Notes under the pieces: model-generated
The model's database searches: none
What the model was told of the DNA's origin: nothing
Seen by the model: the letters and a program-made list of their open reading frames with translations, nothing else
Position numbers and translations under genes: made by a program
Shown: positions 1 to 63,943 of the stretch, in pieces
How positions within the stretch are numbered: position 1 is the first letter of the stretch
Layout of the letters: the number at the start of each line of letters is the position of its first letter
NCBI GenBank assembly: GCA_015654575.1
Contig: JAATGR010000071.1
Location: 1 to 63,943, forward strand
DNA from: Actinomycetales bacterium
Lineage (GTDB): Bacteria > Actinomycetota > Actinomycetes > Actinomycetales > Microbacteriaceae
DNA length: 63,943 nucleotides
Reading direction: 5' to 3'

Positions 1-54
1 GTCGAGGACGGTTACTCGGTGTTCAAGCAGCGTCTCGACCTGCCGGTCTTCTGA
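1..54 (+). CDS. 3' end of an unidentified CDS entering the window
   Basis: Frame-1 reading VEDGYSVFKQRLDLPVF-stop; TGA 52-54 overlaps the next ATG (TGATG coupling). Confidence 0.55.
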   Translation, partial: VEDGYSVFKQRLDLPVF

Positions 55-989
55 TGGCGGGGAGCGAGCACGTGAACCTCGATCTCGAGCTGGGGCTCGA
101 CCTCGCCTGCCACGTCAACATCGTCGTCGCGGATGCAGCGCCCGACGTGCTCGCCCCCGTCCTCGCGGAACTGCGGGGGATGGGATACCGCAGGGCCGTG
201 CTCCCGCCGCTGGACACGGCGACGACGGATGCGGCGGCGCTGCGCCGCGTGTTCGAGGACGTCGATCTCTGCGTCATCGCGATGACCGGTCAGGCTCCCG
301 GCGCCGATGTGTCGTCCGCCGATGACGCGGAGCGGCGGGCGGGTGCTGCGGCGCTGCGCGCAGCCGTGGACTTCGCCGTCGACCTCGGCGCGGATCAGCT
401 CAACGGCGTGCCGTACGGACTGTTCGGACGGTCCCCCGGCGCCGTCGACGCGGCGGCGGTCGCGCGGGCCGCGGCCGAGGTCGGGGCGGTCGCGGACTAT
501 GCGGCCGATCGCGGCGTCACGATGGCCTTCGAGGTGCTCAACCGCTATGAGACCGCGGCGATCAACACGGCGGCCCAGGCGGTCGAGTTCGTCGACCTGA
601 GCGGATCCGACAACCTCCGCATCCATCTCGACACCTTCCACATGGCGGTCGAGGAGGCCGACATGTCGGCCGCGATCCGGCTGGCGATGCCGAAGCTGGG
701 CTATCTCGAGCTGGGACAGTCCGGCCGCGGCCTGCTCAGCACCGGCGCCGTCGACATCGCCCGCGTCGTGAACCAGGCGATCGACGACGGCTACACCGGC
801 CGGTGGGGGGTCGAGGCGTTCTCCCGGCCGCTGATCGGGGATGCGGCGGGCGACGCGCTGGCGATCTGGCGGGATCCGTTCGACGACGGACTCGAGCTCG
901 CGGGCGACGCCATCCGCGTCATCCGGCGCGGATGGGCCGACAGCGTCACCGGTCGCCGTGCGCGACGGCTGGCGCGACGGGACCGCTGA
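54..989 (+). CDS. Sugar phosphate isomerase/epimerase family TIM barrel (ketose 3-epimerase-like)
   Basis: Motifs FEVLNRYE, HLDTFHM and GVEAFS typical of the D-tagatose/D-psicose 3-epimerase family. Confidence 0.8.
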   Translation: MAGSEHVNLDLELGLDLACHVNIVVADAAPDVLAPVLAELRGMGYRRAVLPPLDTATTDAAALRRVFEDVDLCVIAMTGQAPGADVSSADDAERRAGAAALRAAVDFAVDLGADQLNGVPYGLFGRSPGAVDAAAVARAAAEVGAVADYAADRGVTMAFEVLNRYETAAINTAAQAVEFVDLSGSDNLRIHLDTFHMAVEEADMSAAIRLAMPKLGYLELGQSGRGLLSTGAVDIARVVNQAIDDGYTGRWGVEAFSRPLIGDAAGDALAIWRDPFDDGLELAGDAIRVIRRGWADSVTGRRARRLARRDR

Positions 990-1071
990 CGGGGCGGGGC
1001 TCGGGGTTCTCGCCTCGCCGAACCACACCGATGGGCACGATTTCCGTGACATCCTGCACGGTGGACGGGAA

Positions 1072-1878
1072 CTAGGCGTATTTCGTCATCGTGGCGCGTA
1101 CCGCGGAGAACGACGCCTCGACGTCGCCGACCATACCCGGGTGGGTGAACGCGTACGGGTCACCTGCGGCGATCGCGCGGAGAACGATCGCGCCGGCCTC
1201 GGCCGGTTCGATCCACAAATCTTCGTCCTGGATCTTCTGCGCGATGTCGAAGTCCACGAGTGCGCCCCCTGCGCCGGCCGGTCGGTTGCGCAGACTGTCC
1301 TTGATGTTGGTCCGCACCGCTCCCGGATGCAGCACGGTCACGCCGACGTCATGCTTAGCGGCGGCGAGCTCGCCTGCGAGGGTGAGGCTGAGACCTTCGA
1401 CGGCCGCTTTGCTCGCAACATACGGCGCGTATCCAGGAGGGGTGAAGAAACGCGACATCGAGGCGGTGTTGACGATCCATGCACCGTCCGGATTGGCGAT
1501 GAGACGAGGGAGGAAGGCGTGGATGCCGTGGATCACGCCCATGAGGTTGACCTCGAGTACCCACCGCCAATCCTCGAGCGTGAGGTCGACGGTGAGCCCC
1601 TTGGGCCCGACCCCGGCATTGTTCACGAGCAGGTCCACACGCCCGTAGTCGGCGAACACCTGCGTCGCGAGATCCTCGACGCTCTTGGCATCCGTTACGT
1701 CTGTCTCGATCCCGGTGTAGCCGTCTGCGCGCACCCGCTCGAGGGCGGCGACGTCGCGGTCCGCGACGACCACCGTGGCGCCAGCCTGAGTCAGCGCGTC
1801 CGAGATCCCTCTCCCGATGCCGCTCGCGCCGCCTGTGACGACGGCGACACGCCCGTCCCACTCACTGATGCCCTCCAT
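1072..1878 (-). CDS. SDR family oxidoreductase
   Basis: TGGASGIG, NNAG and YVASK motifs; RBS AAGGAGG upstream. Confidence 0.9.
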   Translation of the reverse strand: MEGISEWDGRVAVVTGGASGIGRGISDALTQAGATVVVADRDVAALERVRADGYTGIETDVTDAKSVEDLATQVFADYGRVDLLVNNAGVGPKGLTVDLTLEDWRWVLEVNLMGVIHGIHAFLPRLIANPDGAWIVNTASMSRFFTPPGYAPYVASKAAVEGLSLTLAGELAAAKHDVGVTVLHPGAVRTNIKDSLRNRPAGAGGALVDFDIAQKIQDEDLWIEPAEAGAIVLRAIAAGDPYAFTHPGMVGDVEASFSAVRATMTKYA

Positions 1879-1946
1879 TGGACCTCCTTTATTGAGTGAC
1901 CGTCTTTATGACGATCTCAGTCTCCCGTGTCGAGGCGCCCTGTCGG

Positions 1947-1984
1947 GTCTCACTTTGCATCACGCAGCCGTCTCAACCTGATAG
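1947..1984. promoter_or_regulatory. Two degenerate GTCTCA-N3-TGAGAC operator copies in the divergent SDR/LLM promoter
   Basis: GTCTCActtTGCATC 1947-1961 and GTCTCAaccTGATAG 1970-1984; TAGCGT -10-like hexamer at 2007-2012. Confidence 0.55.
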
Positions 1985-2080
1985 CTCGGTCACCCCGCGC
2001 GCTTCTTAGCGTGGAAGAACGCATCGGATGTCGTATGCGCGCTTGAGCGCGCGGATCCACGACTCGGCAAAGGAGCAGAC

Positions 2081-3187
2081 ATGCATATCGGACTGAATTT
2101 CGGATTCGGCCGGCTGGACCCTACGGTGAGCGATCACGAGGTTTATCGCGGCGAGACGGAGCTGGCGGTTGCGGCTGAGCAACTCGGCTACGACAGCGTC
2201 TGGGCGGTCGAGCACCACTTCAGCGACTACGCGTTTTGCCCCGACAACCTGTTGTGGCTAGCCCACGTCGCCGCGCGAACGCGGCGCATCGGGCTCGGCA
2301 CGGGCGCGGTGATCCTGCCCTGGAACACGCAGCCGCTGCGTGTCGCCGAGAAGCTGCTCATGCTCGACCAACTCAGCGACGGCCGAGCGATCTTTGGCAT
2401 GGGGCGCGGTCTCTCACGAAAGGAGTTCGTCCCCTTCGGTATCCCGCTGGACGAGACCCGCGAGAGATTCGACGAATCATCCAAGATGATCATCGACGCG
2501 ATCGAGACGGGCGTGATCGAGGGCGACGGGCCGTTCTATCCGCAGCAGCGGACCGTCCTGAAGCCCGGCCCGTACTCGAGCTGGAAGGACCGTTTATACA
2601 CCGTCGCTGGATCGCACGACTCGATGGTCTCGGGGGTCAACAACCGTTGCCGATTGATGTCGTTCATCCTGCGCCCGGTCGACAAGATGAAGCCGACCTT
2701 CGACGCGTACCTCGAGCTGTACCGCGAGACGTGGGAAGAGGAGCCGCATCCGGTGTGTCTCAACGTCGCGATGTATTGCCACGAGGACGAGCAGGTTGCC
2801 GTCGACGGCATGTACGAGTACGTGGGCAATTTCTTCGAGGCGAATGTCACCCACTACGAGATGGACGGTGTGCACTTCGCGAACACCAAGGGCTACGAGC
2901 GCTATAGCGACAACGCGGCCCTTATCCGTGAGAAGGGCGTGAGTAAGGCGGGTAAGGACTATGCGGATGCCACGCTGTACGGCACTCCGCGAATGATTCT
3001 CGACAAACTCGTGTGGATCCAGGAGCAATTGGGGGCCTACGAACTGATCCTGCAGCCGTCGTTCGGGGGGATGACCTACGAGACCGCGCGCAAGAGCATC
3101 GAGCTATTCGCCACCGAGGTGGCGCCGAAAGCGCGGCAGCACTATGAGGCCACCGTCGCGCAGCCGGAAGGTGCCGTCTCACGTTGA
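2081..3187 (+). CDS. Luciferase-like (LLM class) flavin-dependent oxidoreductase, copy 1
   Basis: GYDSVWAVEHHF, IGLGTGAVILPW and FGMGRG motifs; RBS AAGGAG. Confidence 0.9.
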   Translation: MHIGLNFGFGRLDPTVSDHEVYRGETELAVAAEQLGYDSVWAVEHHFSDYAFCPDNLLWLAHVAARTRRIGLGTGAVILPWNTQPLRVAEKLLMLDQLSDGRAIFGMGRGLSRKEFVPFGIPLDETRERFDESSKMIIDAIETGVIEGDGPFYPQQRTVLKPGPYSSWKDRLYTVAGSHDSMVSGVNNRCRLMSFILRPVDKMKPTFDAYLELYRETWEEEPHPVCLNVAMYCHEDEQVAVDGMYEYVGNFFEANVTHYEMDGVHFANTKGYERYSDNAALIREKGVSKAGKDYADATLYGTPRMILDKLVWIQEQLGAYELILQPSFGGMTYETARKSIELFATEVAPKARQHYEATVAQPEGAVSR

Positions 3188-3190
3188 CAC
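3176..3190. promoter_or_regulatory. Operator palindrome upstream of LLM copy 2
   Basis: GTCTCAcgtTGACAC; TAGCGT at 3214-3219. Confidence 0.6.
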
Positions 3191-3285
3191 GTGGACCCGG
3201 GGACCCGCCTGATTAGCGTGGTCCCCACTCCCCGGGGAGCCGGCCGACGCCGACTCCCGACCGAGAATGCGAAGGAGCATTGAGG

Positions 3286-4383
3286 ATGCACATCGGAGTG
3301 AACCTGGGCTTCGGACGATTCGACACGTCCGTCTCAGAGCGCGACATCGTGAAGGGTGAGACCGAGCTTGCCGTCCTGTCGGAGCCGCTTGGATACGACA
3401 GCATATGGGCCGTCGAGCACCACTTCACGGACTACTCGTTCATGCCCGACAACCTTCAGTGGCTGTCGTATGTCGCGGCGAAGACCGAGAGGATCGGTCT
3501 GGGCACCGGCGCGGTGATCCTGCCCTGGAACGACCCGCTGCGGGTCGCGGAGAAACTCCTACTGCTGGACAACCTGTCCGACGGGCGTGCGATCTTCGGA
3601 ATGGGTCGCGGCGTCGCTCGAGTCGAGTTCGAGGGCCTACGCATCCCCGTGGGGGAATCGCGCGAGCGCATAGACGAGATGGTGCCGATGATCATCCAGG
3701 CGCTGGAGACCGGATTCATCGAGGGCAACGGCCCGTACTACGCACAGCCGCTGCGCCAGCTCAAGCCGGGGCCGATCCGCACCTTCGCCGACCGCATGTA
3801 CACCGTCGCCGGCTCGGAAGACTCGATCATCGCCGCGGTGAAGAACCGGGTGAGCGTCATGTCGTTCATTCTGCGGCCGGTCGACAAGCTCATCGATACC
3901 TTCGACATCTACAACAAGTTGTGGCGTGAGACCTGGGACGACGAGCCCCAGCCGATCTGCATCAACGCGAACATGTACTGTCACGAGGACGGCGACCTCG
4001 CCAAGGCCCGGATGTACGAGTATCTGGGCAACTTCTGGCACCAGAACGTCGAGCACTACGAGTTCCTCGGCGGGCACTTCGCCTCCCAGAAGGGCTACGA
4101 GCGCTACGCCGAGAAGGCAAAGTCGCTGCGTGAGCGCGGCGTTGAAAAGGCCGGTCAGGACTACGCGGATGCCGCCTTGTCTGGCACGCCCGAGCAGCTC
4201 ATCGCCAAGCTCGCCTGGATCCAGGACATCTTGGGTCAGTACGAACTGGTCGTCGCCCCCTGCTTTGGCGGGATGCCGCACGCAATGGCCGAGGAGAGCC
4301 TGCGGCTGTTCGCCGAGAAGGTGATGCCGACCGCGCGCAGCGCCTACGATGCCCGAGTCGCCGCCGGCGAGAAGGCGCGATGA
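3286..4383 (+). CDS. Luciferase-like (LLM class) flavin-dependent oxidoreductase, copy 2
   Basis: Same motifs and colinear with 2081-3187; both begin MHIG. Alternative TTG start at 3280. Confidence 0.9.
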   Translation: MHIGVNLGFGRFDTSVSERDIVKGETELAVLSEPLGYDSIWAVEHHFTDYSFMPDNLQWLSYVAAKTERIGLGTGAVILPWNDPLRVAEKLLLLDNLSDGRAIFGMGRGVARVEFEGLRIPVGESRERIDEMVPMIIQALETGFIEGNGPYYAQPLRQLKPGPIRTFADRMYTVAGSEDSIIAAVKNRVSVMSFILRPVDKLIDTFDIYNKLWRETWDDEPQPICINANMYCHEDGDLAKARMYEYLGNFWHQNVEHYEFLGGHFASQKGYERYAEKAKSLRERGVEKAGQDYADAALSGTPEQLIAKLAWIQDILGQYELVVAPCFGGMPHAMAEESLRLFAEKVMPTARSAYDARVAAGEKAR

Positions 4384-4401
4384 GCGCTCGGGATCACGCA
4401 G

Positions 4402-6147
4402 ATGACTGAACCGATCACTGGTGCAACGCGCCGATTCGTCGATGCCGGCGTCCCGATGGCGACCCGCGACGGCGTCACGCTGAGAGCCGTCGTGCACCGG
4501 ATCGCGGATCGCGAGCGGCAGCCGATCGTGCTCGTACGCAACCCGTATGGTGAGCCACTCACCCGCAACCTGCCGATCTGGGCGTTCCTGGACGCCGGGT
4601 TCGCGGTGGTCATCCAAGACTGCCGCGGCACCGGTGACTCGGACGGTGTCTTCGTGCCTTTCGAAGGAGAGTCTGTCGATACGGTGGATGCCGTCCGATG
4701 GTGCGCGCAGCTGCCGTACTCGGACGGGCACGTCGTCACCTACGGCGCCTCGTACTCGGGCATGGTACAGCTGGCCGCTGCGGTCGAGCGGCCCGATGGG
4801 CTGGTCGGCATCGTGCCGGTCGTCGCACCCGACGATTACCAAACGCGGCTCGCCTACCGAGGCGGGGCGTTTCAGCTGGGACAGCTGACCGGCTGGTACA
4901 CGATGAAGACGCTGCAGACACTCCTTTATCGGGCACGGCATGGCGAGGACGTCGGGCACTTGCTTGCGGGTTTCGCCGCACACGCCCGTGACCCGTGGCG
5001 CTTCGTTGGCACGGGCGCGGTAGCGGACGCGCCCGTGCTCAGTGACGTGCTGCCCACCTGGCGGCGCTGGACGGCGCACGACGAAACGGGCGACTACTGG
5101 CCGGCCTTCAGCTACCGCGACCGCCGCGACGCGATCAACGTGCCGGGACTGCACATCGGAGGTTGGTTCGACCTGTTTCTTGGCGGCACCCTCGCTAACT
5201 TCACTGAGCTGCAGGCCCGCGCCGCGACCCCGCGCGCGCGGGAGGGGCAGCGGCTGGTCATCGGGCCCTGGCAGCACGTCGACCAGTCGGGCACCGTCGG
5301 CGACCTGAGCTTTGGCGCCGCTGCGTCGGCGGCCGGCATCGGCCTGGAAGCCGCGGTCGCCGCATTCGCTCACGCCGCCGCGACCGGCGCGGAGATCCCC
5401 GGCCCACCCGTCCGCATCTACGTCATGCGGGCCGGCAGGTGGCGCGACGCCGAGCAGTGGCCCGTTCCCGGTACCCGCTTCACCCCCTGGTACCTACAGC
5501 CGGGCGGCCGGCTGGCGACGACCGAGCCGGATGTGGCCCACAGCGAGTCCATGTACGTGCACGATCCCGCGGATCCGGTCCCGATGCGTGGCGGCCAGTC
5601 CGGAATCTTCGCCGGCGGCCTCGACGGGGGCGCTGAGTGGGGACCGGGCCCGCGCGACCAACGTCCGCTCGACGACCGCGACGACATCCTCCGCTTCACG
5701 AGCGAGCCGCTGGATGCGGATATTGAGGTCACCGGGCCGGTCACGGCAGTGCTGCACGCGGCCACGACCGCCGCTGACGCGGACTTCGTTGCGCGCTTGG
5801 TCGACGTCTTTCCGGACGGGCGGGCGATCGGCATCATCGACGGCATCGTCCGGGCCAAATTCCGTCAAGGGCAGGACCGCGCCGAGCCTGTCCCGGCGGG
5901 CGAACTCTCTGAGCTCCGGATCGACCTCTGGGCGACCAGCTGGCTGTTCGGCGCCGGCCACCGTATCCGCGTAGACATTGCCAGTTCCTCCTTCCCCAAC
6001 TGGGACGTCAACGGAGGTAGCGTCGGCAACAATGCCCAGGTAGCCCCGGCCGACCGGATCGCCGCGACTCAGCGTGTACGTCACGATCGGGTGCACCCCT
6101 CACATATCGTCCTCCCGGTCGTTCCCCTTCCTACCCCGACCCCCTGA
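4402..6147 (+). CDS. CocE/NonD family serine hydrolase (cocaine esterase-like)
   Basis: VRNPYG, nucleophile GASYSG, GWFD and GPWQH triad motifs, plus C-terminal jelly-roll with RIRVDIASSSFP. Confidence 0.9.
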   Translation: MTEPITGATRRFVDAGVPMATRDGVTLRAVVHRIADRERQPIVLVRNPYGEPLTRNLPIWAFLDAGFAVVIQDCRGTGDSDGVFVPFEGESVDTVDAVRWCAQLPYSDGHVVTYGASYSGMVQLAAAVERPDGLVGIVPVVAPDDYQTRLAYRGGAFQLGQLTGWYTMKTLQTLLYRARHGEDVGHLLAGFAAHARDPWRFVGTGAVADAPVLSDVLPTWRRWTAHDETGDYWPAFSYRDRRDAINVPGLHIGGWFDLFLGGTLANFTELQARAATPRAREGQRLVIGPWQHVDQSGTVGDLSFGAAASAAGIGLEAAVAAFAHAAATGAEIPGPPVRIYVMRAGRWRDAEQWPVPGTRFTPWYLQPGGRLATTEPDVAHSESMYVHDPADPVPMRGGQSGIFAGGLDGGAEWGPGPRDQRPLDDRDDILRFTSEPLDADIEVTGPVTAVLHAATTAADADFVARLVDVFPDGRAIGIIDGIVRAKFRQGQDRAEPVPAGELSELRIDLWATSWLFGAGHRIRVDIASSSFPNWDVNGGSVGNNAQVAPADRIAATQRVRHDRVHPSHIVLPVVPLPTPTP

Positions 6148-6200
6148 GGGTGCGGCCGAGTGCCTCCCCCCACCCCACACACACAGCAAGGAGATCTTCG

Positions 6201-7499
6201 ATGAAGAAGACACGCACTGCCGGCTGGATCGCGCTCGTCGCGGTCTCCGGACTCGCTCTCAGCGCCTGCGCCGGCACCCCGTCGGGCGGCGGTGGCACCG
6301 GAGCAGCGGCCGCCGACGGCACGCTCATCGGCGGCCCAGGCGTCGACATCGACGCGAAGACCATCGAGGTTGGCGCGCTCGTGCCCGTGTCGGGCGTATT
6401 CGCCGGCGCTATCACGAACATCGAAGGTCTGCAGGCCGCGTTCCACCGGGCGACCGAGCCTGGAGGGGACCTCGAGGGCTGGACCGTCGATGTCGTCAAC
6501 CAGGACACGAAGTACGATGCCGCCACCGCGATCCCGCTCTACGAGGGCTTCAAGGACGACGTCGCGATGATCTCGGTCATCCTTGGTTCGAACATCATCG
6601 ACGCGCTGCTGCCGTCGATCGAGACCGACGACATGACACTCATCCCCGGTGGCACCACTCCGAACCTGCAGTTCGAGGATCACGTCGTGCCGAGTCTGCC
6701 GCTCACGAGTGCCCACGCATCCAGCCTCATCCCGTATGTGGTCGAGAACTACGACAAGCAGGATGCGACCTTCTGCTCGCTCACGCAGGAGGACACCCTG
6801 GGCAAGTACGTCACCGAGAACTTCGAGTTCACGCTCGACGAGCTGGGACTGACCAAGGGCGTCGAGACGACCTTCGCGCCTAACGCCGACCAGCTGACCG
6901 CGCAGATCAGCGCTCTCAAAGATGCCGGGTGCGACGTCGTGATGACTGGCGGCACCGGGGCCTTCCTCCAGACTCTCGCTGTGCAGGCATCGCAGCAGGA
7001 CTACTCCCCGCTTGTGCTCGCTGGTAACTCGGCCTACAGCATCACGTTGGCTACTGGGCCCGGCGCCGACTGGCTTGCCGAGAACGCGATCATCTCGGTA
7101 CCCGGCGATGAGTGGCTGGGCACGAACTCACCCGGTCAAGCGATGATGATCGAGGATCTCACAGCGATCAACCCCGACTTCGTGCCGACCGCCAACGCGC
7201 ACCTCACCGGCTACGTGAACGGTCTGCTCACCGCGAAGATCCTCGCCCAGGCGATCTCGGACGGAGATCTGAGCCGCGCGGGCATCGCCAAGGCCGCCAG
7301 CGAAATAGGAACGTGGACGGACGAGCTCGGTCTCACCGGTGGCGACGTTGTGATCGGGACGACGGCGGCGGGCAATGTACCGCCGAGCAAGCTGTCGATG
7401 TTCCGCATCGATGCTTCGGTTCCCACTGGTCTGAAACTGGAGAAGTATTACTACGAATCGAAGGTGACCGACGACTACATCGCGTCGATCCGACCCTGA
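6201..7499 (+). CDS. ABC transporter substrate-binding lipoprotein (Liv/HAAT type), copy 1
   Basis: Signal peptide with lipobox LSAC, RBS AAGGAG, followed by LivFGHM-like genes. Confidence 0.85.
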   Translation: MKKTRTAGWIALVAVSGLALSACAGTPSGGGGTGAAAADGTLIGGPGVDIDAKTIEVGALVPVSGVFAGAITNIEGLQAAFHRATEPGGDLEGWTVDVVNQDTKYDAATAIPLYEGFKDDVAMISVILGSNIIDALLPSIETDDMTLIPGGTTPNLQFEDHVVPSLPLTSAHASSLIPYVVENYDKQDATFCSLTQEDTLGKYVTENFEFTLDELGLTKGVETTFAPNADQLTAQISALKDAGCDVVMTGGTGAFLQTLAVQASQQDYSPLVLAGNSAYSITLATGPGADWLAENAIISVPGDEWLGTNSPGQAMMIEDLTAINPDFVPTANAHLTGYVNGLLTAKILAQAISDGDLSRAGIAKAASEIGTWTDELGLTGGDVVIGTTAAGNVPPSKLSMFRIDASVPTGLKLEKYYYESKVTDDYIASIRP

Positions 7500-7507
7500 C
7501 TCCGCTC

Positions 7508-7534
7508 GGGTGGCGGGGGATGCCCCCGCCACCC
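7508..7534 (+). terminator. GC-rich stem-loop after the binding-protein gene (attenuator or mRNA stabiliser)
   Basis: GGGTGGCGGGGG-atg-CCCCCGCCACCC, perfect 12-bp stem; no U-tract. Confidence 0.55.
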
Positions 7535-7570
7535 ACCGACCCCCGTTCACCGGCGCACGAGGAGGTGCCC

Positions 7571-8395
7571 GTGTCCATTGACCGCACAGGGAGTGGTTCC
7601 GCCCGACCCCTGCTCGAACTCATCGACGTTTCCGTCAGCTACTCCGGCGGGGCTGTGCGTGCCCTGCAGGACGTCCAGCTGACGGTGCACGAGGGCCAGA
7701 TCGTCGTGCTGCTGGGTGTCAACGGCGCCGGTAAGACGACGACCCTCTCAGCCATATCCGGGCTGCTGCCTTACACGGGCGGATCCCTCGATTCCGGGGC
7801 GGTGCTGTTCGCCGGGCAAGATCTGAAAGGGCGAAACCCGGCCGCCCGGGTGCAGCGCGGTATCTCGATGGTCATGGAGGGCCGCCGGGTCTTCCCTGAC
7901 CTCACAGTCGATGAGAACCTGACCGCCGGTGGCTTCACTCGCACCCGTGCCGAGACCGCGCAGACACGCGCGCAGATCCTCGAGATGTTCCCGATCCTCG
8001 CGCAGCGGCGGCGACAGTTGGCCGGATTGATGTCCGGCGGCGAGCAGCAGATGCTCGCCATCGGACGTGCACTCATGCAGCGTCCCACCCTGCTCATGCT
8101 CGACGAACCATCACTCGGTCTTGCTCCACTGATCGTGGAGCAGATCAAGAACTACATCGTGGATATCAACCGGCAGGGCACGAGCGTGTTGCTCATCGAG
8201 CAGAACGCCGCTGTGGCGCTCGCGATCGCCGACTACGCGTACGTTCTGGACGGCAAGACCGTGGCGCGGCAGGGCACGGGGGCCGAGCTATTGGCCGACT
8301 CGTCGGTGCAGGAGCTCTACCTCGGCGTCGCCGCCGATGGGCGCCGCTCGTTCCGTGCAGCGCACGACGAACGACGAAAAGGAGCGACCTCGTGA
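7571..8395 (+). CDS. ABC transporter ATP-binding protein (LivF-like)
   Basis: GVNGAGKT, MSGGEQQML and LDEPSLGLAP; GTG after GGAGG. Confidence 0.9.
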   Translation: MSIDRTGSGSARPLLELIDVSVSYSGGAVRALQDVQLTVHEGQIVVLLGVNGAGKTTTLSAISGLLPYTGGSLDSGAVLFAGQDLKGRNPAARVQRGISMVMEGRRVFPDLTVDENLTAGGFTRTRAETAQTRAQILEMFPILAQRRRQLAGLMSGGEQQMLAIGRALMQRPTLLMLDEPSLGLAPLIVEQIKNYIVDINRQGTSVLLIEQNAAVALAIADYAYVLDGKTVARQGTGAELLADSSVQELYLGVAADGRRSFRAAHDERRKGATS

Positions 8396-9189
8396 CCGGA
8401 CCGCTGCTGCACGCTACCGATGTCACCGTACGGTTCGGGGGGGTGACCGCTGTTGATGCGGTGAGCTTCGATGTCGCCCGGGGCGAGTTCTTCGCCATTA
8501 TCGGACCGAACGGCGCGGGAAAGACGACCCTGTTCAACTGCCTGAGTGGTCTGGTGAAGTACTCCGGCGAGATCGAGTTCGCTGGCACCCGTATCACCGG
8601 CCGACGCGCCGACCAGATTGCGCAAGTGGGTATCGCCCGCACCTTCCAGAACCTCGGGCTGTTCTCGAGCATGACTGTGCTGGAGAACGTGCTCGTGGGG
8701 CGCGCCAGCAAGATCACCGCCGGTATCCCGGCGGGGCTCGTCTGGTACGGCAAGGCCCGCAGGCAGGACATCGACGCTCGGGAGCACGCCTACGAGGTGC
8801 TCAACGTCTTGGGGCTCACCGCGCTTGCGCACACGCCTATCAAGAGCCTCCCGTACGGTACGCGCAAGCGGGTCGAGCTGGCGAAGGCGGCCGTCGTTAC
8901 TCCGCAACTGCTGCTGCTGGACGAGCCGGTCGCCGGTCTCAACCACGCCGAGACCGAGGAACTCATCGCGGCCGTGCTTGATCTGAAGGATGCGATGGAC
9001 TTGACGATCGTGCTCATCGAGCACGATACGTTCCTCGTCATGGACGTGGCCGACCGCATCCTCGCCCTGAACTTCGGCCAGTCGATCGGGCTAGGCACTC
9101 CCGCCGAGATCCAGGCGAATCCCCGGGTCGTCGAGGCCTACCTCGGCGCCTCCGACGCATCGACTTCGACCTCAGGGAGCGCCCGCTGA
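8392..9189 (+). CDS. ABC transporter ATP-binding protein (LivG-like)
   Basis: GPNGAGKT, ARTFQN, LPYG and LDEPVAG; GTGA overlap. Confidence 0.9.
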   Translation: MTGPLLHATDVTVRFGGVTAVDAVSFDVARGEFFAIIGPNGAGKTTLFNCLSGLVKYSGEIEFAGTRITGRRADQIAQVGIARTFQNLGLFSSMTVLENVLVGRASKITAGIPAGLVWYGKARRQDIDAREHAYEVLNVLGLTALAHTPIKSLPYGTRKRVELAKAAVVTPQLLLLDEPVAGLNHAETEELIAAVLDLKDAMDLTIVLIEHDTFLVMDVADRILALNFGQSIGLGTPAEIQANPRVVEAYLGASDASTSTSGSAR

Positions 9190-10094
9190 TGGACACCTTC
9201 GTGCAGATCCTCCTCTCCGGCATCGCGCTGGGTTTCTTGTACGCGCTCGTCTCGCTGAGTTTCGTCGTGCTGCTCAAGGCGACCGGCCACTTCAACCTCC
9301 TGCCCGGATCGTTCGTGCTCCTGGGCGCTTACTCGCTGTATCAGCTGCATGCGAATATGGGGCTGAACTTCTGGTTCGCACTGGTGCTGGCGATCGTCAT
9401 CATCGCCGCGCTCGGCCTCGTCATTCACTACGTCGTCTTCCAGCGCATCGATCGCCGCGCCGAGCAGCACGCCGCGGGGTTGGCGATCCTACTGGTGACC
9501 ATCGGACTGCTCAGCCTCAGCCAGGCCACCGCGGTTTCCAGCTGGGGTGCCGAGGTGCTACTGCTCGGCGACCCGTGGGGGCTGGACACTCTCCCTCTGG
9601 GCGGTGTATCGGTCTCGGTACGCGACGTGTGGGTGATCGTATTGAGTTTGATCGTGCTGGCCGTATTCTGGCTCGTCATACAGCACACCCGCGTCGGCGT
9701 CGGGATGCGTGCGCTCGCCAGCGATCACCAGGCCGCCTTCGTGCAGGGCATCAGCCCCCGTGCGGTCGCGCCCTATGCCTGGCTGATGAGCGCGGGGGCC
9801 GCGGTGACGGCCGGCGTGCTCATGGCGACGGAGGCCGGCGGCGGGCTGCGCCCCACCCTCGACGTCGTCGCCTTCACGGCGCTGCCCGCGTTGATCCTCG
9901 GGGGCATCCGATCGCTGCCTGGATGCGTGGCCGGCGGCCTCGTGCTCGGTGTGCTGCAGCAACTCGCGGCGGGATATGCGCCGGCCGCGCTCGGTCAGCA
10001 GTTCTCGACGGTGCTGCCGTGGATCATCATGATCGTCGTTCTTCTCGTCCGTCCACGTGGCCTGTTCGCCACCCGTGAGTTCCGGAGGGCTTGA
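9189..10094 (+). CDS. ABC transporter permease (LivH-like)
   Basis: Hydrophobic; GVGMRALASD and ILGG motifs; TGATG coupling. Confidence 0.9.
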   Translation: MDTFVQILLSGIALGFLYALVSLSFVVLLKATGHFNLLPGSFVLLGAYSLYQLHANMGLNFWFALVLAIVIIAALGLVIHYVVFQRIDRRAEQHAAGLAILLVTIGLLSLSQATAVSSWGAEVLLLGDPWGLDTLPLGGVSVSVRDVWVIVLSLIVLAVFWLVIQHTRVGVGMRALASDHQAAFVQGISPRAVAPYAWLMSAGAAVTAGVLMATEAGGGLRPTLDVVAFTALPALILGGIRSLPGCVAGGLVLGVLQQLAAGYAPAALGQQFSTVLPWIIMIVVLLVRPRGLFATREFRRA

Positions 10095-10095
10095 C

Positions 10096-11262
10096 ATGGC
10101 CACCCTCGCCAGCACCGGCACCCTGCGCACTCAGGGATCGTTCTCGTCGCAGATCCGGCGCGAGACGCGCGTCTTCTCCGGACCCGTCACCCGCTACGGC
10201 GCGATCCTGCTCGTGGTGCTCGCGGTCGTCCTCCCGCTGAGCACGGCCGACTCGTTCCTGCTATCGCTGGGGATCACCGTCGGCTATTTCTCGATCGCCG
10301 CGGTCGGGCTGAACGTCGTCAACGGCTACGCCGGCCAGATCAACATGGGCCAACCCTTCTTCCTCGCGATCGGCGCTTTCACGGCGGTGGGCTTCGGCAC
10401 GGTCCTCGACCTGCCGCTGCCGCTGTGGATCATCGCGGTCGTTGTCATCGGCGCTGCCGCGGGGTTGCTCGTGGAGCCGCTCGCCTTGCGACTCAAGGGC
10501 GTTTACCAGATCGTGCTCAGCCTCGGACTGATCTTCATCGGGCAGTACATCTTCGTCAACTGGAGCGATCTGACCGGCGGGGTAAGTGGGCGCCGGGCAC
10601 CTCTGAACCTCTCAGTAGGCCCCCTCGACTTCGGTGCGCTGCAGCTGGGCGGCATGACCTACAGCTACCAGCAGGGGTTGTTCATGCTCGTCTGGCTGTT
10701 CGTCGCGCTGTGCATGTTCGTCGTGTACCTGCTGATGAAATCGCCTGCCGGGCGGGCGATCATCGCGCTACGAGATGCGGAGCTGCCTGCCCGGGTCGCC
10801 GGGATCAGCCCCGTGCGCAGCATGTTCGGCGTATTCGCGGTTTCCAGCGCCATGGGTGCGCTCGGTGGCGCGTTCTACGTGGCTCAGCTGCGGTTCGTCA
10901 GTCCCGATCAGTTCAACCTGACGATGGGCCTGAACTTCATCATCATCGTCACCGTCGGTGGGCTCGCGACCGCGTGGGGGCCGGTCGTGGGGAGTCTTGT
11001 GATTTGTTCGATCCCCGTGCTGGCCACCCGGTACGCCGACTACATCCCGTTCCTCAAAGCGAACTCGTCGACCCCCGACGGCACGTGGGGCATCCCGGTC
11101 GGACAGTTTCCGATCGTCATCTACGGCGTGCTGCTCGTCGTAATCCTCATGTTCGAGCCTCGCGGTCTCACCCACCTCACCGCCGTGTTCGTGCGCTGGG
11201 TGACCCAGCCGCTACGGCGGAAGGCAGCAGCATCCGCCTCGGTGCGGAGGGCGGCCCCATGA
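10096..11262 (+). CDS. ABC transporter permease (LivM-like)
   Basis: GLNVVNGYAGQINMGQ and SPAGRAIIALRD motifs. Confidence 0.9.
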   Translation: MATLASTGTLRTQGSFSSQIRRETRVFSGPVTRYGAILLVVLAVVLPLSTADSFLLSLGITVGYFSIAAVGLNVVNGYAGQINMGQPFFLAIGAFTAVGFGTVLDLPLPLWIIAVVVIGAAAGLLVEPLALRLKGVYQIVLSLGLIFIGQYIFVNWSDLTGGVSGRRAPLNLSVGPLDFGALQLGGMTYSYQQGLFMLVWLFVALCMFVVYLLMKSPAGRAIIALRDAELPARVAGISPVRSMFGVFAVSSAMGALGGAFYVAQLRFVSPDQFNLTMGLNFIIIVTVGGLATAWGPVVGSLVICSIPVLATRYADYIPFLKANSSTPDGTWGIPVGQFPIVIYGVLLVVILMFEPRGLTHLTAVFVRWVTQPLRRKAAASASVRRAAP

Positions 11263-12176
11263 TGGTGGTTGAGGGCAGTGTCGCGGTCATCACCGGCGGA
11301 GCGTCGGGCGCTGGTCTCGGGCAGGCGCGGGTATTCGGTCGCGCCGGCGCGCGGATCGCGATCGCGGACGTGCGGGACGAGCCCCGTCGCACGGCGGCAG
11401 CGGCGCTGCGGGAGGAGGGGATCGACGTATGGGACGTGGCGCTGGACGTCACTGACCGGGCCGGCTTCGCCTGGGTCGCGGATGCCGTTGAAGACCACTT
11501 CGGCGCGCCAGTCACGCTCTTGTTCAACACCGCAGGGGTGAACGGGTTTGGCTCGGTGGAGACAATGACGGCATCCGACTTCGATTGGTTGCTCGGGGTG
11601 AACTTAGGCGGGGTCGTGAACGGGATGACGACCTTCGTGCCCAGGATGATCGAGGCGGGGCAGGGTGGGCACATCGCGACCGTCGCTTCGGTCGGCGGCT
11701 TCGAGGGGGGCCGTATGACGGCGCCATACTCGGCGGCCAAATCGGCGGTAATCCGGCTGATGGAGAGCTACGCGCAGGCGCTGCCCGAGTACGGCATCGG
11801 CGTGACGGTGCTGTGCCCCGCAAACATCCGCAGCGGCATCGCCGAATCGGTGCGGCTGCGGCCGGGTACGGTGTCCGAGGACAGCGGGGTCATGGCCGGC
11901 GAGGGGTTTCTCGATGCGCTGCGCGAAGTGCACGACCACGGGATGGAGCCCGAAGATCTTGCGCTGCACCTGAAACGCGCGATGGAGGAAGGGGCGCTGT
12001 ACTGCATCCCTTACCCAGAGGTTCGTGAAGACCTTGAACGCGGCTTCGGCCGCATCCTCGATGCGATCCCGGACGTGGATGAACTCGCCCCGGCCGCCGC
12101 CGCCGAACGCGTCGAGGCGTTGGCACGTTTCCGCGAGTCTGCACGCGCGGGCGCGCGCCCGGCGCCAGCGACGTAA
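11259..12176 (+). CDS. ligD: SDR resembling lignin C-alpha dehydrogenase LigD
   Basis: TGGASGAGLGQARVFG, NTAGVNGFG, DFDWLLGVNLGGVVNGMTTFVPRMI, PYSAAK, PANIRS and ALYCIPYPEVRE match the Sphingobium LigD pattern as recalled; ATGA overlap with the permease. Confidence 0.75.
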   Translation: MMVVEGSVAVITGGASGAGLGQARVFGRAGARIAIADVRDEPRRTAAAALREEGIDVWDVALDVTDRAGFAWVADAVEDHFGAPVTLLFNTAGVNGFGSVETMTASDFDWLLGVNLGGVVNGMTTFVPRMIEAGQGGHIATVASVGGFEGGRMTAPYSAAKSAVIRLMESYAQALPEYGIGVTVLCPANIRSGIAESVRLRPGTVSEDSGVMAGEGFLDALREVHDHGMEPEDLALHLKRAMEEGALYCIPYPEVREDLERGFGRILDAIPDVDELAPAAAAERVEALARFRESARAGARPAPAT

Positions 12177-12226
12177 TATTGCCGTCACGGTGCGTTCGTG
12201 CGCCGCATGTCAACGAAGGAGCTGAC

Positions 12227-13978
12227 ATGGTTTTCCCTACTTCGCGGCCGCGTCGGAGCGACGCCGCCCGCTTCGACGCTGACGCCCGGGACCGGGTCCA
12301 TCGCGCCCGTGATGAGTTCATCGCCGAACGTACCTCGCCCGCTCCGGGTGAGGTACCGGTCGAGATCCTCAGCTCGTGGGTCCGCTCGCTTGGGCTCGGA
12401 GTCGACCCTGATCGTGTCGAGGTGCCGGTTAACCCGCAGGCGGCCTCGCGTTCCCAGCGCCTGGTCAATGCGGCGGCGCCTATCATGCAAGCGCTCGCCG
12501 ACCAGTGCCGTGACGCAGACGCGTGGGGGATGTTGCTGGACCGCGAGTGCGTGCAGGTCTCACGCATCGTAGGAGATGCGCGTGTTGTGCGCGAAGGCGA
12601 GCAACGCGGCGGCGGCGTTGGGGCGGTGTTCCACGAGGCGTTCGTCGGTACGAATGGTGCCGGGATCTCCGCCGAGCGGCTGGAGAGCTTCCTCGTCGTC
12701 GGCGACGAGCACTTTCGCGCGGGCGAGCGTAACCTCGCCTCCGTCGGTGTGCCACTGCACGACCCGTTTGGGCGAATGGTCGGGTTCCTCCTCATGTGTC
12801 AGCGGGTCGACACGGCCAACCACATGATCGTGCCGTACACGCAGTCGCTGGCCCACGCCATCGACGAGCAGTTGGCGCTTGCCGCCGACGGTGAGCAGCG
12901 CGCACTGTTTGAGGCCTACGCTCGCCACTCACGGCGCCCATCGCTTGCGGTCGTCGGCATCAACGACGATGTGTTCGTCGCCAACATCGCCGCACAGCAG
13001 CTGTTGCGTGACGGTGCCCAGAACGACGCGTTGCGCGAACTCGTTCGCGAGGTGGCGCGAAGCGGCCGTTCGCGACTGATCACGGCGGAACTCGGAGAGG
13101 ATCGATATCGGGTTCATTGTAGAGTCGTGCCGTTCATGCACGGCCGGCATGGGGTGGTCGCCTCGCTGACACGTGCACCACTGCCGACGACGTCGGTGGC
13201 CGCCCCCGCGCCCTCTGTGCCCGTCGACCCGGTTCGACGGGCCGCGGCCTTGCGCCTGGCCACGCTTGTGACGGGTGAACCGGGATCGGGGCGTGTGCAC
13301 CGCATCCGGGATGCGGCGCCTGCGGCCGATGCGCCGCACGGGATCGCCGAGATCGATGCGGCGAGCCACGCCGCCGACCCGATCGCGTGGTTCGCTCGTC
13401 TCAATATGATCGTCGCGGCAGGCCCAGTGCTCGTACGCGACATTGATACGCTGCCCGGCGATGCGATACCGCGGGTGCTCGAGACGCTGCGCGGTGGCAA
13501 GGGATGGGTCACGGCGACCGCGCATTCCGCGTCGAACGCGCTGGCGGCGGACTTCCTCGTCACTGTGGTGGTGGAACCGTTGCGCGAGCGTACTGGGGAC
13601 TTGCCGGAGATCGTGCGGGCGCTGCTGGACGATCTCGGCGCCGGCTCGGTGCGTGTGTCGGCAGAGGCGCTGAGCATCCTCGCCAAGCACTCCTGGCCTG
13701 GTAACGTAGCCCAGCTGCGCCGGGTGCTCGCCTCGGCACTGGTGGGCCTCTCCGTCGAGTCGATCACGATCGATGACCTGCCACGCGAGATCGCCGACGC
13801 CGGGCGTCGCGCAGGCGACGAGGGGCTCCTGGCCCGCACCGAGCGGGAGCTGATCTTCGACGCCCTGCGCGCTGCCGACTGGAACCGGGATGCCGCAGCC
13901 AAAGCGCTCGGCATCTCGCGCGCGACGATGTACCGCCGCATCCGTCAGTTCGGCTTCGCGCTTCGGGCCAGCCGCTGA
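12227..13978 (+). CDS. GAF / degenerate AAA+ / Fis-HTH transcriptional activator (AcoR-like)
   Basis: GAF motif VGTNGAG, HSWPGNVAQLR, and C-terminal AAKALGISRATMYRRI; RBS AAGGAG. Confidence 0.85.
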   Translation: MVFPTSRPRRSDAARFDADARDRVHRARDEFIAERTSPAPGEVPVEILSSWVRSLGLGVDPDRVEVPVNPQAASRSQRLVNAAAPIMQALADQCRDADAWGMLLDRECVQVSRIVGDARVVREGEQRGGGVGAVFHEAFVGTNGAGISAERLESFLVVGDEHFRAGERNLASVGVPLHDPFGRMVGFLLMCQRVDTANHMIVPYTQSLAHAIDEQLALAADGEQRALFEAYARHSRRPSLAVVGINDDVFVANIAAQQLLRDGAQNDALRELVREVARSGRSRLITAELGEDRYRVHCRVVPFMHGRHGVVASLTRAPLPTTSVAAPAPSVPVDPVRRAAALRLATLVTGEPGSGRVHRIRDAAPAADAPHGIAEIDAASHAADPIAWFARLNMIVAAGPVLVRDIDTLPGDAIPRVLETLRGGKGWVTATAHSASNALAADFLVTVVVEPLRERTGDLPEIVRALLDDLGAGSVRVSAEALSILAKHSWPGNVAQLRRVLASALVGLSVESITIDDLPREIADAGRRAGDEGLLARTERELIFDALRAADWNRDAAAKALGISRATMYRRIRQFGFALRASR

Positions 13979-14027
13979 CGCACTCGGCGTATGCCCGGCT
14001 CGGTACGTCGATCGGGAGCAGGCCGGG

Positions 14028-15197
14028 TCAGACCCGGCCGCCGTGGGCGGCGATAACGGCTTTCGCGCCCGCGGTCACGAACGCGACCTGCTCGCGGACG
14101 ACGGCCTGCGCGGCCGGGATCTCACGGCGACTCAGTGCCGCGGTGAGCCGGGGCACGAACGTCGGGCCGAGCTGGTGCTCCCAGTCGGCAGGTTCGAACG
14201 TCTCTCGCCAGATGGTGGTCACGTTCAGGGCACGGTACTTCGCCGTCAGCTGGCGAGAACCGGCCAGGCCCACGATCGCTGCATGGAAGTCCATGTTCAA
14301 CTCGAGGAACGCCTCTAGGTCCTCGGGGGTGGTCGGGTGCAGCGAGGTGACCTGATCGCCAAGGTGCGCGATCCGATCCAGCTGCTCGACCGGGGCATCC
14401 GCCAGATAGCGCTCGATCACCCCGGTCTCGATCGTCTCGCGGTCGCCGTAGAGCCGATCCGCGAGATCGGCCGTCAGCGGCGCCGGCTCGTAGCCACCGC
14501 CGGCCGCCGACTGCACGAGTCCCTCCGAGGCGAGTCGGATCAGCGCGCTGTCGATCAGTGCCTGCTCCAGCCGGAGGGATGCTGCCACGGTCGCCACCTC
14601 GACCGGTTCACCCAGGGGTGTCCGCCGACGCAGCACCCAGTCGCGCGCGCCCTCGTAGGCGGCGGTCTCCAGCGCATGGTCGAGGTTTCCGAACGTGCCG
14701 CGATAATACGCGAGCGGCTCGCCCTCCCCGGCCCGGGCGGCTGCCACGCGCCCGAGGAAGATCGTGTGCGTGCCGCCCACCGCCGTCTCGGCCACGACGC
14801 ACTCGATCGAGGCGAGAGCCCCGTCCAGAAGCGGCAGGCCTTGGTCGCTGATGGTGTGTCCGACGCCGGCAAACTTGTCGTCGCCCTTGCGGGCGAAGGC
14901 CCGTGCGATCCCGCCCTGCCCGGAGGAGAGGATGTTGATGGCGTAGCGCCCTGCGCGGGCCACCGCGTCGTGCGTCGCGCTGGAGCGATTCAGGCAGATG
15001 AGCATCATGGGTGGTTCGGCTGACAGCGACGACACAGCCGACACGGTCGTGCCGTAGAGCTGATCGCTGTCGGCGGTGGTTATCACCGTCACACCCGAGG
15101 CGAAGTGGCCCACGACGTTGCGGAAGACCTGCTCGTCGACCAGGGGCAGGCCCAGGTCGATCCCGTACCGCACAGCGGCCTCGCTTGCAGCGCTCAT
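14028..15197 (-). CDS. Flavin reductase domain fused to GntR wHTH-FCD domains
   Basis: FRNVVGHFASGVTVIT, SLSAEPP, GGTHTIFLG and PLAYYRG, then ALIRLASEGLV and NMDFHAAIVGLAGS. Confidence 0.85.
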   Translation of the reverse strand: MSAASEAAVRYGIDLGLPLVDEQVFRNVVGHFASGVTVITTADSDQLYGTTVSAVSSLSAEPPMMLICLNRSSATHDAVARAGRYAINILSSGQGGIARAFARKGDDKFAGVGHTISDQGLPLLDGALASIECVVAETAVGGTHTIFLGRVAAARAGEGEPLAYYRGTFGNLDHALETAAYEGARDWVLRRRTPLGEPVEVATVAASLRLEQALIDSALIRLASEGLVQSAAGGGYEPAPLTADLADRLYGDRETIETGVIERYLADAPVEQLDRIAHLGDQVTSLHPTTPEDLEAFLELNMDFHAAIVGLAGSRQLTAKYRALNVTTIWRETFEPADWEHQLGPTFVPRLTAALSRREIPAAQAVVREQVAFVTAGAKAVIAAHGGRV

Positions 15198-15260
15198 CTG
15201 CGTTGTCTCCTCGTCGAAAGTCCGTGCCGAAAACGTAACCGCGCGCGCATGCGTCCCGGG

Positions 15261-15275
15261 GTCTCACGGTGAGAC
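15261..15275. promoter_or_regulatory. Perfect operator palindrome upstream of the flavin reductase-GntR gene
   Basis: GTCTCAcggTGAGAC; minus-strand TACGTT at 15237-15232. Confidence 0.7.
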
Positions 15276-15312
15276 ACGGGGCGCATGCGGCATCCGGCAC
15301 GCCGGGGCACGA

Positions 15313-16905
15313 CTATTCGCGGTAACGTTCCGGCCAGATGCCGTACCGGCCGGGGGAGAGGATGCCGGCGGGATCCACCGCGTCTTTGATCCGCTCGCAG
15401 AAGTGCTTGTAGGCGTAGTCGTTCCACGAGAGGTGCGCCGCGGCATCCTCCATGAGGTCCAGATGCACCCGGTACTCGCTGTACCCGCGTTCGCCGAGCC
15501 AATCGATGAGCTCCCGCCCGATCTCGAACGCTCGCTGCGCCGACTCGGCGACCCGGGGGTCGAAGAACGCGGCGATGATGATGGCGCACGTCCGCTCGCC
15601 TGTGACGAGGATCGACGAGCCGTAGTTGTACCCGGTGTGCGCCTCGATCTTTGTTGCCGAAGACAGCACGACGTCCGCGACCTCCGTGCCGCGCAGCGGA
15701 ACGATGGGTGAGAGGTCGACGTGCGCGAACTCGGGCCCCATCGTGCGCAGCAGGTCGAGGTTGGGTACCCCGCCGGTGATCTTCGCCGAGATCTCGTCGA
15801 TCGAGTCGTAGTCGTCGGGTCCGTAGTCACCGGCGTCGGTGATCCAGGACCCCTCGATCTCGCCCCAGGCACGCTTTAGCACGGCCGTCTGCGCGACGAC
15901 CTCCTCCGGGCCGCCGTACAGCGCCGTGCGCACGTTCCACGCGCCCAGCTCGTGCGCGTCGCGAAGCGTCTGGATCTCGTGCGGCTGCAGGTACACCGTG
16001 CGGGGGAGTTCGAGCTTCTCACGCAGGCCCGTCATCCCGATCGCCATGAGCGTGTTGTAGAACGACGGTACCCCGCGCAGCGTGTTGCGCAGTCGCAGTT
16101 CTCGGACGACGTCGATCGCCTGTGCGAGTTGATCGTCCCGGGGGATCGACAGCACGAGGGGGAGAAACACCTCCGGGCGTGGCATGAGCCACACCCCCAT
16201 CTTCACGACGATGCCGTAGTTCGACTGGGTGAACAACAGATCCAGCGCGGGACCGACGCCGCGCTTGTACAGGTGCCACGTCGGGTTGTCGGGCTGGGCG
16301 CCCATGCCCGTGCGCAGCAGTTCGCCGTCGGCGAGCACGACCTCCATGCCGCAGGGCGCGGCGAAGTCGGCACCGTAGGGCAGGTAGCTGATGCCGTTAT
16401 CGAGCGAGTTGCCGATGACGCTGCCCCAACCGATGTCGGGGCACGACACCTGCAGGCGCGAGCCACGCCGCCGTAGTTCTTCGTCGAGGTCGATCCACCG
16501 CACGCCCGGTTCGACGACCGCGAAGGCGAGCTCCTCATCGATCTCGAGCACGCGGTTCATCCGCCGCAGGCTGATCGAGATCGACCCGGTCACCCGCGCG
16601 GAGGTGCCCCCGTACGCGTTGTTGCGGCCCTGCGAGTGCGTCCACACCGGAATGCCGGCTTCGGTCGCCACGCGCAGGATCTCCTGGATCTGCGCGGTCT
16701 TGGTGGGGTGCACGGCGACGGACGGCACGTAGCGGTCGTCGCCCGCGATCCAGTAGACATCTCTCAGGGGCCAGTCCAGGTCGGCGAGCAGGTCCTCCTG
16801 CAGAGTCACGGCACCGTCGCCGACGATCTCGCGCAGGCGATCGATGACGGCGGGTGTCAGCGGTGCGGCGGAGGCGCCGGCGGGCGCGGAAGGGTCGGGT
16901 GACAT
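15313..16905 (-). CDS. VAO/PCMH family 4-phenol oxidase, copy 1
   Basis: GRNNAYGG, PDIGWGSVIGN, QSNYGIVVKMG, AHVDLSP, EYRVH and DPAGILSPGRYGIW. Confidence 0.88.
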   Translation of the reverse strand: MSPDPSAPAGASAAPLTPAVIDRLREIVGDGAVTLQEDLLADLDWPLRDVYWIAGDDRYVPSVAVHPTKTAQIQEILRVATEAGIPVWTHSQGRNNAYGGTSARVTGSISISLRRMNRVLEIDEELAFAVVEPGVRWIDLDEELRRRGSRLQVSCPDIGWGSVIGNSLDNGISYLPYGADFAAPCGMEVVLADGELLRTGMGAQPDNPTWHLYKRGVGPALDLLFTQSNYGIVVKMGVWLMPRPEVFLPLVLSIPRDDQLAQAIDVVRELRLRNTLRGVPSFYNTLMAIGMTGLREKLELPRTVYLQPHEIQTLRDAHELGAWNVRTALYGGPEEVVAQTAVLKRAWGEIEGSWITDAGDYGPDDYDSIDEISAKITGGVPNLDLLRTMGPEFAHVDLSPIVPLRGTEVADVVLSSATKIEAHTGYNYGSSILVTGERTCAIIIAAFFDPRVAESAQRAFEIGRELIDWLGERGYSEYRVHLDLMEDAAAHLSWNDYAYKHFCERIKDAVDPAGILSPGRYGIWPERYRE

Positions 16906-17068
16906 GGGTTCTCCTCATCGAGAGAGCACGGATCGTGCGGTCCGGGAATCGGCTGCCCGGCTCTGCGAGCGAGCGTCGCAGCACGAGTCTCGCGGTGGCC
17001 CCGGATCGGCGCGTCCGGACAACCCCGATGCGCGCGCGCAACAGTCGGCGGGCCCTGCGGCGGCTTCC

Positions 17069-17995
17069 TTGAGCGGTGATATCGTCACCGATCGGGTCGA
17101 TGAGTGGACCCGTCTGTTCCCTCCGATCGCGGCGGGGGCACGGTGGGTTGGCCTGTCCGCACAGGAGGAGTTCGAAGGGCGTGTCGCTCGTCGTGTGGTC
17201 GGCGATATCAGCGTCAATCTGCTGCGGGTGCGGGCGAGTGCGCATAGTGTGGAGCGGTCGGTCGAGCAGGTGCGGCGGCGTTCGGATCCGTTCGCGCTCG
17301 CCGCCGTGCAGCTGAGCGGGTCGAGCGTGCTGACGACCCCGACCGGTACCGTGACGCTCACGCCCGGCGACCAGATTGTGCACCTGTGGGAGAGTCCGTC
17401 GCGCTGGAGCTTCCCGGGGAGCTTCTCACTGTTCGTGGTGCGGTTCCCGACGGTGCTCATTCGGTTCGCGCTCGCGGACCCGTCCGTTCCGCTCGGGGTG
17501 CTGCTGCCGACCGGTCGCGGTACGGGTGCGCTCGTGCACGCCTATGTGCGTACGCTCGCAGCGGATATGGACCTGCTGTCACGGCGCGGCGGTGCACGCA
17601 TCGCGCGGGGACTGGTCGAGCTGTTCGGTACAGGGCTGCTCGCCGCCGCGCCCGGGGGTGAGCGCGGCGGCGACGTGTTCGCCCGGGCGACGGCCATGAT
17701 CGACGAGCGCATCGCCGATCACGACCTGGGTGTCACCGTCCTGGCGCAGGCGCTGTACGTGTCGCGGCGGCGGTTGCAGGCCGCGTTCGCCGAGCAGGGG
17801 AGCACGGTGACCGGATGGATCCGCGCGCGGCGCCTGCAGGGCGCCCGTGCCGACCTCGTCGACATCGATCTCCGCGATCGCACCATCGCGGAGATCGCCC
17901 GGCAGTGGGGGTTCCCGGATGCCGCACACTTCACCCACGTGTTTCGCCGCGCCTACGGTCTCTCCCCTCGCGATCACCGCCGCCCTACCTCCTGA
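17069..17995 (+). CDS. AraC family regulator, copy 1 (start uncertain)
   Basis: C-terminal IAEIARQWGFPDAAHFTHVFRRAYGLSP; start inferred by comparison with copy 2. Confidence 0.8.
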   Translation: MSGDIVTDRVDEWTRLFPPIAAGARWVGLSAQEEFEGRVARRVVGDISVNLLRVRASAHSVERSVEQVRRRSDPFALAAVQLSGSSVLTTPTGTVTLTPGDQIVHLWESPSRWSFPGSFSLFVVRFPTVLIRFALADPSVPLGVLLPTGRGTGALVHAYVRTLAADMDLLSRRGGARIARGLVELFGTGLLAAAPGGERGGDVFARATAMIDERIADHDLGVTVLAQALYVSRRRLQAAFAEQGSTVTGWIRARRLQGARADLVDIDLRDRTIAEIARQWGFPDAAHFTHVFRRAYGLSPRDHRRPTS

Positions 17996-18063
17996 CCCCG
18001 TTCCCGCCCCTCGCTCGGTGAGAAACGACATTTCGCTCGGGATACCGCCCTTGCGGGTGTGGC

Positions 18064-18930
18064 TCACGCGGAATGTGATCTCCTGCCCGGCCCTGCCCCG
18101 GCATCCGTGGCCGGATCGGACGCTGCATCCTGCGATCCGAGCGGGTGCAGGCTCCGCGTCGCCTCGGCCGCCGCCGCGACCGTTGCCTGCACCAGTGCGG
18201 GCAGGTCCAGGGCGCGCGTCGGCACGACGAGCGAAAGCGCGGCCACCGCCACGCCGGTCGCATCGATCACCGGTGCGGCGACGCCGTCGAACGCGGGATC
18301 GAGTTGGCGACGGCTCACGCAGATGCCGGCGCGCCGCACCTCGCCGAGTACCTCGCGCAGCGCGGCGGGGTCGGTCACCGTCTCGACCGTTGCGGTCGGC
18401 GCCGGTCGCTCCAGGGCGTCGCGACGGGTCGTCTCCTCGCCAAAGGCGACGAGCACGCGTCCGGCCGCGGTCGCCAGCGCGTGGCTGCGCTGGCCGGTCA
18501 CCCGCTGTGCCGAGCGTGTACCCGGCAGCACCTCGATGTTCACCGCGTCGAGTCCGTCGAGCACGGCCAGCACGCACGAGCAGCCGGTGCGATCGACGAG
18601 TCGTTCCATCGCGGGCAGGCACATCTCGCGCAGCAGGCTGCCGCGCGGCGCGAGTGCGGCGAGGCGGCGGATCCGCAGCCCGATCCGATAGCGCCCGTCG
18701 GGTCCGCGTTCCAGCGCGCCCCAGATGCACAGGTCAGACAGCAGACGGTGCGCGGTGCTGAGTGGCACGCCCGCGTGCGCGGCCAGCTGCGACAGCGTCA
18801 GTGCGGGGCGGGCGGGCTGGAACGCGTCCAGCAGATGCAGTGCCCGCTGCACGACCGAGCCCGTCCCGTGACGGGCGGATGTCGCGGGCGCACCCGGCGG
18901 CGTCTCGACCGGCAGATTCCCTTCCATCAT
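18064..18930 (-). CDS. IclR family transcriptional regulator
   Basis: SVVQRALHLLDAF HTH; ATAAGRVLVAF and VAAPVID motifs. Confidence 0.85.
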   Translation of the reverse strand: MMEGNLPVETPPGAPATSARHGTGSVVQRALHLLDAFQPARPALTLSQLAAHAGVPLSTAHRLLSDLCIWGALERGPDGRYRIGLRIRRLAALAPRGSLLREMCLPAMERLVDRTGCSCVLAVLDGLDAVNIEVLPGTRSAQRVTGQRSHALATAAGRVLVAFGEETTRRDALERPAPTATVETVTDPAALREVLGEVRRAGICVSRRQLDPAFDGVAAPVIDATGVAVAALSLVVPTRALDLPALVQATVAAAAEATRSLHPLGSQDAASDPATDAGAGPGRRSHSA

Positions 18931-18937
18931 TCGGAAG
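18921..18937. promoter_or_regulatory. Putative IclR operator overlapping the regulator start
   Basis: CTTCC-N7-GGAAG palindrome in a divergent promoter. Confidence 0.4.
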
Positions 18938-19023
18938 CATAGTCAGCGCGGCGTGGGGCGCGCCTACGCTGACCCGCGGTGCGGCGGTCGCCGCGACCAG
19001 CTGGCGACGATGCGGAGCACACG

Positions 19024-19563
19024 ATGGACCAACGACTCGAACAGCGGATCCGAGTGCTCCTGGACCGGGAGGATATCCGCGACGCCCTCACCCGGTACAC
19101 GCGCGGCATGGACCGCCACGACCTGGCACTCATCGCCTCCGCCTATCACCCGGATGCTCGGGACCGCCACGGGCGCTTCGATGGCGACCGGCACAGCGTG
19201 GGGGAGAAGGCCTCTTACCATCACGCGCAGAGCTATCAGGCGCACAGTCACCAGATCGGCAACATCACCTTCGCCTTCGAAAGCGACGACGTCTGCCACA
19301 CCGAGACGTACTTCCACATCGTGCTCTCCCGAAAGGGTGATCGGACGCCGAACGACCTGCTCGGCGGGCGCTACCTCGACCGCTTCGAGCGTCGCGAGGG
19401 TGTGTGGCGGATCGCCGACCGCGAGGTCGTCCTCGACTGGCGTGGCGAGCACCTGCCTGTCTCGGATGCCGGTGACCACGATATCAACCGCACCTACCCG
19501 CAGGGGGCTTGGGACCGCAGCGACCTGTCGTACGTGCGCATGGCCGCGGCATCCCCCGCCTGA
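19024..19563 (+). CDS. NTF2/SnoaL-like family protein
   Basis: LLDREDIRDALTRYTRGMDRHD, AYHPDA and GGRYLDRFERREGVWRIADR. Confidence 0.85.
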   Translation: MDQRLEQRIRVLLDREDIRDALTRYTRGMDRHDLALIASAYHPDARDRHGRFDGDRHSVGEKASYHHAQSYQAHSHQIGNITFAFESDDVCHTETYFHIVLSRKGDRTPNDLLGGRYLDRFERREGVWRIADREVVLDWRGEHLPVSDAGDHDINRTYPQGAWDRSDLSYVRMAAASPA

Positions 19564-19620
19564 AGCGGAGGCGCTCCCCGAGACCCATCCTCATCGAACA
19601 CTCACACGAAGGAGAACCAC

Positions 19621-20910
19621 ATGCATGCTCGACGACGCGCTGCCGGAACGCTTCTCATCGGCGCGCTGCTGCTGGCCGGCTGCGCGGGAACGCCCACCGC
19701 CGGTACACCCGCTGTGGGCGGCGACAGTGGCGACGGGATCCCCGCCTCACCCGGCTGGGACCCCGAGACCCGGACGATCACGGTCGGCTCTCTCGTGCCG
19801 GTCTCGGGGGTCTTCACCGCCGCATATAGTCAGGTGCAGGGCGGGGAGGCCGCTTTCGCGCGGGCGACAGCGGCCGGCGGCCCGCTCGAGGGGTATACGG
19901 TCGACCTCGTCAACTTCGACTCCCAATACAACGCCTCGGTCGCTGTTCCGCTGTATCAGAGCAACAAGGACAACGTGCTGTTGTTCCAGAGCATCATCGG
20001 CGCTCCGATCGTGAACGCGCTGCTGCCAGCTCTGGAGGATGACGATATGCTCGCCGTCCCGGGATTGTCGACCGAGGATTTCGTCACCGATCCGAATATT
20101 CTCCCGTTCGGGCCAATCCAGCCGACATATGCCGCTGCAGCCGTCGACTACGCGTCTTCCGAGCTGGGGCTGGATGACGGCGTGTTCTGCTCGATGACCT
20201 CGGAGGACGAGTCGGGGGAAGCGTACCGGCGCGGGTTCCGTTTCGCTCTGGACGAGACGGGCCGCACCGCGGGCGCCGACGTCACCTACCCGGTGGGCGG
20301 CGAGGAGTTCACCTCGCAGGTCACGAAGCTCAAGAACGCCGGATGCGATCTCGTGTTTCTCACCGGCAGCGGCGCCGTCCTGCAGAACACAGCAGTCGAA
20401 GCCACGCAGCTGGACTTCCCGACCTCGTGGGTGGTCCCGGCATCCGCCATCTTGGCGACGACCTCGACTGGTCCGGCCGCGGACTACATCATCGACCACG
20501 TGCACGTGCTCATGACGGGGACCGAGTGGAATGGTACACAGGCGCCCGGTCAGCGGCAGATGCAGGATGATCTGGAGGCACTGTTCCCCGGGTACACGCC
20601 GTATGCGAACAGCTACCAGACTGGATACCTGTCGTCGACGGTCGTCATCGCGCTCCTGGAGCGCGCGATCGCCGACCGTGACCTATCGCGGGCGCACCTC
20701 GTCGAGCTCGCGGCCGAACTCGGGGATGTCGATGACCTCGGCATGGGTGGCGGCACGTTCCACTACGGACAGCAGCTATCGGATCGGCGGCCGAACACTG
20801 CGCTGTCGGTGTTCCGTGTCGACCCAGCGAGCCCGATCGGGCTCACGCTGCAGGAGTTCCAGTACGCGTCGCCGCTCGCGGATGCGTACAACCGCGCCAC
20901 GTTCGGCTGA
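19621..20910 (+). CDS. ABC transporter substrate-binding lipoprotein (Liv/HAAT type), copy 2, orphan
   Basis: Lipobox LAGC; colinear with 6201-7499 (LVPVSGVF, AGCD, DLSRA); no adjacent permease. Confidence 0.85.
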   Translation: MHARRRAAGTLLIGALLLAGCAGTPTAGTPAVGGDSGDGIPASPGWDPETRTITVGSLVPVSGVFTAAYSQVQGGEAAFARATAAGGPLEGYTVDLVNFDSQYNASVAVPLYQSNKDNVLLFQSIIGAPIVNALLPALEDDDMLAVPGLSTEDFVTDPNILPFGPIQPTYAAAAVDYASSELGLDDGVFCSMTSEDESGEAYRRGFRFALDETGRTAGADVTYPVGGEEFTSQVTKLKNAGCDLVFLTGSGAVLQNTAVEATQLDFPTSWVVPASAILATTSTGPAADYIIDHVHVLMTGTEWNGTQAPGQRQMQDDLEALFPGYTPYANSYQTGYLSSTVVIALLERAIADRDLSRAHLVELAAELGDVDDLGMGGGTFHYGQQLSDRRPNTALSVFRVDPASPIGLTLQEFQYASPLADAYNRATFG

Positions 20911-20940
20911 ATCCCGCCCCTGTTTCGGTCCGCCACCCAG

Positions 20941-20993
20941 AACCACTTTTGGCGTGAGCTCCCCTGCCGGGGTGGCTCACGCTAAAAGTGGTT
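20941..20993. repeat. Long palindrome (REP-like or bidirectional terminator) between convergent genes
   Basis: AACCACTTTTGGCGTGAGC / GCTCACGCTAAAAGTGGTT, 19-bp arms with one G-T pair. Confidence 0.7.
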
Positions 20994-21031
20994 TCACGCA
21001 GATATCGCGCGCCGGGCGCCGCCCTTGTCGC

Positions 21032-22612
21032 TCAGCGCCCGCCGCGTCCGGGCCAGACCCCATACCGTCCGGGCGAGAGGATGCCAGCGGGGTCCACGGC
21101 ATCCTTGATCTTCTCCACGAAGCGGCGATAGGCGTGATCGTTCCACGACATGTAGTCGGCGACCTCCTCCATGAAGTCGAGATGCGACCGGTACTCGCTG
21201 TAGCCGAGCGCGGCGAGCTCGGCGACGAGCGTGCGCGCAGTGTCGTAGGCGGCACGTGCCTCGGCCTCCTCACGCGGGTCGAAGTTGATCGCCGAGACGA
21301 CCACGCAGGTCCGCTCGTTGAGCAGCATGACACCGGCTTTATAGTTGAGGCCGGTGCGCTCCTCGGTCGTCGTGCGCACGGTGTTCACGACCGACATCAC
21401 TTGCTCGCCGAGCAGCGGCACGAGCGGGGCGATGCCGATGTGCGCGAAGCCGGCGCCCTTGTACTTGATGACGTCGAGATTAGGCACCCCCGCCGTGATG
21501 CGGCTCGAGATCGAGGGGATCTGCTCGTACTCATCGGATGCGTAGACGCCCTCGACCGTCATCCTCGCCCCGGGGATCCGCTCCCACGCGCGGCGGACAT
21601 TCTCGATCTGCAGCGCGACCTCGGCGCGGTCGCCCCAGAGCGCCGCGCGCATGTACCACCGCCCGAGGCCGGTGCGTTCGGCGATCTCATCGATCTCCTC
21701 CTCGCCGACCGCACCCTCTTCGGCGCGTCGTATCACGTCGGGCACGCCGGTCATCGTGGCGGCCATGAGCGTGCTGTAGAGGCAGGGCACCCCGCGCAGC
21801 TGGTTCTTCAACCGCAGCTCGCGCAGCACATTGACCGCTTCGGCCAGGTCGGCGTCGCGGGCGAGCGTCATGTGCAGCGGGGCGTATGCCTCGGGCGCCG
21901 GCATCAGCCACACACCCATCCGTACGACGATCCCGAGGTTGGACTGTGTGAACAGCGGGTCGAGGGCGGGGCCGACGCCGCGTTTGTAGAGGTGCCACGT
22001 GGGGTTGTCGGGCATGGCGCCCATGCCGGTGCGCAGCAGCGTGCCGTCGGCGAGCACGACCTCCATGCCGGTCGGAGCGAGGAAGTCGGCACCGTACGGC
22101 AGGTAGGTGACGCCGTTATCGAGCGAGTTGCCGATAACGCTGCCCCATCCGATGTCGGGCACCGAGAGCATCAGCCGTGAGCCGCGCCGCCGCAGCTCGT
22201 CGTAGAGGTCGAACCAGCGCACCCCCGGCTCGACGACCGCGAAGGCGAGGTCCTCGTCGATCTCGATGACGTGGTTCATCCGCCGCAGGCTGAGAGAGAT
22301 CGAGCCGCCCAGCCGGGGCGACGAGCCGCCGTAGCCGTTGTTGCGTCCCTGCGAGTGCGTCCACACCGGGATGCCGGTCTCATTCGCGAGCCGCACGATC
22401 TGCTGCACCTGCTCGGTGGAGGTGGGGTGGACGGCGACGGATGCCGTGTACGTGTCGTCCCCGGGGATCCAGTACGGGTCGCGCAGCGGCCAGTCGGGGT
22501 CGGCCATGAGGTCGTCCTCGAGGACGACGCCCTCGTCACCGACGATGGCGCGTAGCCGGTCGACGATCTCGGTGGTGAGCGCGGGGGCCGCGAGCGGCGG
22601 TGCATCGGTCAT
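21032..22612 (-). CDS. VAO/PCMH family 4-phenol oxidase, copy 2
   Basis: GRNNGYGG, PDIGWGSVIGN, AHIGIAP and EYRSH; RBS GAGGAGG before MTDAPP. Confidence 0.88.
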   Translation of the reverse strand: MTDAPPLAAPALTTEIVDRLRAIVGDEGVVLEDDLMADPDWPLRDPYWIPGDDTYTASVAVHPTSTEQVQQIVRLANETGIPVWTHSQGRNNGYGGSSPRLGGSISLSLRRMNHVIEIDEDLAFAVVEPGVRWFDLYDELRRRGSRLMLSVPDIGWGSVIGNSLDNGVTYLPYGADFLAPTGMEVVLADGTLLRTGMGAMPDNPTWHLYKRGVGPALDPLFTQSNLGIVVRMGVWLMPAPEAYAPLHMTLARDADLAEAVNVLRELRLKNQLRGVPCLYSTLMAATMTGVPDVIRRAEEGAVGEEEIDEIAERTGLGRWYMRAALWGDRAEVALQIENVRRAWERIPGARMTVEGVYASDEYEQIPSISSRITAGVPNLDVIKYKGAGFAHIGIAPLVPLLGEQVMSVVNTVRTTTEERTGLNYKAGVMLLNERTCVVVSAINFDPREEAEARAAYDTARTLVAELAALGYSEYRSHLDFMEEVADYMSWNDHAYRRFVEKIKDAVDPAGILSPGRYGVWPGRGGR

Positions 22613-22784
22613 GGGTGTCCTCCTCGACACGGGCGCCCGGCCGGTCGGACGGGCGACGACAGGATCATTCACACGATCGTTGCCCGTCGAGCATCGTGCA
22701 CAGAAGTATCGGGATGCCGCGTTCCCGTGCTATTTAAGTGGCATGGTCGCCGACGGAAGGGACATGATCGGGGAGGGGAGGGGC

Positions 22785-23753
22785 ATGGTCGGCGGAGGGG
22801 CGGGGGACCTCGACCTGGTCACGCGGGACACGACGCGGTGGCGCGCGCACTTCCCCTCGATTCGCGCGGGCGCGAGCTGGGTGGGCAGCGACCTCGAGAG
22901 CGACTTCGAGGGCCGTGTCGCACGCCGTGTCGTGGGCGACTCCAGCGTGAGCGTGCTCACGGTCCGCGGCCACGCGCACGCGATCGTGCGCACCTCGGCG
23001 CAGGTGGGCACCGTCCCCGATCCGTTCGTGCTCGCCGCGGTGCAGTTGTCCGGCACGAGCCGGCTCGAGACCGTCCGCGGCACGGCCTTGCTCCGCCCTG
23101 GCGACCACCTCGTCGCCACCTGGACCACCCCCTCGCGCTGGGCGTTCCCCGGTGAGTTCACCCTTTTCATCGCGCGGATGCCGGCGGAGCGCCTACGCGC
23201 TGCGCTCACCCTGCCCGACGCCCCCGTCGGACAGGTGCTCCCCGGCCGCGCCGGTGTCGGCGTCGCCCTCCTTCCCTTCGTCGCCTCCCTGGCCGAGAAC
23301 CTCGACCTGCTCCGCGGCCGCGGCGGACCGCGCGTGCTGGCCGCCGTCGCCGACCTGTTTAGCGCGAGCCTCGTGGCACGCGCGAGCGAAGAGGCTGGCC
23401 GCGGCATCCGGTCGGCACGGGCTGACACGTTCGACCGGGCGACCGCCTGGATCGACGGGCGTCCGCAGGATCCCGCTCTGGGGGTCGAGACGATCGCCGT
23501 CGGCCTCGCCGTCTCGCGACGCCACCTGCAGGCCGCGTTTGCCGAGCGCGGCGAGACCGTGACGGGGTGGATCCGTCGCCGCCGGCTCGAGGGCGCCGCC
23601 GCCGCCCTTGAGGATCCCGCCCTCGGGCACCGGTCGATCGAGGCTATCGCGCGCGAGTGGGGGTTCGCGCACGCCTCGTACTTCGCCCGGTCGTTCCGCG
23701 CGCAGTACGGCTGCACCCCGGGGGGATGGCGCCGCGGCGTCGTCTCACACTGA
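22785..23753 (+). CDS. AraC family regulator, copy 2 (start approximate)
   Basis: IEAIAREWGFAHASYFARSFRAQYGCTP; shares FEGRVARRVVGD with copy 1. Confidence 0.82.
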   Translation: MVGGGAGDLDLVTRDTTRWRAHFPSIRAGASWVGSDLESDFEGRVARRVVGDSSVSVLTVRGHAHAIVRTSAQVGTVPDPFVLAAVQLSGTSRLETVRGTALLRPGDHLVATWTTPSRWAFPGEFTLFIARMPAERLRAALTLPDAPVGQVLPGRAGVGVALLPFVASLAENLDLLRGRGGPRVLAAVADLFSASLVARASEEAGRGIRSARADTFDRATAWIDGRPQDPALGVETIAVGLAVSRRHLQAAFAERGETVTGWIRRRRLEGAAAALEDPALGHRSIEAIAREWGFAHASYFARSFRAQYGCTPGGWRRGVVSH

Positions 23754-23756
23754 GAC
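23742..23756. promoter_or_regulatory. Perfect operator palindrome upstream of the second LigD/LigO-like SDR
   Basis: cGTCTCAcacTGAGACg; CACGCT at 23780-23785. Confidence 0.7.
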
Positions 23757-23840
23757 GCCCCGCCTCTGCCGCGCCGGGGCACGCTGGGATGACGGCGCCC
23801 ACACCGATGCGGGCGCACCCCGGGTCGAGGAGGTCCCCGC

Positions 23841-24746
23841 GTGGAAGATGTCACCGGCAGGGTCGCGCTCATCACCGGCGGCGCCTCGGGCGTCGGCCTC
23901 GGCCAGGCGCGGGTGTTCGGTCGACTCGGATGTCGGGTCGCGATCGTCGACGTGCGCCAGGAGGCGCTCGACGAGGCCGAGGCAGCGCTGCGCGTGGAGG
24001 GCATCGATGTGCACGCGGTCGTGCTCGACATCCGTGACCGGGAGGCGTGGGCCGACGTGGTGGACGGGGTCGAGGAGCGGTTCGGCGACCCGGTCACGCT
24101 GTTGTTCAGTACCGCGGGCGTGAACGGGTTCGGCCCGCTCGAGAAGGCGAGCTACGCCGACTTCGACTGGATCCTCGGGGTCAACCTCGGCGGGGTCGTC
24201 AACGGCATCCAGACGGTGCTGCCCCGCATCCTCTCCGCCGGGCGCGGCGGCCATCTCGTCACGGTCGCGTCGATGGCGGGGTTCCAGGGCAGCGCGACCG
24301 CCGCCATCTACGCGGCGTCCAAGGCCGCGGTGATCACCCTCATGGAGAGCTACGCGCTGACCCTGCCCGCGCAGGGCGTAGGGGTCTCGCTGTTGTGCCC
24401 GGCGAGCGTGCGCACCGACATCGCCCGCGCCCTCGATCGGCGCCCGGCCGAGTTCGCCATGGAATCGAGCTTCACGGACGACCCGCGGTTCGTCTCGCTG
24501 CAGCAGCAGCTGTATGCCGGCGGCATGGACCCGATCGAACTCGCCGAGCACGTGCACGCGGCGATCGTGCACGACCGGTTCTGGGTGCTTCCGTTTACCG
24601 AGACCCGCGAGGGGCTGCGCGCGTACTTCGACAGCGTCCTGGCCGGATACGACGCCTTCGATACCGATCCCGCAGCGGCCGCCGGGCGCGCCGCGGCGTT
24701 CGCGCAGTACCGCGAGGCCGCGCGCCGGCTCGGTGACGCCCCCTGA
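23841..24746 (+). CDS. SDR resembling lignin C-alpha dehydrogenases LigD/LigO
   Basis: TGGASGVGLGQARVFG, STAGVNGFGPLEKASYADFDW, YAASK and DRFWVLPF; paralog of 11259-12176; RBS GAGGAGG. Confidence 0.78.
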   Translation: MEDVTGRVALITGGASGVGLGQARVFGRLGCRVAIVDVRQEALDEAEAALRVEGIDVHAVVLDIRDREAWADVVDGVEERFGDPVTLLFSTAGVNGFGPLEKASYADFDWILGVNLGGVVNGIQTVLPRILSAGRGGHLVTVASMAGFQGSATAAIYAASKAAVITLMESYALTLPAQGVGVSLLCPASVRTDIARALDRRPAEFAMESSFTDDPRFVSLQQQLYAGGMDPIELAEHVHAAIVHDRFWVLPFTETREGLRAYFDSVLAGYDAFDTDPAAAAGRAAAFAQYREAARRLGDAP

Positions 24747-24795
24747 ATCGCCCACCTCGAATCCCTGCCGACCCCGCATAACCGAAGGAGAGGCC

Positions 24796-25653
24796 ATGCC
24801 CGTCACCTCGCTCACCGACATCGTCCACCGATCGTTCGCCGAGCGCTACGGCGTCCCCGCGATCAACGTGTTCAACGACCTCACCCTCGAGGGCGTGCTC
24901 GCCGGTGCCGTGGCGGCAGCGTCGCCGGTAATCGTCCAGACCTCGGTGAAGACGGTCAGGAGCGTGGGGGCCGGGTTCATCAAGGCGATGTGGGACGAGC
25001 TGACGCGTGACATCCCCGTTCCCGTCGCGCTGCACCTGGATCACTGCCCTGACCGGGCAGTGATCACCGAGTGTCTGAAGCATGGGTGGAATTCCGTGCT
25101 CTTCGATGCGTCCGAACTGCCGGTCGCCGAGAACCAACGCCAGACCATCGAGGTCGTCGCCGAGGCCCGGCGCTACGGCGCCCAGGTGGAGGGTGAGATC
25201 GAGTCGATCACGGGCGTCGAAGATGACCACGGCTCCGACGAGGAGAGCATGCGGCAGAGCCTGGAGGTTCAGCTCGCGTTCCTGCACGAGACGGGGGTGG
25301 ATGTCTTCGCCCCGGCGATCGGTAACGCTCACGGCAGCTACAAGACCGCCCCGGTGCTGGATGCCGAGCGCATCACGCAAATCGTCCAAGCACACCCCGT
25401 GCCGATCGCTCTGCACGGCGGCAGCGGGCTGAGCGATGCGCAGTTCCGTGACCTTATCTCCCGAGGCTGCGCGAAGATCAACATCTCGACCGCGCTGAAA
25501 GAGCGATTCATGCAGAGCGAGCTCGCCTTTCTTGAGCAGGCGCGCGCGCAGGGCACCTGGGACCCGCCCTCGCTGTTCCGCGACACCCGACAGGACGTCA
25601 TCGACCTCGTTGTGCACCTGGCTGAGGTCTTCGGCAGTGCGGGGAAGGCCTGA
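24796..25653 (+). CDS. Class II fructose-bisphosphate aldolase family protein
   Basis: ALHLDH, SVLFDAS, VEGEI, AIGNAHG, LHGGSG and KINIST. Confidence 0.88.
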   Translation: MPVTSLTDIVHRSFAERYGVPAINVFNDLTLEGVLAGAVAAASPVIVQTSVKTVRSVGAGFIKAMWDELTRDIPVPVALHLDHCPDRAVITECLKHGWNSVLFDASELPVAENQRQTIEVVAEARRYGAQVEGEIESITGVEDDHGSDEESMRQSLEVQLAFLHETGVDVFAPAIGNAHGSYKTAPVLDAERITQIVQAHPVPIALHGGSGLSDAQFRDLISRGCAKINISTALKERFMQSELAFLEQARAQGTWDPPSLFRDTRQDVIDLVVHLAEVFGSAGKA

Positions 25654-25654
25654 G

Positions 25655-26395
25655 ATGCCCGCGCTCATCTTCGATTGCGACGGCGTGCTCGCCGACACAG
25701 AGATGAACGGGCACCTGCCGGCGTTCAACCAGACCTTTCGCGAGTTCGGTGTGCCGGTCGAATGGTCGAGCGCCGAGTACGGCGAGAAGGTGAAGATCGG
25801 TGGCGGCAAGGAACGGATGCGCAGCGAGTTCACCCCCGCGCTCGCCGCTCGCTGGGCCGGCTATCCCGTTGACACGCAGGCGGTCGACGAACTCGTGCTC
25901 GCGATGCACCGTCGTAAGACGCAGATCTATAAAGACCTGATCGACAGCGGGCGCATCGACCCGCGACCCGGGGTCGGCCGTGTGGCGGCCGAAGCGGATG
26001 CCGCGGGCTGGCAGCTTGCCGTCGCCTCCACCTCGGCTGAGTCGTCCGTGCGGGTGGTGCTGCGCCGGGCGGTCGGCGACGACCTCGCCACCCGCGTCGC
26101 CGTGTTCGCCGGAGATATCGTGGCGCGCAAGAAACCCGCCCCCGACATCTATCTGCTCGCGCTCGAACGCCTCGGTATCTCCGCCGATGCTGTTGTCGTC
26201 GTCGAAGACAGTGGCATCGGGCTGCGGGCCGCGCGCGGGGCGGGCCTGTCGACGATCATCACAATGAGCGCCTACACGAGCGGCGAGGACTTCACTGGCG
26301 CCTCGCTCGTGTTGTCGAACTTGCGCGACATCACCCTGGCGGATATCGAGAAGGTGCGCACGGCCGGCGTTCCCGAGGACACGGAGGAATCATGA
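25655..26395 (+). CDS. HAD-IA hydrolase (CbbY-like sugar phosphatase)
   Basis: FDCDGVLADTE, IGGGKERM, KKPAPDIY and VEDSGIG. Confidence 0.85.
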   Translation: MPALIFDCDGVLADTEMNGHLPAFNQTFREFGVPVEWSSAEYGEKVKIGGGKERMRSEFTPALAARWAGYPVDTQAVDELVLAMHRRKTQIYKDLIDSGRIDPRPGVGRVAAEADAAGWQLAVASTSAESSVRVVLRRAVGDDLATRVAVFAGDIVARKKPAPDIYLLALERLGISADAVVVVEDSGIGLRAARGAGLSTIITMSAYTSGEDFTGASLVLSNLRDITLADIEKVRTAGVPEDTEES

Positions 26396-27042
26396 GCTCG
26401 GCAGCGGTGGCCACCACCCGATTCACCCTCGCGGCGATTGGAGCGACGGTCGTCGAGAACGAGACTTACTTCGGCGAACTAGATGCTGTCGTCGGCGACG
26501 GCGACTTCGGATTCTCGCTCGCGCGCGGTTTCGAGCGGGTGTTGGAAGACCTGCCCGGCTACCCCGATGAAAGCTCGGCGGCGCTGCTTCAGGCGGCTGC
26601 TATGACGATCTCGAGTCGTATCGGAGGCACGTCCGGGCCCATCTGGGGCACCGCATTCCTGCGTGCGGCGACGACCGCGAAGGGCGCCGACAACCTTGAC
26701 CCAGCGCGCGTGGTCGCGATGCTCCGCGCGGCGATCGCGGGAATAATGACACGCGGCAAGGCGGAGGTCGGCGACAAGACACTGCTGGATGCCCTCGTGC
26801 CAGCCACCGATGCGCTTGAGGTCGCGGTGGCCGCCGGCGAGTCGGACTCCCAGGTGCTGCTCGACGGTTTCGCCGCCGCGCTGCGGCAGGCGGCCGAGAA
26901 GACGAGCGAACTGCAGGCCATGCGTGGGCGCGCCAGCTACTCGGGGGTGCGCAGCATCGGGTCTCCGGATGCTGGCGCTGTCGCCCTCGCTGTCATCGCC
27001 GAACGCCTCGCCGAACAATGGTCGGCCCGACCGGCTGAATGA
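26392..27042 (+). CDS. dhaL: Dihydroxyacetone kinase subunit L
   Basis: LDAVVGDGDFG, GGTSGP, GDKTLLDAL, GRASY and PDAGA. Confidence 0.9.
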   Translation: MSSAAVATTRFTLAAIGATVVENETYFGELDAVVGDGDFGFSLARGFERVLEDLPGYPDESSAALLQAAAMTISSRIGGTSGPIWGTAFLRAATTAKGADNLDPARVVAMLRAAIAGIMTRGKAEVGDKTLLDALVPATDALEVAVAAGESDSQVLLDGFAAALRQAAEKTSELQAMRGRASYSGVRSIGSPDAGAVALAVIAERLAEQWSARPAE

Positions 27043-27079
27043 TGCATCCCTGTAATCCCAGACATTGGAAGGAACCATC

Positions 27080-28075
27080 GTGAAGAAGTTCGTCAACGAT
27101 CCCAAGGATTTCGTCGCGGAGATGCTCCAGGGACTCGCCCTCGCAAACCCCGACACGCTCGTGTACGTGCCCGAATGCAACCTCATCCATCGCGCGGATG
27201 CGCCCCGTGCCGACCGGGTCAGCGTCATTCAGGGCTCGGGTTCGGGGCATGAGCCGGCGCACGTGTTGACGGTGGGACCGGGGATGCTCACCGCCGCGTG
27301 CCCGGGTGATGTGTTCGCCGCCCCGCCTGTGGACTACGTGATCGAGACCATACGTCGTCTCGCCTCGCCACGAGGAGTGCTGCTACTTGTAAACAACTAT
27401 ACGGGCGACCGTATGGCATTCGAGATGGCACAGGAGCTAGCCGAGGCCGAGGGGATCGAGGTGCGCACGCTCTTCGTCGACGACGATGTGGCCGTGCAGG
27501 ATTCGCTCTACACGGTGGGCCGACGTGGTGTTGCAGGCAACTTCTTCGTCATGAAGGCGGTGGGGGCAGCCGCTGAGGCAGGCGCGTCCCTGGACGAGTT
27601 GGTCCGTATTGGCGAGAAGGTCAACGCGGCTACTCGCACGATGGGCGTCGCCCTGACCGCGTGCACGCCGCCGGCCAAGGGAACGCCTCTTTTCGAACTC
27701 GGCGATGACGAGATCGAGTTCGGCGTCGGCATCCACGGCGAACCGGGACGCGAGCGTCGTGTGATCGCGTCGGCCGACGAACTCGTTGGCGACCTCGTCG
27801 CGGCGGTCGCCACCGACCTCGCGGTCACCGCGGGAGATCGGTTCGCGCTCATGATCAACGGGCTGGGTGGCACGCCGATCTCTGAGCTGTACCTCGCTTA
27901 CGGGATCGCGCATCGGCTGCTGACCAACCGCGGCGCGGCGATCGCACGCTCGTACGTCGGCGAGTACTGTACATCACTCGACATGGCGGGGCTGTCGGTG
28001 ACGATCGTGCGGCTCGACCACGAGATCACTGAGCTACTTGCGGCGCCCGCGGAGATCGCGGTGCGGGTTTTCTGA
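27080..28075 (+). CDS. dhaK: Dihydroxyacetone kinase subunit K
   Basis: GSGHEPAH, NYTGD, GRRGVAG, GVGIHGEPG and TSLDMAG. Confidence 0.92.
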   Translation: MKKFVNDPKDFVAEMLQGLALANPDTLVYVPECNLIHRADAPRADRVSVIQGSGSGHEPAHVLTVGPGMLTAACPGDVFAAPPVDYVIETIRRLASPRGVLLLVNNYTGDRMAFEMAQELAEAEGIEVRTLFVDDDVAVQDSLYTVGRRGVAGNFFVMKAVGAAAEAGASLDELVRIGEKVNAATRTMGVALTACTPPAKGTPLFELGDDEIEFGVGIHGEPGRERRVIASADELVGDLVAAVATDLAVTAGDRFALMINGLGGTPISELYLAYGIAHRLLTNRGAAIARSYVGEYCTSLDMAGLSVTIVRLDHEITELLAAPAEIAVRVF

Positions 28076-28157
28076 CGGGTGATCTAACGCATCTGTTCCG
28101 TTCGTCAGCGACTCGGAGCGCCTAAGTCTTCTGCGGCGGGGCTGGATCGCTGACTCA

Positions 28158-29684
28158 TCAGCGCCGCCCGAACCGCGCCCGCAGGTCCGCCTTGCGAACC
28201 TTGCCGCTCGCGGTGCGGGGCAGCTCCTCGACGACGACGACGTTCTTCGGCAGTTTGTAGCGGGCGAGGACGCCGTCGAGCTGCGCGCGCACGTGCTCGG
28301 TGGTGACCTCGGCGTCGTCGCGGACGGTGACCACCGCCCACGGCACCTCGCCCCACCGCTCGTCGGGAACGCCGATGACCGCGACGCCCGAGACGCCCTC
28401 GATGTCGTTGATCAGGTTCTCCACCTCCGCGGGGTAGATGTTCTCACCGCCGGAGATGATCATGTCCTTCAGTCGATCGGCGATATAGAGGTAGCCGTCG
28501 GCATCCAGATACCCCAGATCGCCGGAGCGGAACCAGCCGTCGTCGGTGAACGCGGTGGCGGTCGCCTCCGGCAGCCCGTGATAGCCGAGGAACACGTTCG
28601 GCCCCGACACCTCCACCTCGCCGACCGTGCCGCGCGGCACCATGTCGCCGTTCTCGTCAGCGATGCGCACCTCGGTGAAGAAGTGCGGTAGACCGACGCT
28701 GCCCTGCTTGACCCGGGTCATATCCGCGGCCAGCGCCGTCGCCCCGGGGGAGGTCTCCGTCATCCCATATCCCTGCGAGAATCGCAGACCGCGATCCTCA
28801 TAGGCGTTGAGGATACGGGTGGGCACCGCCGAACCGCCGCAGGTCAGCTTCTGCAGGCTTGAGACGTCGGTCGAGGCCCAGGACGGGTGATCCGCCAGCA
28901 ACTGATAGGTCGTGGGGACGCCGGCGAGCATCGTCACGCCGTGACGCTCGATAAGTTCGAGGGCGCGTCCGGCCTCGAATCCCTTCTCCAGGACCATGGT
29001 GGCGCCCTTCATGATCACGGGCATCGCGCCCATGCCCAGCGAGGCCACGTGGAACAGCGGTGAGATCATGAGGGCGACGTCATCGGAGGTGAGGTCGTAG
29101 TCGACGATGCAGTTCAGGGCGCACCAGGTCAGGTTGCCGTGGCTGAGCACGGCTCCTTTCGGTTTCCCGGTGGTGCCGGAGGTGTAGACGATCGCCATCG
29201 GGTCGTCGAGCGTGATCTTCGCGTCGAGATGCCCCGCTGGCGCCGCCTCTGCGAGCTCATCCAGCCCCGGGATGCCGGCCGCCCCCGGTCCGGTCAACAG
29301 CACGTGCGGGATCCGTGCCGCTTCCACGCCGTCCGCCACGCGGTCGGCGAACTCCGCATCATGGATCAGCGCTCTGGTGCCGGAGTCGATGAGCATGTGG
29401 GTGATCTCGGGTGGTGCGAGCCGGGTGTTCAGGGGCACGAAGACTGCACCCAGCTGCGCGCAGGCGAACAGTGTCTGCAGGAACGCCGGACTGTTCTCGC
29501 CGAGGTAGGCGACCGAGTCGCCCTTGCCGATGCCGCGGGCGGCGAGCAGCGCCGCGGTGCGATCGACGCGATCGGCGAGTTCGCGGTAGGTGAGGCTGTC
29601 ACCCTCGCCGAAGACGAGCGCGGTCTTGTCGGGCGTCTTCAGCCGCCGCTTGGCCATCCAGGATCCCAGTCCGTGGTTGTGCAT
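28158..29684 (-). CDS. Acyl-CoA synthetase, probable hydroxycinnamoyl-CoA ligase (CouL/PhdA-like)
   Basis: YTSGTTGKPKG, GYGMTE and GWFRSGDLG; cluster context. Confidence 0.85.
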   Translation of the reverse strand: MHNHGLGSWMAKRRLKTPDKTALVFGEGDSLTYRELADRVDRTAALLAARGIGKGDSVAYLGENSPAFLQTLFACAQLGAVFVPLNTRLAPPEITHMLIDSGTRALIHDAEFADRVADGVEAARIPHVLLTGPGAAGIPGLDELAEAAPAGHLDAKITLDDPMAIVYTSGTTGKPKGAVLSHGNLTWCALNCIVDYDLTSDDVALMISPLFHVASLGMGAMPVIMKGATMVLEKGFEAGRALELIERHGVTMLAGVPTTYQLLADHPSWASTDVSSLQKLTCGGSAVPTRILNAYEDRGLRFSQGYGMTETSPGATALAADMTRVKQGSVGLPHFFTEVRIADENGDMVPRGTVGEVEVSGPNVFLGYHGLPEATATAFTDDGWFRSGDLGYLDADGYLYIADRLKDMIISGGENIYPAEVENLINDIEGVSGVAVIGVPDERWGEVPWAVVTVRDDAEVTTEHVRAQLDGVLARYKLPKNVVVVEELPRTASGKVRKADLRARFGRR

Positions 29685-29730
29685 CGTTGCTCATTCCTCT
29701 TCTTCGAGGGGCCTGTTCTTCGTGAACTTT

Positions 29731-29792
29731 GCTGAGTGTCCACGACACGCGGTTCGGTCGGGGTGATTATCCGCGTGTCGTGGACGCTCAGC
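29731..29792. repeat. REP-like palindromic element, family A, copy 1
   Basis: GCTGAGTGTCCACGACACGCGG ... CCGCGTGTCGTGGACGCTCAGC. Confidence 0.8.
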
Positions 29793-29809
29793 GGATGAGG
29801 GAACGGGGG

Positions 29810-30262
29810 TCAGGGGTAGAGGCGCTGCAGGCTGCGCGCGACCAGGGCGGGCTTGGTGCCGCCCTCGATCTCGATCGTGGCGTCGACGACGAGTTGGTAG
29901 CCGCCTCCGACCTCGGTCACCTCGGCGATGGTGCCTACGAGGCGGATGCGGGAGCCGACCGTCACCGGCGAGACGAAGCGCACCCGGTCCAGCCCGTAGT
30001 TGACCTTCGTCGTGACGCCCTCGACGTCGAACACCTCACTCTGCAACGGGACCAGCAGTGACAGCGTCAGGAAGCCGTGGGCGATCGGCGCCCCGAACGG
30101 TCCTCCCGCCGCACGCTCGGGATCTACATGCAGCCACTGGTGGTCGTCGGTGGCGTCTGCGAAGGTGTTGATCCGATCCTGGGTGACCTCCAGCCAGCCG
30201 GAGGGGCCGATCTCTGCGCCTACGAAGGACGGCAGGTCGGCATAGGGGGCGAGGACGGTCAT
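29810..30262 (-). CDS. MaoC family enoyl-CoA hydratase (CouM/PhdE-like)
   Basis: FADATDDHQWLHVD, IAHGFLTLSL and NYGLDRVRF. Confidence 0.88.
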   Translation of the reverse strand: MTVLAPYADLPSFVGAEIGPSGWLEVTQDRINTFADATDDHQWLHVDPERAAGGPFGAPIAHGFLTLSLLVPLQSEVFDVEGVTTKVNYGLDRVRFVSPVTVGSRIRLVGTIAEVTEVGGGYQLVVDATIEIEGGTKPALVARSLQRLYP

Positions 30263-30305
30263 GGGGTGACTCCTTCGGTGGATGGCGGGTGGGTGATGCC
30301 GAGGT

Positions 30306-31490
30306 TCAGACGAACGCAGAGTGTCCGGTGAGTGCGCGTCCGACGAGGAGCGCGTTGATCTCGTGCGTGCCCTCGTAGGAGTAGATCGCCTCCGTGTCGG
30401 CGAAGAAACGGGCGGAGTCGTGATCGAGCAGGATGCCGTTCCCGCCGAGCAGTTCGCGCCCGAGCGCCGCGGTCTCGCGGGCGAGCCGGGCGGTCTGCAT
30501 CTTCGCGAGCGCGGAGTTCTCGTCGGCGAGCTCGCCCCGATCCTGTCGGGCCGAGAGCCGTACGACGATGCCGAGCGACGAGGTCAGGTTCCCGAGCATC
30601 CGCGCGAGCTTCTCCTGCACGAGCTGGAAGCCGCCGAGCGGACGGCCGAACTGCTCCCGCTGCCGGACGTAGCGGACGGTGGCGTCGAGCGCGCCGGCCT
30701 GCGCGCCGGCGGCGATCCAGGCGACGTCCGAGCGCATCGCCCCCAGGATCCGTGCGACATCGCGCCAGGACTCCACCCGCTGCAGCCGGGCGCTCTCGGG
30801 CACGCGCACCCCGTCGAAGGCGATGTCGAAGTTCTGCATCGGTCGCAGCGATACTTTCCCGTCGATGCGGGAGAGGACGACGCCCTCTGCTGTCGTCGGA
30901 ACGAGGAACGCCTTCACCTGCCCGTCGCCGCGGTCTCGGGCGAACACCGCGAGGAGGTCTGCAGTGTCGGCGCCGCCGATCCAGCGTTTGGCGCCATCGA
31001 TCACCCACCCGTCACCGTCGCGCCGCGCGGCCGTTTCGAGTCCGCCGGCGATGTCAGAGCCGTGCGCCGGCTCGGTGAGGGCGAACACCCCTGCCTGGCG
31101 GAAGGACCGGATGTCCGGATCCAGAGCCTCTGCCTGTTGCGACGAACCGCCGAGCCTCACCGTGGTGCGGAACAGGCCCGACTGCGCGTTGTAGAGCGTC
31201 GCGACCGAGACGTCGGTGCGGGCGAGTACGTAGTTGCGCCACCCGGAGAAGGTGCTGGATGTCGCTTCCTCCGCCGTCACGCCGGCCGGCTGCATCAGCT
31301 CGAGTGGCACCAGGGCGTCGAGGATCGCCGCGGGCATGGTCGCAGTCTCCCAGGCAGCCGACAGCAGCGGTCGCACCTCGGTTTCGAGCGTCTGCCGGAG
31401 AGACGCCAGGGCGGACAGGGCTGCCGGCGACAACGACGACTCGGCGAAGCCGAGCGGGTCGAAACCGGCGGGCGCGTCATTGCTGAGCAT
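30306..31490 (-). CDS. Acyl-CoA dehydrogenase (PhdD-like)
   Basis: FALTEPAHGSD, GAKRWIG, REQFGRPL and YSYEGTHEIN. Confidence 0.9.
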   Translation of the reverse strand: MLSNDAPAGFDPLGFAESSLSPAALSALASLRQTLETEVRPLLSAAWETATMPAAILDALVPLELMQPAGVTAEEATSSTFSGWRNYVLARTDVSVATLYNAQSGLFRTTVRLGGSSQQAEALDPDIRSFRQAGVFALTEPAHGSDIAGGLETAARRDGDGWVIDGAKRWIGGADTADLLAVFARDRGDGQVKAFLVPTTAEGVVLSRIDGKVSLRPMQNFDIAFDGVRVPESARLQRVESWRDVARILGAMRSDVAWIAAGAQAGALDATVRYVRQREQFGRPLGGFQLVQEKLARMLGNLTSSLGIVVRLSARQDRGELADENSALAKMQTARLARETAALGRELLGGNGILLDHDSARFFADTEAIYSYEGTHEINALLVGRALTGHSAFV

Positions 31491-32388
31491 GGGCGCCGTC
31501 CTCCGCCGCGAGCCCGAGCAGGCGAGCCGCGTTGTCCTTCAGGATGCCTGGCATAACCTCCTGTTTCAGCGAGGTCCGTTCCACGTCCCGTAGCCACCGG
31601 TCCGGTGTCAGCAGCGGGAAGTCGGAGCCGAACAGGATGCGGCGGGTCAGATACGAGTTCGCGGCGCGCACCAGTGATTCCGGGAAGTACTTCGGACTCC
31701 AGCCCGAGAGATCGATCCAGGTGTTGTGCTTGTGCGTCGCGACGCTCAGCGCCTCGTCCTGCCAGGGCACGGACGGGTGGGCCATGATGATCTGCAGCCG
31801 CCCGAACCGGGCGGCGACCTCGTCGAGGAGCATCGGATTCGACAGCGCCAGTCGCAGCCCCCGCCCGCCCGGCATCCCAGCCCCGATCCCGGTCTGCCCG
31901 GTGTGGAACAGTGCGACCACGCCCGCATCCTCCAGGACTTCGTACAGGGGGAAGAAGCGCTCGTCGCTCGGATCGAAGCCCTGCACGGTCGGGTGGAACT
32001 TGAAGCCGCGCACGCCGTGCTCATCGATCAGTCGGTGTGCGCGGGGAACGGCGTCCTCACGGTTCGGGTCGACGGAGGCGAACGGGATGAGCACGTCGTT
32101 GTTGCGTGCCGCCCCCTGCGCGATCTCCTCGTTCGAGAGGGGCGGATGCCCCAGGTTGGTCTCCGAGTCGACGGTGAAGACGACCGCGGCCATCCGCCGC
32201 GCGCGGTAGTGGTCGGCGATCGCGTCGAGGTCGGGCCGGCCGATGTCGGCGCTGAAATACGCCGCGGCCGCCTCGACCAGATCGGGTGGCAGCGACGCGT
32301 GCCCGTGCGCGTCGACCTCGATGTGCACGTGCACATCGATCGCGGTCGTCTGCGCGAGGTCGATCGCCGGTTCGTAGCGGACCGTCAC
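31477..32388 (-). CDS. couO: Amidohydrolase, probable 4-hydroxyphenyl-beta-ketoacyl-CoA hydrolase
   Basis: IDVHVH, GFKFHP, FHTGQTGIGAG, MAHPSVPWQDEA and IDLSGWSPKYFP; GTGA overlap with the SDR. Confidence 0.82.
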   Translation of the reverse strand: MTVRYEPAIDLAQTTAIDVHVHIEVDAHGHASLPPDLVEAAAAYFSADIGRPDLDAIADHYRARRMAAVVFTVDSETNLGHPPLSNEEIAQGAARNNDVLIPFASVDPNREDAVPRAHRLIDEHGVRGFKFHPTVQGFDPSDERFFPLYEVLEDAGVVALFHTGQTGIGAGMPGGRGLRLALSNPMLLDEVAARFGRLQIIMAHPSVPWQDEALSVATHKHNTWIDLSGWSPKYFPESLVRAANSYLTRRILFGSDFPLLTPDRWLRDVERTSLKQEVMPGILKDNAARLLGLAAEDGAHAQQ

Positions 32389-33302
32389 CGCTGCAACTCC
32401 TCCGGCAGCGGGGGGAAGCTCTCGCCCACTGACTGCAGGCTTCCGCTGGTGACGCGGGGGAACTCGGCCTGCAGGGCCTCGAGCGACCAGCCGCCGTCGT
32501 GGTAGGCAGTGACGACCGCTTCGGGGTGTGACCACAGCTGGAGGCGGTCGCCGCCCACGCCGATCGACTGACCTGTGATGTCGGCGGCGTCATCCCCGGC
32601 GAGGTAGGCGAGGAGGGGCGCGACATCGTCGGACGTGCCGAAGCCGAGATCGTGGCGGAAGAACGCCGGCATGGCCTCGCCTGCTGCATCGGCCTCGACC
32701 GCTGCGGCGAAGTACGGAACGGTGGCAGTCATCGCGGTCGCCGCCACCGGGATCACAGCGTTGACGGTGATCCCGGCCTTCTTCAACTCGATGGCCCAGG
32801 TGCGAACCATCCCGACGATGCCGGCCTTGGCGGCGGCGTAGTTGGTTTGGCCGAAGTTGCCGCGCTGCCCGGTGGGCGAGCCGATGCAGATGATCCGCCC
32901 TGCGACCTGGTTCGCCCGCATCTGGGTGGCGGCCTCGCGGACGCAGGTGAAGGTGCCGCGCAGGTGCACGCCGATGACGGTGTCGAAGTCGTCGTCGCTC
33001 ATGTTCCAGAGCGTCTTGTCGCGGAGCACGCCCGCGTTGGTGACGAGGATGTCGAGGCGCCCGTAGGTTTCGACAGCGGTTCGCACGAGCTGCACGGCCG
33101 TCTCGGTGGGGCCCACCGGGGCGACGACCGCGGCGGCGCGGCCGCCGGCGTCAGTGATGCTCGTCACCGCTCGTTCGGCGGTCTGCGCGTCGATGTCGTT
33201 GATCACGACGGCGGCCCCCTGACGCGCGAGCTCCTGCGCGTAGGCGAGCCCGAGCCCGCGTCCCGATCCGGTGACGATGGCGACCTTGCCGTCGAGGCTC
33301 AT
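32385..33302 (-). CDS. SDR, probable hydroxyphenyl-beta-hydroxyacyl-CoA dehydrogenase (CouN/PhdB-like)
   Basis: TGSGRGLG, NAGVLRD and GNFGQTNYAAAKAG; RBS AAGGAG. Confidence 0.85.
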   Translation of the reverse strand: MSLDGKVAIVTGSGRGLGLAYAQELARQGAAVVINDIDAQTAERAVTSITDAGGRAAAVVAPVGPTETAVQLVRTAVETYGRLDILVTNAGVLRDKTLWNMSDDDFDTVIGVHLRGTFTCVREAATQMRANQVAGRIICIGSPTGQRGNFGQTNYAAAKAGIVGMVRTWAIELKKAGITVNAVIPVAATAMTATVPYFAAAVEADAAGEAMPAFFRHDLGFGTSDDVAPLLAYLAGDDAADITGQSIGVGGDRLQLWSHPEAVVTAYHDGGWSLEALQAEFPRVTSGSLQSVGESFPPLPEELQR

Positions 33303-33340
33303 GTGCGACTCCTTCGTTCGTGGTCCCATTACAGCGCCAG

Positions 33341-33361
33341 ATAATTGAAAATGTCAACTAT
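33341..33361. promoter_or_regulatory. MarR (CouR-type) operator
   Basis: ATAATTGA-N5-TCAACTAT palindrome between the divergent operon and the MarR gene; TAGTCT -10 at 33381 lies 6 nt before the ATG (leaderless). Confidence 0.7.
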
Positions 33362-33392
33362 TGGATTCGGCACGTTTTGCTAGTCTTGGATC

Positions 33393-33848
33393 ATGCCTCA
33401 CGACCTCGCCGGAGCCGGTCGTCTGAGCGCCTCGTCGTTGACCGCGGATGTCAGCTTCCTGCTGGCGCGGGCCAACGCTCTTTCCTTCGCCGCGGGAAAC
33501 GTCGCGCTCGCCGCGCACGGGCTGAGAGCGCGTTCGTACTCGGTGCTCGCGCTGGCCGCGGGCGGCATCCGCCCCTCGCAGCGCGAGATCGCGGACTTTC
33601 TCCGACTCGACCCCAGCCAGGTCGTCGCCCTGGTCGACGACCTGCAACGGCATGGCCTCGTCGAACGCGAACCCGACCCCGTCGACCGCCGGGCGAACGT
33701 CGTGGTCGCCACGGCTGCGGGGCGTGAGCTGTATGCTGAGGCCTCCGCCGATGCGCTCGATGCCGAGGAGGAGTTGCACGGTGCGCTCGATCCGGCCCAA
33801 CGCGCCCAGCTCGCCGAGCTGCTGCGGATCGTCGCCTTCCCCAGCTGA
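33393..33848 (+). CDS. MarR family repressor (CouR/PhdR-like)
   Basis: SQREIADFLRLDPSQVVALVDDL and DPVDRRA. Confidence 0.88.
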   Translation: MPHDLAGAGRLSASSLTADVSFLLARANALSFAAGNVALAAHGLRARSYSVLALAAGGIRPSQREIADFLRLDPSQVVALVDDLQRHGLVEREPDPVDRRANVVVATAAGRELYAEASADALDAEEELHGALDPAQRAQLAELLRIVAFPS

Positions 33849-33894
33849 GCGGCGAGGCTTCCGTCGCCCCCGCGACGTTCTCGTCGGGGGCCTG

Positions 33895-33954
33895 CTGAGT
33901 GTCCACGACACGCGGGTGTGACGGAGCTGTCCTCCGCGTGTTGTGGACACTCAG
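33895..33954. repeat. REP-like palindromic element, family A, copy 2
   Basis: CTGAGTGTCCACGACACGCGG ... CCGCGTGTTGTGGACACTCAG. Confidence 0.8.
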
Positions 33955-33959
33955 TCTTC

Positions 33960-33989
33960 GAGGGCGAGGGCGAGGGCGAGGGCGAGGGC
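33960..33989. repeat. (GAGGGC)5 microsatellite
   Basis: Five perfect copies, intergenic. Confidence 0.9.
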
Positions 33990-34021
33990 GTCGTGCGGCC
34001 CAGCCGTGCGGCGCGGGGCGG

Positions 34022-35203
34022 TCAGTGGCCGTCGAGCACGAACCGCTCGCGGCCGACCGCGATCCCCACGGCGAGCTGCGCGACCACGATGACCGTCAGC
34101 AGGATGAAGGGCAGCAGCCATCCGCCGTCGAGGCCGTGCAGGCCGCCGAAGGCGACGGGGCCGATCGCCGCCAGCAGGTAGCCTACCGACTGCGCCATCC
34201 CGGACAGCGCCGTGGCGGAGCGATGGTCGCGCGCCCGTTCGGCCATCAGGGTGAGCGACATCCCCAGCGAGGCGCCCGCCGACAGTCCCGTCGGCAGCGC
34301 CCAGAGCGTGAGCAGGTCGGGCGCGGTCAGCATCCCGATCACGCCGACGATGCCGAGAACCGGGATCAACGCGGGGATCCAGCGTCGAATGCCGCCCCGC
34401 AGCACTGCCGGTAGCGCGATCGACCCGGCGATGGCGAAGATCTGGTACACCATGACGTCGACCCCGGCGCTGACGGCGGCGTGACCGTGCGAGGTGGCGT
34501 AGGGGGCCAGCCAGGTGAGCAGGATGTAGAAAGACGCCGACTGCAGCCCCATGTAGCCGGCGACCTGCCAGGCCGCCGCGTCGCGCCAGATGCCGGTGCT
34601 CGTGCGGGATCCCCGTCGCCGCCCCCGGAGCTCCCGTGGCAGCCGGCGCATCGCGATCAGCCAGGCGACCACGGCGAGGGGCACCAGGATGCCGGTCGCC
34701 GCGAGCGCGGTGCGCCATCCCAGCGGCGGCCCGGCGGGTGCGGCGAGGGAGATCGGGACGACCACGCCGGATGCCACCGCCCCGACGCCCGCGAGCAGTG
34801 CGGTGTAGACCCCCATGACCTGCGGCACACGGTCGGCGAAGTCGCGGCGGACGATCGCCGGCATGAGCACGTTCGCCACCGCGAGCGCGGCGCCGATGAG
34901 CGCCGTGCCAAGCCACAGGTTGGCGTCGGACCCCGGCAGCGAACGCCAGATCGTGCCGATGCCGAGCACGACGAGCGAAAGCAGCAGCGTCCGCGATGTG
35001 CCGAACCGTTCACTCAGCGCGTGCGTGAGAGGGGAGACCAGTGCCCACGTGAGCAGGGGGATGGACGCCAGCGCGCCGAGGGCGACCGTTGTGGTGCCGA
35101 GGTCGTCGGCGATCTGCTCCAGCAACGGTCCGACGCCGGTGATCGTGGCGCGCATGTTCGCCGCGATGAGGCAGACCGCGACGAACAGGGCAATGCGCGG
35201 CAT
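34022..35203 (-). CDS. MFS transporter, CynX/NimT family
   Basis: AANMRATITGVGPLL, ANVLMPAIVRRDF and LSGMAQSVGYLLAAIGP. Confidence 0.85.
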   Translation of the reverse strand: MPRIALFVAVCLIAANMRATITGVGPLLEQIADDLGTTTVALGALASIPLLTWALVSPLTHALSERFGTSRTLLLSLVVLGIGTIWRSLPGSDANLWLGTALIGAALAVANVLMPAIVRRDFADRVPQVMGVYTALLAGVGAVASGVVVPISLAAPAGPPLGWRTALAATGILVPLAVVAWLIAMRRLPRELRGRRRGSRTSTGIWRDAAAWQVAGYMGLQSASFYILLTWLAPYATSHGHAAVSAGVDVMVYQIFAIAGSIALPAVLRGGIRRWIPALIPVLGIVGVIGMLTAPDLLTLWALPTGLSAGASLGMSLTLMAERARDHRSATALSGMAQSVGYLLAAIGPVAFGGLHGLDGGWLLPFILLTVIVVAQLAVGIAVGRERFVLDGH

Positions 35204-35270
35204 CCGCACCGTGCCCGCTTCATCGCCCACGACGCCCGACTGTACCGGAGGCCGGGAGTAGCGTGGCCGG

Positions 35271-36479
35271 GTGACCCCCGCTCCTTCCCGCCCCGGTCGA
35301 CGACTGGGGTTCCTCGTCGTCTCCATCGTGCTCGCCGCGGCGATGCTGCGCGCCCCGATCGTCGCCATCGCGCCCGTCGCCACGACGATGCGCGCGGATC
35401 TGGGGGTGTCCGCAGCGGTGGTGGGACTGCTGACCACCATCCCGGTGATCGCGTTCGCCGTCTGCACGCCGCTGGCGATCGCGGTGATCCGTCGCGGCGC
35501 GGACTTCGCGCTCACGCTGAGCATGGTCGGGGCGATCGTGGGGTGCCTCATCCGTTCGGCCGGTGGTCTGCCTGCAGCACTCGTGGGCACGGCGGTGCTC
35601 GGGGTGTTCCTCACGATCGGCAACGTCGTAGTGCCGGTCGTGATCGCACGCGAGTTCCCGCCCCACCGCGTGCACATGATGACCGGCGTCTACACCTCGT
35701 CCATCAACGTGGGGACGATGTCCGTGACACTCGCCACCGCGCCGCTGGCCGGCGCGATCGGCTGGCAGGGTGCGATCGCGGTCTCCGCGGTGTTCGGACT
35801 GGCGGCGCTGGCGACCTGGGCGGCCACGCACGGCCTGCGCGGCGCCCTCCTGCCCGCGCACGCCCCGGCGCCGGCCGATCCGGAGCCAGGCACCGCCGCC
35901 GTGCCCCGACGCCGTTCCGTGCTGCGCGCCGGCACCACGTGGGCGCTGGGTGCCGCCTTCGCGGGCCAGGCCTTCGCGTACTACGCCATGACGGCGTGGC
36001 TGCCGACGCTGCTGATCGACAACGGCTTCGGGTCGGAGGCGGCCGGCGCGATCGCCGCGGTCTTCCAGGTGGCGGGGATCGCCGGCGGTCTGCTCTCCCC
36101 GCTCATCACGACGCGGGTCTCGATCCTCGCGGGCGTGCTCGCCGTGGCGATCGGCTGGATCACCGTGCCGATCGGGTTCATGATCGCCCCGGAGCTGTGG
36201 TGGCTGTGGTGCATCGTCGGCGGGGCCGCGCAGGGCGGCGGCCTGACCGTCGTGTTCATCATGGTCAGCGCCCTCGGCGGGGGAGGGCGCGAGATGGCGA
36301 GCCGCTCGGGCCTCGTGCAGGGCGTCGGCTACGCGCTCGGCGCGGCAGGGCCCACCCTGCTCGGCGGCGTCCACGAATGGACCGGAGGCTGGACGCTCCC
36401 GCTGTGGATCGTGGTCGTCGCGGTGGTGCTGTTCGGCACGGTCGGCAGCGGCGTGGCGCTTCGCCTCCGTCGTTCCTGA
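35271..36479 (+). CDS. MFS transporter, CynX/NimT family
   Basis: LRAPIVAIAPV, GNVVVPVVIAREF and SGLVQGVGYALGAAGP. Confidence 0.85.
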   Translation: MTPAPSRPGRRLGFLVVSIVLAAAMLRAPIVAIAPVATTMRADLGVSAAVVGLLTTIPVIAFAVCTPLAIAVIRRGADFALTLSMVGAIVGCLIRSAGGLPAALVGTAVLGVFLTIGNVVVPVVIAREFPPHRVHMMTGVYTSSINVGTMSVTLATAPLAGAIGWQGAIAVSAVFGLAALATWAATHGLRGALLPAHAPAPADPEPGTAAVPRRRSVLRAGTTWALGAAFAGQAFAYYAMTAWLPTLLIDNGFGSEAAGAIAAVFQVAGIAGGLLSPLITTRVSILAGVLAVAIGWITVPIGFMIAPELWWLWCIVGGAAQGGGLTVVFIMVSALGGGGREMASRSGLVQGVGYALGAAGPTLLGGVHEWTGGWTLPLWIVVVAVVLFGTVGSGVALRLRRS

Positions 36480-36559
36480 CCCGCATCCGCGAGTCGTCCC
36501 GGGATCGGGCGGGAGCTCCGCCCGCGGGGCCGGTAGGGTCGCCCCCAGAAGGGACGACG

Positions 36560-37324
36560 ATGGCCGAGGGGATGCTGCGCCGCGCGATGCGCGTGCTGGC
36601 CGCTTTCGACGAGGACGAACCGGTGCTCTCCGCCGCGGAGATCGCGGAGCGCGCCGGGCTGCCGCGTTCGAGCGTGCACCGGATGCTCGTCCAGCTCGTC
36701 GCCGAGGGCGTCGTCGATCGCGCGCCCGATCACCGGTATGCGATCGGTGCCCGCCTCTGGGAGCTGGGCGAGCTGTCGCCGATCGCGTTCCGGCTGCGGG
36801 AGAGGGCGCTCCCGCATCTGGTGCGGCTCTACGAGGCGACCGGGGAGAACGTGCACCTGGCGGTGCTGGACGCGCCCTCACCCGCCTCCGCCTCCGTGCT
36901 CTTCGCCGCGCGCATCACCGGGCGGGCCTCGGTTCCCACGCTCGGGCGCATGGGCGGGCGTCATCCGCTGCACACCACGGGCGTCGGCAAGGCGCTGCTC
37001 GCCACGCGCGCCGAGCCATGGCTGACGGCCTACCTGGCGACGGCGCCGCTGCTGCCGGAGACGACGCGCTCGATCACGGATGCGGATGCGCTCCGCGCCG
37101 ACATCGCCGCCGCCAGGGCCCGCGGGTACGCGGTGACCCACGGGGAGATGACCCTCGGCAACGTGTCGGTGGCCGCGCCGCTCGGTACCGTGACCGGGCT
37201 GCCGCCGATCGCGCTCGGCATCGTCGCGCATGCCGACGAGACGATCGTTCCCCGCCTCGCGCACATGGTGCTGGCGGCCGCGAAGGACCTCGCGAGCGAT
37301 CTTCGCGCGGCCGATTCTCGCTGA
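36560..37324 (+). CDS. IclR family transcriptional regulator
   Basis: LRRAMRVLAAF HTH and PLHTTGVGKALLA. Confidence 0.88.
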   Translation: MAEGMLRRAMRVLAAFDEDEPVLSAAEIAERAGLPRSSVHRMLVQLVAEGVVDRAPDHRYAIGARLWELGELSPIAFRLRERALPHLVRLYEATGENVHLAVLDAPSPASASVLFAARITGRASVPTLGRMGGRHPLHTTGVGKALLATRAEPWLTAYLATAPLLPETTRSITDADALRADIAAARARGYAVTHGEMTLGNVSVAAPLGTVTGLPPIALGIVAHADETIVPRLAHMVLAAAKDLASDLRAADSR

Positions 37325-37401
37325 GTGAGACTCGTGGCGCGCGAACCGCAGGGGGGATGGCAGCCTGAATCGGTTCCGAGGATCGTCGAAGGAGACAGTT
37401 C

Positions 37402-38259
37402 ATGCCCACCCCCACCTCTGTCGACGGCGGAACCGCGTCCTCGTCGGTCGACGAGTCGACCGCGGCCGCCCCCGAGTCGCTGCTCGCCTCGGCAGATATG
37501 CCCTCCCAGCGGGAGATCAACGCGGAGATCGCCGGCCTCCACGCCGACGTCGCTGCCCGTGAGGCCGCGGGCGAGAACGTGCCGGCCACGCTGTACGACT
37601 TCGCGCCGTACCGGTCCAGCATCCTGCGCCATCCCACGAAGAACCCCCGACTGGTCGACCCCGAGTCGATCGAGCTGTTCTCCCCGGCGTACGGTCAGCG
37701 CGACGTCGCCAAGATCGAGTCCGACCTGACGCTGCAGCACACCGGCGAGCCGCAGGGCGAGCGCATCACGCTCACCGGCCGCCTGCTCGACAGCTGGGGC
37801 CGCCCGTTGCGCAACCAGCTGGTCGAGATCTGGCAGGCGAACGCCGCCGGGCGCTACATCCATCAGCGGGATCAGCATCCCGCCCCCCTCGACCCGAACT
37901 TCACCGGCGCCGGCCGCACCATCACGAACGACGACGGCGAGTACTTCTTCACGACGATCAAGCCCGGCCCCTATCCGTGGAAGAACCATGTGAATGCGTG
38001 GCGCCCCGCCCACATCCACTTCTCGCTGTTCGGGACCGGCTTCACCCAGCGGATCATCACGCAGATGTACTTTCCCGGTGACCCGCTGTTCGCCCTCGAT
38101 CCGATCTACAACACCATCCGCAGTCAGAAGGACCGCGAGGCGTTGATCTCGACCTATGACCACGACCTGACGGTGCCCGAGTTCTCGATGGGCTACCGCT
38201 GGGACATCGTCGTCGACGGTCCGGATGCGACATGGTTCGAGCCGGAAGAGGAGCACTGA
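37402..38259 (+). CDS. pcaH: Protocatechuate 3,4-dioxygenase beta subunit
   Basis: EIWQANAAGRY, DPNFTGAGR, KPGPYPW, WRPAHIHFS and TQMYFPGDP. Confidence 0.95.
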   Translation: MPTPTSVDGGTASSSVDESTAAAPESLLASADMPSQREINAEIAGLHADVAAREAAGENVPATLYDFAPYRSSILRHPTKNPRLVDPESIELFSPAYGQRDVAKIESDLTLQHTGEPQGERITLTGRLLDSWGRPLRNQLVEIWQANAAGRYIHQRDQHPAPLDPNFTGAGRTITNDDGEYFFTTIKPGPYPWKNHVNAWRPAHIHFSLFGTGFTQRIITQMYFPGDPLFALDPIYNTIRSQKDREALISTYDHDLTVPEFSMGYRWDIVVDGPDATWFEPEEEH

Positions 38260-38260
38260 G

Positions 38261-38899
38261 ATGAGCAGCAACACCGGAACCACGATCAGCCGCCCGGCGG
38301 TGCCCGCTACGACGACTCCGACACGGAAGCGCCGTGTCGCCTCGGCGGGCGAGCCCGTCCTCGACGCCACGGCCGGCCAGACGATCGGACCGTTCTTCGC
38401 GTTCGGGCTGAAGTACGACAAGATGCACGAGGTCGCGTTCCCGCACTCGGCTGGTGCCATCGTCCTCGGCGGCACTCTTTACGACGGGGCGGGCGCGCCC
38501 ATCCCGGACGGCTGCATCGAGATCTGGGGCGCAGACAGCGACGGCACCATCTCGCGGGAGCGTGGTTCCCTGCGTCGCGACGACCACACCTTCACCGGGT
38601 TCGGCCGGTCGTTCACGACCGACGAGGGCCACTACGAGTTCTGGACCCGCAACCCGGGTGCGGCAGGCGGCAAGGCGCCGTTCTTCGCGGCGATCGTCTA
38701 CGCGCGTGGTCTGCCCAACAAGCTGCACACCCGCATCTACCTGCCGGACGATGAGGCGCTGCTCGCGTCCGACCCGTTGCTGGCTTCGCTCGATCCCGCG
38801 GAGCGCGCTACGCTCGTGGCGACCCGAACGCCCTCCGGGCATCTTGTGCACGACATCCACATGCAGGGCGAGAAGGAGACTGTCTTCCTTGCTTTCTGA
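38261..38899 (+). CDS. pcaG: Protocatechuate 3,4-dioxygenase alpha subunit
   Basis: QTIGPFF, FTGFGR, YARGL, HTRIY and QGEKETVF. Confidence 0.93.
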   Translation: MSSNTGTTISRPAVPATTTPTRKRRVASAGEPVLDATAGQTIGPFFAFGLKYDKMHEVAFPHSAGAIVLGGTLYDGAGAPIPDGCIEIWGADSDGTISRERGSLRRDDHTFTGFGRSFTTDEGHYEFWTRNPGAAGGKAPFFAAIVYARGLPNKLHTRIYLPDDEALLASDPLLASLDPAERATLVATRTPSGHLVHDIHMQGEKETVFLAF

Positions 38900-40436
38900 C
38901 GCATTCCCCGGCGGCGATGGTGGAGTATTCGTCGACGAGGGGCTGCTGTCACCGGTGACGGTCGGCTTCGACGCCGACGTGTCCGACACGGCTGTCGTCG
39001 CCGCCCTGGTCAGCGCGGAGACCGCTCTGGTCCGGGCGTGGGGCGCCGTGGGAGTCGCACCGGAGTCCGCCGTGGGCGCAGTCTCCGAAGCGCTCGGCTG
39101 GGCCGGCCAGGGGCAGCCGAGCGAGGCCGGATGGCTCGCACCGCGACGCCTGGCGGCGGCCGCGGTCGCCGGCGGCAACCCGGTCATCCCACTGGTAGGC
39201 ATCCTGCGCGACCGGGTGCCGGTCGACGCGCGCATCTGGGTGCACCGCGGGGCGACCAGCCAGGACATACTCGACTCCGCCCTCATGCTCGTCGCCCGCC
39301 GGGCCGGCCGGCAGGTGCTCACGACGCTCCGCCAGGCGGAGTCGGTGCTCGCCGGGTTCGCGGTCGTGCACCGCGATGACGTGGCCGCCGCTCGAACCCT
39401 CACCCAGCACGCCGTGCCCACGACGATCGGGCTGCGCGCCGCGGGCTGGCTCCGCGGCGTCACCCGCGCCAGGGTGCGGCTGGCCGACGCGGTCGGCGCG
39501 CTTCCCGCGCAGCTCGCCGGCGCGGGCGGGACCCTCGCGTCCTTCGTCGAGATCGCCGGAGCGCCCGCGGCCGCGGCGCTGCCCGCCGCATACGCCGCCG
39601 AGCTGGGACTGTCGACGCCGGCGGCGCCGTGGCACGTGACCCGCTGGCCGGTCACCGAACTCGGCGACGCCCTGACCCAGGCCGTCGACGCGGTCGGCAA
39701 GATCGCGGCCGACGTCGCCACCGCCAGCCGCACCGAGATCGGCGAGCTGGCCGAGGGTACGGGCGGTGGATCGAGCGCGATGCCGCAGAAGCGGAACCCC
39801 GCCGCATCCGTGCTGGTCCGCTCGGCGGCGCTGCGCGCGCCGCAGTTGGCGGCGACGCTGCATCTCGCCGCGGCCTTCGCCGTGGACGAACGCCCCGACG
39901 GATCGTGGCACGCCGAATGGCCGACCCTCCGCGAGCTATTGCGCCTGGCACTGGGCGCGACTGGGACCACCGCCCGTCTGGTGGAGGGCCTTCGCGTCGA
40001 CGAGGAGGCGGTCGCCTGCACCCTCGCCCTCACAGACGGGCTGCTGCTGGCAGAGCGCCTCTCCCTCGTGCTGACCCCCGTGCTCGGCAAGGACGAGGTG
40101 GCCCGCGTGGTCGCCGCCGCGTCCTCCGGCGGCGACCTACACGCCCTCCTCCGCAACGCGCTCGAGGCCGCGATCGACCGGGCCCCCGGCGCTGCGCATC
40201 CCGCGGATGATGTCGAGGCGCTGCTCGATCCCGCGTCCTACCTCGGACTGGCAGGTCTCCTGGTGGACCGTGCGGTGGCCGACGCCCCCTCCGATGCCGG
40301 CGGCGACCCGTTCACCATTCAGGCAGAACCGGGTGCCGAGCGCGTCGAGCCGGCCGCGTCACCCGAATCTGCCGGAGTCGTGCGCAGCCCGACCGATCCC
40401 CCCGCGGACCCATCCGACACCGAGGAGCGCGCATGA
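38889..40436 (+). CDS. pcaB: 3-carboxy-cis,cis-muconate cycloisomerase (start approximate)
   Basis: GGNPVIPLV, VHRGATSQDILD, GGSSAMPQKRNP and WHAEW. Confidence 0.9.
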   Translation: MLSDAFPGGDGGVFVDEGLLSPVTVGFDADVSDTAVVAALVSAETALVRAWGAVGVAPESAVGAVSEALGWAGQGQPSEAGWLAPRRLAAAAVAGGNPVIPLVGILRDRVPVDARIWVHRGATSQDILDSALMLVARRAGRQVLTTLRQAESVLAGFAVVHRDDVAAARTLTQHAVPTTIGLRAAGWLRGVTRARVRLADAVGALPAQLAGAGGTLASFVEIAGAPAAAALPAAYAAELGLSTPAAPWHVTRWPVTELGDALTQAVDAVGKIAADVATASRTEIGELAEGTGGGSSAMPQKRNPAASVLVRSAALRAPQLAATLHLAAAFAVDERPDGSWHAEWPTLRELLRLALGATGTTARLVEGLRVDEEAVACTLALTDGLLLAERLSLVLTPVLGKDEVARVVAAASSGGDLHALLRNALEAAIDRAPGAAHPADDVEALLDPASYLGLAGLLVDRAVADAPSDAGGDPFTIQAEPGAERVEPAASPESAGVVRSPTDPPADPSDTEERA

Positions 40437-41212
40437 CGGTCCCTGCCCTCCGTTTCACCGAGCCCTCCGGCCCGGACGGCGCGCCCCTGCTGGTGCTGGG
40501 GCCGTCGCTGGGCACGAGCACGATCCTCTGGGAGAGCACCCTGCCCCTCCTCCGCGAGCGCTACCGCGTCACCGCCTGGGACCTGCCCGGGCACGGGGCG
40601 TCGCCCGCCGCGTCAGAGCCGTTCACCGTGGCCGAGCTCGCGGATGCGGTCGCCGACGGCGTGCGCAGACTCGGCGCCGACCGCATCCGCTACGCCGGGG
40701 TATCGCTGGGCGGAGCGACCGGCCTCGAGCTGTTGCTGCGCCATCCCGGGCTCGTCGAGTCCGCGGCGATCGTCGCCTCCGGCGCGCAGCTCGGCGATCC
40801 CGACGCCTGGCACGAGCGCGCGGGAAAGACGCGAGCACAGTCGACGTCGTCCTTGATCGTGTCGTCGGGTCAGCGGTGGTTCGCGCCCGACTCCATCGCG
40901 CGCGAACCGGTGCTCTCGGGTCGGCTCTTCCACGCGCTCCAGGATGCCGACGACGAGTCGTACGCACTGTGCTGCGAGGCGCTCGCCGCCTACGACGTGC
41001 GCGATCGGCTCGGCGAGATCACCGCACCGGTGGTGGCGATGTGGGGCGAGGACGACCAGGTCGCTCCAGAGGCGAAGGCCATTGAGATCGCGGACGGCGT
41101 GGCGAACGGTCGCACGGTGCGCATCGCCGACGCCGCGCACCTGCCGCCGGCCGAGCAGCCGGCCGCGGTCGTGGATGCCCTGATCGGGTTCTTCGAGGGA
41201 ACGGCGCGATGA
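40433..41212 (+). CDS. pcaD: 3-oxoadipate enol-lactonase
   Basis: LGPSLGT, DLPGHG, GVSLGG and AAHLPPAEQP; pca context. Confidence 0.88.
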   Translation: MTVPALRFTEPSGPDGAPLLVLGPSLGTSTILWESTLPLLRERYRVTAWDLPGHGASPAASEPFTVAELADAVADGVRRLGADRIRYAGVSLGGATGLELLLRHPGLVESAAIVASGAQLGDPDAWHERAGKTRAQSTSSLIVSSGQRWFAPDSIAREPVLSGRLFHALQDADDESYALCCEALAAYDVRDRLGEITAPVVAMWGEDDQVAPEAKAIEIADGVANGRTVRIADAAHLPPAEQPAAVVDALIGFFEGTAR

Positions 41213-41610
41213 GCCGTCCGGCCGGGAAGGGACTGAGCGACGAGGAACGCTACGACCAGGGGATGACGGTCCGTCGGGCCGTGCTCAGCGACGAGCACGT
41301 CGATCGCTCGATCGCGAACACGACCCCGCAGACGGCCGGCTTCCAGGACTTCATCACCCGCTACGCCTGGGGCGAGGTGTGGTCGCGCCCCAGACTCGCC
41401 CGTCGTGAACGGTCGGTCGCGGTGCTCACCGCGATGATCGCGCTCGGGCACCACGAGGAGTTCGTGATGCACGTCCACGCGGCGCTGCGCAACGGGCTCA
41501 CCGCGGCGGAGATCGAAGAGGTGATCCTGCAGTCGGCGATCTATTGCGGGGTACCGGCGGCGAACACGGCGTTCCGGCTGGCGGCCCCGATCCTCGCGGG
41601 CGCGGACTGA
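41209..41610 (+). CDS. pcaC: 4-carboxymuconolactone decarboxylase
   Basis: FQDFITRYAWGEVWSRP and AIYCGVPAAN. Confidence 0.93.
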   Translation: MSRPAGKGLSDEERYDQGMTVRRAVLSDEHVDRSIANTTPQTAGFQDFITRYAWGEVWSRPRLARRERSVAVLTAMIALGHHEEFVMHVHAALRNGLTAAEIEEVILQSAIYCGVPAANTAFRLAAPILAGAD

Positions 41611-41641
41611 TCCTCGCCTCTTCCGCCGAGGGCAGGCGGTA

Positions 41642-41980
41642 TCAGCCGCGGTTGAGGTCGGCCGCGGCGCGGATCAGCGCGACGAACGCATCCTGGTCGA
41701 AGGCGTCCTGCTCCTGGATGTCGATGGCCCGGCGGGTGCCGGCGTCCAGGCTGGCGTTGAACAGCCCCGCGGGGTCGGGCAACGACGCGCCCTTCGCGAA
41801 GGTGACCTTGATCTTGTCCTTGTAGGTCTCCAGCGTGCAGATCGGTCCTGAGAGCGAGAACGTCGGAACGCCGCCGGGGTTGGAGGGCTTCCGCCACTTG
41901 ACCTCTTCGTCGATCCCGGGCTCCGCCTGTCGGATCAGTGCGCGGACGGTCTCGGTCCGGTCGGTGCGCCAGTCGCTCAT
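41642..41980 (-). CDS. DUF1801 (YdhG-like) protein
   Basis: EEVKWRKPSNPGGVP and TFAKGASLPDPAGLFNASLD. Confidence 0.8.
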   Translation of the reverse strand: MSDWRTDRTETVRALIRQAEPGIDEEVKWRKPSNPGGVPTFSLSGPICTLETYKDKIKVTFAKGASLPDPAGLFNASLDAGTRRAIDIQEQDAFDQDAFVALIRAAADLNRG

Positions 41981-42097
41981 GCTCCCACCGTAGCCAGTGT
42001 GACGCGGGCGCGAGGTCCTGAGGCGATCCTGGATGCGGAGGAGCCGGTGTCGTCCGGGGCGCGGCGTTCCGCGCCAGCTCCGTCGTCGGGGTGCGCA

Positions 42098-42163
42098 TAA
42101 CTCAGGCAGAACAGGGTCTCCGCGGTCGCCCGGGCCCCGGTGGCGGCGATTCTGCCTGAGTTA
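42098..42163. repeat. REP-like palindromic element, family B, copy 1
   Basis: TAACTCAGGCAGAA ... TTCTGCCTGAGTTA, perfect 14-bp arms. Confidence 0.75.
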
Positions 42164-42428
42164 CGAACGCGCGATGCGAGGCTCAGGTCTGGATCCTGAG
42201 GAGTCTGGATGCTGAGGTGGTCCTGGATCCTGAGGAGCCTGCGCGGGGGTGGCTCCGCAAGATCCTCGATCTCCTCAGAATCGACGGCGTACGGATGCCC
42301 GGGATCCGCGCCATCCGAACCCGCCCTCTCACCCGTCGCGATAGGGACGCGAGCGACTCACGCTGTGACGGGCGAGTATTCGGGGCGTCGCGCGTGGCTT
42401 GTCGAGGCGGAGGAGGCGGGCGTAAAGT

Positions 42429-42462
42429 GGTCGCAAAGCGAACGGGCGTTCGCACAGCGAAC
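42429..42462. promoter_or_regulatory. Tandem PcaR operators upstream of pcaI
   Basis: GGTCGCaaaGCGAAC 42429-42443 and perfect GTTCGCacaGCGAAC 42448-42462 (actinobacterial PcaR-type GTTCGC-N3-GCGAAC). Confidence 0.8.
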
Positions 42463-42476
42463 ATCAAGGAGCATGG

Positions 42477-43229
42477 ATGATCGACAAGACCGTCCCCGAC
42501 GTCGAGACGGCCGTCGCGGGCATCCCGGATGGGGCGACCGTCATGATCGGCGGTTTCGGCCGCGCCGGCCAGCCGGTCGAGCTGATCGACGCCCTCATCG
42601 CGCACGGCGCGAAGGACCTCACGATCGTCAACAACAACGCCGGCAACGGCGACGTCGGCCTGGCCGCGCTGCTCGCGACGAAGCGGGTGCGCAAGATTGT
42701 CTGCTCCTTCCCGCGGCAGAGCGACTCCTGGGTGTTCGACGGCCTGTACCGGGCGGGCGAGATCGAGCTCGAACTCGTGCCGCAGGGAAACCTGGCCGAG
42801 CGGATCCGCGCCGCCGGTGCCGGCATCGGCGCGTTCTTCTCCCCGACCGGGGTCGGCACCGAGCTGGCGGTGGGCAAGGAGACGCGCGAGATCCGGGGCC
42901 GGCAGTACGTGCTCGAACACCCGATCTTCGCCGACGTCGCCCTGATCAGCGCCCGCGCGGCCGACCGCTGGGGCAACCTCGTCTACCGCGAGACGGCCCG
43001 CAACTTCGGCCCGATCATGGCCACCGCGGCGGCGACCACCGTCGTGCAGGTCGATGAGATCGTTCCGCTCGGCTCGATCGATCCCGAGACCGTGGTCACC
43101 CCCGGACTCTTCGTCGACCGGGTCGTGGCCGTGGGTCAGCGCGCCTGGCTGCAGGGCGGCACCTTCGTCGGCGGGGTCGACATCGAAGGACGACCGCTGG
43201 TCGCCGATACCGAGGAGGCGGCACGATGA
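42477..43229 (+). CDS. pcaI: 3-oxoadipate CoA-transferase subunit A
   Basis: IGGFG, NNAGNGD, PQGNLAERIRAAGAGI and TARNFGP. Confidence 0.92.
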   Translation: MIDKTVPDVETAVAGIPDGATVMIGGFGRAGQPVELIDALIAHGAKDLTIVNNNAGNGDVGLAALLATKRVRKIVCSFPRQSDSWVFDGLYRAGEIELELVPQGNLAERIRAAGAGIGAFFSPTGVGTELAVGKETREIRGRQYVLEHPIFADVALISARAADRWGNLVYRETARNFGPIMATAAATTVVQVDEIVPLGSIDPETVVTPGLFVDRVVAVGQRAWLQGGTFVGGVDIEGRPLVADTEEAAR

Positions 43230-43888
43230 CCACCCGCATCTCCCGCAACGAGCTCGCAGCACGCATCGCCGCCGACATCCCCGAGGGATCCTTCGTGAAC
43301 CTCGGGATCGGCGCGCCGACGCTGGTCGCGAACTTCCTGCCTGCGGACGAGGAGATCATCCTCCACACCGAGAACGGACTGCTGGGCATGGGGCCCGCGC
43401 CGGAGCCCGGCCGCATCGACCCTGACCTCATCAACGCCGGCAAGCAGCCGGTCACCGCGTTGGCGGGGGCCGCGTACTTCCATCACGCCGACTCGTTCGC
43501 GATGATGCGCGGCGGACACCTCGACGTGTGCGTGCTGGGCGCCTTCCAGGTGTCGCAGACGGGCGACCTGGCCAACTGGTCGACCGGGGCGCCCGGCGCG
43601 ATCCCCGCCGTCGGTGGCGCGATGGACCTCGCCATCGGTGCGAAGGACGTCTACGTCATGACCGATCTGCTCGCCAAGGACGGCTCGTCGAAGCTCGTCG
43701 CCGCCTGCGCCTACCCGCTCACCGGCGTCGGCTGCGTCTCCCGCGTGTACACCGACCACGCCGTCTTCGACGTCACCCCGGCCGGGTTCGCGGTGCGTGA
43801 GGCCTTCGGCGACAACACGATCGAGGAGCTGCGCGCGCTGACCGGGCTAGAACTGGTGGATGCCGCGACATCTGTGGAAGGGAACTGA
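43226..43888 (+). CDS. pcaJ: 3-oxoadipate CoA-transferase subunit B
   Basis: VNLGIGAPT, HTENG, MRGGHLD and VGGAMDL. Confidence 0.92.
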   Translation: MTTRISRNELAARIAADIPEGSFVNLGIGAPTLVANFLPADEEIILHTENGLLGMGPAPEPGRIDPDLINAGKQPVTALAGAAYFHHADSFAMMRGGHLDVCVLGAFQVSQTGDLANWSTGAPGAIPAVGGAMDLAIGAKDVYVMTDLLAKDGSSKLVAACAYPLTGVGCVSRVYTDHAVFDVTPAGFAVREAFGDNTIEELRALTGLELVDAATSVEGN

Positions 43889-43891
43889 ACC

Positions 43892-45067
43892 ATGACCGAA
43901 TCCTTCGTCTACGATGCCGTCCGCACCCCGTTCGGCCGCGCCGCCGGTGCGCTTTCCGGCATCCGCCCCGACGACCTCGCCGCGGTGGTCATGAAGGCGA
44001 TCGTCGAGCGCAGCGGAGTCGACCCCGCGCGAATCGAGGACGTGATCTTCGGCGACGCGAACCAGGCCGGAGAGGACAACCGCGACGTAGCCCGCTTCGG
44101 CGCGCTGCTGGCCGGGTTCCCCACGAGCGTGACCGGCGTCACCGTCAACCGTCTGTGCTCGTCGTCGCTCGAGGCATCCATCCAGGCGGCGCGCGCGGTC
44201 GAGACCGGGGATGCCGACCTGGTGCTCGCCGGCGGTGTCGAGTCGATGAGCCGTGCCCCCTTCATCGTGGAGAAGTCGCCGCGGCCGTGGCCGGCGGTCG
44301 GCAACCAGACTCTGTGGAACACCGCGATCGGTTGGCGCATGACCAACAAGGCACTGCCGACCCACTGGACGATCTCGAACGGCGAGTCGGCGGAGAAGAT
44401 CGCCCGCGAGTTCGGCATCACCCGCGACGCGCAGGACGAGTTCGCGGTGCGTTCGCACCGGCTGGCCGCCGCCGCCTGGGCCGACGGCGTCTACGAGCCG
44501 GAGATCGTGCAGGTTCCCGGCGCCGAGCTCGCCCGCGACGAGGGCATCCGCGACGACACCTCCGTCGAGAAGCTCGCGGGGCTGAAGGCGCTTTTCGCCG
44601 CCGACGGCTCGGGCACCGTGACCGCCGGCAACTCGTCCCCGATCAACGACGGCGCCTCGGCCGTGCTGATCGGCGCCGAGGGAGCGCTGGACGCCGAACC
44701 GCTCGCCCGGATCGCCGGGCGGGCCGCGCACGGCGTCGACCCGGACTACTTCCCGATCGCGCCGATCGAGGCCGCCAACAAGGCGCTCGCCCGGGCCGGT
44801 CGCACCTGGGCGGACGTCGACGTCGTTGAGCTGAACGAGGCGTTCGCGTCGCAGTCGCTCGCGTGCATCGCCGGCTGGCCCGAGCTCGACCCCGCGAAAG
44901 TGAACGTGCACGGCGGGGCGCTCGCCATCGGGCATCCGCTCGGGGCCTCGGGCGGCCGCATCCTCGGCCACGCGGCGCACGAGCTCGCCCGCCGCGGCGG
45001 CGGGGTCGCGGTGGCCGCGATCTGCATCGGCGTCGGACAGGGGCTGGCGGTCGTCCTCGAGCGCTGA
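43892..45067 (+). CDS. pcaF: 3-oxoadipyl-CoA thiolase
   Basis: NQAGEDNR, NRLCSS, NEAFA, GHPLGASG and CIGVGQG. Confidence 0.9.
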   Translation: MTESFVYDAVRTPFGRAAGALSGIRPDDLAAVVMKAIVERSGVDPARIEDVIFGDANQAGEDNRDVARFGALLAGFPTSVTGVTVNRLCSSSLEASIQAARAVETGDADLVLAGGVESMSRAPFIVEKSPRPWPAVGNQTLWNTAIGWRMTNKALPTHWTISNGESAEKIAREFGITRDAQDEFAVRSHRLAAAAWADGVYEPEIVQVPGAELARDEGIRDDTSVEKLAGLKALFAADGSGTVTAGNSSPINDGASAVLIGAEGALDAEPLARIAGRAAHGVDPDYFPIAPIEAANKALARAGRTWADVDVVELNEAFASQSLACIAGWPELDPAKVNVHGGALAIGHPLGASGGRILGHAAHELARRGGGVAVAAICIGVGQGLAVVLER

Positions 45068-45100
45068 GCGCAGGCATCCGTCTTCCTCCCCCTGCGCACC

Positions 45101-45175
45101 ATGTCCCGCTTCGGACCGGGCGATGTCCCCGTTCGGACCGCCTCCGGTACCTCGGATCGGTCCGAACGGGGACAT
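45101..45175. repeat. REP-like palindromic element, family C, copy 1 (extra left arm)
   Basis: ATGTCCCCGTTCGGACCG 45123-45140 / CGGTCCGAACGGGGACAT 45158-45175, plus a variant arm at 45101. Confidence 0.78.
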
Positions 45176-45342
45176 GCCGGCGGTGACCGGGGCGGGGACC
45201 TGGACGTTGACGGAGAGGGAGCCCGATGTCGACGGGGATAACGTCGACCGAGAGGGAACCACACATCGACCGGGGACAGAGTATTGACGGAGCGGGGAAC
45301 CTCGCCTCCGCCGGAGACCGGGCGCGAACGGAGAAGACGGAC

Positions 45343-46122
45343 ATGACCACTGGGCAGGATGCCGCTGCCGGCGAGTTCGTGCAGTCGCTCGCCCGCGGGC
45401 TCGCGGTGATCCGGGCGTTCGACGCCGAGCATCCCGAACTCTCCCTCAGTGACGTCGCCCGCCGGGCCGACCTCACCCGAGCCGCCGCACGCCGCTTCCT
45501 GCACACCCTGGATGCGCTCGGGTACGTGCGCACCGACGGTCGGCTGTTCGCGCTCACCCCGCGCGTGCTGGAACTGGGATCCAGCTACCTTTCCTCGCTC
45601 ACGCTGCCCGAGATCGTGCAGCCGCATCTCGAGCGGCTCTCACGGGAGGTCGACGAGTCGGTGTCCGCGGCCGTGCTCGACGGCACCGACATCGTCTACA
45701 TCGCGCGCGTGCCCACCCGTCGCATCATGAGCGTGCGGATCACGATCGGCACGCGCTTCCCCGCCTCTGCGACGAGCATGGGACGCGTGCTGCTGTCCGC
45801 CCTGCCGCAGGAGGAGCGGGATGCGGCGCTCGCTGCATCCGCCCGCGCGCATCTGACCGACCGCACCCTCACCGACCCGTCGGCGCTGGGGGCGGAGCTC
45901 GACCGGGTGCGGGAGCAGGGCTGGGCGCTCGTCGACGGGGAGCTGGAGGCCGGGCTCCGCGCGGTCGCCGTGCCGGTCCGCGGCCGGGACGGCGCGGTGG
46001 TGGCCGCGGTCAACGTCTCCACCAGCACGACGCGCACCACCCTGGCTCAGGTGCGTGCCACGCTGCTGCCGCCGCTGCGTGAGGCCGCCGCGGCGGTCCA
46101 CGCGGACATCCGCCTGGTCTGA
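45343..46122 (+). CDS. pcaR: IclR family regulator PcaR
   Basis: FVQSLARGLAVIRAF, TRAAARRFLHTL and ATSMGRVLL. Confidence 0.88.
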   Translation: MTTGQDAAAGEFVQSLARGLAVIRAFDAEHPELSLSDVARRADLTRAAARRFLHTLDALGYVRTDGRLFALTPRVLELGSSYLSSLTLPEIVQPHLERLSREVDESVSAAVLDGTDIVYIARVPTRRIMSVRITIGTRFPASATSMGRVLLSALPQEERDAALAASARAHLTDRTLTDPSALGAELDRVREQGWALVDGELEAGLRAVAVPVRGRDGAVVAAVNVSTSTTRTTLAQVRATLLPPLREAAAAVHADIRLV

Positions 46123-46129
46123 CCGAGGC

Positions 46130-46741
46130 TCAGCCGGCGGCTTCCACCGCGACGCGCTTGAGCGACATCCGGTCGATGGCCGCCAGCGCCAGCGCGGAGA
46201 CGATGAAGGCGAGATGGATGACCACCTGCCAGAACACCCCTTCGCTCGTGTACGTCTCGCCGGTGATGGACTCGCCCGAGCCGGACGCTCCGATGTCACC
46301 GACCTCGATGAAGGTGCGCAGCAGGTGGATCGACGAGATCGAGATGATCGAGATCGCGAGCTTGACCTTGAGGATGTTCGCGTTGACGTGGTTGAGCCAG
46401 TCGGGCTGGTCGGGGTGGTCGTCGACCCGCAGTCGGGAGACGAAGATCTCGTAGCCGCCCACGATGACCATGATCAGCAGGTTCGCGATCATCACGACGT
46501 CGATCAGCCCGAGCACCGCGAGCATGATCGTCGACTCGTTCAGGTGGGAGATGTCGCCGAAGACGTCTTCGACGAGGTGCCACAGGTCGACGAGGAAGAC
46601 GACCACGTAGATCACCTGCGCGACGATCAGGCCGAGGTACAGCGGCGCCTGCAGCCAGCGACTGGCGAAGATGATCGACCCCAGCGACAAGGGCCGGCGG
46701 GGCGTGGGGGAGGGGAGGACGGGGTCGGTGTGGATGGACAC
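46130..46741 (-). CDS. TIGR00645/UPF0114 (YqhA-like) membrane protein
   Basis: FASRWLQAPLYLGLI, LIDVVMIANLLIMVIVGGYE and ISSIHLL. Confidence 0.88.
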   Translation of the reverse strand: MSIHTDPVLPSPTPRRPLSLGSIIFASRWLQAPLYLGLIVAQVIYVVVFLVDLWHLVEDVFGDISHLNESTIMLAVLGLIDVVMIANLLIMVIVGGYEIFVSRLRVDDHPDQPDWLNHVNANILKVKLAISIISISSIHLLRTFIEVGDIGASGSGESITGETYTSEGVFWQVVIHLAFIVSALALAAIDRMSLKRVAVEAAG

Positions 46742-47054
46742 ATCGGCCTTTCGTTTCGGCGGCCTTCCGGCTCGGGAGGTCTTACGGTTCGGAACGGGGT
46801 TCGATCCTATGCGACCCGGCTGCGTGAAGAGTGAACGTGCGGCGATCACCCGGGGTGCGCAGAGGCCGGGCGGTCTCGCGCAGGCGGATACCCTCGACGA
46901 GGGGCGTTCTCCAACTATTCGGGCCAGGATGCGACGGGGCACCGGGGCGGCCTCTTCGCCTGTCGTCCACGCTACTCGGGGGACCCCGGCCGAGGGGCAT
47001 CGCGAATGGCGATGCACGGCATGGCGTGGCCGCGTCGGGCTCGTCGTCCGAGCG

Positions 47055-47573
47055 TCAGCGCGCCGTGACGAAGTGACGCGGCGGGCCCTCGAGTCGCGCG
47101 ATCGCGATCTTCGTCTCGGTCACCTCGTGTTGGAGCACGGTGAGGATCGACGTGAGGTCGCGCCCTTGGGCTTCGATCTTGGCCTCGAGCTTGCGGCCCT
47201 GGGCCTCGATCTTCGCTTCGATCTTGCGCCCTTGGGTCTCGATCTTGGCCTCGAGGTCTTGGCCCTGGGTGTCGATCTTGCGCCCTTGGGTGTCGATCTT
47301 GGCTTCGAGCTTGCGGCCCTGGGCCTCGATCTTCGCTTCGAGGTCGTGGCCCCGCACCGCGATCCTCTGCTCAAGGTCTCGGCCTTGCCCGGAGACCCTC
47401 GCCTCGAAGTCGCGCCCCTGGGCGTCGATCTTCGTCGCGAGACCGGCGAACTGCGCGTCCGACCGGTGGATCAGCCAGCCGAAGCCGCCGGCGAGGGTCG
47501 CCAGCAGCCCCGCGAATGCCACGATGGTGGCCATCAGCTCAACCGACACGTACACGTCCCCATTCTGCCTCAC
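47055..47573 (-). CDS. Membrane-anchored coiled-coil protein with 11-residue repeats
   Basis: Hydrophobic N-terminus, then about 9 repeats of type QGRKLEAKIEA (33-bp DNA unit). Confidence 0.7.
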   Translation of the reverse strand: MRQNGDVYVSVELMATIVAFAGLLATLAGGFGWLIHRSDAQFAGLATKIDAQGRDFEARVSGQGRDLEQRIAVRGHDLEAKIEAQGRKLEAKIDTQGRKIDTQGQDLEAKIETQGRKIEAKIEAQGRKLEAKIEAQGRDLTSILTVLQHEVTETKIAIARLEGPPRHFVTAR

Positions 47574-47671
47574 CGGGCATCATCCGTCTTCGAGCTCGCT
47601 ATCGGAGCTCTGCAGGGCACGGATGGATTCTCTCCGTGACCTCCGACATGCCGGGCGGGAGAGCGTGCGCC

Positions 47672-48094
47672 TCAGCTCGCGGACAGCGGCTCCGGCCGGC
47701 CGAGCACCTCGATGAGGTTGCCCTCCGGATCCGCGACGAAGGCCAGCCGCAGCCCGGACATGGGCGATGCGCCTGGCGCCGCGATCGGGACGGCGCCCGC
47801 CGCGAGCAGGGACGCGAAGGTCGCGTCGACGTCGGCCACCCGCAGGCAGAGATGCCCGTAGCCACGGGTGAGGATCGCGTCCGAGGGGTTCTTCGCCTGC
47901 AGCCCCGGCACGGACCCGGTGCGTTCCAGCAGCTCGATCGCCCAGCCGTCGGCAGCCACGAGGTACTGGGTCCGGACGCCGAGCGCCTCATTCCCCAGCG
48001 GCGGCAGCGCCGTCATCCCGAGCGCGGCGGCGTACCAGGACGCCTGCGCGTCCAGATCGCCGACCGAGAGGCCGATGTGGTCCAGGGCAGGCAT
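47672..48094 (-). CDS. VOC/glyoxalase family protein (single domain)
   Basis: LDHIGLSV, IELLE, GHLCLRV and DPEGNLIE. Confidence 0.85.
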   Translation of the reverse strand: MPALDHIGLSVGDLDAQASWYAAALGMTALPPLGNEALGVRTQYLVAADGWAIELLERTGSVPGLQAKNPSDAILTRGYGHLCLRVADVDATFASLLAAGAVPIAAPGASPMSGLRLAFVADPEGNLIEVLGRPEPLSAS

Positions 48095-48211
48095 GGGTCC
48101 TCCGGTGGAGCGGGGCGTCATCCGTGGGGCGGTACCCGCGGGTGCCGGTGCGAGTGGTGCGCCGGGCCCGACGTGAGGTATCGGGCCCGGCGGGTCTGTG
48201 GTCTCCGGGCG

Positions 48212-49390
48212 TCACGCCAGCTCGGCGAAGGTCTCCGCGATCCACCCGGCGGTGAACTCGCCGACGTAGGGCATGTTGTCCAGGCCGATGTGCTCGGCGC
48301 CGCCCTCCTCCTGGGTGAAGATCCGCAGCTCGCGCTTCGGGGAGTTCACCGCGGCCTCGTACTCGTCGTAGGCGTAGCGCACCGGGATCTGCCGGTCGCC
48401 CTCGCCGTGGGTGATCAGGAACGGCACGGTGACCTTGTCGACCACACCCTCCAGCCGCATGTGCCGGGTCTTGGCGAGGAAGTCATCGGCATCCGTCGCG
48501 CCGAACACCCAGTAGACGTGGTCCCAGTAGTGCGGCACCGGGTTCTCGCCCTCGCGGTTGCGGCGCGCCTCCTGCACCGCGGCCCAGTCGTAGTTCGCGC
48601 CCCAGGCGACCGCCAGCGAGATCCGCTTCTCGAACGCCGCCGCGCGCGGCACGTAGTAGCCGCCCAGCGACCAGCCGACCAGTCCCACCTTCGACGCGTC
48701 GACGCCCAGCTCCGCGGCGTTCTCCTCGATCCAGTCGATTGTGGCCGTGGCCCACACCTCGGTATCGTAGCGGGCGCGGAGGTCGCGCATGCGCAGCGCC
48801 TCGCCGGATCCGGGCGGGTCCATCATGAGGGTCGAGATGCCGCGGGCCGCGAGCTGTTGCGGGAACCCGGAGGTGTACATCATCTCCTTGGTCGAATCCA
48901 GGCCGTTCCACATCACGATGAGCGGATGCTGGCCGTCACCGGGCGCGCGGTAGAAGTAGCCCGGCAGGGCGGAGCCCTGCGGTGCGTCGTCGCCCGCGTA
49001 GGGCACGTCCACGGCGGTCAGCGGCACGCCGCCCAGCTCCACATGCGTCAGCAGCAGGTCGATCGACTTCTGGTACGCGGCCTTGCGTCCCTCCCAGGCG
49101 GGCGACTGCAGGCGCTCGGCCTGCGAGGTGTACAGCGCCGCCCGGTAGTACTTGTCGGCCGCGCTCGCGGTCCAGCCGCGAGCCCGGTCGGTCTCGGCCG
49201 CGGCGAGCAGTCGGTCGGCGACGGCCTGCCACGAGCCGTACAGCAGCTCGGTGCCGACGTCGTCGCCGTGCTGGGAGGCCTCCAGCACCGGACGCGAGGC
49301 CTTGTCGACGTCGTCGATGAGCCCGCCGTTGTTCAGCGTCGCGACGACCGACATGCTCCAGACGTAGTTGGTGGGGAAGTACATGTACAT
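48212..49390 (-). CDS. Alpha/beta hydrolase (2,6-dihydroxypseudooxynicotine hydrolase-like)
   Basis: NGLDSTKE, PGSGEALR, GWSLGGYY, HGEGDRQ and GGAEH. Confidence 0.82.
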   Translation of the reverse strand: MYMYFPTNYVWSMSVVATLNNGGLIDDVDKASRPVLEASQHGDDVGTELLYGSWQAVADRLLAAAETDRARGWTASAADKYYRAALYTSQAERLQSPAWEGRKAAYQKSIDLLLTHVELGGVPLTAVDVPYAGDDAPQGSALPGYFYRAPGDGQHPLIVMWNGLDSTKEMMYTSGFPQQLAARGISTLMMDPPGSGEALRMRDLRARYDTEVWATATIDWIEENAAELGVDASKVGLVGWSLGGYYVPRAAAFEKRISLAVAWGANYDWAAVQEARRNREGENPVPHYWDHVYWVFGATDADDFLAKTRHMRLEGVVDKVTVPFLITHGEGDRQIPVRYAYDEYEAAVNSPKRELRIFTQEEGGAEHIGLDNMPYVGEFTAGWIAETFAELA

Positions 49391-49399
49391 GCGGTGCTC

Positions 49400-50203
49400 C
49401 TAGGAGGTCTCGGACCGGACGGCATCCGACAGATACGTCGCGACGCCCGACAGCAGCTGGCCGCCATCGACGCCGACCTCGGCGCCGGTGACGTAGGAGG
49501 CGGCATCCGACAGCAGGAAGACCACGACGTTCGCGACCTCCTCCGGCTGCCCGCCGCGGTGCAGCGGCGAGACGGCCTCGTTCGCGGCGAGGAAGGCGGT
49601 GGGCGCGTTCTTGGTCATCGCGGTGTGGATGTAGCCGGGGTGCACGAGGTTGACCCGGATGCCGCGCGGGCCGAGCTCCGTCGCGCAGGAGTGCGATAGC
49701 CCGCGGATCGCCCACTTGCTGGTCGTGTAGGCCGCCGTGTAGTGGCCCGTCACGCCCGCGGCGGAGCCGATGTTGACGATCGAGGATCCCCGGCCCAGAT
49801 GCGGGAGCAGGGTCTGGATGCCCAGCATCGGACCGGTCACGTTGATCGCGAGGACGCGGTCCCAGTCGTCCCGTACGACGGCGCCGATGCGGGTGCGCTG
49901 GGTGACGCCGGCGTTGTTGACCAGGCCCTTCACGGCGCGGCCGTCGAGGGAGTCGGCCAGTGCCTGCCACGCGGCCTCGTCGGTGACGTCGAGCCGGCGG
50001 TAGGCGACGGTTCCGGCAAGGTCCGCGGCGGCGGCCAGTAGCTCCGGGGCGTCCTCACGGACGTCGGCGGCGATGACATCCGCGCCGTTCGCGGCGAGCA
50101 GCAGCGCCTCCTGAGCGCCCTGACCGCCGGCGGCCCCGGTGATGACGAACAGGTTGCCCTCGATGCCCGGGAGTCGCATCGCTGCGCTCGTGATCGCGTT
50201 CAC
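49400..50203 (-). CDS. SDR family oxidoreductase
   Basis: TGAAGGQG, NNAG and YTTSK; GTGA overlap (alternative ATG at 50179). Confidence 0.88.
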   Translation of the reverse strand: MNAITSAAMRLPGIEGNLFVITGAAGGQGAQEALLLAANGADVIAADVREDAPELLAAAADLAGTVAYRRLDVTDEAAWQALADSLDGRAVKGLVNNAGVTQRTRIGAVVRDDWDRVLAINVTGPMLGIQTLLPHLGRGSSIVNIGSAAGVTGHYTAAYTTSKWAIRGLSHSCATELGPRGIRVNLVHPGYIHTAMTKNAPTAFLAANEAVSPLHRGGQPEEVANVVVFLLSDAASYVTGAEVGVDGGQLLSGVATYLSDAVRSETS

Positions 50204-50619
50204 GCGGAGACCGGGCCCTGGCGGTCGAGCAGCTCGATGAAGTTGCCCTCGGGGTCGGTCACGAAGGCGAAGCCGGAGTCGGGCTCCGGTGACGGGGCGG
50301 GTTCGGTCACGACGGTGGCGCCGGCGGCGACCAACCGGTCGAAGGTGCCCGCCAGATCCGTCACGCGGAAGCAGATGTGGCCCCAGCCCTGCGCCAGCAG
50401 CTCGTCGGGCGGCGAGGTCGCCGGCGTCCGGTGGGTGGATCCCCGGCGTTCCAGCAGCTCGATGGCGATGCCGTCGGGGCCGAGCAGGAACACGCCCCGC
50501 AGTCCGACCGGGGCGATCTCGAAGGGGTTCGCCGAGTCGAAGCCGAACGCCCTCTGGTACCAGTCCCGCTGTGCGTCGAGGTCCTGCACGGACAGCCCGA
50601 CGTGGTCGACATGCATCAT
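50200..50619 (-). CDS. VOC/glyoxalase family protein (paralog of 47672-48094)
   Basis: VDHVGLSV, IELLER, GHICFRV and DPEGNFIE. Confidence 0.85.
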   Translation of the reverse strand: MMHVDHVGLSVQDLDAQRDWYQRAFGFDSANPFEIAPVGLRGVFLLGPDGIAIELLERRGSTHRTPATSPPDELLAQGWGHICFRVTDLAGTFDRLVAAGATVVTEPAPSPEPDSGFAFVTDPEGNFIELLDRQGPVSA

Positions 50620-51206
50620 TCATCTGCTCCGTTCTTGGGGTGCGCACCGCCGGGGCCGTCATGCGGCCCGTGGGTCATGAGGGCGGCGTGGACGTCGGCG
50701 GGGAGCAGGTCGAGCAGCTCCGGCGCGAACTCGCCGTCGATGAGGATGAAAGCCACCCGGCACACCTGGTCGGTGCGGTTGGCCCAGGCGTGGTCCGTGC
50801 CACGCTGGATCGCGATGTCGCCCGCTTTCAGGGTGACCTCGCTGTCGTCGAGGATGAGCACGATCTCCCCCTCCAGCACGATGCCGTAGTCGACCGACTG
50901 CGTACGGTGCACGGGAGACTGGCGGCCCTCCGGGCCGACATGGCCGGGGAAGAACTCGTTGACGCGAATCTTGGTGCCGCGCGCCGGCGGAGGCACCCGG
51001 ATCGACCCGACGGTCGGGTCACCCTCGTCGGGCACGATCGGGGCGGGGGCGCCCTCGGTCTGCCACACCTCGGAGAAGCCGACACCGTCCTGCGGCATGA
51101 ACCGGTGCACCGGCACGAGGCCGTCGGACACCACCACCGAGACGCCGTCGACGTTGTGCCCCGTCACCACGCGGCGGGGCACGGAGAGGGAACCGGACTC
51201 GCTCAC
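50616..51206 (-). CDS. Cupin domain protein
   Basis: RRVVTGH, HRTQSVDYGIVLEGE and QRGTDHAWANR. Confidence 0.85.
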   Translation of the reverse strand: MSESGSLSVPRRVVTGHNVDGVSVVVSDGLVPVHRFMPQDGVGFSEVWQTEGAPAPIVPDEGDPTVGSIRVPPPARGTKIRVNEFFPGHVGPEGRQSPVHRTQSVDYGIVLEGEIVLILDDSEVTLKAGDIAIQRGTDHAWANRTDQVCRVAFILIDGEFAPELLDLLPADVHAALMTHGPHDGPGGAHPKNGADE

Positions 51207-52333
51207 GGTGCCGGCACCAGTGCGGCGAGGGCGCCCGCCATGACGGGGCCGGGCTCGGCATCCGGGGATCCCGGGTTCTGCTCCCAGTGCGCCAGCTGCA
51301 GCGACGCGTCCACGACGCCCTTGATGCGGGGGATGCGGCGGGCGTAGAACTCCGCCAGCTGCTCCTCCCAGTCGCCCTCCGCGGTCACGTACTCCGCGAA
51401 CAGCAGCGAGTCCTCCACGCACTGCGCGGCGCCCTGCGCGATCAGCGGCGGCACCGCGTGCACGACCTCGCCCAGCGCGACCACCCGGCCCCGATGCCAC
51501 GGGCCCTCGACGAAGATCCACTCAATCTCCTGGAAGTTCAGGAACGTGTCCTCATCGATCGACTCGCGCAGGTGGTCGAACTGGCCGTGGAAGTTCGCCA
51601 TCAGACGCTTGACCTCCTGCCAGCCGTCGAGCCCGTTGTCCACGCGCTCGGGACGGCACAGCACGAACACGTAGCATTGGTCGGCGCTGACCGGCGTGTA
51701 GCCGACCTTGTAGGCGCCGCCGTCGTCCGCGTCGGGGTAGGCGATGCCGCCGGTCATCTCCGGCAGGCGCGAGGTCACCGCGCGCCAGATGCCCAGGCCG
51801 CTCGGCGCCCGGTCCTCGGCGATGCCGAGCGTCGGACGGGTCGGCGACTTGATGCCCTCGGCGATGACGATGGCGTCCCAGGTCTCGGTCGTGCCGTCCG
51901 AGAGCACCGAGGTCGCGGAGTCCGGAACGGTCTCATAGGACACGAGCTCGCGTCCGAGACGGATCTCGACGCCCAGCGACTCCGCCTTGGCGACGAGGAT
52001 CTCGTGCAGGTCGGGGCGCAGCGCGCCGATCGTGGCGGGCAGATCATCGCCGCCGGTGCGCGGGGTGGGGATCTGGGTCATGACCCGGCCGTCGGCGAAG
52101 TACAGGGTGACGGCGTTGACGGCCTGTCCCGCCGCGAGGACCTCGTCGATGACGCCGATCTCCTCGAAGACCCGCAGTGCGTTGCCCTGGATCGTCAGCC
52201 CGTGACCGACGCGTGCCCATGCCGGTGCGCGATCGACGAGGGTGATGTGCCCCACCCCGCGCTGCGCCAGCGCGATCGCCGCCGTCAGCCCGGTGAAGCC
52301 GCCGCCGACGATGAGTACGTTCCGAATCGACAT
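51203..52333 (-). CDS. FAD-dependent aromatic monooxygenase (group A, FdeE-like)
   Basis: IVGGGFTG, PWHRGRVVALG and PLIAQGAAQCVED. Confidence 0.85.
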   Translation of the reverse strand: MSIRNVLIVGGGFTGLTAAIALAQRGVGHITLVDRAPAWARVGHGLTIQGNALRVFEEIGVIDEVLAAGQAVNAVTLYFADGRVMTQIPTPRTGGDDLPATIGALRPDLHEILVAKAESLGVEIRLGRELVSYETVPDSATSVLSDGTTETWDAIVIAEGIKSPTRPTLGIAEDRAPSGLGIWRAVTSRLPEMTGGIAYPDADDGGAYKVGYTPVSADQCYVFVLCRPERVDNGLDGWQEVKRLMANFHGQFDHLRESIDEDTFLNFQEIEWIFVEGPWHRGRVVALGEVVHAVPPLIAQGAAQCVEDSLLFAEYVTAEGDWEEQLAEFYARRIPRIKGVVDASLQLAHWEQNPGSPDAEPGPVMAGALAALVPAP

Positions 52334-52437
52334 CCTCGTCCCCTTGTTCCCTGATGCGACTTCGCATCCACCGGACGACGCTACGGGCGCGTGCGCATCG
52401 CCACCACTGGTCGTCCGCGATGCTAGCTATCGAGCAA

Positions 52438-52743
52438 TCACGCGGGGAGCATGCCGGACTCGAGCGTCTGTGTGGCACGGCCGCGGAACCAGACGTGCGC
52501 CGGGTCCTGGGCGTGGGCCGGATGCCATCACGGGCGCAGGATCAACTCAAGCGTCGCCAGCTCGTCATCGCGGCCCACGCGCACCCGCAGCTCGTGGTGG
52601 AACAGCGTGCGCAGCCGCGACAGCGCGGATGACATCGTCGACTGCCCGAGACCGAGCCGCGCGCCGGCGTGCGTGACGTTCGTCTCCTCCAGGAGGGCGC
52701 GCAGGGCCACAAGCAGGTTGAGATCCGGGTCGCCGCTGGCCAC
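52438..52743 (-). pseudogene. Internally deleted LysR regulator remnant
   Basis: HTH DLNLLVALRALLEETNVT joined in frame to the LysR C-terminus (stop)WHPAHAQDPAHVWFR; effector domain missing; TGA at 52528-52530. Confidence 0.8.
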
Positions 52744-52847
52744 AGATGCATGGTATCCGGACGGAGCATGGCCATCGGCGCCGACGTCGTCCTACGCTCG
52801 GAGGGTCGCACCCTGTGCGCCACCGACATCAGCAAGAAAGGTCGACG

Positions 52848-53783
52848 ATGACTGACCGTCTCGTGTCCCACCTGCGCTACGGCGCGCTCGCGGTCCCCAA
52901 CTTCGACGAGGAGCGCGAGTTCTTCACCCGCCACTGGGGACTCACAGAGGTCCACGGCGAGGACGGCCTGAGCTATCTCGCCGCCGAGGGCTCGGCTGAG
53001 CCCTTCATCCTCCGGCTGCGCCGCGACGACAAGCGTGTCGACCTCGCCGGTTTCGGAGTGCGCGACCGCGCCGACGTCGACGCCCTGGCCGCGAAGCTCC
53101 ATGCCGAGGACGTGCGGTTCGTGCACGAGCCGCAGAAGCTGACCGGGTTCAGCGGCGGGTACGGCTTCCGTGTCTTCGACATCGACGGCCGCGTGCTCGA
53201 GTTCTCCACCGGATACCGCACACGCGAGGCGCGGAAGATCCGCGAGCGGGAGCCCATCCCGGCGAAGCTGTCGCACATGGTGTTCAACTCGGAGGATCTG
53301 AACCGGACCGCGCAGTGGTACATCGACCACCTCGACTTCACGATCTCCGACTCGCTGGTGCGTCCCGACGGTGTCGAGATGATGCACTTCCTGCGCTGCA
53401 ACACGAACCACCACTCGATCGCGATCGCGGTGGGCCCGCACCATTCGCTGCACCACCTGTCGTTCGAGATGCGCGGCATCGAGGAGTGGATCCGGGGCTC
53501 CGGCAAGATCCTGCGCTCCGGCGCCCGCATGGTGTGGGGACCCGGTCGGCACAACGCCGGCGACAACACGTTCGCGTACTTCCTCGATCCTGCGGGCAAC
53601 ACGATCGAGTACACCACCGAGCTCGCGATCCTCGATGAGGAGACCTGGGAAGCGCACCGCCACGACATCAGCCACCTGTCCACGCAGGACCAGTGGGGGA
53701 CGGCGCAGGAGATGAGCGAGCTCGTCGCGCGGGAGTCGTTCAACGACATCGACAAGGGACTGTTCGTCGCCCCGCCGGTCTGA
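52848..53783 (+). CDS. Two-domain VOC extradiol ring-cleavage dioxygenase-like protein
   Basis: LSHMVF, HHSIA, LHHLSFE, WGPGRHNAGDNTFAYFLDP and IEYTTE. Confidence 0.85.
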   Translation: MTDRLVSHLRYGALAVPNFDEEREFFTRHWGLTEVHGEDGLSYLAAEGSAEPFILRLRRDDKRVDLAGFGVRDRADVDALAAKLHAEDVRFVHEPQKLTGFSGGYGFRVFDIDGRVLEFSTGYRTREARKIREREPIPAKLSHMVFNSEDLNRTAQWYIDHLDFTISDSLVRPDGVEMMHFLRCNTNHHSIAIAVGPHHSLHHLSFEMRGIEEWIRGSGKILRSGARMVWGPGRHNAGDNTFAYFLDPAGNTIEYTTELAILDEETWEAHRHDISHLSTQDQWGTAQEMSELVARESFNDIDKGLFVAPPV

Positions 53784-53822
53784 CCCGGATCCTGTGCGCG
53801 CCGATCGGAGAGACTGGGAGAA

Positions 53823-54347
53823 ATGACACGCATCCACTTCGCCGCCGACCATGGTGGCTATGAGCTCGGTCGGGTGCTGGAGACGCGCGCCCGGACCGCC
53901 GGATTCGAGGCCGTCTGGCACGGCGCCGAGGAGCTGGATCCCGGCGACGACTACCCGGGGTTCGCGGTCCGCGTCGGCACGGCGGTGATCGAAGACCAGG
54001 ACGCCGCTGTCAACGCCTTCGGCGTGCTCGTGTTCGGTGAGCCGGAGGCCGGGGCGGTCGCTGCGAACAAGGTCGCCGGCGTGCGCGCGGTCACCACCTC
54101 GTCGCCGCGCACCTCAGGGAGGCTGCGCGGGATCGTCGACGCGAACGTGCTCGTGATCGACGGCGTCGCCTGGCCGGAGAGCGCGTGGCTGACGCTCTAC
54201 GCCTTCGTCACCGCGGAGGGCGCCGCCACGGTCGAGCGCGGTCGCCAGATCCTGCAGATCGAGGAGTATGAGACGGCGGGGACAATCGAGGGGTGGGCGG
54301 TGCAGCTCGAGCCCGAGCAGATCCACCGCTCCTACGACAACGACTGA
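53823..54347 (+). CDS. RpiB/LacAB-like protein, degenerate active site
   Basis: AADHGGYEL, DDYP, AANKVAGVRA and DANVL. Confidence 0.7.
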   Translation: MTRIHFAADHGGYELGRVLETRARTAGFEAVWHGAEELDPGDDYPGFAVRVGTAVIEDQDAAVNAFGVLVFGEPEAGAVAANKVAGVRAVTTSSPRTSGRLRGIVDANVLVIDGVAWPESAWLTLYAFVTAEGAATVERGRQILQIEEYETAGTIEGWAVQLEPEQIHRSYDND

Positions 54348-54366
54348 GAATGGCAAGGAGAACCGC

Positions 54367-55281
54367 ATGAGCCGTGTTGCGCTGTATGACCGGACCGGAG
54401 GTCCGGAGGTCCTCTACATCGGAGAGGTCGCCGACCCGCAGCCCGGGCCGGGACACGTCCTGCTGCGGGTCGGGGCGGCGGGTCTGAACCCCTTCGACAG
54501 CAAGCTGCGTGGCGGTTTCATCCCCTCGGACGCCCCCTTCCCCCGCCGCATCGGCGGCGACGTCGCCGGCACGGTGGAGGCCGTCGGCGACGGCGCCCGC
54601 TACGCCGACGGCACGCCTATCGCTGTGGGCGACGAAGTGCTCGGTCACGCGAACGGCTCGGTCGCCGAGCGAGTCGTGGCCTCGGCATCCGAGCTCGCCC
54701 GTCGCCCGGAGCAGCTGCCGGTCGAGGTCGCCGGGGGCCTGTGGGTCGCCGGACTCACCGCGGTCTCGTGCCTGGTGACCGTGCCGGTCGGCGCAGGTGA
54801 CACCGCGCTCATCGGCGGTGCGGCCGGCGGGGTCGGGTTCGTCGCCGCGCAGCTCGCCGTCGCGGCGGGCGCTCGCGTGATCGGCACCGCGAGCGAGCGC
54901 AACCACGAGCTGCTGCGCTCGGTCGGCGTGGAGCCGGTGACCTACGGCGACGGCCTCGCGGACCGCGTGGCCGCGCTCGGTCAGATCACCGCCGTCGTCG
55001 ACACACACGGTCGTGACGCTCTCGACGCCGGCGTCCGGCTCGGCGTCCCGGTGGAGCGGATGGTCGCGATCGCCGCCTACGACGCGGTCGGCGAGCTCGG
55101 CGTCCACAACGCGGAGAGGGCGGCCCGCACGCCGGTGAACCTCGCGAAGCTCGCCGACGATATCGCCGCCGGCCGGCTCGTGTTCCCGGTCGCAGCGACG
55201 TACCCGCTCGACGAGGTGGTCGCCGCGTTCGCCGCGGTGGACGCGTCCCACGCGCCGGGCAAGATCGTCGTCGTCCCCTGA
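54367..55281 (+). CDS. NADPH:quinone oxidoreductase-type MDR
   Basis: GGPEVL, GLNPFD, GAAGGVG and PGKIV. Confidence 0.88.
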   Translation: MSRVALYDRTGGPEVLYIGEVADPQPGPGHVLLRVGAAGLNPFDSKLRGGFIPSDAPFPRRIGGDVAGTVEAVGDGARYADGTPIAVGDEVLGHANGSVAERVVASASELARRPEQLPVEVAGGLWVAGLTAVSCLVTVPVGAGDTALIGGAAGGVGFVAAQLAVAAGARVIGTASERNHELLRSVGVEPVTYGDGLADRVAALGQITAVVDTHGRDALDAGVRLGVPVERMVAIAAYDAVGELGVHNAERAARTPVNLAKLADDIAAGRLVFPVAATYPLDEVVAAFAAVDASHAPGKIVVVP

Positions 55282-55312
55282 GCGGCGGGGGCCGTGGCCC
55301 TCGGCCCGGGTC

Positions 55313-55363
55313 ATGTCCCCTTCGGACCGCTGCGAGACTTTCCACGCGGTCCGAAGGGAACAT
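55313..55363. repeat. REP-like palindromic element, family C, copy 2
   Basis: ATGTCCCCTTCGGACCGC ... GCGGTCCGAAGGGAACAT between convergent genes. Confidence 0.75.
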
Positions 55364-55389
55364 CCTCAGCAGGATGAGGGACGGGCGGG

Positions 55390-56766
55390 TCAGCCGCGCC
55401 AGACCGTCTTCAGGTTGCAGAACTCACGGATGCCGACGGCCGCCAGCTCGCGCCCGACACCCGAGTCCTTCACGCCGCCGAACGGCAGCTCCGGGTACGA
55501 CGCGGTCATGCCGTTGACGAACACGGCACCGGCATCCAATCCGCGAATGAACCAGTCCTGCTCCTCGGCGTCGTTGGTCCACACGGCCGAGCTCAGGCCG
55601 AAGGTCGTGCCGTTCGCGATCCGCAGCGCCTCCTCGCGGTCAGCGGCGCGGTAGACGGTCGCGACCGGGCCGAAGGCCTCCTCGAGGTGCAGGCGCATCG
55701 CCGGGGTGACGTCGGTGAGCACGGTGGGCTGGTAGAACCAGCCGTCGCGATCGGGGACGAAGCCGCCGACCAGCGCCGTCGCACCCTTGGCGACGGCGTC
55801 TGCCACCTGGCCCTCCAGCTCGTCGCGACCCGACTCGGTGGCGACCGGGCCGACGTCGGTCGTCTCATCGAGGGGATCGCCGACCGTGAGTGCCGCGACC
55901 TTCTCCGCGAACAGGCGGGTGAACTCGTCGTAGACGTCGGCGTGCACGATGAACCGCTTCGCGGCGATGCATGACTGCCCGTTGTTCTGGTTGCGGGCGG
56001 TGACCGCGACCGATGCCGCCTTCTCGATGTCGGCGCTGGGCATCACCACGAAGGGATCCGATCCGCCGAGCTCGAGCACGACGTGCTTGACCTCGGAACC
56101 AGCGATCGAGGCGAGCGAACGCCCGGCCGGTTCCGATCCGGTGAGAGTCGCCGCCTTCACCCGAGGATCGCGTAGCACGCCCTCGACCCGGGAAGCGGGG
56201 ATGAGCAGCGTGCCGAAGGCCCCCGCGGGGAATCCCGCCCGCTCGAACAGGGTGTCGAGATACAGCGCCGCCTGCGGCACGTTCGAGGCGTGCTTGAGCA
56301 GCCCGGCGTTGCCGGCCATCAGGGCCGGGCCCGCGAAGCGCAGCACCTGCCACAGCGGGTAGTTCCACGGCATGACCGCCAGCACGATGCCGATCGGCGC
56401 GTAGACGGTGCCGGCTGAGGAAGCGCCCACGAGCGAGGGATCGGTCAGCTGCTCGGGCGCGAGGAACTCCTCGGCGTGGTCGGCGTAGTAGCGCAGGCCC
56501 TTGGCCGACTTGAGCACCTCGGCGCGGGCTGCCTTGATCGGGCGGCCCATCTCAATCGTGATGAGACGGCCGAGCTGCGGGGCGTCCTCCTCCAGGAGGC
56601 GTGCGGCCTCCCGCATCCATTCCGCGCGCTGCGCAAAGGTCGTGGAGCGGAGCGCTTCGAACCCGGACTGTGCGGCGGCGATCCGCCGCTCGATCTCGGC
56701 GTCGTCGTGCGGCTCGAACTCCTGCTCGACCAGCCCGGTGAACGGGTTGATGGTGGCGATGGCCAT
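55390..56766 (-). CDS. NADP-dependent succinate-semialdehyde dehydrogenase-type aldehyde dehydrogenase
   Basis: VMPWNYP, LKHAS, LELGGSDPF, GQSCIAAKR, EEAFGP and PFGGVKDSG. Confidence 0.9.
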   Translation of the reverse strand: MAIATINPFTGLVEQEFEPHDDAEIERRIAAAQSGFEALRSTTFAQRAEWMREAARLLEEDAPQLGRLITIEMGRPIKAARAEVLKSAKGLRYYADHAEEFLAPEQLTDPSLVGASSAGTVYAPIGIVLAVMPWNYPLWQVLRFAGPALMAGNAGLLKHASNVPQAALYLDTLFERAGFPAGAFGTLLIPASRVEGVLRDPRVKAATLTGSEPAGRSLASIAGSEVKHVVLELGGSDPFVVMPSADIEKAASVAVTARNQNNGQSCIAAKRFIVHADVYDEFTRLFAEKVAALTVGDPLDETTDVGPVATESGRDELEGQVADAVAKGATALVGGFVPDRDGWFYQPTVLTDVTPAMRLHLEEAFGPVATVYRAADREEALRIANGTTFGLSSAVWTNDAEEQDWFIRGLDAGAVFVNGMTASYPELPFGGVKDSGVGRELAAVGIREFCNLKTVWRG

Positions 56767-57069
56767 GGGTGTGCTCCTCGTCGAGTGGGCTGACCTTCTG
56801 AGCCTACGGCGGAACGATCCCTGGTTTCCATGCGGCCGGGCGATAGCTGCCATGACCTGGATGCGGCCACATCCGCCGGCCGGCCCGCGGCATCCCCGCC
56901 GGCGCGATTCTGCGACGCTCGCGCGGGGGTGACGCAGGTGCGGATGCGCGCGTGACCGGTGCGCCGACGATGGCAGCCATCGCCGGGTCGCCCTGGTCCT
57001 CGGCATCCTGCGGCCGTAGCGTCGATGCGGGGCCAGCCCCAGACAACGTCGCCCGGAAAGGAAAACCCC

Positions 57070-57363
57070 ATGGCTTTCATCTGCAGTGCCACCTGGATCG
57101 CCAAGCCCGGCGAGGAGGAGACCGTCCGCAGCGCGCTCGAGCAGCTGTCGCCGGCATCCCGCGAAGAGCCCGGCAACATCTATTACCAGGCCTATCAGAG
57201 CCCGGAGGAGCCGAACGTCTTCCGCATCTTCGAGGTCTACGCCGACGAGGACGCGTTCAAGGCCCACGCCACCTACCCGCACTTCGAGCAGTGGGCGCTC
57301 GGTCAAGCGATCCCGGCCCTGGAGACCCGTCAGCGCGACTTCTACGAGACCCTGGACTTCTGA
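57070..57363 (+). CDS. ABM-family (putative quinol monooxygenase) protein
   Basis: AKPGEEE, SREEPGN and FEVYADEDAFKAH. Confidence 0.85.
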   Translation: MAFICSATWIAKPGEEETVRSALEQLSPASREEPGNIYYQAYQSPEEPNVFRIFEVYADEDAFKAHATYPHFEQWALGQAIPALETRQRDFYETLDF

Positions 57364-57364
57364 G

Positions 57365-58333
57365 TTGGCGCAGTACGCGCGCTTCGTCGGGGTGAACGGC
57401 ATCGTCCACACCGGCCGCGTGCAGCACGGCAGGCTGCTGGACGTGCCCGGCGATCCGGAGATCCTCGACCTGCTCAACGGCCCGGAGGACGTCAAGCGCG
57501 ACCTCGACGTGCGCGGCGGCCGCTACCAGAAGCTGCCGGTCGAGGATGCCGTGTTCGCGGTGCCGGTCGAGCCGCGCGCGATGCGCGACTTCCTCGTGTT
57601 CGAGGCCCACATTGCCGGGATGAAGAAGACCGAGGGCGGCGACGGCAGCGTTCCGCCGGCGTGGTACGAGGCGCCGCGGTTCCTGTTCATGAACCCGTGG
57701 TCGGTGCTCCCCACTGGCGCGGACATCCCGATGCCGCCGTTCACCCGGCGACTCGACTTCGAGCTCGAGGTCGCGATGATCGTCAAGGACACCGTCCGCG
57801 ACGTGCCGATCGAGGAGGCTGCGGAGCACATCGCGGGCTACTGCATCTTCAACGACTGGAGCGCGCGCGACGTCCAGGGGCGGGAGATGAGCGTCGGTCT
57901 CGGCCCGTCCAAGGGCAAGGATTTCGCCAACACCCTCGGGCCGTGGCTCACGACGCCGGACGAGCTGGAGCAGTATCGCGAGGGCGACCGCTACGCGCTG
58001 GACATGTCCGTCGCCATCAACGGCGAGGTTGTCGGTGCCGACGACCTGCGCAACATGTCGTGGTCGTTCGAGGAGATGCTGGTCCACGCCTCGCGCGACG
58101 CCTGGGTCGGGGCCGGGGATGTGCTGGCGACCGGCACCGCATCGCAGGGCGCTCTCTCGGAGCGCTGGTCCCGTGCGGGCGGTCATCTCGTGATCCCGCC
58201 GCTGCAGGTCGGAGATGTCGTCACGATGACGGTGGAAGGACTCGGAACCATCGAGAACCGCATCGTCGAGACGGCCAGCCCCGGCTACACGGTGCCGCCG
58301 GCCCGCCGCACCTATGGTGCGGACCGGCTGTGA
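57365..58333 (+). CDS. Fumarylacetoacetate hydrolase family protein
   Basis: RDFLVFEAH, LDFELE, FNDWSARD and KGKDFA; TTG start assumed. Confidence 0.88.
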   Translation: MAQYARFVGVNGIVHTGRVQHGRLLDVPGDPEILDLLNGPEDVKRDLDVRGGRYQKLPVEDAVFAVPVEPRAMRDFLVFEAHIAGMKKTEGGDGSVPPAWYEAPRFLFMNPWSVLPTGADIPMPPFTRRLDFELEVAMIVKDTVRDVPIEEAAEHIAGYCIFNDWSARDVQGREMSVGLGPSKGKDFANTLGPWLTTPDELEQYREGDRYALDMSVAINGEVVGADDLRNMSWSFEEMLVHASRDAWVGAGDVLATGTASQGALSERWSRAGGHLVIPPLQVGDVVTMTVEGLGTIENRIVETASPGYTVPPARRTYGADRL

Positions 58334-58435
58334 CCTGATCTCGCAGAGTGCAACGTCACCCCGGCGGGTGAGCCGATCGGGCTCGCGTCGGCGCAGCCCG
58401 GCCCGCTGATGTCCGATGTCGCTGATGAGAATCCC

Positions 58436-58523
58436 CGTTCATCACTCAGGCAATCCGGTCGGCAGACCGCGCGCATCGGTCGACATGCGCGGGGCCGACG
58501 CCATCCTGCCTGAGTTACGAACG
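58436..58523. repeat. REP-like palindromic element, family B, copy 2
   Basis: CGTTCATCACTCAGGCA ... TGCCTGAGTTACGAACG; right arm identical to 42153-42169. Confidence 0.7.
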
Positions 58524-58565
58524 ATGCAGCGGATGCGGGCGGGGCGGATGGATGCCGCGGGGGAC

Positions 58566-58934
58566 TCAGCGCTCGGGCAGCACGAGGGCATTCGCCCAGG
58601 ACAGGGCATCGTCCGCGCTGACGGCGGACAGGGCGATGACGCGACCGCCGTCGGAGCGCCGAGCTGGAGAGATGACAGCGTCGAAGTTCTCCACGCGGCC
58701 GTCGGACAGCTCTGCCTCGACGTGCGTGTCGAGCTCGAGGTAGCCGATCAGCGCCGTGCCGAGCCGGACCTCCACGCCCTCCTCGCGCACCGCGGCCACG
58801 AGTGCTGATTCGTCGGTGCCAGCGGCGGGAACAGGCCCCACCAGCGCCACCTCCATGCCGCGGCGCGCCAGGGTGGCCGCCACGACAGCGCTCGCCGGGC
58901 CGGGGCCCACGACGAGAACGGACGGGAGTGTCAT
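58566..58934 (-). CDS. Small protein resembling only the FAD-binding segments of a group A monooxygenase
   Basis: VLVVGPG...LARRG, GVEVRLG...LSDGRVENFDAV and GRVIAL align with separated segments of 51203-52333. Confidence 0.55.
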   Translation of the reverse strand: MTLPSVLVVGPGPASAVVAATLARRGMEVALVGPVPAAGTDESALVAAVREEGVEVRLGTALIGYLELDTHVEAELSDGRVENFDAVISPARRSDGGRVIALSAVSADDALSWANALVLPER

Positions 58935-59067
58935 GCCGCGCCTTCCGCTCGGTGACGCAGCCTCGGCGCTGCGTGCCACCGACGCTATGTGCGCGGCCCG
59001 GGCGGCGGAACGTATCCCTCTCGATGGCTCCCATCGCGAAGGCACCGCTCTCGGGCCTCGCCGGGTC

Positions 59068-59985
59068 TCACGCCGCGGCGAGTTCCGCTGTCAGCGCCGT
59101 CGTGAGCCGCTCGCGGAACCACACGTGTACCGGATCGGACTCGTGGCTCGGATGCCACCAGAGCTTGAGCGCGATCTCGACCGCGCCGAACGGCGCATCC
59201 ACACCGACCGTGCCGGTGACGGGGCCGAGCCGTTCGGCGAGGACGCGCGGCACCACCGCGACGAGGTCGGTGCCTGCCACGATGGAGGGCAGCGGCAGGA
59301 ACGAGGAGGTCGTCACCCGCGGCTCGCGCCGGTCGATCCCGAGCTCGCGCAGCCGGCGGTCGGCGGGGGTGAAGTGCAACCGGCCGAACTGGGCGACCGC
59401 CTGCGGCAGCGCCACGAAGTCGTCGAAGGACAGCCCGCCGTCGCGCAGCGCCGGGTTCTTCGCATCCACGAGGCACACGTACTCGTCCTCGAGGAGCGGC
59501 GCGTGCAGGCCGTCGATCCCGATCCCCGGCACGGCCACGACGAAGTCGTGCGTCACCAGGTCGCGTTCGCTCTCCATCGGACGCTCCGGCAGCGGGACGA
59601 GATCGACCTGGATGCCGGGCGCTTCGGCGAGCACGGTCGAGATCGCGCCCCGCAACCGCATGATCCCGTAGTCGGTGACCATGAGACTCAGTGTGCGATG
59701 CGCCGTCGCGGGATCAGGCGCGGGGTCGCCGGCGAGTACCTGCTCGAGCAGCGGGATCGTGGCCTGCACCTGCGGCAGCAGCAGCCGGGCGAACGGCGTC
59801 AATTCGTAGTCGCGTCCGACCCGGACCAGCAGCTCGTCGTTGAACACGAGCCGTAGGCGCGACAGCGCCGAGCTCATGGAGGACTGCCCGAGCTGCACGC
59901 GCTGACCCGCACGGGTCACGTTGGCTTCTTCAAGCAGCGCACGCAGGGGGACAAGCAGATTGAGGTCGTAACCGCCGTTGGTCAT
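59068..59985 (-). CDS. LysR family regulator (NodD/FdeR-like)
   Basis: DLNLLVPLRALLEEANVTRAG, FNDELLVRVGR and WWHPSHESDPVHVWFR. Confidence 0.9.
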   Translation of the reverse strand: MTNGGYDLNLLVPLRALLEEANVTRAGQRVQLGQSSMSSALSRLRLVFNDELLVRVGRDYELTPFARLLLPQVQATIPLLEQVLAGDPAPDPATAHRTLSLMVTDYGIMRLRGAISTVLAEAPGIQVDLVPLPERPMESERDLVTHDFVVAVPGIGIDGLHAPLLEDEYVCLVDAKNPALRDGGLSFDDFVALPQAVAQFGRLHFTPADRRLRELGIDRREPRVTTSSFLPLPSIVAGTDLVAVVPRVLAERLGPVTGTVGVDAPFGAVEIALKLWWHPSHESDPVHVWFRERLTTALTAELAAA

Positions 59986-60265
59986 GTTCCGCATCGTACC
60001 GACCCGCAGCACGGGGAGATCGCCCAGGGCGGGCGAACGATGGCAGGTATCCTCGACGCGTCGTTCCACGCCCGCTCCGCCTTCCCTAACGTGGGAGTAG
60101 CGCGCCGACCGTGCCGGAAGACCGTCGATGATCCGCCGTCCGCCCGGGATTCCGCGACACGACGGGCGGGTATGACCGCCGCGATCCTCGGGTATCGGCG
60201 CCTCCTGAGCGGAATCCGCAACCGCGCGCACCACGGTGGTGCGCGTACGACAGAAGGAGAGTCAC

Positions 60266-61030
60266 ATGGGTCGTCTTGAGGGCAAGGTCGCCGTGATCAC
60301 CGGGATTGGCGGTGGGATGGGCCGGGATGCGGCGCGCCGCTTCGCCGCCGAGGGCGCGAAGGTCGTCGGCTGCGACATCAACGCCGAGACCCTCGAGGAG
60401 ACGGTGCGGATCGTCCGCGCCGAGGGCGGTGAGATCACCGGCTTCGGCGGCATCGACCTGACCGACGCCGACGTCACGGAGGCGTGGATCGAGGACGCGG
60501 CCGCCGTATACGACGGGATCGAGGTCCTGTACAACAACGCCGGCATCCAGCGTTTCGCGCCGATCGACGAGCTCGCGGTCGCGGACTGGGAGCTCAACAT
60601 CAAGGGCGAGCTCAGCCTCGTCTTCTACGCCGTGCGCGCGGCCTGGAAGCACCTGGGGAAGAACGGCGGCGTGATCGTCAACATCGGCTCTATCGCCGGC
60701 ACCCGCGGCGTGGAGTTCATGCCGCAGAACGTGCATGGCACCGCCAAGGCCGGCGTCATCAACCTCACACAGCACCTGGCGGTCGAAGGCGGCCCGCTCG
60801 GCATCCGCGCCGTGTGCATCTCGCCCGGGTTCATCGTGACGCCGGCGACGCAGTTCCTCGTCGACAGCCCGCCGGCGGCGATGAAGGCCACATGGGACCG
60901 CATCCCGATGCGCCGGGTCGGGCAGACCTCCGACATCGTCAACGCGGCGGTGTTCCTCGCCAGCGACGAGGCGTCGTGGATCACCGGCGTCAACCTGGTC
61001 GTGGATGGCGGCGGCTCGGTCATCGGGTGA
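60266..61030 (+). CDS. SDR family oxidoreductase (HxxxK variant)
   Basis: TGIGGGMG, YNNAG and HGTAK in place of YxxxK; RBS AAGGAG. Confidence 0.88.
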   Translation: MGRLEGKVAVITGIGGGMGRDAARRFAAEGAKVVGCDINAETLEETVRIVRAEGGEITGFGGIDLTDADVTEAWIEDAAAVYDGIEVLYNNAGIQRFAPIDELAVADWELNIKGELSLVFYAVRAAWKHLGKNGGVIVNIGSIAGTRGVEFMPQNVHGTAKAGVINLTQHLAVEGGPLGIRAVCISPGFIVTPATQFLVDSPPAAMKATWDRIPMRRVGQTSDIVNAAVFLASDEASWITGVNLVVDGGGSVIG

Positions 61031-61160
61031 GGGGCGTCGGGTCCGCCTTCCGGCGGTGAATCACCCGGAACCGTGTGTTGGTGATCATCCGGAGCGCGAG
61101 GGGCTGACCGGGGTGTCGTCTTGGCGTCGTCGCCCAGACGGGGAGGTGACCGGTCGATCA

Positions 61161-62378
61161 TCACGATGGTCGTGGGAGGCGCTCACCGCGCAAATCACCG
61201 GACACTATGCGTCCGCGCGAGATCACTGCGCGGATGCGGCGCGTGTCGAGCTCCTCGATGTCATCCCAGGGTCGTCCGTCGGGCAGCACCATATCGGCGC
61301 CCAGCCCGACACGGATGCGTCCTGTCACCTCGCCCAATCCGATCGCATTCGCGGCGTCGCTGGTAGCAGCGATCAACGCGCGTCGCGCATCCCACCCCAG
61401 CCGCTCGGCCATGATGCGCACTTCCGCCATTTGATCGCCGAAACGCGTGAACACGCCGTTCGCATCCGTACCGAGGACGAAACGGACGCCGCGTTCCCCG
61501 GCCTCTCGGAGGGTGCGGGCCCGCGCGTCCTCGAGCGCCGCTGACTTCTCCCGTGCATCGGCGGACACATCGTCGACCCGCGTCTTCAGCCGGTCGTGGA
61601 TCAGAAGGGTCGGGGCGACGGGGATGCGTCGCTCGGCGATCGCGTCCATCTGGCGCTGTGTCATGTCCGTGGCATGTTCGATCGAGTCGACATCGGCGGC
61701 CAGCGCCCGATCGATGCCGATAGAGGAGTGAGAATGCGCGGCGACGATCATTCCCAGGGCGTGCGCCTCGTCCACGGTCGCGGCCAACTCGGCGTCCGTA
61801 TGGTTGCGCCACTCGACCCGGTCCCCCATCGAGAGAACGCCCCCGCTCGTGTACACCTTGATGGCGTGCGCCCCGGCGCGCGCCCAATGGCGCACCAGCT
61901 TGCGGCATTCGTCGACGCCGTCGGCGACCGGAGGCCGGTACGGGTAGTGGGGCGGGGTGAACAGGTCGCCGTGTCCCGCAGTCATGCCGACCGGGCCGGC
62001 TGTGACCAGGCGGGGACCGGTGAGCAGCTCAGCGTCCAGGATGCGGCTGACGGCGAAGTGCGTGGGATCCGAGGCGAGGTCGCGCAGCGTCGTCACGCCG
62101 TGACGCATGGCGGTCTGCGCCTGTGCCAGGACGTGCAGCGACCTTTCTTCCGGCGGAGTCACGATCGCCCAGTTGCGGTCCGCCCGGGCGGTGACCGCAT
62201 CCGTGTCCAGATGCACATGCGTATCGACCAGACCGGGGATCAGCGAGAGGCCGGAGTCAGGCGTATCGGTAGCACTCGGTGTGACGGCGACGAGTCTGTC
62301 GCCCAACCATTCGACATCGCTCAGTCCGAGCTCCTCCTCCCCGTCCCACACGCGAACGCCTCGCACAGTTGTCTGCAT
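61161..62378 (-). CDS. Metal-dependent amidohydrolase (Xaa-Pro dipeptidase-like)
   Basis: PGLVDTHVH, GVTTLRD, IKVYTSGGV, AAHSH, SIEH and GTDA. Confidence 0.88.
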   Translation of the reverse strand: MQTTVRGVRVWDGEEELGLSDVEWLGDRLVAVTPSATDTPDSGLSLIPGLVDTHVHLDTDAVTARADRNWAIVTPPEERSLHVLAQAQTAMRHGVTTLRDLASDPTHFAVSRILDAELLTGPRLVTAGPVGMTAGHGDLFTPPHYPYRPPVADGVDECRKLVRHWARAGAHAIKVYTSGGVLSMGDRVEWRNHTDAELAATVDEAHALGMIVAAHSHSSIGIDRALAADVDSIEHATDMTQRQMDAIAERRIPVAPTLLIHDRLKTRVDDVSADAREKSAALEDARARTLREAGERGVRFVLGTDANGVFTRFGDQMAEVRIMAERLGWDARRALIAATSDAANAIGLGEVTGRIRVGLGADMVLPDGRPWDDIEELDTRRIRAVISRGRIVSGDLRGERLPRPS

Positions 62379-62412
62379 GGTGTCTCCTTCTCCGATCCGC
62401 TGATCCGGATCC

Positions 62413-63582
62413 TCAGAGCATCGGCTGCATTTCGCCCACAGGTCGTCCTTCGGCGTCGACCACGGTGATCTCGCGGTGCCGATCGAAGCCGCCGCAGGGA
62501 TGGCTGATGCCGAACCTGAGCACCTCTCCCGGAGCAGGCTCCTGGTCGCGGGGTGTGCGCAGAAAGGCATGATGGTCATTGACCGCAGTGATGAACCAAT
62601 CGCTTCGCGGGTTGCCGTCGGGACCGAGTGGGACAGGCAGCCGTTCATCCGTCGGGACGTCGCGCCGGCCGAAACCGATGAGGGCGAGACCCGGTTCCGG
62701 GCGGGACAGCACACGGGCAAGCAACTCGAGCGCAGCTGTGAACGCGGGGCCGTGCCCGGTGCGAGCGGACGGCGTCGTCTCGGCGTACATGCCGTGGTCG
62801 TGGACGATATAGCAGCCCGACCGCAGGATCGTCGTGACGGGCTCATCCCAGGCGCTAGGCCCGAGGATCTTGACCGCACGATCAAAGTATGAGCTGCCGC
62901 CAGCCGTCACGATCGGCTCCGGACCGAGCAGCTTCTGCTCACGCAGATCCATGACGGTCTCGTGCATCTCGTGCAGCAGTGCGTCTACGAGCCGTGGGAC
63001 GGCGTTCCGATGCTCCCCGGGCACCCGGGGAGCGAGGCCTTCGAAACCTGCGACGCCCGCGAGCCGTAGCGTGGGGGCCTGCGCGACGGCTTCAGCGACC
63101 CGCAGCGTATCCGCACGTGTGCGCGTACCCGTGCGACCACCGGCGAAACCCCGTTCCAACAGCACGTCCAGGGGGCGCATGGGCGAATGCAGTCGCGATG
63201 CGAGGAGTTCGACGGCTTCGACGCTATCGACGTAGCAGAGGTAGCGGATCTCGGGTTCACCGTTGAGGACGGTCGCGACGATCCAGTCGATGAATGCCGA
63301 GTCGACGACCAGGTTCGCATGCAGGATGCGGGACACTCCGCAGCCATGCAATAGGCGCACCTGACGTGGGGTGGCCGCGGTCATGCCCCACGCGCCGTGG
63401 TCGAGCTGGAGCTGGATGAGCTCCGGAACCATGTGGGTCTTGGCGTGCGGGCTGAGCAAGACACCATGCTCGTCGCAGGATCTGGCCATGGCCTCGACGT
63501 TGCCGCGGGCGGCCGGCTCATGGAGCACCAGCAGGGGAAGGTCTCGTTCGAGGGCGAGCCTCGGGCTCGGGGCCGTGTTCAT
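62413..63582 (-). CDS. Fold-type III PLP enzyme (D-serine dehydratase / amino-acid deaminase-like)
   Basis: PHAKT, GRTG, AGFEG, AGGSSYFD, LRSGCY, NDHH and GISHPC. Confidence 0.85.
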   Translation of the reverse strand: MNTAPSPRLALERDLPLLVLHEPAARGNVEAMARSCDEHGVLLSPHAKTHMVPELIQLQLDHGAWGMTAATPRQVRLLHGCGVSRILHANLVVDSAFIDWIVATVLNGEPEIRYLCYVDSVEAVELLASRLHSPMRPLDVLLERGFAGGRTGTRTRADTLRVAEAVAQAPTLRLAGVAGFEGLAPRVPGEHRNAVPRLVDALLHEMHETVMDLREQKLLGPEPIVTAGGSSYFDRAVKILGPSAWDEPVTTILRSGCYIVHDHGMYAETTPSARTGHGPAFTAALELLARVLSRPEPGLALIGFGRRDVPTDERLPVPLGPDGNPRSDWFITAVNDHHAFLRTPRDQEPAPGEVLRFGISHPCGGFDRHREITVVDAEGRPVGEMQPML

Positions 63583-63943
63583 CGTCGGGTGGCCGGCTCT
63601 GGGTGCCCGGCACGCAGCACGCGACCGTCTCGGCGTCCGTTGAATCTGCCATCGGCGACGGCGAGGGATCCGGCCAAGACGACATACGGAATGCCGGTGG
63701 GCTGGGTATCGGGCTTCGTTGGCCGTCCGGCATGGCCGACCGTGTGCAGATCGAACACGACCACATCGGCGATCGCGCCTGCGCCGATGTAGCCGCGTCC
63801 GGCCAGGCCGAACTGACGGGCCGTCATCGACGTCATCTTGCGCACGGCTTCCTCGACGGAGATCACGCCGCGATCGCGAACATATGTGCCCAGCACCGTG
63901 GGGAAGCAGCCCCAGCCGCGCTGGTGCGCATATCCGACCGGGA
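63579..63943 (-). CDS. N-acyl-D-amino-acid deacylase, C-terminal part (runs off window)
   Basis: YVRDRGVISVEEAVRKMTS, ADVVVFD and PTGIPYV; ATGA overlap with the next gene. Confidence 0.82.
   Translation of the reverse strand, partial: PVGYAHQRGWGCFPTVLGTYVRDRGVISVEEAVRKMTSMTARQFGLAGRGYIGAGAIADVVVFDLHTVGHAGRPTKPDTQPTGIPYVVLAGSLAVADGRFNGRRDGRVLRAGHPEPATRR

What the first reader, a model, noticed from the sequence alone, without database searches (positions are those of the whole stretch)
1072..24746. Candidate glutathione-independent pathway for lignin dimer or lignan side-chain cleavage in an actinobacterium
Seen: two LigD/LigO-like SDRs and a third related SDR, two tandem LLM flavin monooxygenases, a CocE-type esterase, a flavin reductase, an ABC importer, two VAO-type oxidases and an NTF2 protein, four units linked by one operator motif; no GST-fold LigE/F/G gene lies in the window. 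Known: sphingomonads oxidise C-alpha with LigD/L/N/O and then use glutathione beta-etherases; most actinobacteria lack glutathione; LLM enzymes include two-component Baeyer-Villiger monooxygenases (diketocamphane monooxygenases); cocaine esterase cleaves benzoyl esters. Inference: C-alpha alcohol -> aryl ketone (SDRs or oxidases) -> Baeyer-Villiger ester or C-beta hydroxylation (LLMs plus reductase) -> hydrolysis (CocE), giving a vanillate-type acid and a hemiacetal that releases guaiacol. I know of no described pathway with this gene set.
Basis: partly seen in the sequence, partly recalled or inferred. Interest (0 to 1): 0.92.

Follow-up and report, generated by a model that had tools for sequence, protein, structure and literature searches.

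The report
Glutathione-free lignin dimer cleavage cluster
A gene cluster conserved in several actinobacteria joins LigD-type lignin dehydrogenases to a flavin monooxygenase, an esterase and a two-carbon salvage module, and likely splits lignin-derived dimers without the glutathione that the known beta-etherases need, although none of its enzymes has been tested.

Summary
All listed genes are present. The unit runs on to 28075: the last dehydrogenase heads an operon with a class II aldolase, a CbbY-type xylulose-bisphosphate phosphatase and DhaL/DhaK. Two of three SDRs form the sister clade of sphingomonad LigD (96/99 support); the third does not. No LigE/F-like GST was found in the 82%-complete genome. 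All 16 related LLM loci carry the Fis-type activator; 14 carry an esterase-type gene and 12 the SDR1 type. The palindrome GTCTCA-N3-TGAGAC is conserved upstream. LigD-like genes occur in 8 Micrococcales genomes with this LLM; 6 of these place the aldolase-CbbY-DhaLK cassette right behind them. The VAO/NTF2 block is an insertion outside the operator set. Best reading (0.45): C-alpha oxidation, Baeyer-Villiger insertion, ester hydrolysis to vanillate, a phenol and glycolaldehyde, with glycolaldehyde entering the pentose phosphate pathway through xylulose-1,5-bisphosphate. Rivals: aryl migration to methoxyhydroquinone; beta-1 dimers or monomers as substrate. Nothing was assayed. I found no described pathway with this gene set.

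The parts
1072..1878 (-). SDR1, C-alpha-dehydrogenase-related SDR outside the LigD/LigO clade; part of the conserved core
1947..1984 (.). two weak operator copies (3 and 2 mismatches) in the divergent SDR1/LLM1 promoter
   Evidence: same position in Leucobacter and G049
2081..3187 (+). LLM1, luciferase-like flavin monooxygenase (VEHHF motif intact)
3176..3190 (.). operator copy (1 mismatch) upstream of LLM2
3286..4383 (+). LLM2, paralogue 62% identical to LLM1
4402..6147 (+). CocE/NonD serine hydrolase; Ser117, Asp257, His292, Tyr49, Trp165 align with cocaine esterase
6201..11262 (+). LIV-type ABC importer: binding protein, two ATPases, two permeases
11259..12176 (+). SDR2, LigD-clade dehydrogenase (53-55% to sphingomonad LigD orthologues)
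12227..13978 (+). Fis-HTH activator with degenerate AAA+ domain (no GAFTGA), predicted to bind the palindrome
14028..15197 (-). flavin reductase fused to a GntR/FCD domain
15261..15275 (.). exact operator GTCTCA-N3-TGAGAC upstream of the flavin reductase
15313..16905 (-). VAO1, 4-phenol oxidase family (accessory insertion)
17027..17995 (+). AraC regulator 1 (accessory)
18064..18930 (-). IclR regulator (accessory)
19024..19563 (+). SnoaL_4/NTF2 protein (accessory; no orthologue in the 16 related loci)
19621..20910 (+). second solute-binding protein, 41% to the first (accessory)
21032..22612 (-). VAO2, 4-phenol oxidase family (accessory; orthologue in 2 related genomes)
22785..23753 (+). AraC regulator 2 (accessory)
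23742..23756 (.). exact operator upstream of the SDR3 operon
23841..24746 (+). SDR3, LigD-clade dehydrogenase (43-48% to LigD orthologues)
25655..26395 (+). CbbY-family HAD phosphatase (xylulose-1,5-bisphosphate phosphatase relatives)
26392..27042 (+). DhaL-type kinase subunit
   Evidence: TIGR02365 170.8 bits, cut-off 138.3
27080..28075 (+). DhaK-type kinase subunit
   Evidence: TIGR02363 418.5 bits, cut-off 406.25

Best explanation
[quoted passage not shown] Shown: gene content, family and clade placement, operator, synteny. Inferred steps: (1) import by the LIV-type ABC system; (2) SDR2, SDR3 and SDR1 cover the C-alpha stereoisomers; (3) LLM1 and LLM2, fed reduced flavin by the reductase, act as type II Baeyer-Villiger oxygenases, perhaps one per C-beta enantiomer, with the aryloxy-bearing carbon migrating to give Ar-CO-O-CH(OAr')-CH2OH; (4) CocE frees the aromatic acid and the hemiacetal collapses; (5) DhaKL phosphorylates glycolaldehyde, the aldolase joins it to DHAP to give xylulose-1,5-bisphosphate, and CbbY removes the 1-phosphate to give xylulose-5-phosphate; (6) vanillate goes via LigM (elsewhere in the genome) to the pca genes in the window.
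For: SDR2/SDR3 clade is sister to sphingomonad LigD orthologues, SH-aLRT/UFBoot 96.1/99 in a 44-row tree; one of those orthologues hits PDB 4y98 at E 7e-148 and two are followed by GST genes. LigD-like genes are rare: 0 of 400 other genomes of the order at E<=1e-45, yet present with this LLM in 8 genomes (window plus G049, G544, G545, G547, G549, G554, G555). Of 16 related LLM loci (>=53% identity) 16 have the Fis activator, 12 an SDR1 type, 11 CocE, and the 3 Geodermatophilus loci have a tannase/feruloyl esterase or BD-FAE esterase within 10 kb instead. The cassette follows the SDR3 orthologue directly in 6 of those 8 genomes, in 0 of 8 tested genomes whose LLM locus lacks a LigD-like gene, and in 13 of 400 class genomes overall. 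The phosphatase's best solved relatives are AtCbbY (E 1.7e-53) and RsCbbY, which PMC10212915 reports as XuBP-selective; the same paper made XuBP by aldol addition of DHAP to glycolaldehyde phosphate. No RbcL or PRK hit in the assembly, and a separate canonical dhaKLM exists on C262. VanAB lies within about 10 kb of the cluster in Arthrobacter, Crystallibacter and Leucobacter; LigM is in this genome (899 bits, cut-off 580) and in 5 of 5 others tested against 42 of 150 in the genus. C-alpha/C-beta cleavage of phenylpropanoids gives glycolaldehyde (PMC9811514). Whole-cell precedent: Acinetobacter TUS-SO1 turns 2-phenoxyacetophenone into benzoate and phenol, BVMO proposed (PMC8861056).
Against: No activity or expression data. 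Chemical Baeyer-Villiger oxidation of methoxy-substituted lignin model ketones gave mainly the aryl ester, the opposite direction (PMC9026536 passage). A PIG3-type quinone oxidoreductase sits under the same operator in 3 loci (L002, L003, L148), which fits a hydroquinone product. The LLM is no closer to the camphor BVMOs than to other LLMs (19% vs 24-25% for luciferase/RslO1). The core (LLM, SDR1, esterase, activator) occurs without LigD-like genes in 5 of 5 such genomes tested, so the LLM's ancestral substrate need not be a dimer. 2 of 8 LigD+LLM genomes lack the cassette (G544, G049). LigD also oxidises beta-1 dimers, and transporters have not been implicated for uncharged dimers (PMC12997858). 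TUS-SO1 did not act on MPHPV. VanA of the Arthrobacter type was not found in this genome or 5 others, and no guaiacol demethylase was identified. The genomes are related, so the co-occurrence counts may reflect few events.
Confidence: 0.45

Rival explanations
1. Same enzyme order, but the aryl ring migrates, as in the 4-hydroxyacetophenone monooxygenase route (recalled): the esterase frees (methoxy)hydroquinone and an aliphatic acid, and the beta-ether is not cut at this step. The VAO oxidases would feed 4-alkylphenol-derived benzylic alcohols into it.
For: Aryl ester is the main chemical product for methoxy-bearing ketones; quinone oxidoreductase under the operator in 3 loci; Pseudomonas SG-MS2 funnels one pinoresinol ring to methoxyhydroquinone (PMC12607616 passage); VAO1/2 keep the phenolate-binding Tyr-Tyr-Arg and the FAD-linking His.
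Against: An acid product gives no carbonyl substrate for DhaKL, so the cassette's link to the LigD-like gene is unexplained; VanAB is adjacent in 3 genomes; VAO genes are in only 2 of 16 related loci.
Confidence: 0.2
2. The chemistry is as in the best reading but the true substrates are not beta-O-4 dimers: beta-1 dimers (DGPD), guaiacylglycerol-type monomers or their ketones. For DGPD two rounds of SDR and LLM would give two vanillates plus a one- or two-carbon aldehyde, and the cassette might then fix formaldehyde through erythrulose phosphate.
For: LigD and LigL oxidise threo-DGPD; two LLMs and three SDRs fit sequential steps as well as stereoisomers; the core exists without LigD-like genes; aryl-C3 triol and ketodiol products of lignin breakdown are described (PMC10795516 passage).
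Against: For free guaiacylglycerol ketone the ester would collapse by itself (inference), yet an esterase-type gene is kept in 14 of 16 loci; CbbY relatives act on a pentulose bisphosphate, which fits a C2 better than a C1 aldehyde.
Confidence: 0.2
3. The LLMs hydroxylate C-beta of the ketone; the hemiketal releases the phenol and an aryl diketone, which CocE or the SDRs process further.
For: Nearest solved folds are luciferase and the tailoring monooxygenase RslO1, not a BVMO.
Against: CocE keeps a typical esterase triad and aligns over its full length with a benzoyl-ester hydrolase; C-C hydrolysis of a diketone by this family is not known to me.
Confidence: 0.08
4. The cluster serves a non-lignin benzylic alcohol or ketone, and the LigD likeness reflects ancestry only.
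For: Identity to LigD orthologues (43-55%) is below that among them (65-73%); more distant LLMs (40-50%) sit in acyl-CoA-type clusters.
Against: The window also holds hydroxycinnamate beta-oxidation-like and protocatechuate genes, the genome has six LigM/DesA-type genes, and VanAB flanks the cluster in 3 genomes.
Confidence: 0.07

Closest known systems
Sphingomonad beta-aryl ether pathway (LigD/L/N/O, LigE/F/P, LigG/Nu-class GST)
   Same: Begins with LigD-clade SDR oxidation of C-alpha; several SDRs for stereoisomers; vanillate funnel with LigM.
   Different: No GST found in the assembly; LLM, flavin reductase and esterase stand where ligFEG stand; C-alpha/C-beta would be cut, not the ether by thiolysis; ABC importer and C2 cassette attached.
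Acinetobacter sp. TUS-SO1 cleavage of 2-phenoxyacetophenone (PMC8861056)
   Same: Ketone to aromatic acid plus phenol; Baeyer-Villiger route proposed.
   Different: No genes identified in the parts read; no activity on MPHPV or on the alcohol; here a full regulon with dehydrogenases and C2 salvage.
Type II Baeyer-Villiger monooxygenases (3,6-diketocamphane monooxygenase, PDB 5aec/4uwm)
   Same: LLM TIM barrel, separate flavin reductase, paralogue pair, downstream hydrolase (pathway logic recalled).
   Different: 19% identity in the fold search; the window's LLMs are nearer luciferase alpha and RslO1.
4-hydroxyacetophenone / 4-ethylphenol route of Pseudomonas (recalled)
   Same: VAO-family oxidase, dehydrogenase, Baeyer-Villiger oxygenase, esterase in series.
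   Different: Uses a type I FAD BVMO with aryl migration on monomers; no LigD-clade SDR, no C2 cassette.
CbbY xylulose-1,5-bisphosphate phosphatase (RsCbbY, AtCbbYA)
   Same: Best solved relatives; HAD core and cap stretches shared in the alignment.
   Different: No Rubisco or PRK found; operon with aldolase and DhaKL suggests XuBP is a planned intermediate, not a Rubisco misfire product.
Pseudomonas sp. SG-MS2 pinoresinol route (PinAB), as summarised in PMC12997858 and PMC12607616
   Same: VAO/PCMH-family enzyme on a dimer; glutathione-free oxidative logic.
   Different: VAO1/2 are of the His-linked oxidase type with no cytochrome partner and are accessory; the primary paper could not be read, so its full gene list is unchecked.

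Membership tests
LigD C-alpha-dehydrogenases (SDR2, SDR3) | Groups with LigD to the exclusion of LigO/LigN-type SDRs | tested here: met
   Sister clade, 96.1/99 (93 SH-aLRT). 4y98 = LigD, 4ya6 = LigO, 4yae = LigL is recalled; titles say only 'C alpha-dehydrogenase'; GST neighbours of L150 and L153 support it.
LigD C-alpha-dehydrogenases (SDR2, SDR3) | Classical SDR motifs TGxxxGxG and YxxxK | tested here: met
LigD C-alpha-dehydrogenases (SDR2, SDR3) | NAD+-dependent oxidation of GGE | not testable with these tools
   needs assay
LigD/LigO clade (SDR1) | Clade membership | tested here: not met
   29-35% to both groups, separate clade; best PDB hit 4yae E 1e-40, close to an uncharacterised SDR at 2.6e-39; no LigL orthologue was in the tree
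Glutathione beta-etherase pathway | LigE/F/G GST genes | tested here: not met
   0 hits with 3 GST queries in an 81.6% complete assembly
Diketocamphane-type (type II) BVMO | LLM fold with separate flavin reductase | tested here: met
   model pLDDT 92, fold search, reductase in 9 of 16 loci
Diketocamphane-type (type II) BVMO | Closest relative is DKCMO | tested here: not met
   ranks 25-26, 19% identity; luciferase and RslO1 rank first
Diketocamphane-type (type II) BVMO | Baeyer-Villiger activity | not testable with these tools
   needs assay
CocE/NonD hydrolases | Family score and Ser-Asp-His triad with oxyanion Tyr | tested here: met
   residue roles recalled; one pocket Trp of cocaine esterase is not kept
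CbbY XuBP phosphatases | HAD-IA core plus CbbY cap stretches (E-x2/3-H, GGKER, H-x2-KT) shared by RsCbbY and AtCbbYA | tested here: met
   the published list of 13 signature residues was not visible in the text
CbbY XuBP phosphatases | Rubisco / cbb context | tested here: not met
   no RbcL or PRK hit
CbbY XuBP phosphatases | XuBP selectivity | not testable with these tools
   needs assay
PTS-dependent DhaKLM | DhaM in the operon | tested here: not met
   none in the cassette; a separate dhaKLM is on C262
4-phenol oxidases (EUGO/VAO) | Tyr-Tyr-Arg phenolate cluster, catalytic Asp, FAD-linking His | tested here: met
   residues named in PMC11148156, found
Pinoresinol alpha-hydroxylase PinAB | Cytochrome partner and dehydrogenase type | tested here: not met
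   no cytochrome gene beside VAO1/2; oxidases rank above flavocytochromes
LdpA/PcfL deformylases (NTF2) | Sequence closeness to LdpA | tested here: inconclusive
   no PDB hit at E<=0.1 (that LdpA is in the PDB is recalled); generic SnoaL_4 clusters; model unusable

The most novel reading that the evidence does not exclude
This is the first genetically defined glutathione-free route for beta-O-4 lignin dimers: a luciferase-family Baeyer-Villiger oxygenase and a cocaine-esterase relative replace LigE/F/G behind a LigD shared with sphingomonads, and a natural kinase-aldolase-CbbY module assimilates the released glycolaldehyde with no carbon loss, using the Rubisco inhibitor xylulose-1,5-bisphosphate as a regular intermediate in a bacterium without Rubisco.
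Probability: 0.4. Interest if true: 0.93.

Novelty: new variant of a known kind. Interest (0 to 1): 0.8.

Why it matters
Beta-O-4 is the commonest lignin linkage, and in the reviews read the only selective intracellular bacterial enzymes for it are sphingomonad glutathione etherases. How actinobacteria handle such dimers, beyond peroxidases, is open. This cluster names five testable enzymes and cultured strains that carry them. A thiol-free route giving vanillate directly would suit Rhodococcus or Corynebacterium hosts. The four-gene cassette, found alone in 13 of 400 actinomycete genomes, may be a natural glycolaldehyde assimilation route and would give CbbY a role outside carbon fixation.

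Tried and rejected
Motif with 3 mismatches: not above chance in the window; only near-exact copies were used. Sigma-70 promoter scan: 0 sites. VAO/NTF2/AraC block as core: rejected, VAO in 2 of 16 related loci, NTF2 in 0; the 144-aa SnoaL of Arthrobacter is unrelated by BLAST. Epimerase 54-989: in 0 of 16 loci. GlcD-like oxidase upstream of the LLM in two Geodermatophilus loci: first read as C2 handling, dropped because the operator lies between it and the LLM. VanA in this genome: not found over the cut-off; LigM found instead. Guaiacol demethylase: the one P450 found (C269) could not be assigned. NTF2 single-sequence model: pLDDT 36, not searched. First tree (79 rows) did not finish its careful search; a 44-row tree was built, leaving out the CouN outgroup, the longest branches and redundant rows. 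Close LLM relatives in 5 sphingomonads with LigD-type genes: only 34-37% in 2 of 5. Metagenome scan with SDR2: 3 short loci, 2 syntenic. Sequencing runs: no RNA holder listed; the three same-study runs carry the label 'wood decay metagenome'; no reads were laid. No complex prediction was run. Paper searches for a described pathway and for the cassette found none; the library lacks most subscription papers, and the SG-MS2 primary paper is not held, so its co-induced gene list is unchecked. No supplements were read.

Full report
Observation. The window is contig C209 of a 3.12 Mb, 69% GC assembly, 81.6% complete; its closest named protein relatives are from Microbacterium. Beyond lie a CoA-ligase/MaoC/acyl-CoA dehydrogenase/amidohydrolase/SDR/MarR module (28158-33848) and the protocatechuate branch pcaHGBDC, pcaIJF, pcaR (37402-46122).

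Operator. GTCTCA-N3-TGAGAC is not enriched at 3 mismatches (21 seen, 26.8 expected), but both exact copies in the genome are in the cluster, as are 3 of 4 near-exact ones. In related loci an exact copy lies just upstream of an LLM gene in 10 of 16, a 1-mismatch copy in one more, none in five; there are 0 exact copies in 313,332 control bases. The Fis-HTH activator is in 16 of 16 loci, so it is the likely binder (inferred). In G049, Leucobacter and metagenome locus L192 the flavin reductase and SDR3 are directly divergent. The window's VAO1-AraC-IclR-NTF2-SBP2-VAO2-AraC block (15313-23753) is inserted between the two operators of that promoter; Microbacterium sp. 18062 has one VAO-AraC pair beside its flavin reductase. 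The oxidases and NTF2 are therefore accessory.

Dehydrogenases. SDR2 and SDR3 have PDB 4y98 as best hit (E 7e-93 and 1e-80); by eye about 54% and 44% identical. That 4y98 is LigD is recalled. I collected relatives from 151 genomes of the family of a Sphingobium locus (22 with a hit). The top four share 65-73% with each other; one hits 4y98 at E 7e-148 and two are followed by GST genes. In a 44-row tree the actinobacterial SDR2 and SDR3 clades together are sister to these LigD orthologues (96.1/99), with the LigO-type group outside (quick 79-row tree agrees, 93). SDR1 falls outside both groups. The nesting suggests transfer from sphingomonad-like donors, but the root is a midpoint and direction was not tested. 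No GST hit was found in the assembly with three queries.

Monooxygenases and esterase. LLM1 and LLM2 keep the VEHHF motif. The model (pLDDT 92) matches luciferases and RslO1 first (24-25%) and diketocamphane monooxygenase at 19%, so fold says monooxygenase, not which reaction. CocE aligns full length with cocaine esterase (E 1e-92) with the triad intact.

Synteny. A scan of half the genome collection gave 79 loci; with later searches 16 loci have an LLM at 53% identity or more. Among them: activator 16, SDR1 type 12, CocE 11, flavin reductase 9, LigD-like SDR 7, cassette 5, VAO 2, NTF2 0 (several contigs are short, and G549 and G545 are pieced from separate contigs). The three Geodermatophilus loci have a tannase/feruloyl esterase or BD-FAE esterase nearby in place of CocE. 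The cluster is rare: LLM in 2 of 150 other genus genomes and 5 of 400 class genomes; LigD-like SDR in 0 of 400 order genomes. In Arthrobacter hankyongi and Crystallibacter degradans the whole set, from cocE through importer, LLM, activator, SDR1, reductase, LigD-like SDR to the cassette, lies on one strand, flanked by vanAB. LLMs at 40-50% identity sit in other contexts.

The cassette. The phosphatase's best solved relatives are AtCbbY and RsCbbY. PMC10212915 (passages) reports them as selective for xylulose-1,5-bisphosphate and made that sugar from DHAP and glycolaldehyde phosphate by aldol addition. The assembly gave no RbcL or PRK hit and has a separate dhaKLM. The order aldolase-CbbY-DhaL-DhaK is kept in 13 of 14 class genomes with a CbbY hit, with its own GAF/LuxR regulator in 10 of 11 loci scanned, and on a Cryobacterium plasmid with aquaporin, tpiA, rpiB and transketolase. 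None of those 14 is among the 5 LLM-positive genomes of the same sample. It follows the LigD-like gene directly in 6 of 8 genomes that have both LigD-like SDR and LLM (not G544, G049), and was found in 0 of 8 LLM genomes whose locus lacks LigD, 5 of which were also checked genome-wide for LigD. Kinase, aldolase and XuBP phosphatase chain to xylulose-5-phosphate if the input is glycolaldehyde; that DhaK accepts glycolaldehyde is recalled and untested. A formaldehyde/erythrulose reading is possible. Glycolaldehyde is the C-beta/C-gamma fragment of C-alpha/C-beta cleavage (PMC9811514, passages). An earlier AI note on another genome (e1-751789) also reads this cassette as building sugar phosphates from a small carbonyl compound; it is not independent proof.

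Aromatic product. LigM is on contig C64, one of six LigM/DesA-type genes, and in 5 of 5 other cluster genomes tested against 42 of 150 in the genus. Arthrobacter-type VanA was not found in this genome or those five. HpaB-like phenol hydroxylases lie near the cluster in Arthrobacter and behind SDR2 in G549, which would fit a released phenol; in this genome the fate of guaiacol is unidentified. Against the vanillate direction: chemical oxidation of methoxy-bearing model ketones gave mainly aryl esters (PMC9026536, one passage), and a quinone oxidoreductase shares the operator in three loci.

Mechanism. Most likely (0.45): import; C-alpha oxidation; Baeyer-Villiger insertion with migration of the aryloxy carbon; hydrolysis to vanillate, guaiacol and glycolaldehyde; salvage through XuBP. 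All catalytic steps are inferred. Rivals: aryl migration (0.2), beta-1 or monomeric substrates (0.2), C-beta hydroxylation (0.08), non-lignin substrate (0.07). That the cluster acts on lignin-derived arylpropanoids by some SDR-LLM-hydrolase sequence is more secure, about 0.85-0.9. Related genomes are not independent, so the counts may rest on few acquisition events.

Literature. PMC12997858 (2026 review; parts 1-3 of 7 read) lists no LLM/esterase dimer route. PMC10795516 (passages) names peroxidase C-alpha/C-beta cleavage and glutathione etherases. PMC8861056 (parts 1-3 of 5) is the nearest precedent: 2-phenoxyacetophenone to benzoate and phenol, BVMO proposed, no genes in the parts read, no activity on MPHPV. 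PMC12607616 and PMC13406360 were seen as passages, PMC11148156 parts 1-2 of 5. Ten searches found no description of this gene set or of the cassette; subscription papers, including the SG-MS2 cluster paper, and all supplements were unseen and could hold a precedent.

Verdict. Observation confirmed and extended; interpretation partly supported. It works like LigD followed by a type II Baeyer-Villiger oxygenase and esterase, but is a member of neither the Lig etherase pathway nor the camphor BVMO family. New variant of a known kind; interest 0.8.

Noticed in passing
window 24796-28075; L101-L113; L115: Aldolase-CbbY-DhaL-DhaK is a mobile four-gene cassette in 13 of 400 actinomycete genomes, mostly with a GAF-histidine kinase-receiver-LuxR hybrid regulator; on Cryobacterium plasmid pA10BH1 it sits next to a Tn3 transposase with aquaporin, tpiA, rpiB and split transketolase. 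Candidate natural glycolaldehyde assimilation route in its own right.
   Followed up: partly
window 28158-33848: CoA ligase, MaoC hydratase, acyl-CoA dehydrogenase, amidohydrolase, SDR and MarR: resembles the phd/cou hydroxycinnamate beta-oxidation module (names recalled).
   Followed up: partly
window 37402-46122: Protocatechuate ortho-cleavage genes pcaH, G, B, D, C, I, J, F and pcaR-type regulator.
   Followed up: partly
window 47672-55281: Unassigned phenolic cluster: two VOC proteins, alpha/beta hydrolase, SDR, cupin, FAD monooxygenase, extradiol dioxygenase, RpiB-like protein, quinone oxidoreductase. Could take the released phenol or a hydroquinone.
   Followed up: no
window 14028-15197: Flavin reductase fused to a GntR/FCD domain; fused (389-390 aa) in Microbacteriaceae loci, unfused (158-180 aa) in Arthrobacter, Citricoccus and Thermopolyspora.
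   Followed up: partly
G000:C64, C37, C68 (L185-L190): Six LigM/DesA-type O-demethylase genes in one genome, one above the LigM cut-off, two beside purU; LigM orthologues in 42 of 150 genus genomes.
   Followed up: partly
L117 (Rhodococcus rhodochrous GD02 plasmid) 5058-16846: Cluster of similar logic with a 41% LLM: SDRs, second LLM, CoA ligase, alpha/beta hydrolase, NTF2, flavin reductase, riboflavin synthesis gene, GAF regulator.
   Followed up: no
L006 2459-6256: Second LLM copy in Microbacterium sp. 18062: activator, LLM, then a CmcJ/NvfI-family oxidoreductase; no esterase or exact operator.
   Followed up: no
L003 355-4300, L005 1982-5950, L007 7179-9775: Zn alcohol dehydrogenase plus aldehyde dehydrogenase lie under the same operator in three relatives but are absent from the window's cluster.
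   Followed up: partly
window 15313-23753: VAO-AraC pair is duplicated (61% and 51%); VAO1 has Asp and VAO2 Gly two residues after the FAD-linking His, a position reported to shift substrate choice (PMC11148156).
   Followed up: partly
L116 (Shinella plasmid) 11121-12702: Aldolase-CbbY pair without DhaKL between a sugar-kinase/ABC unit and an acetoin-dehydrogenase-like complex.
   Followed up: no
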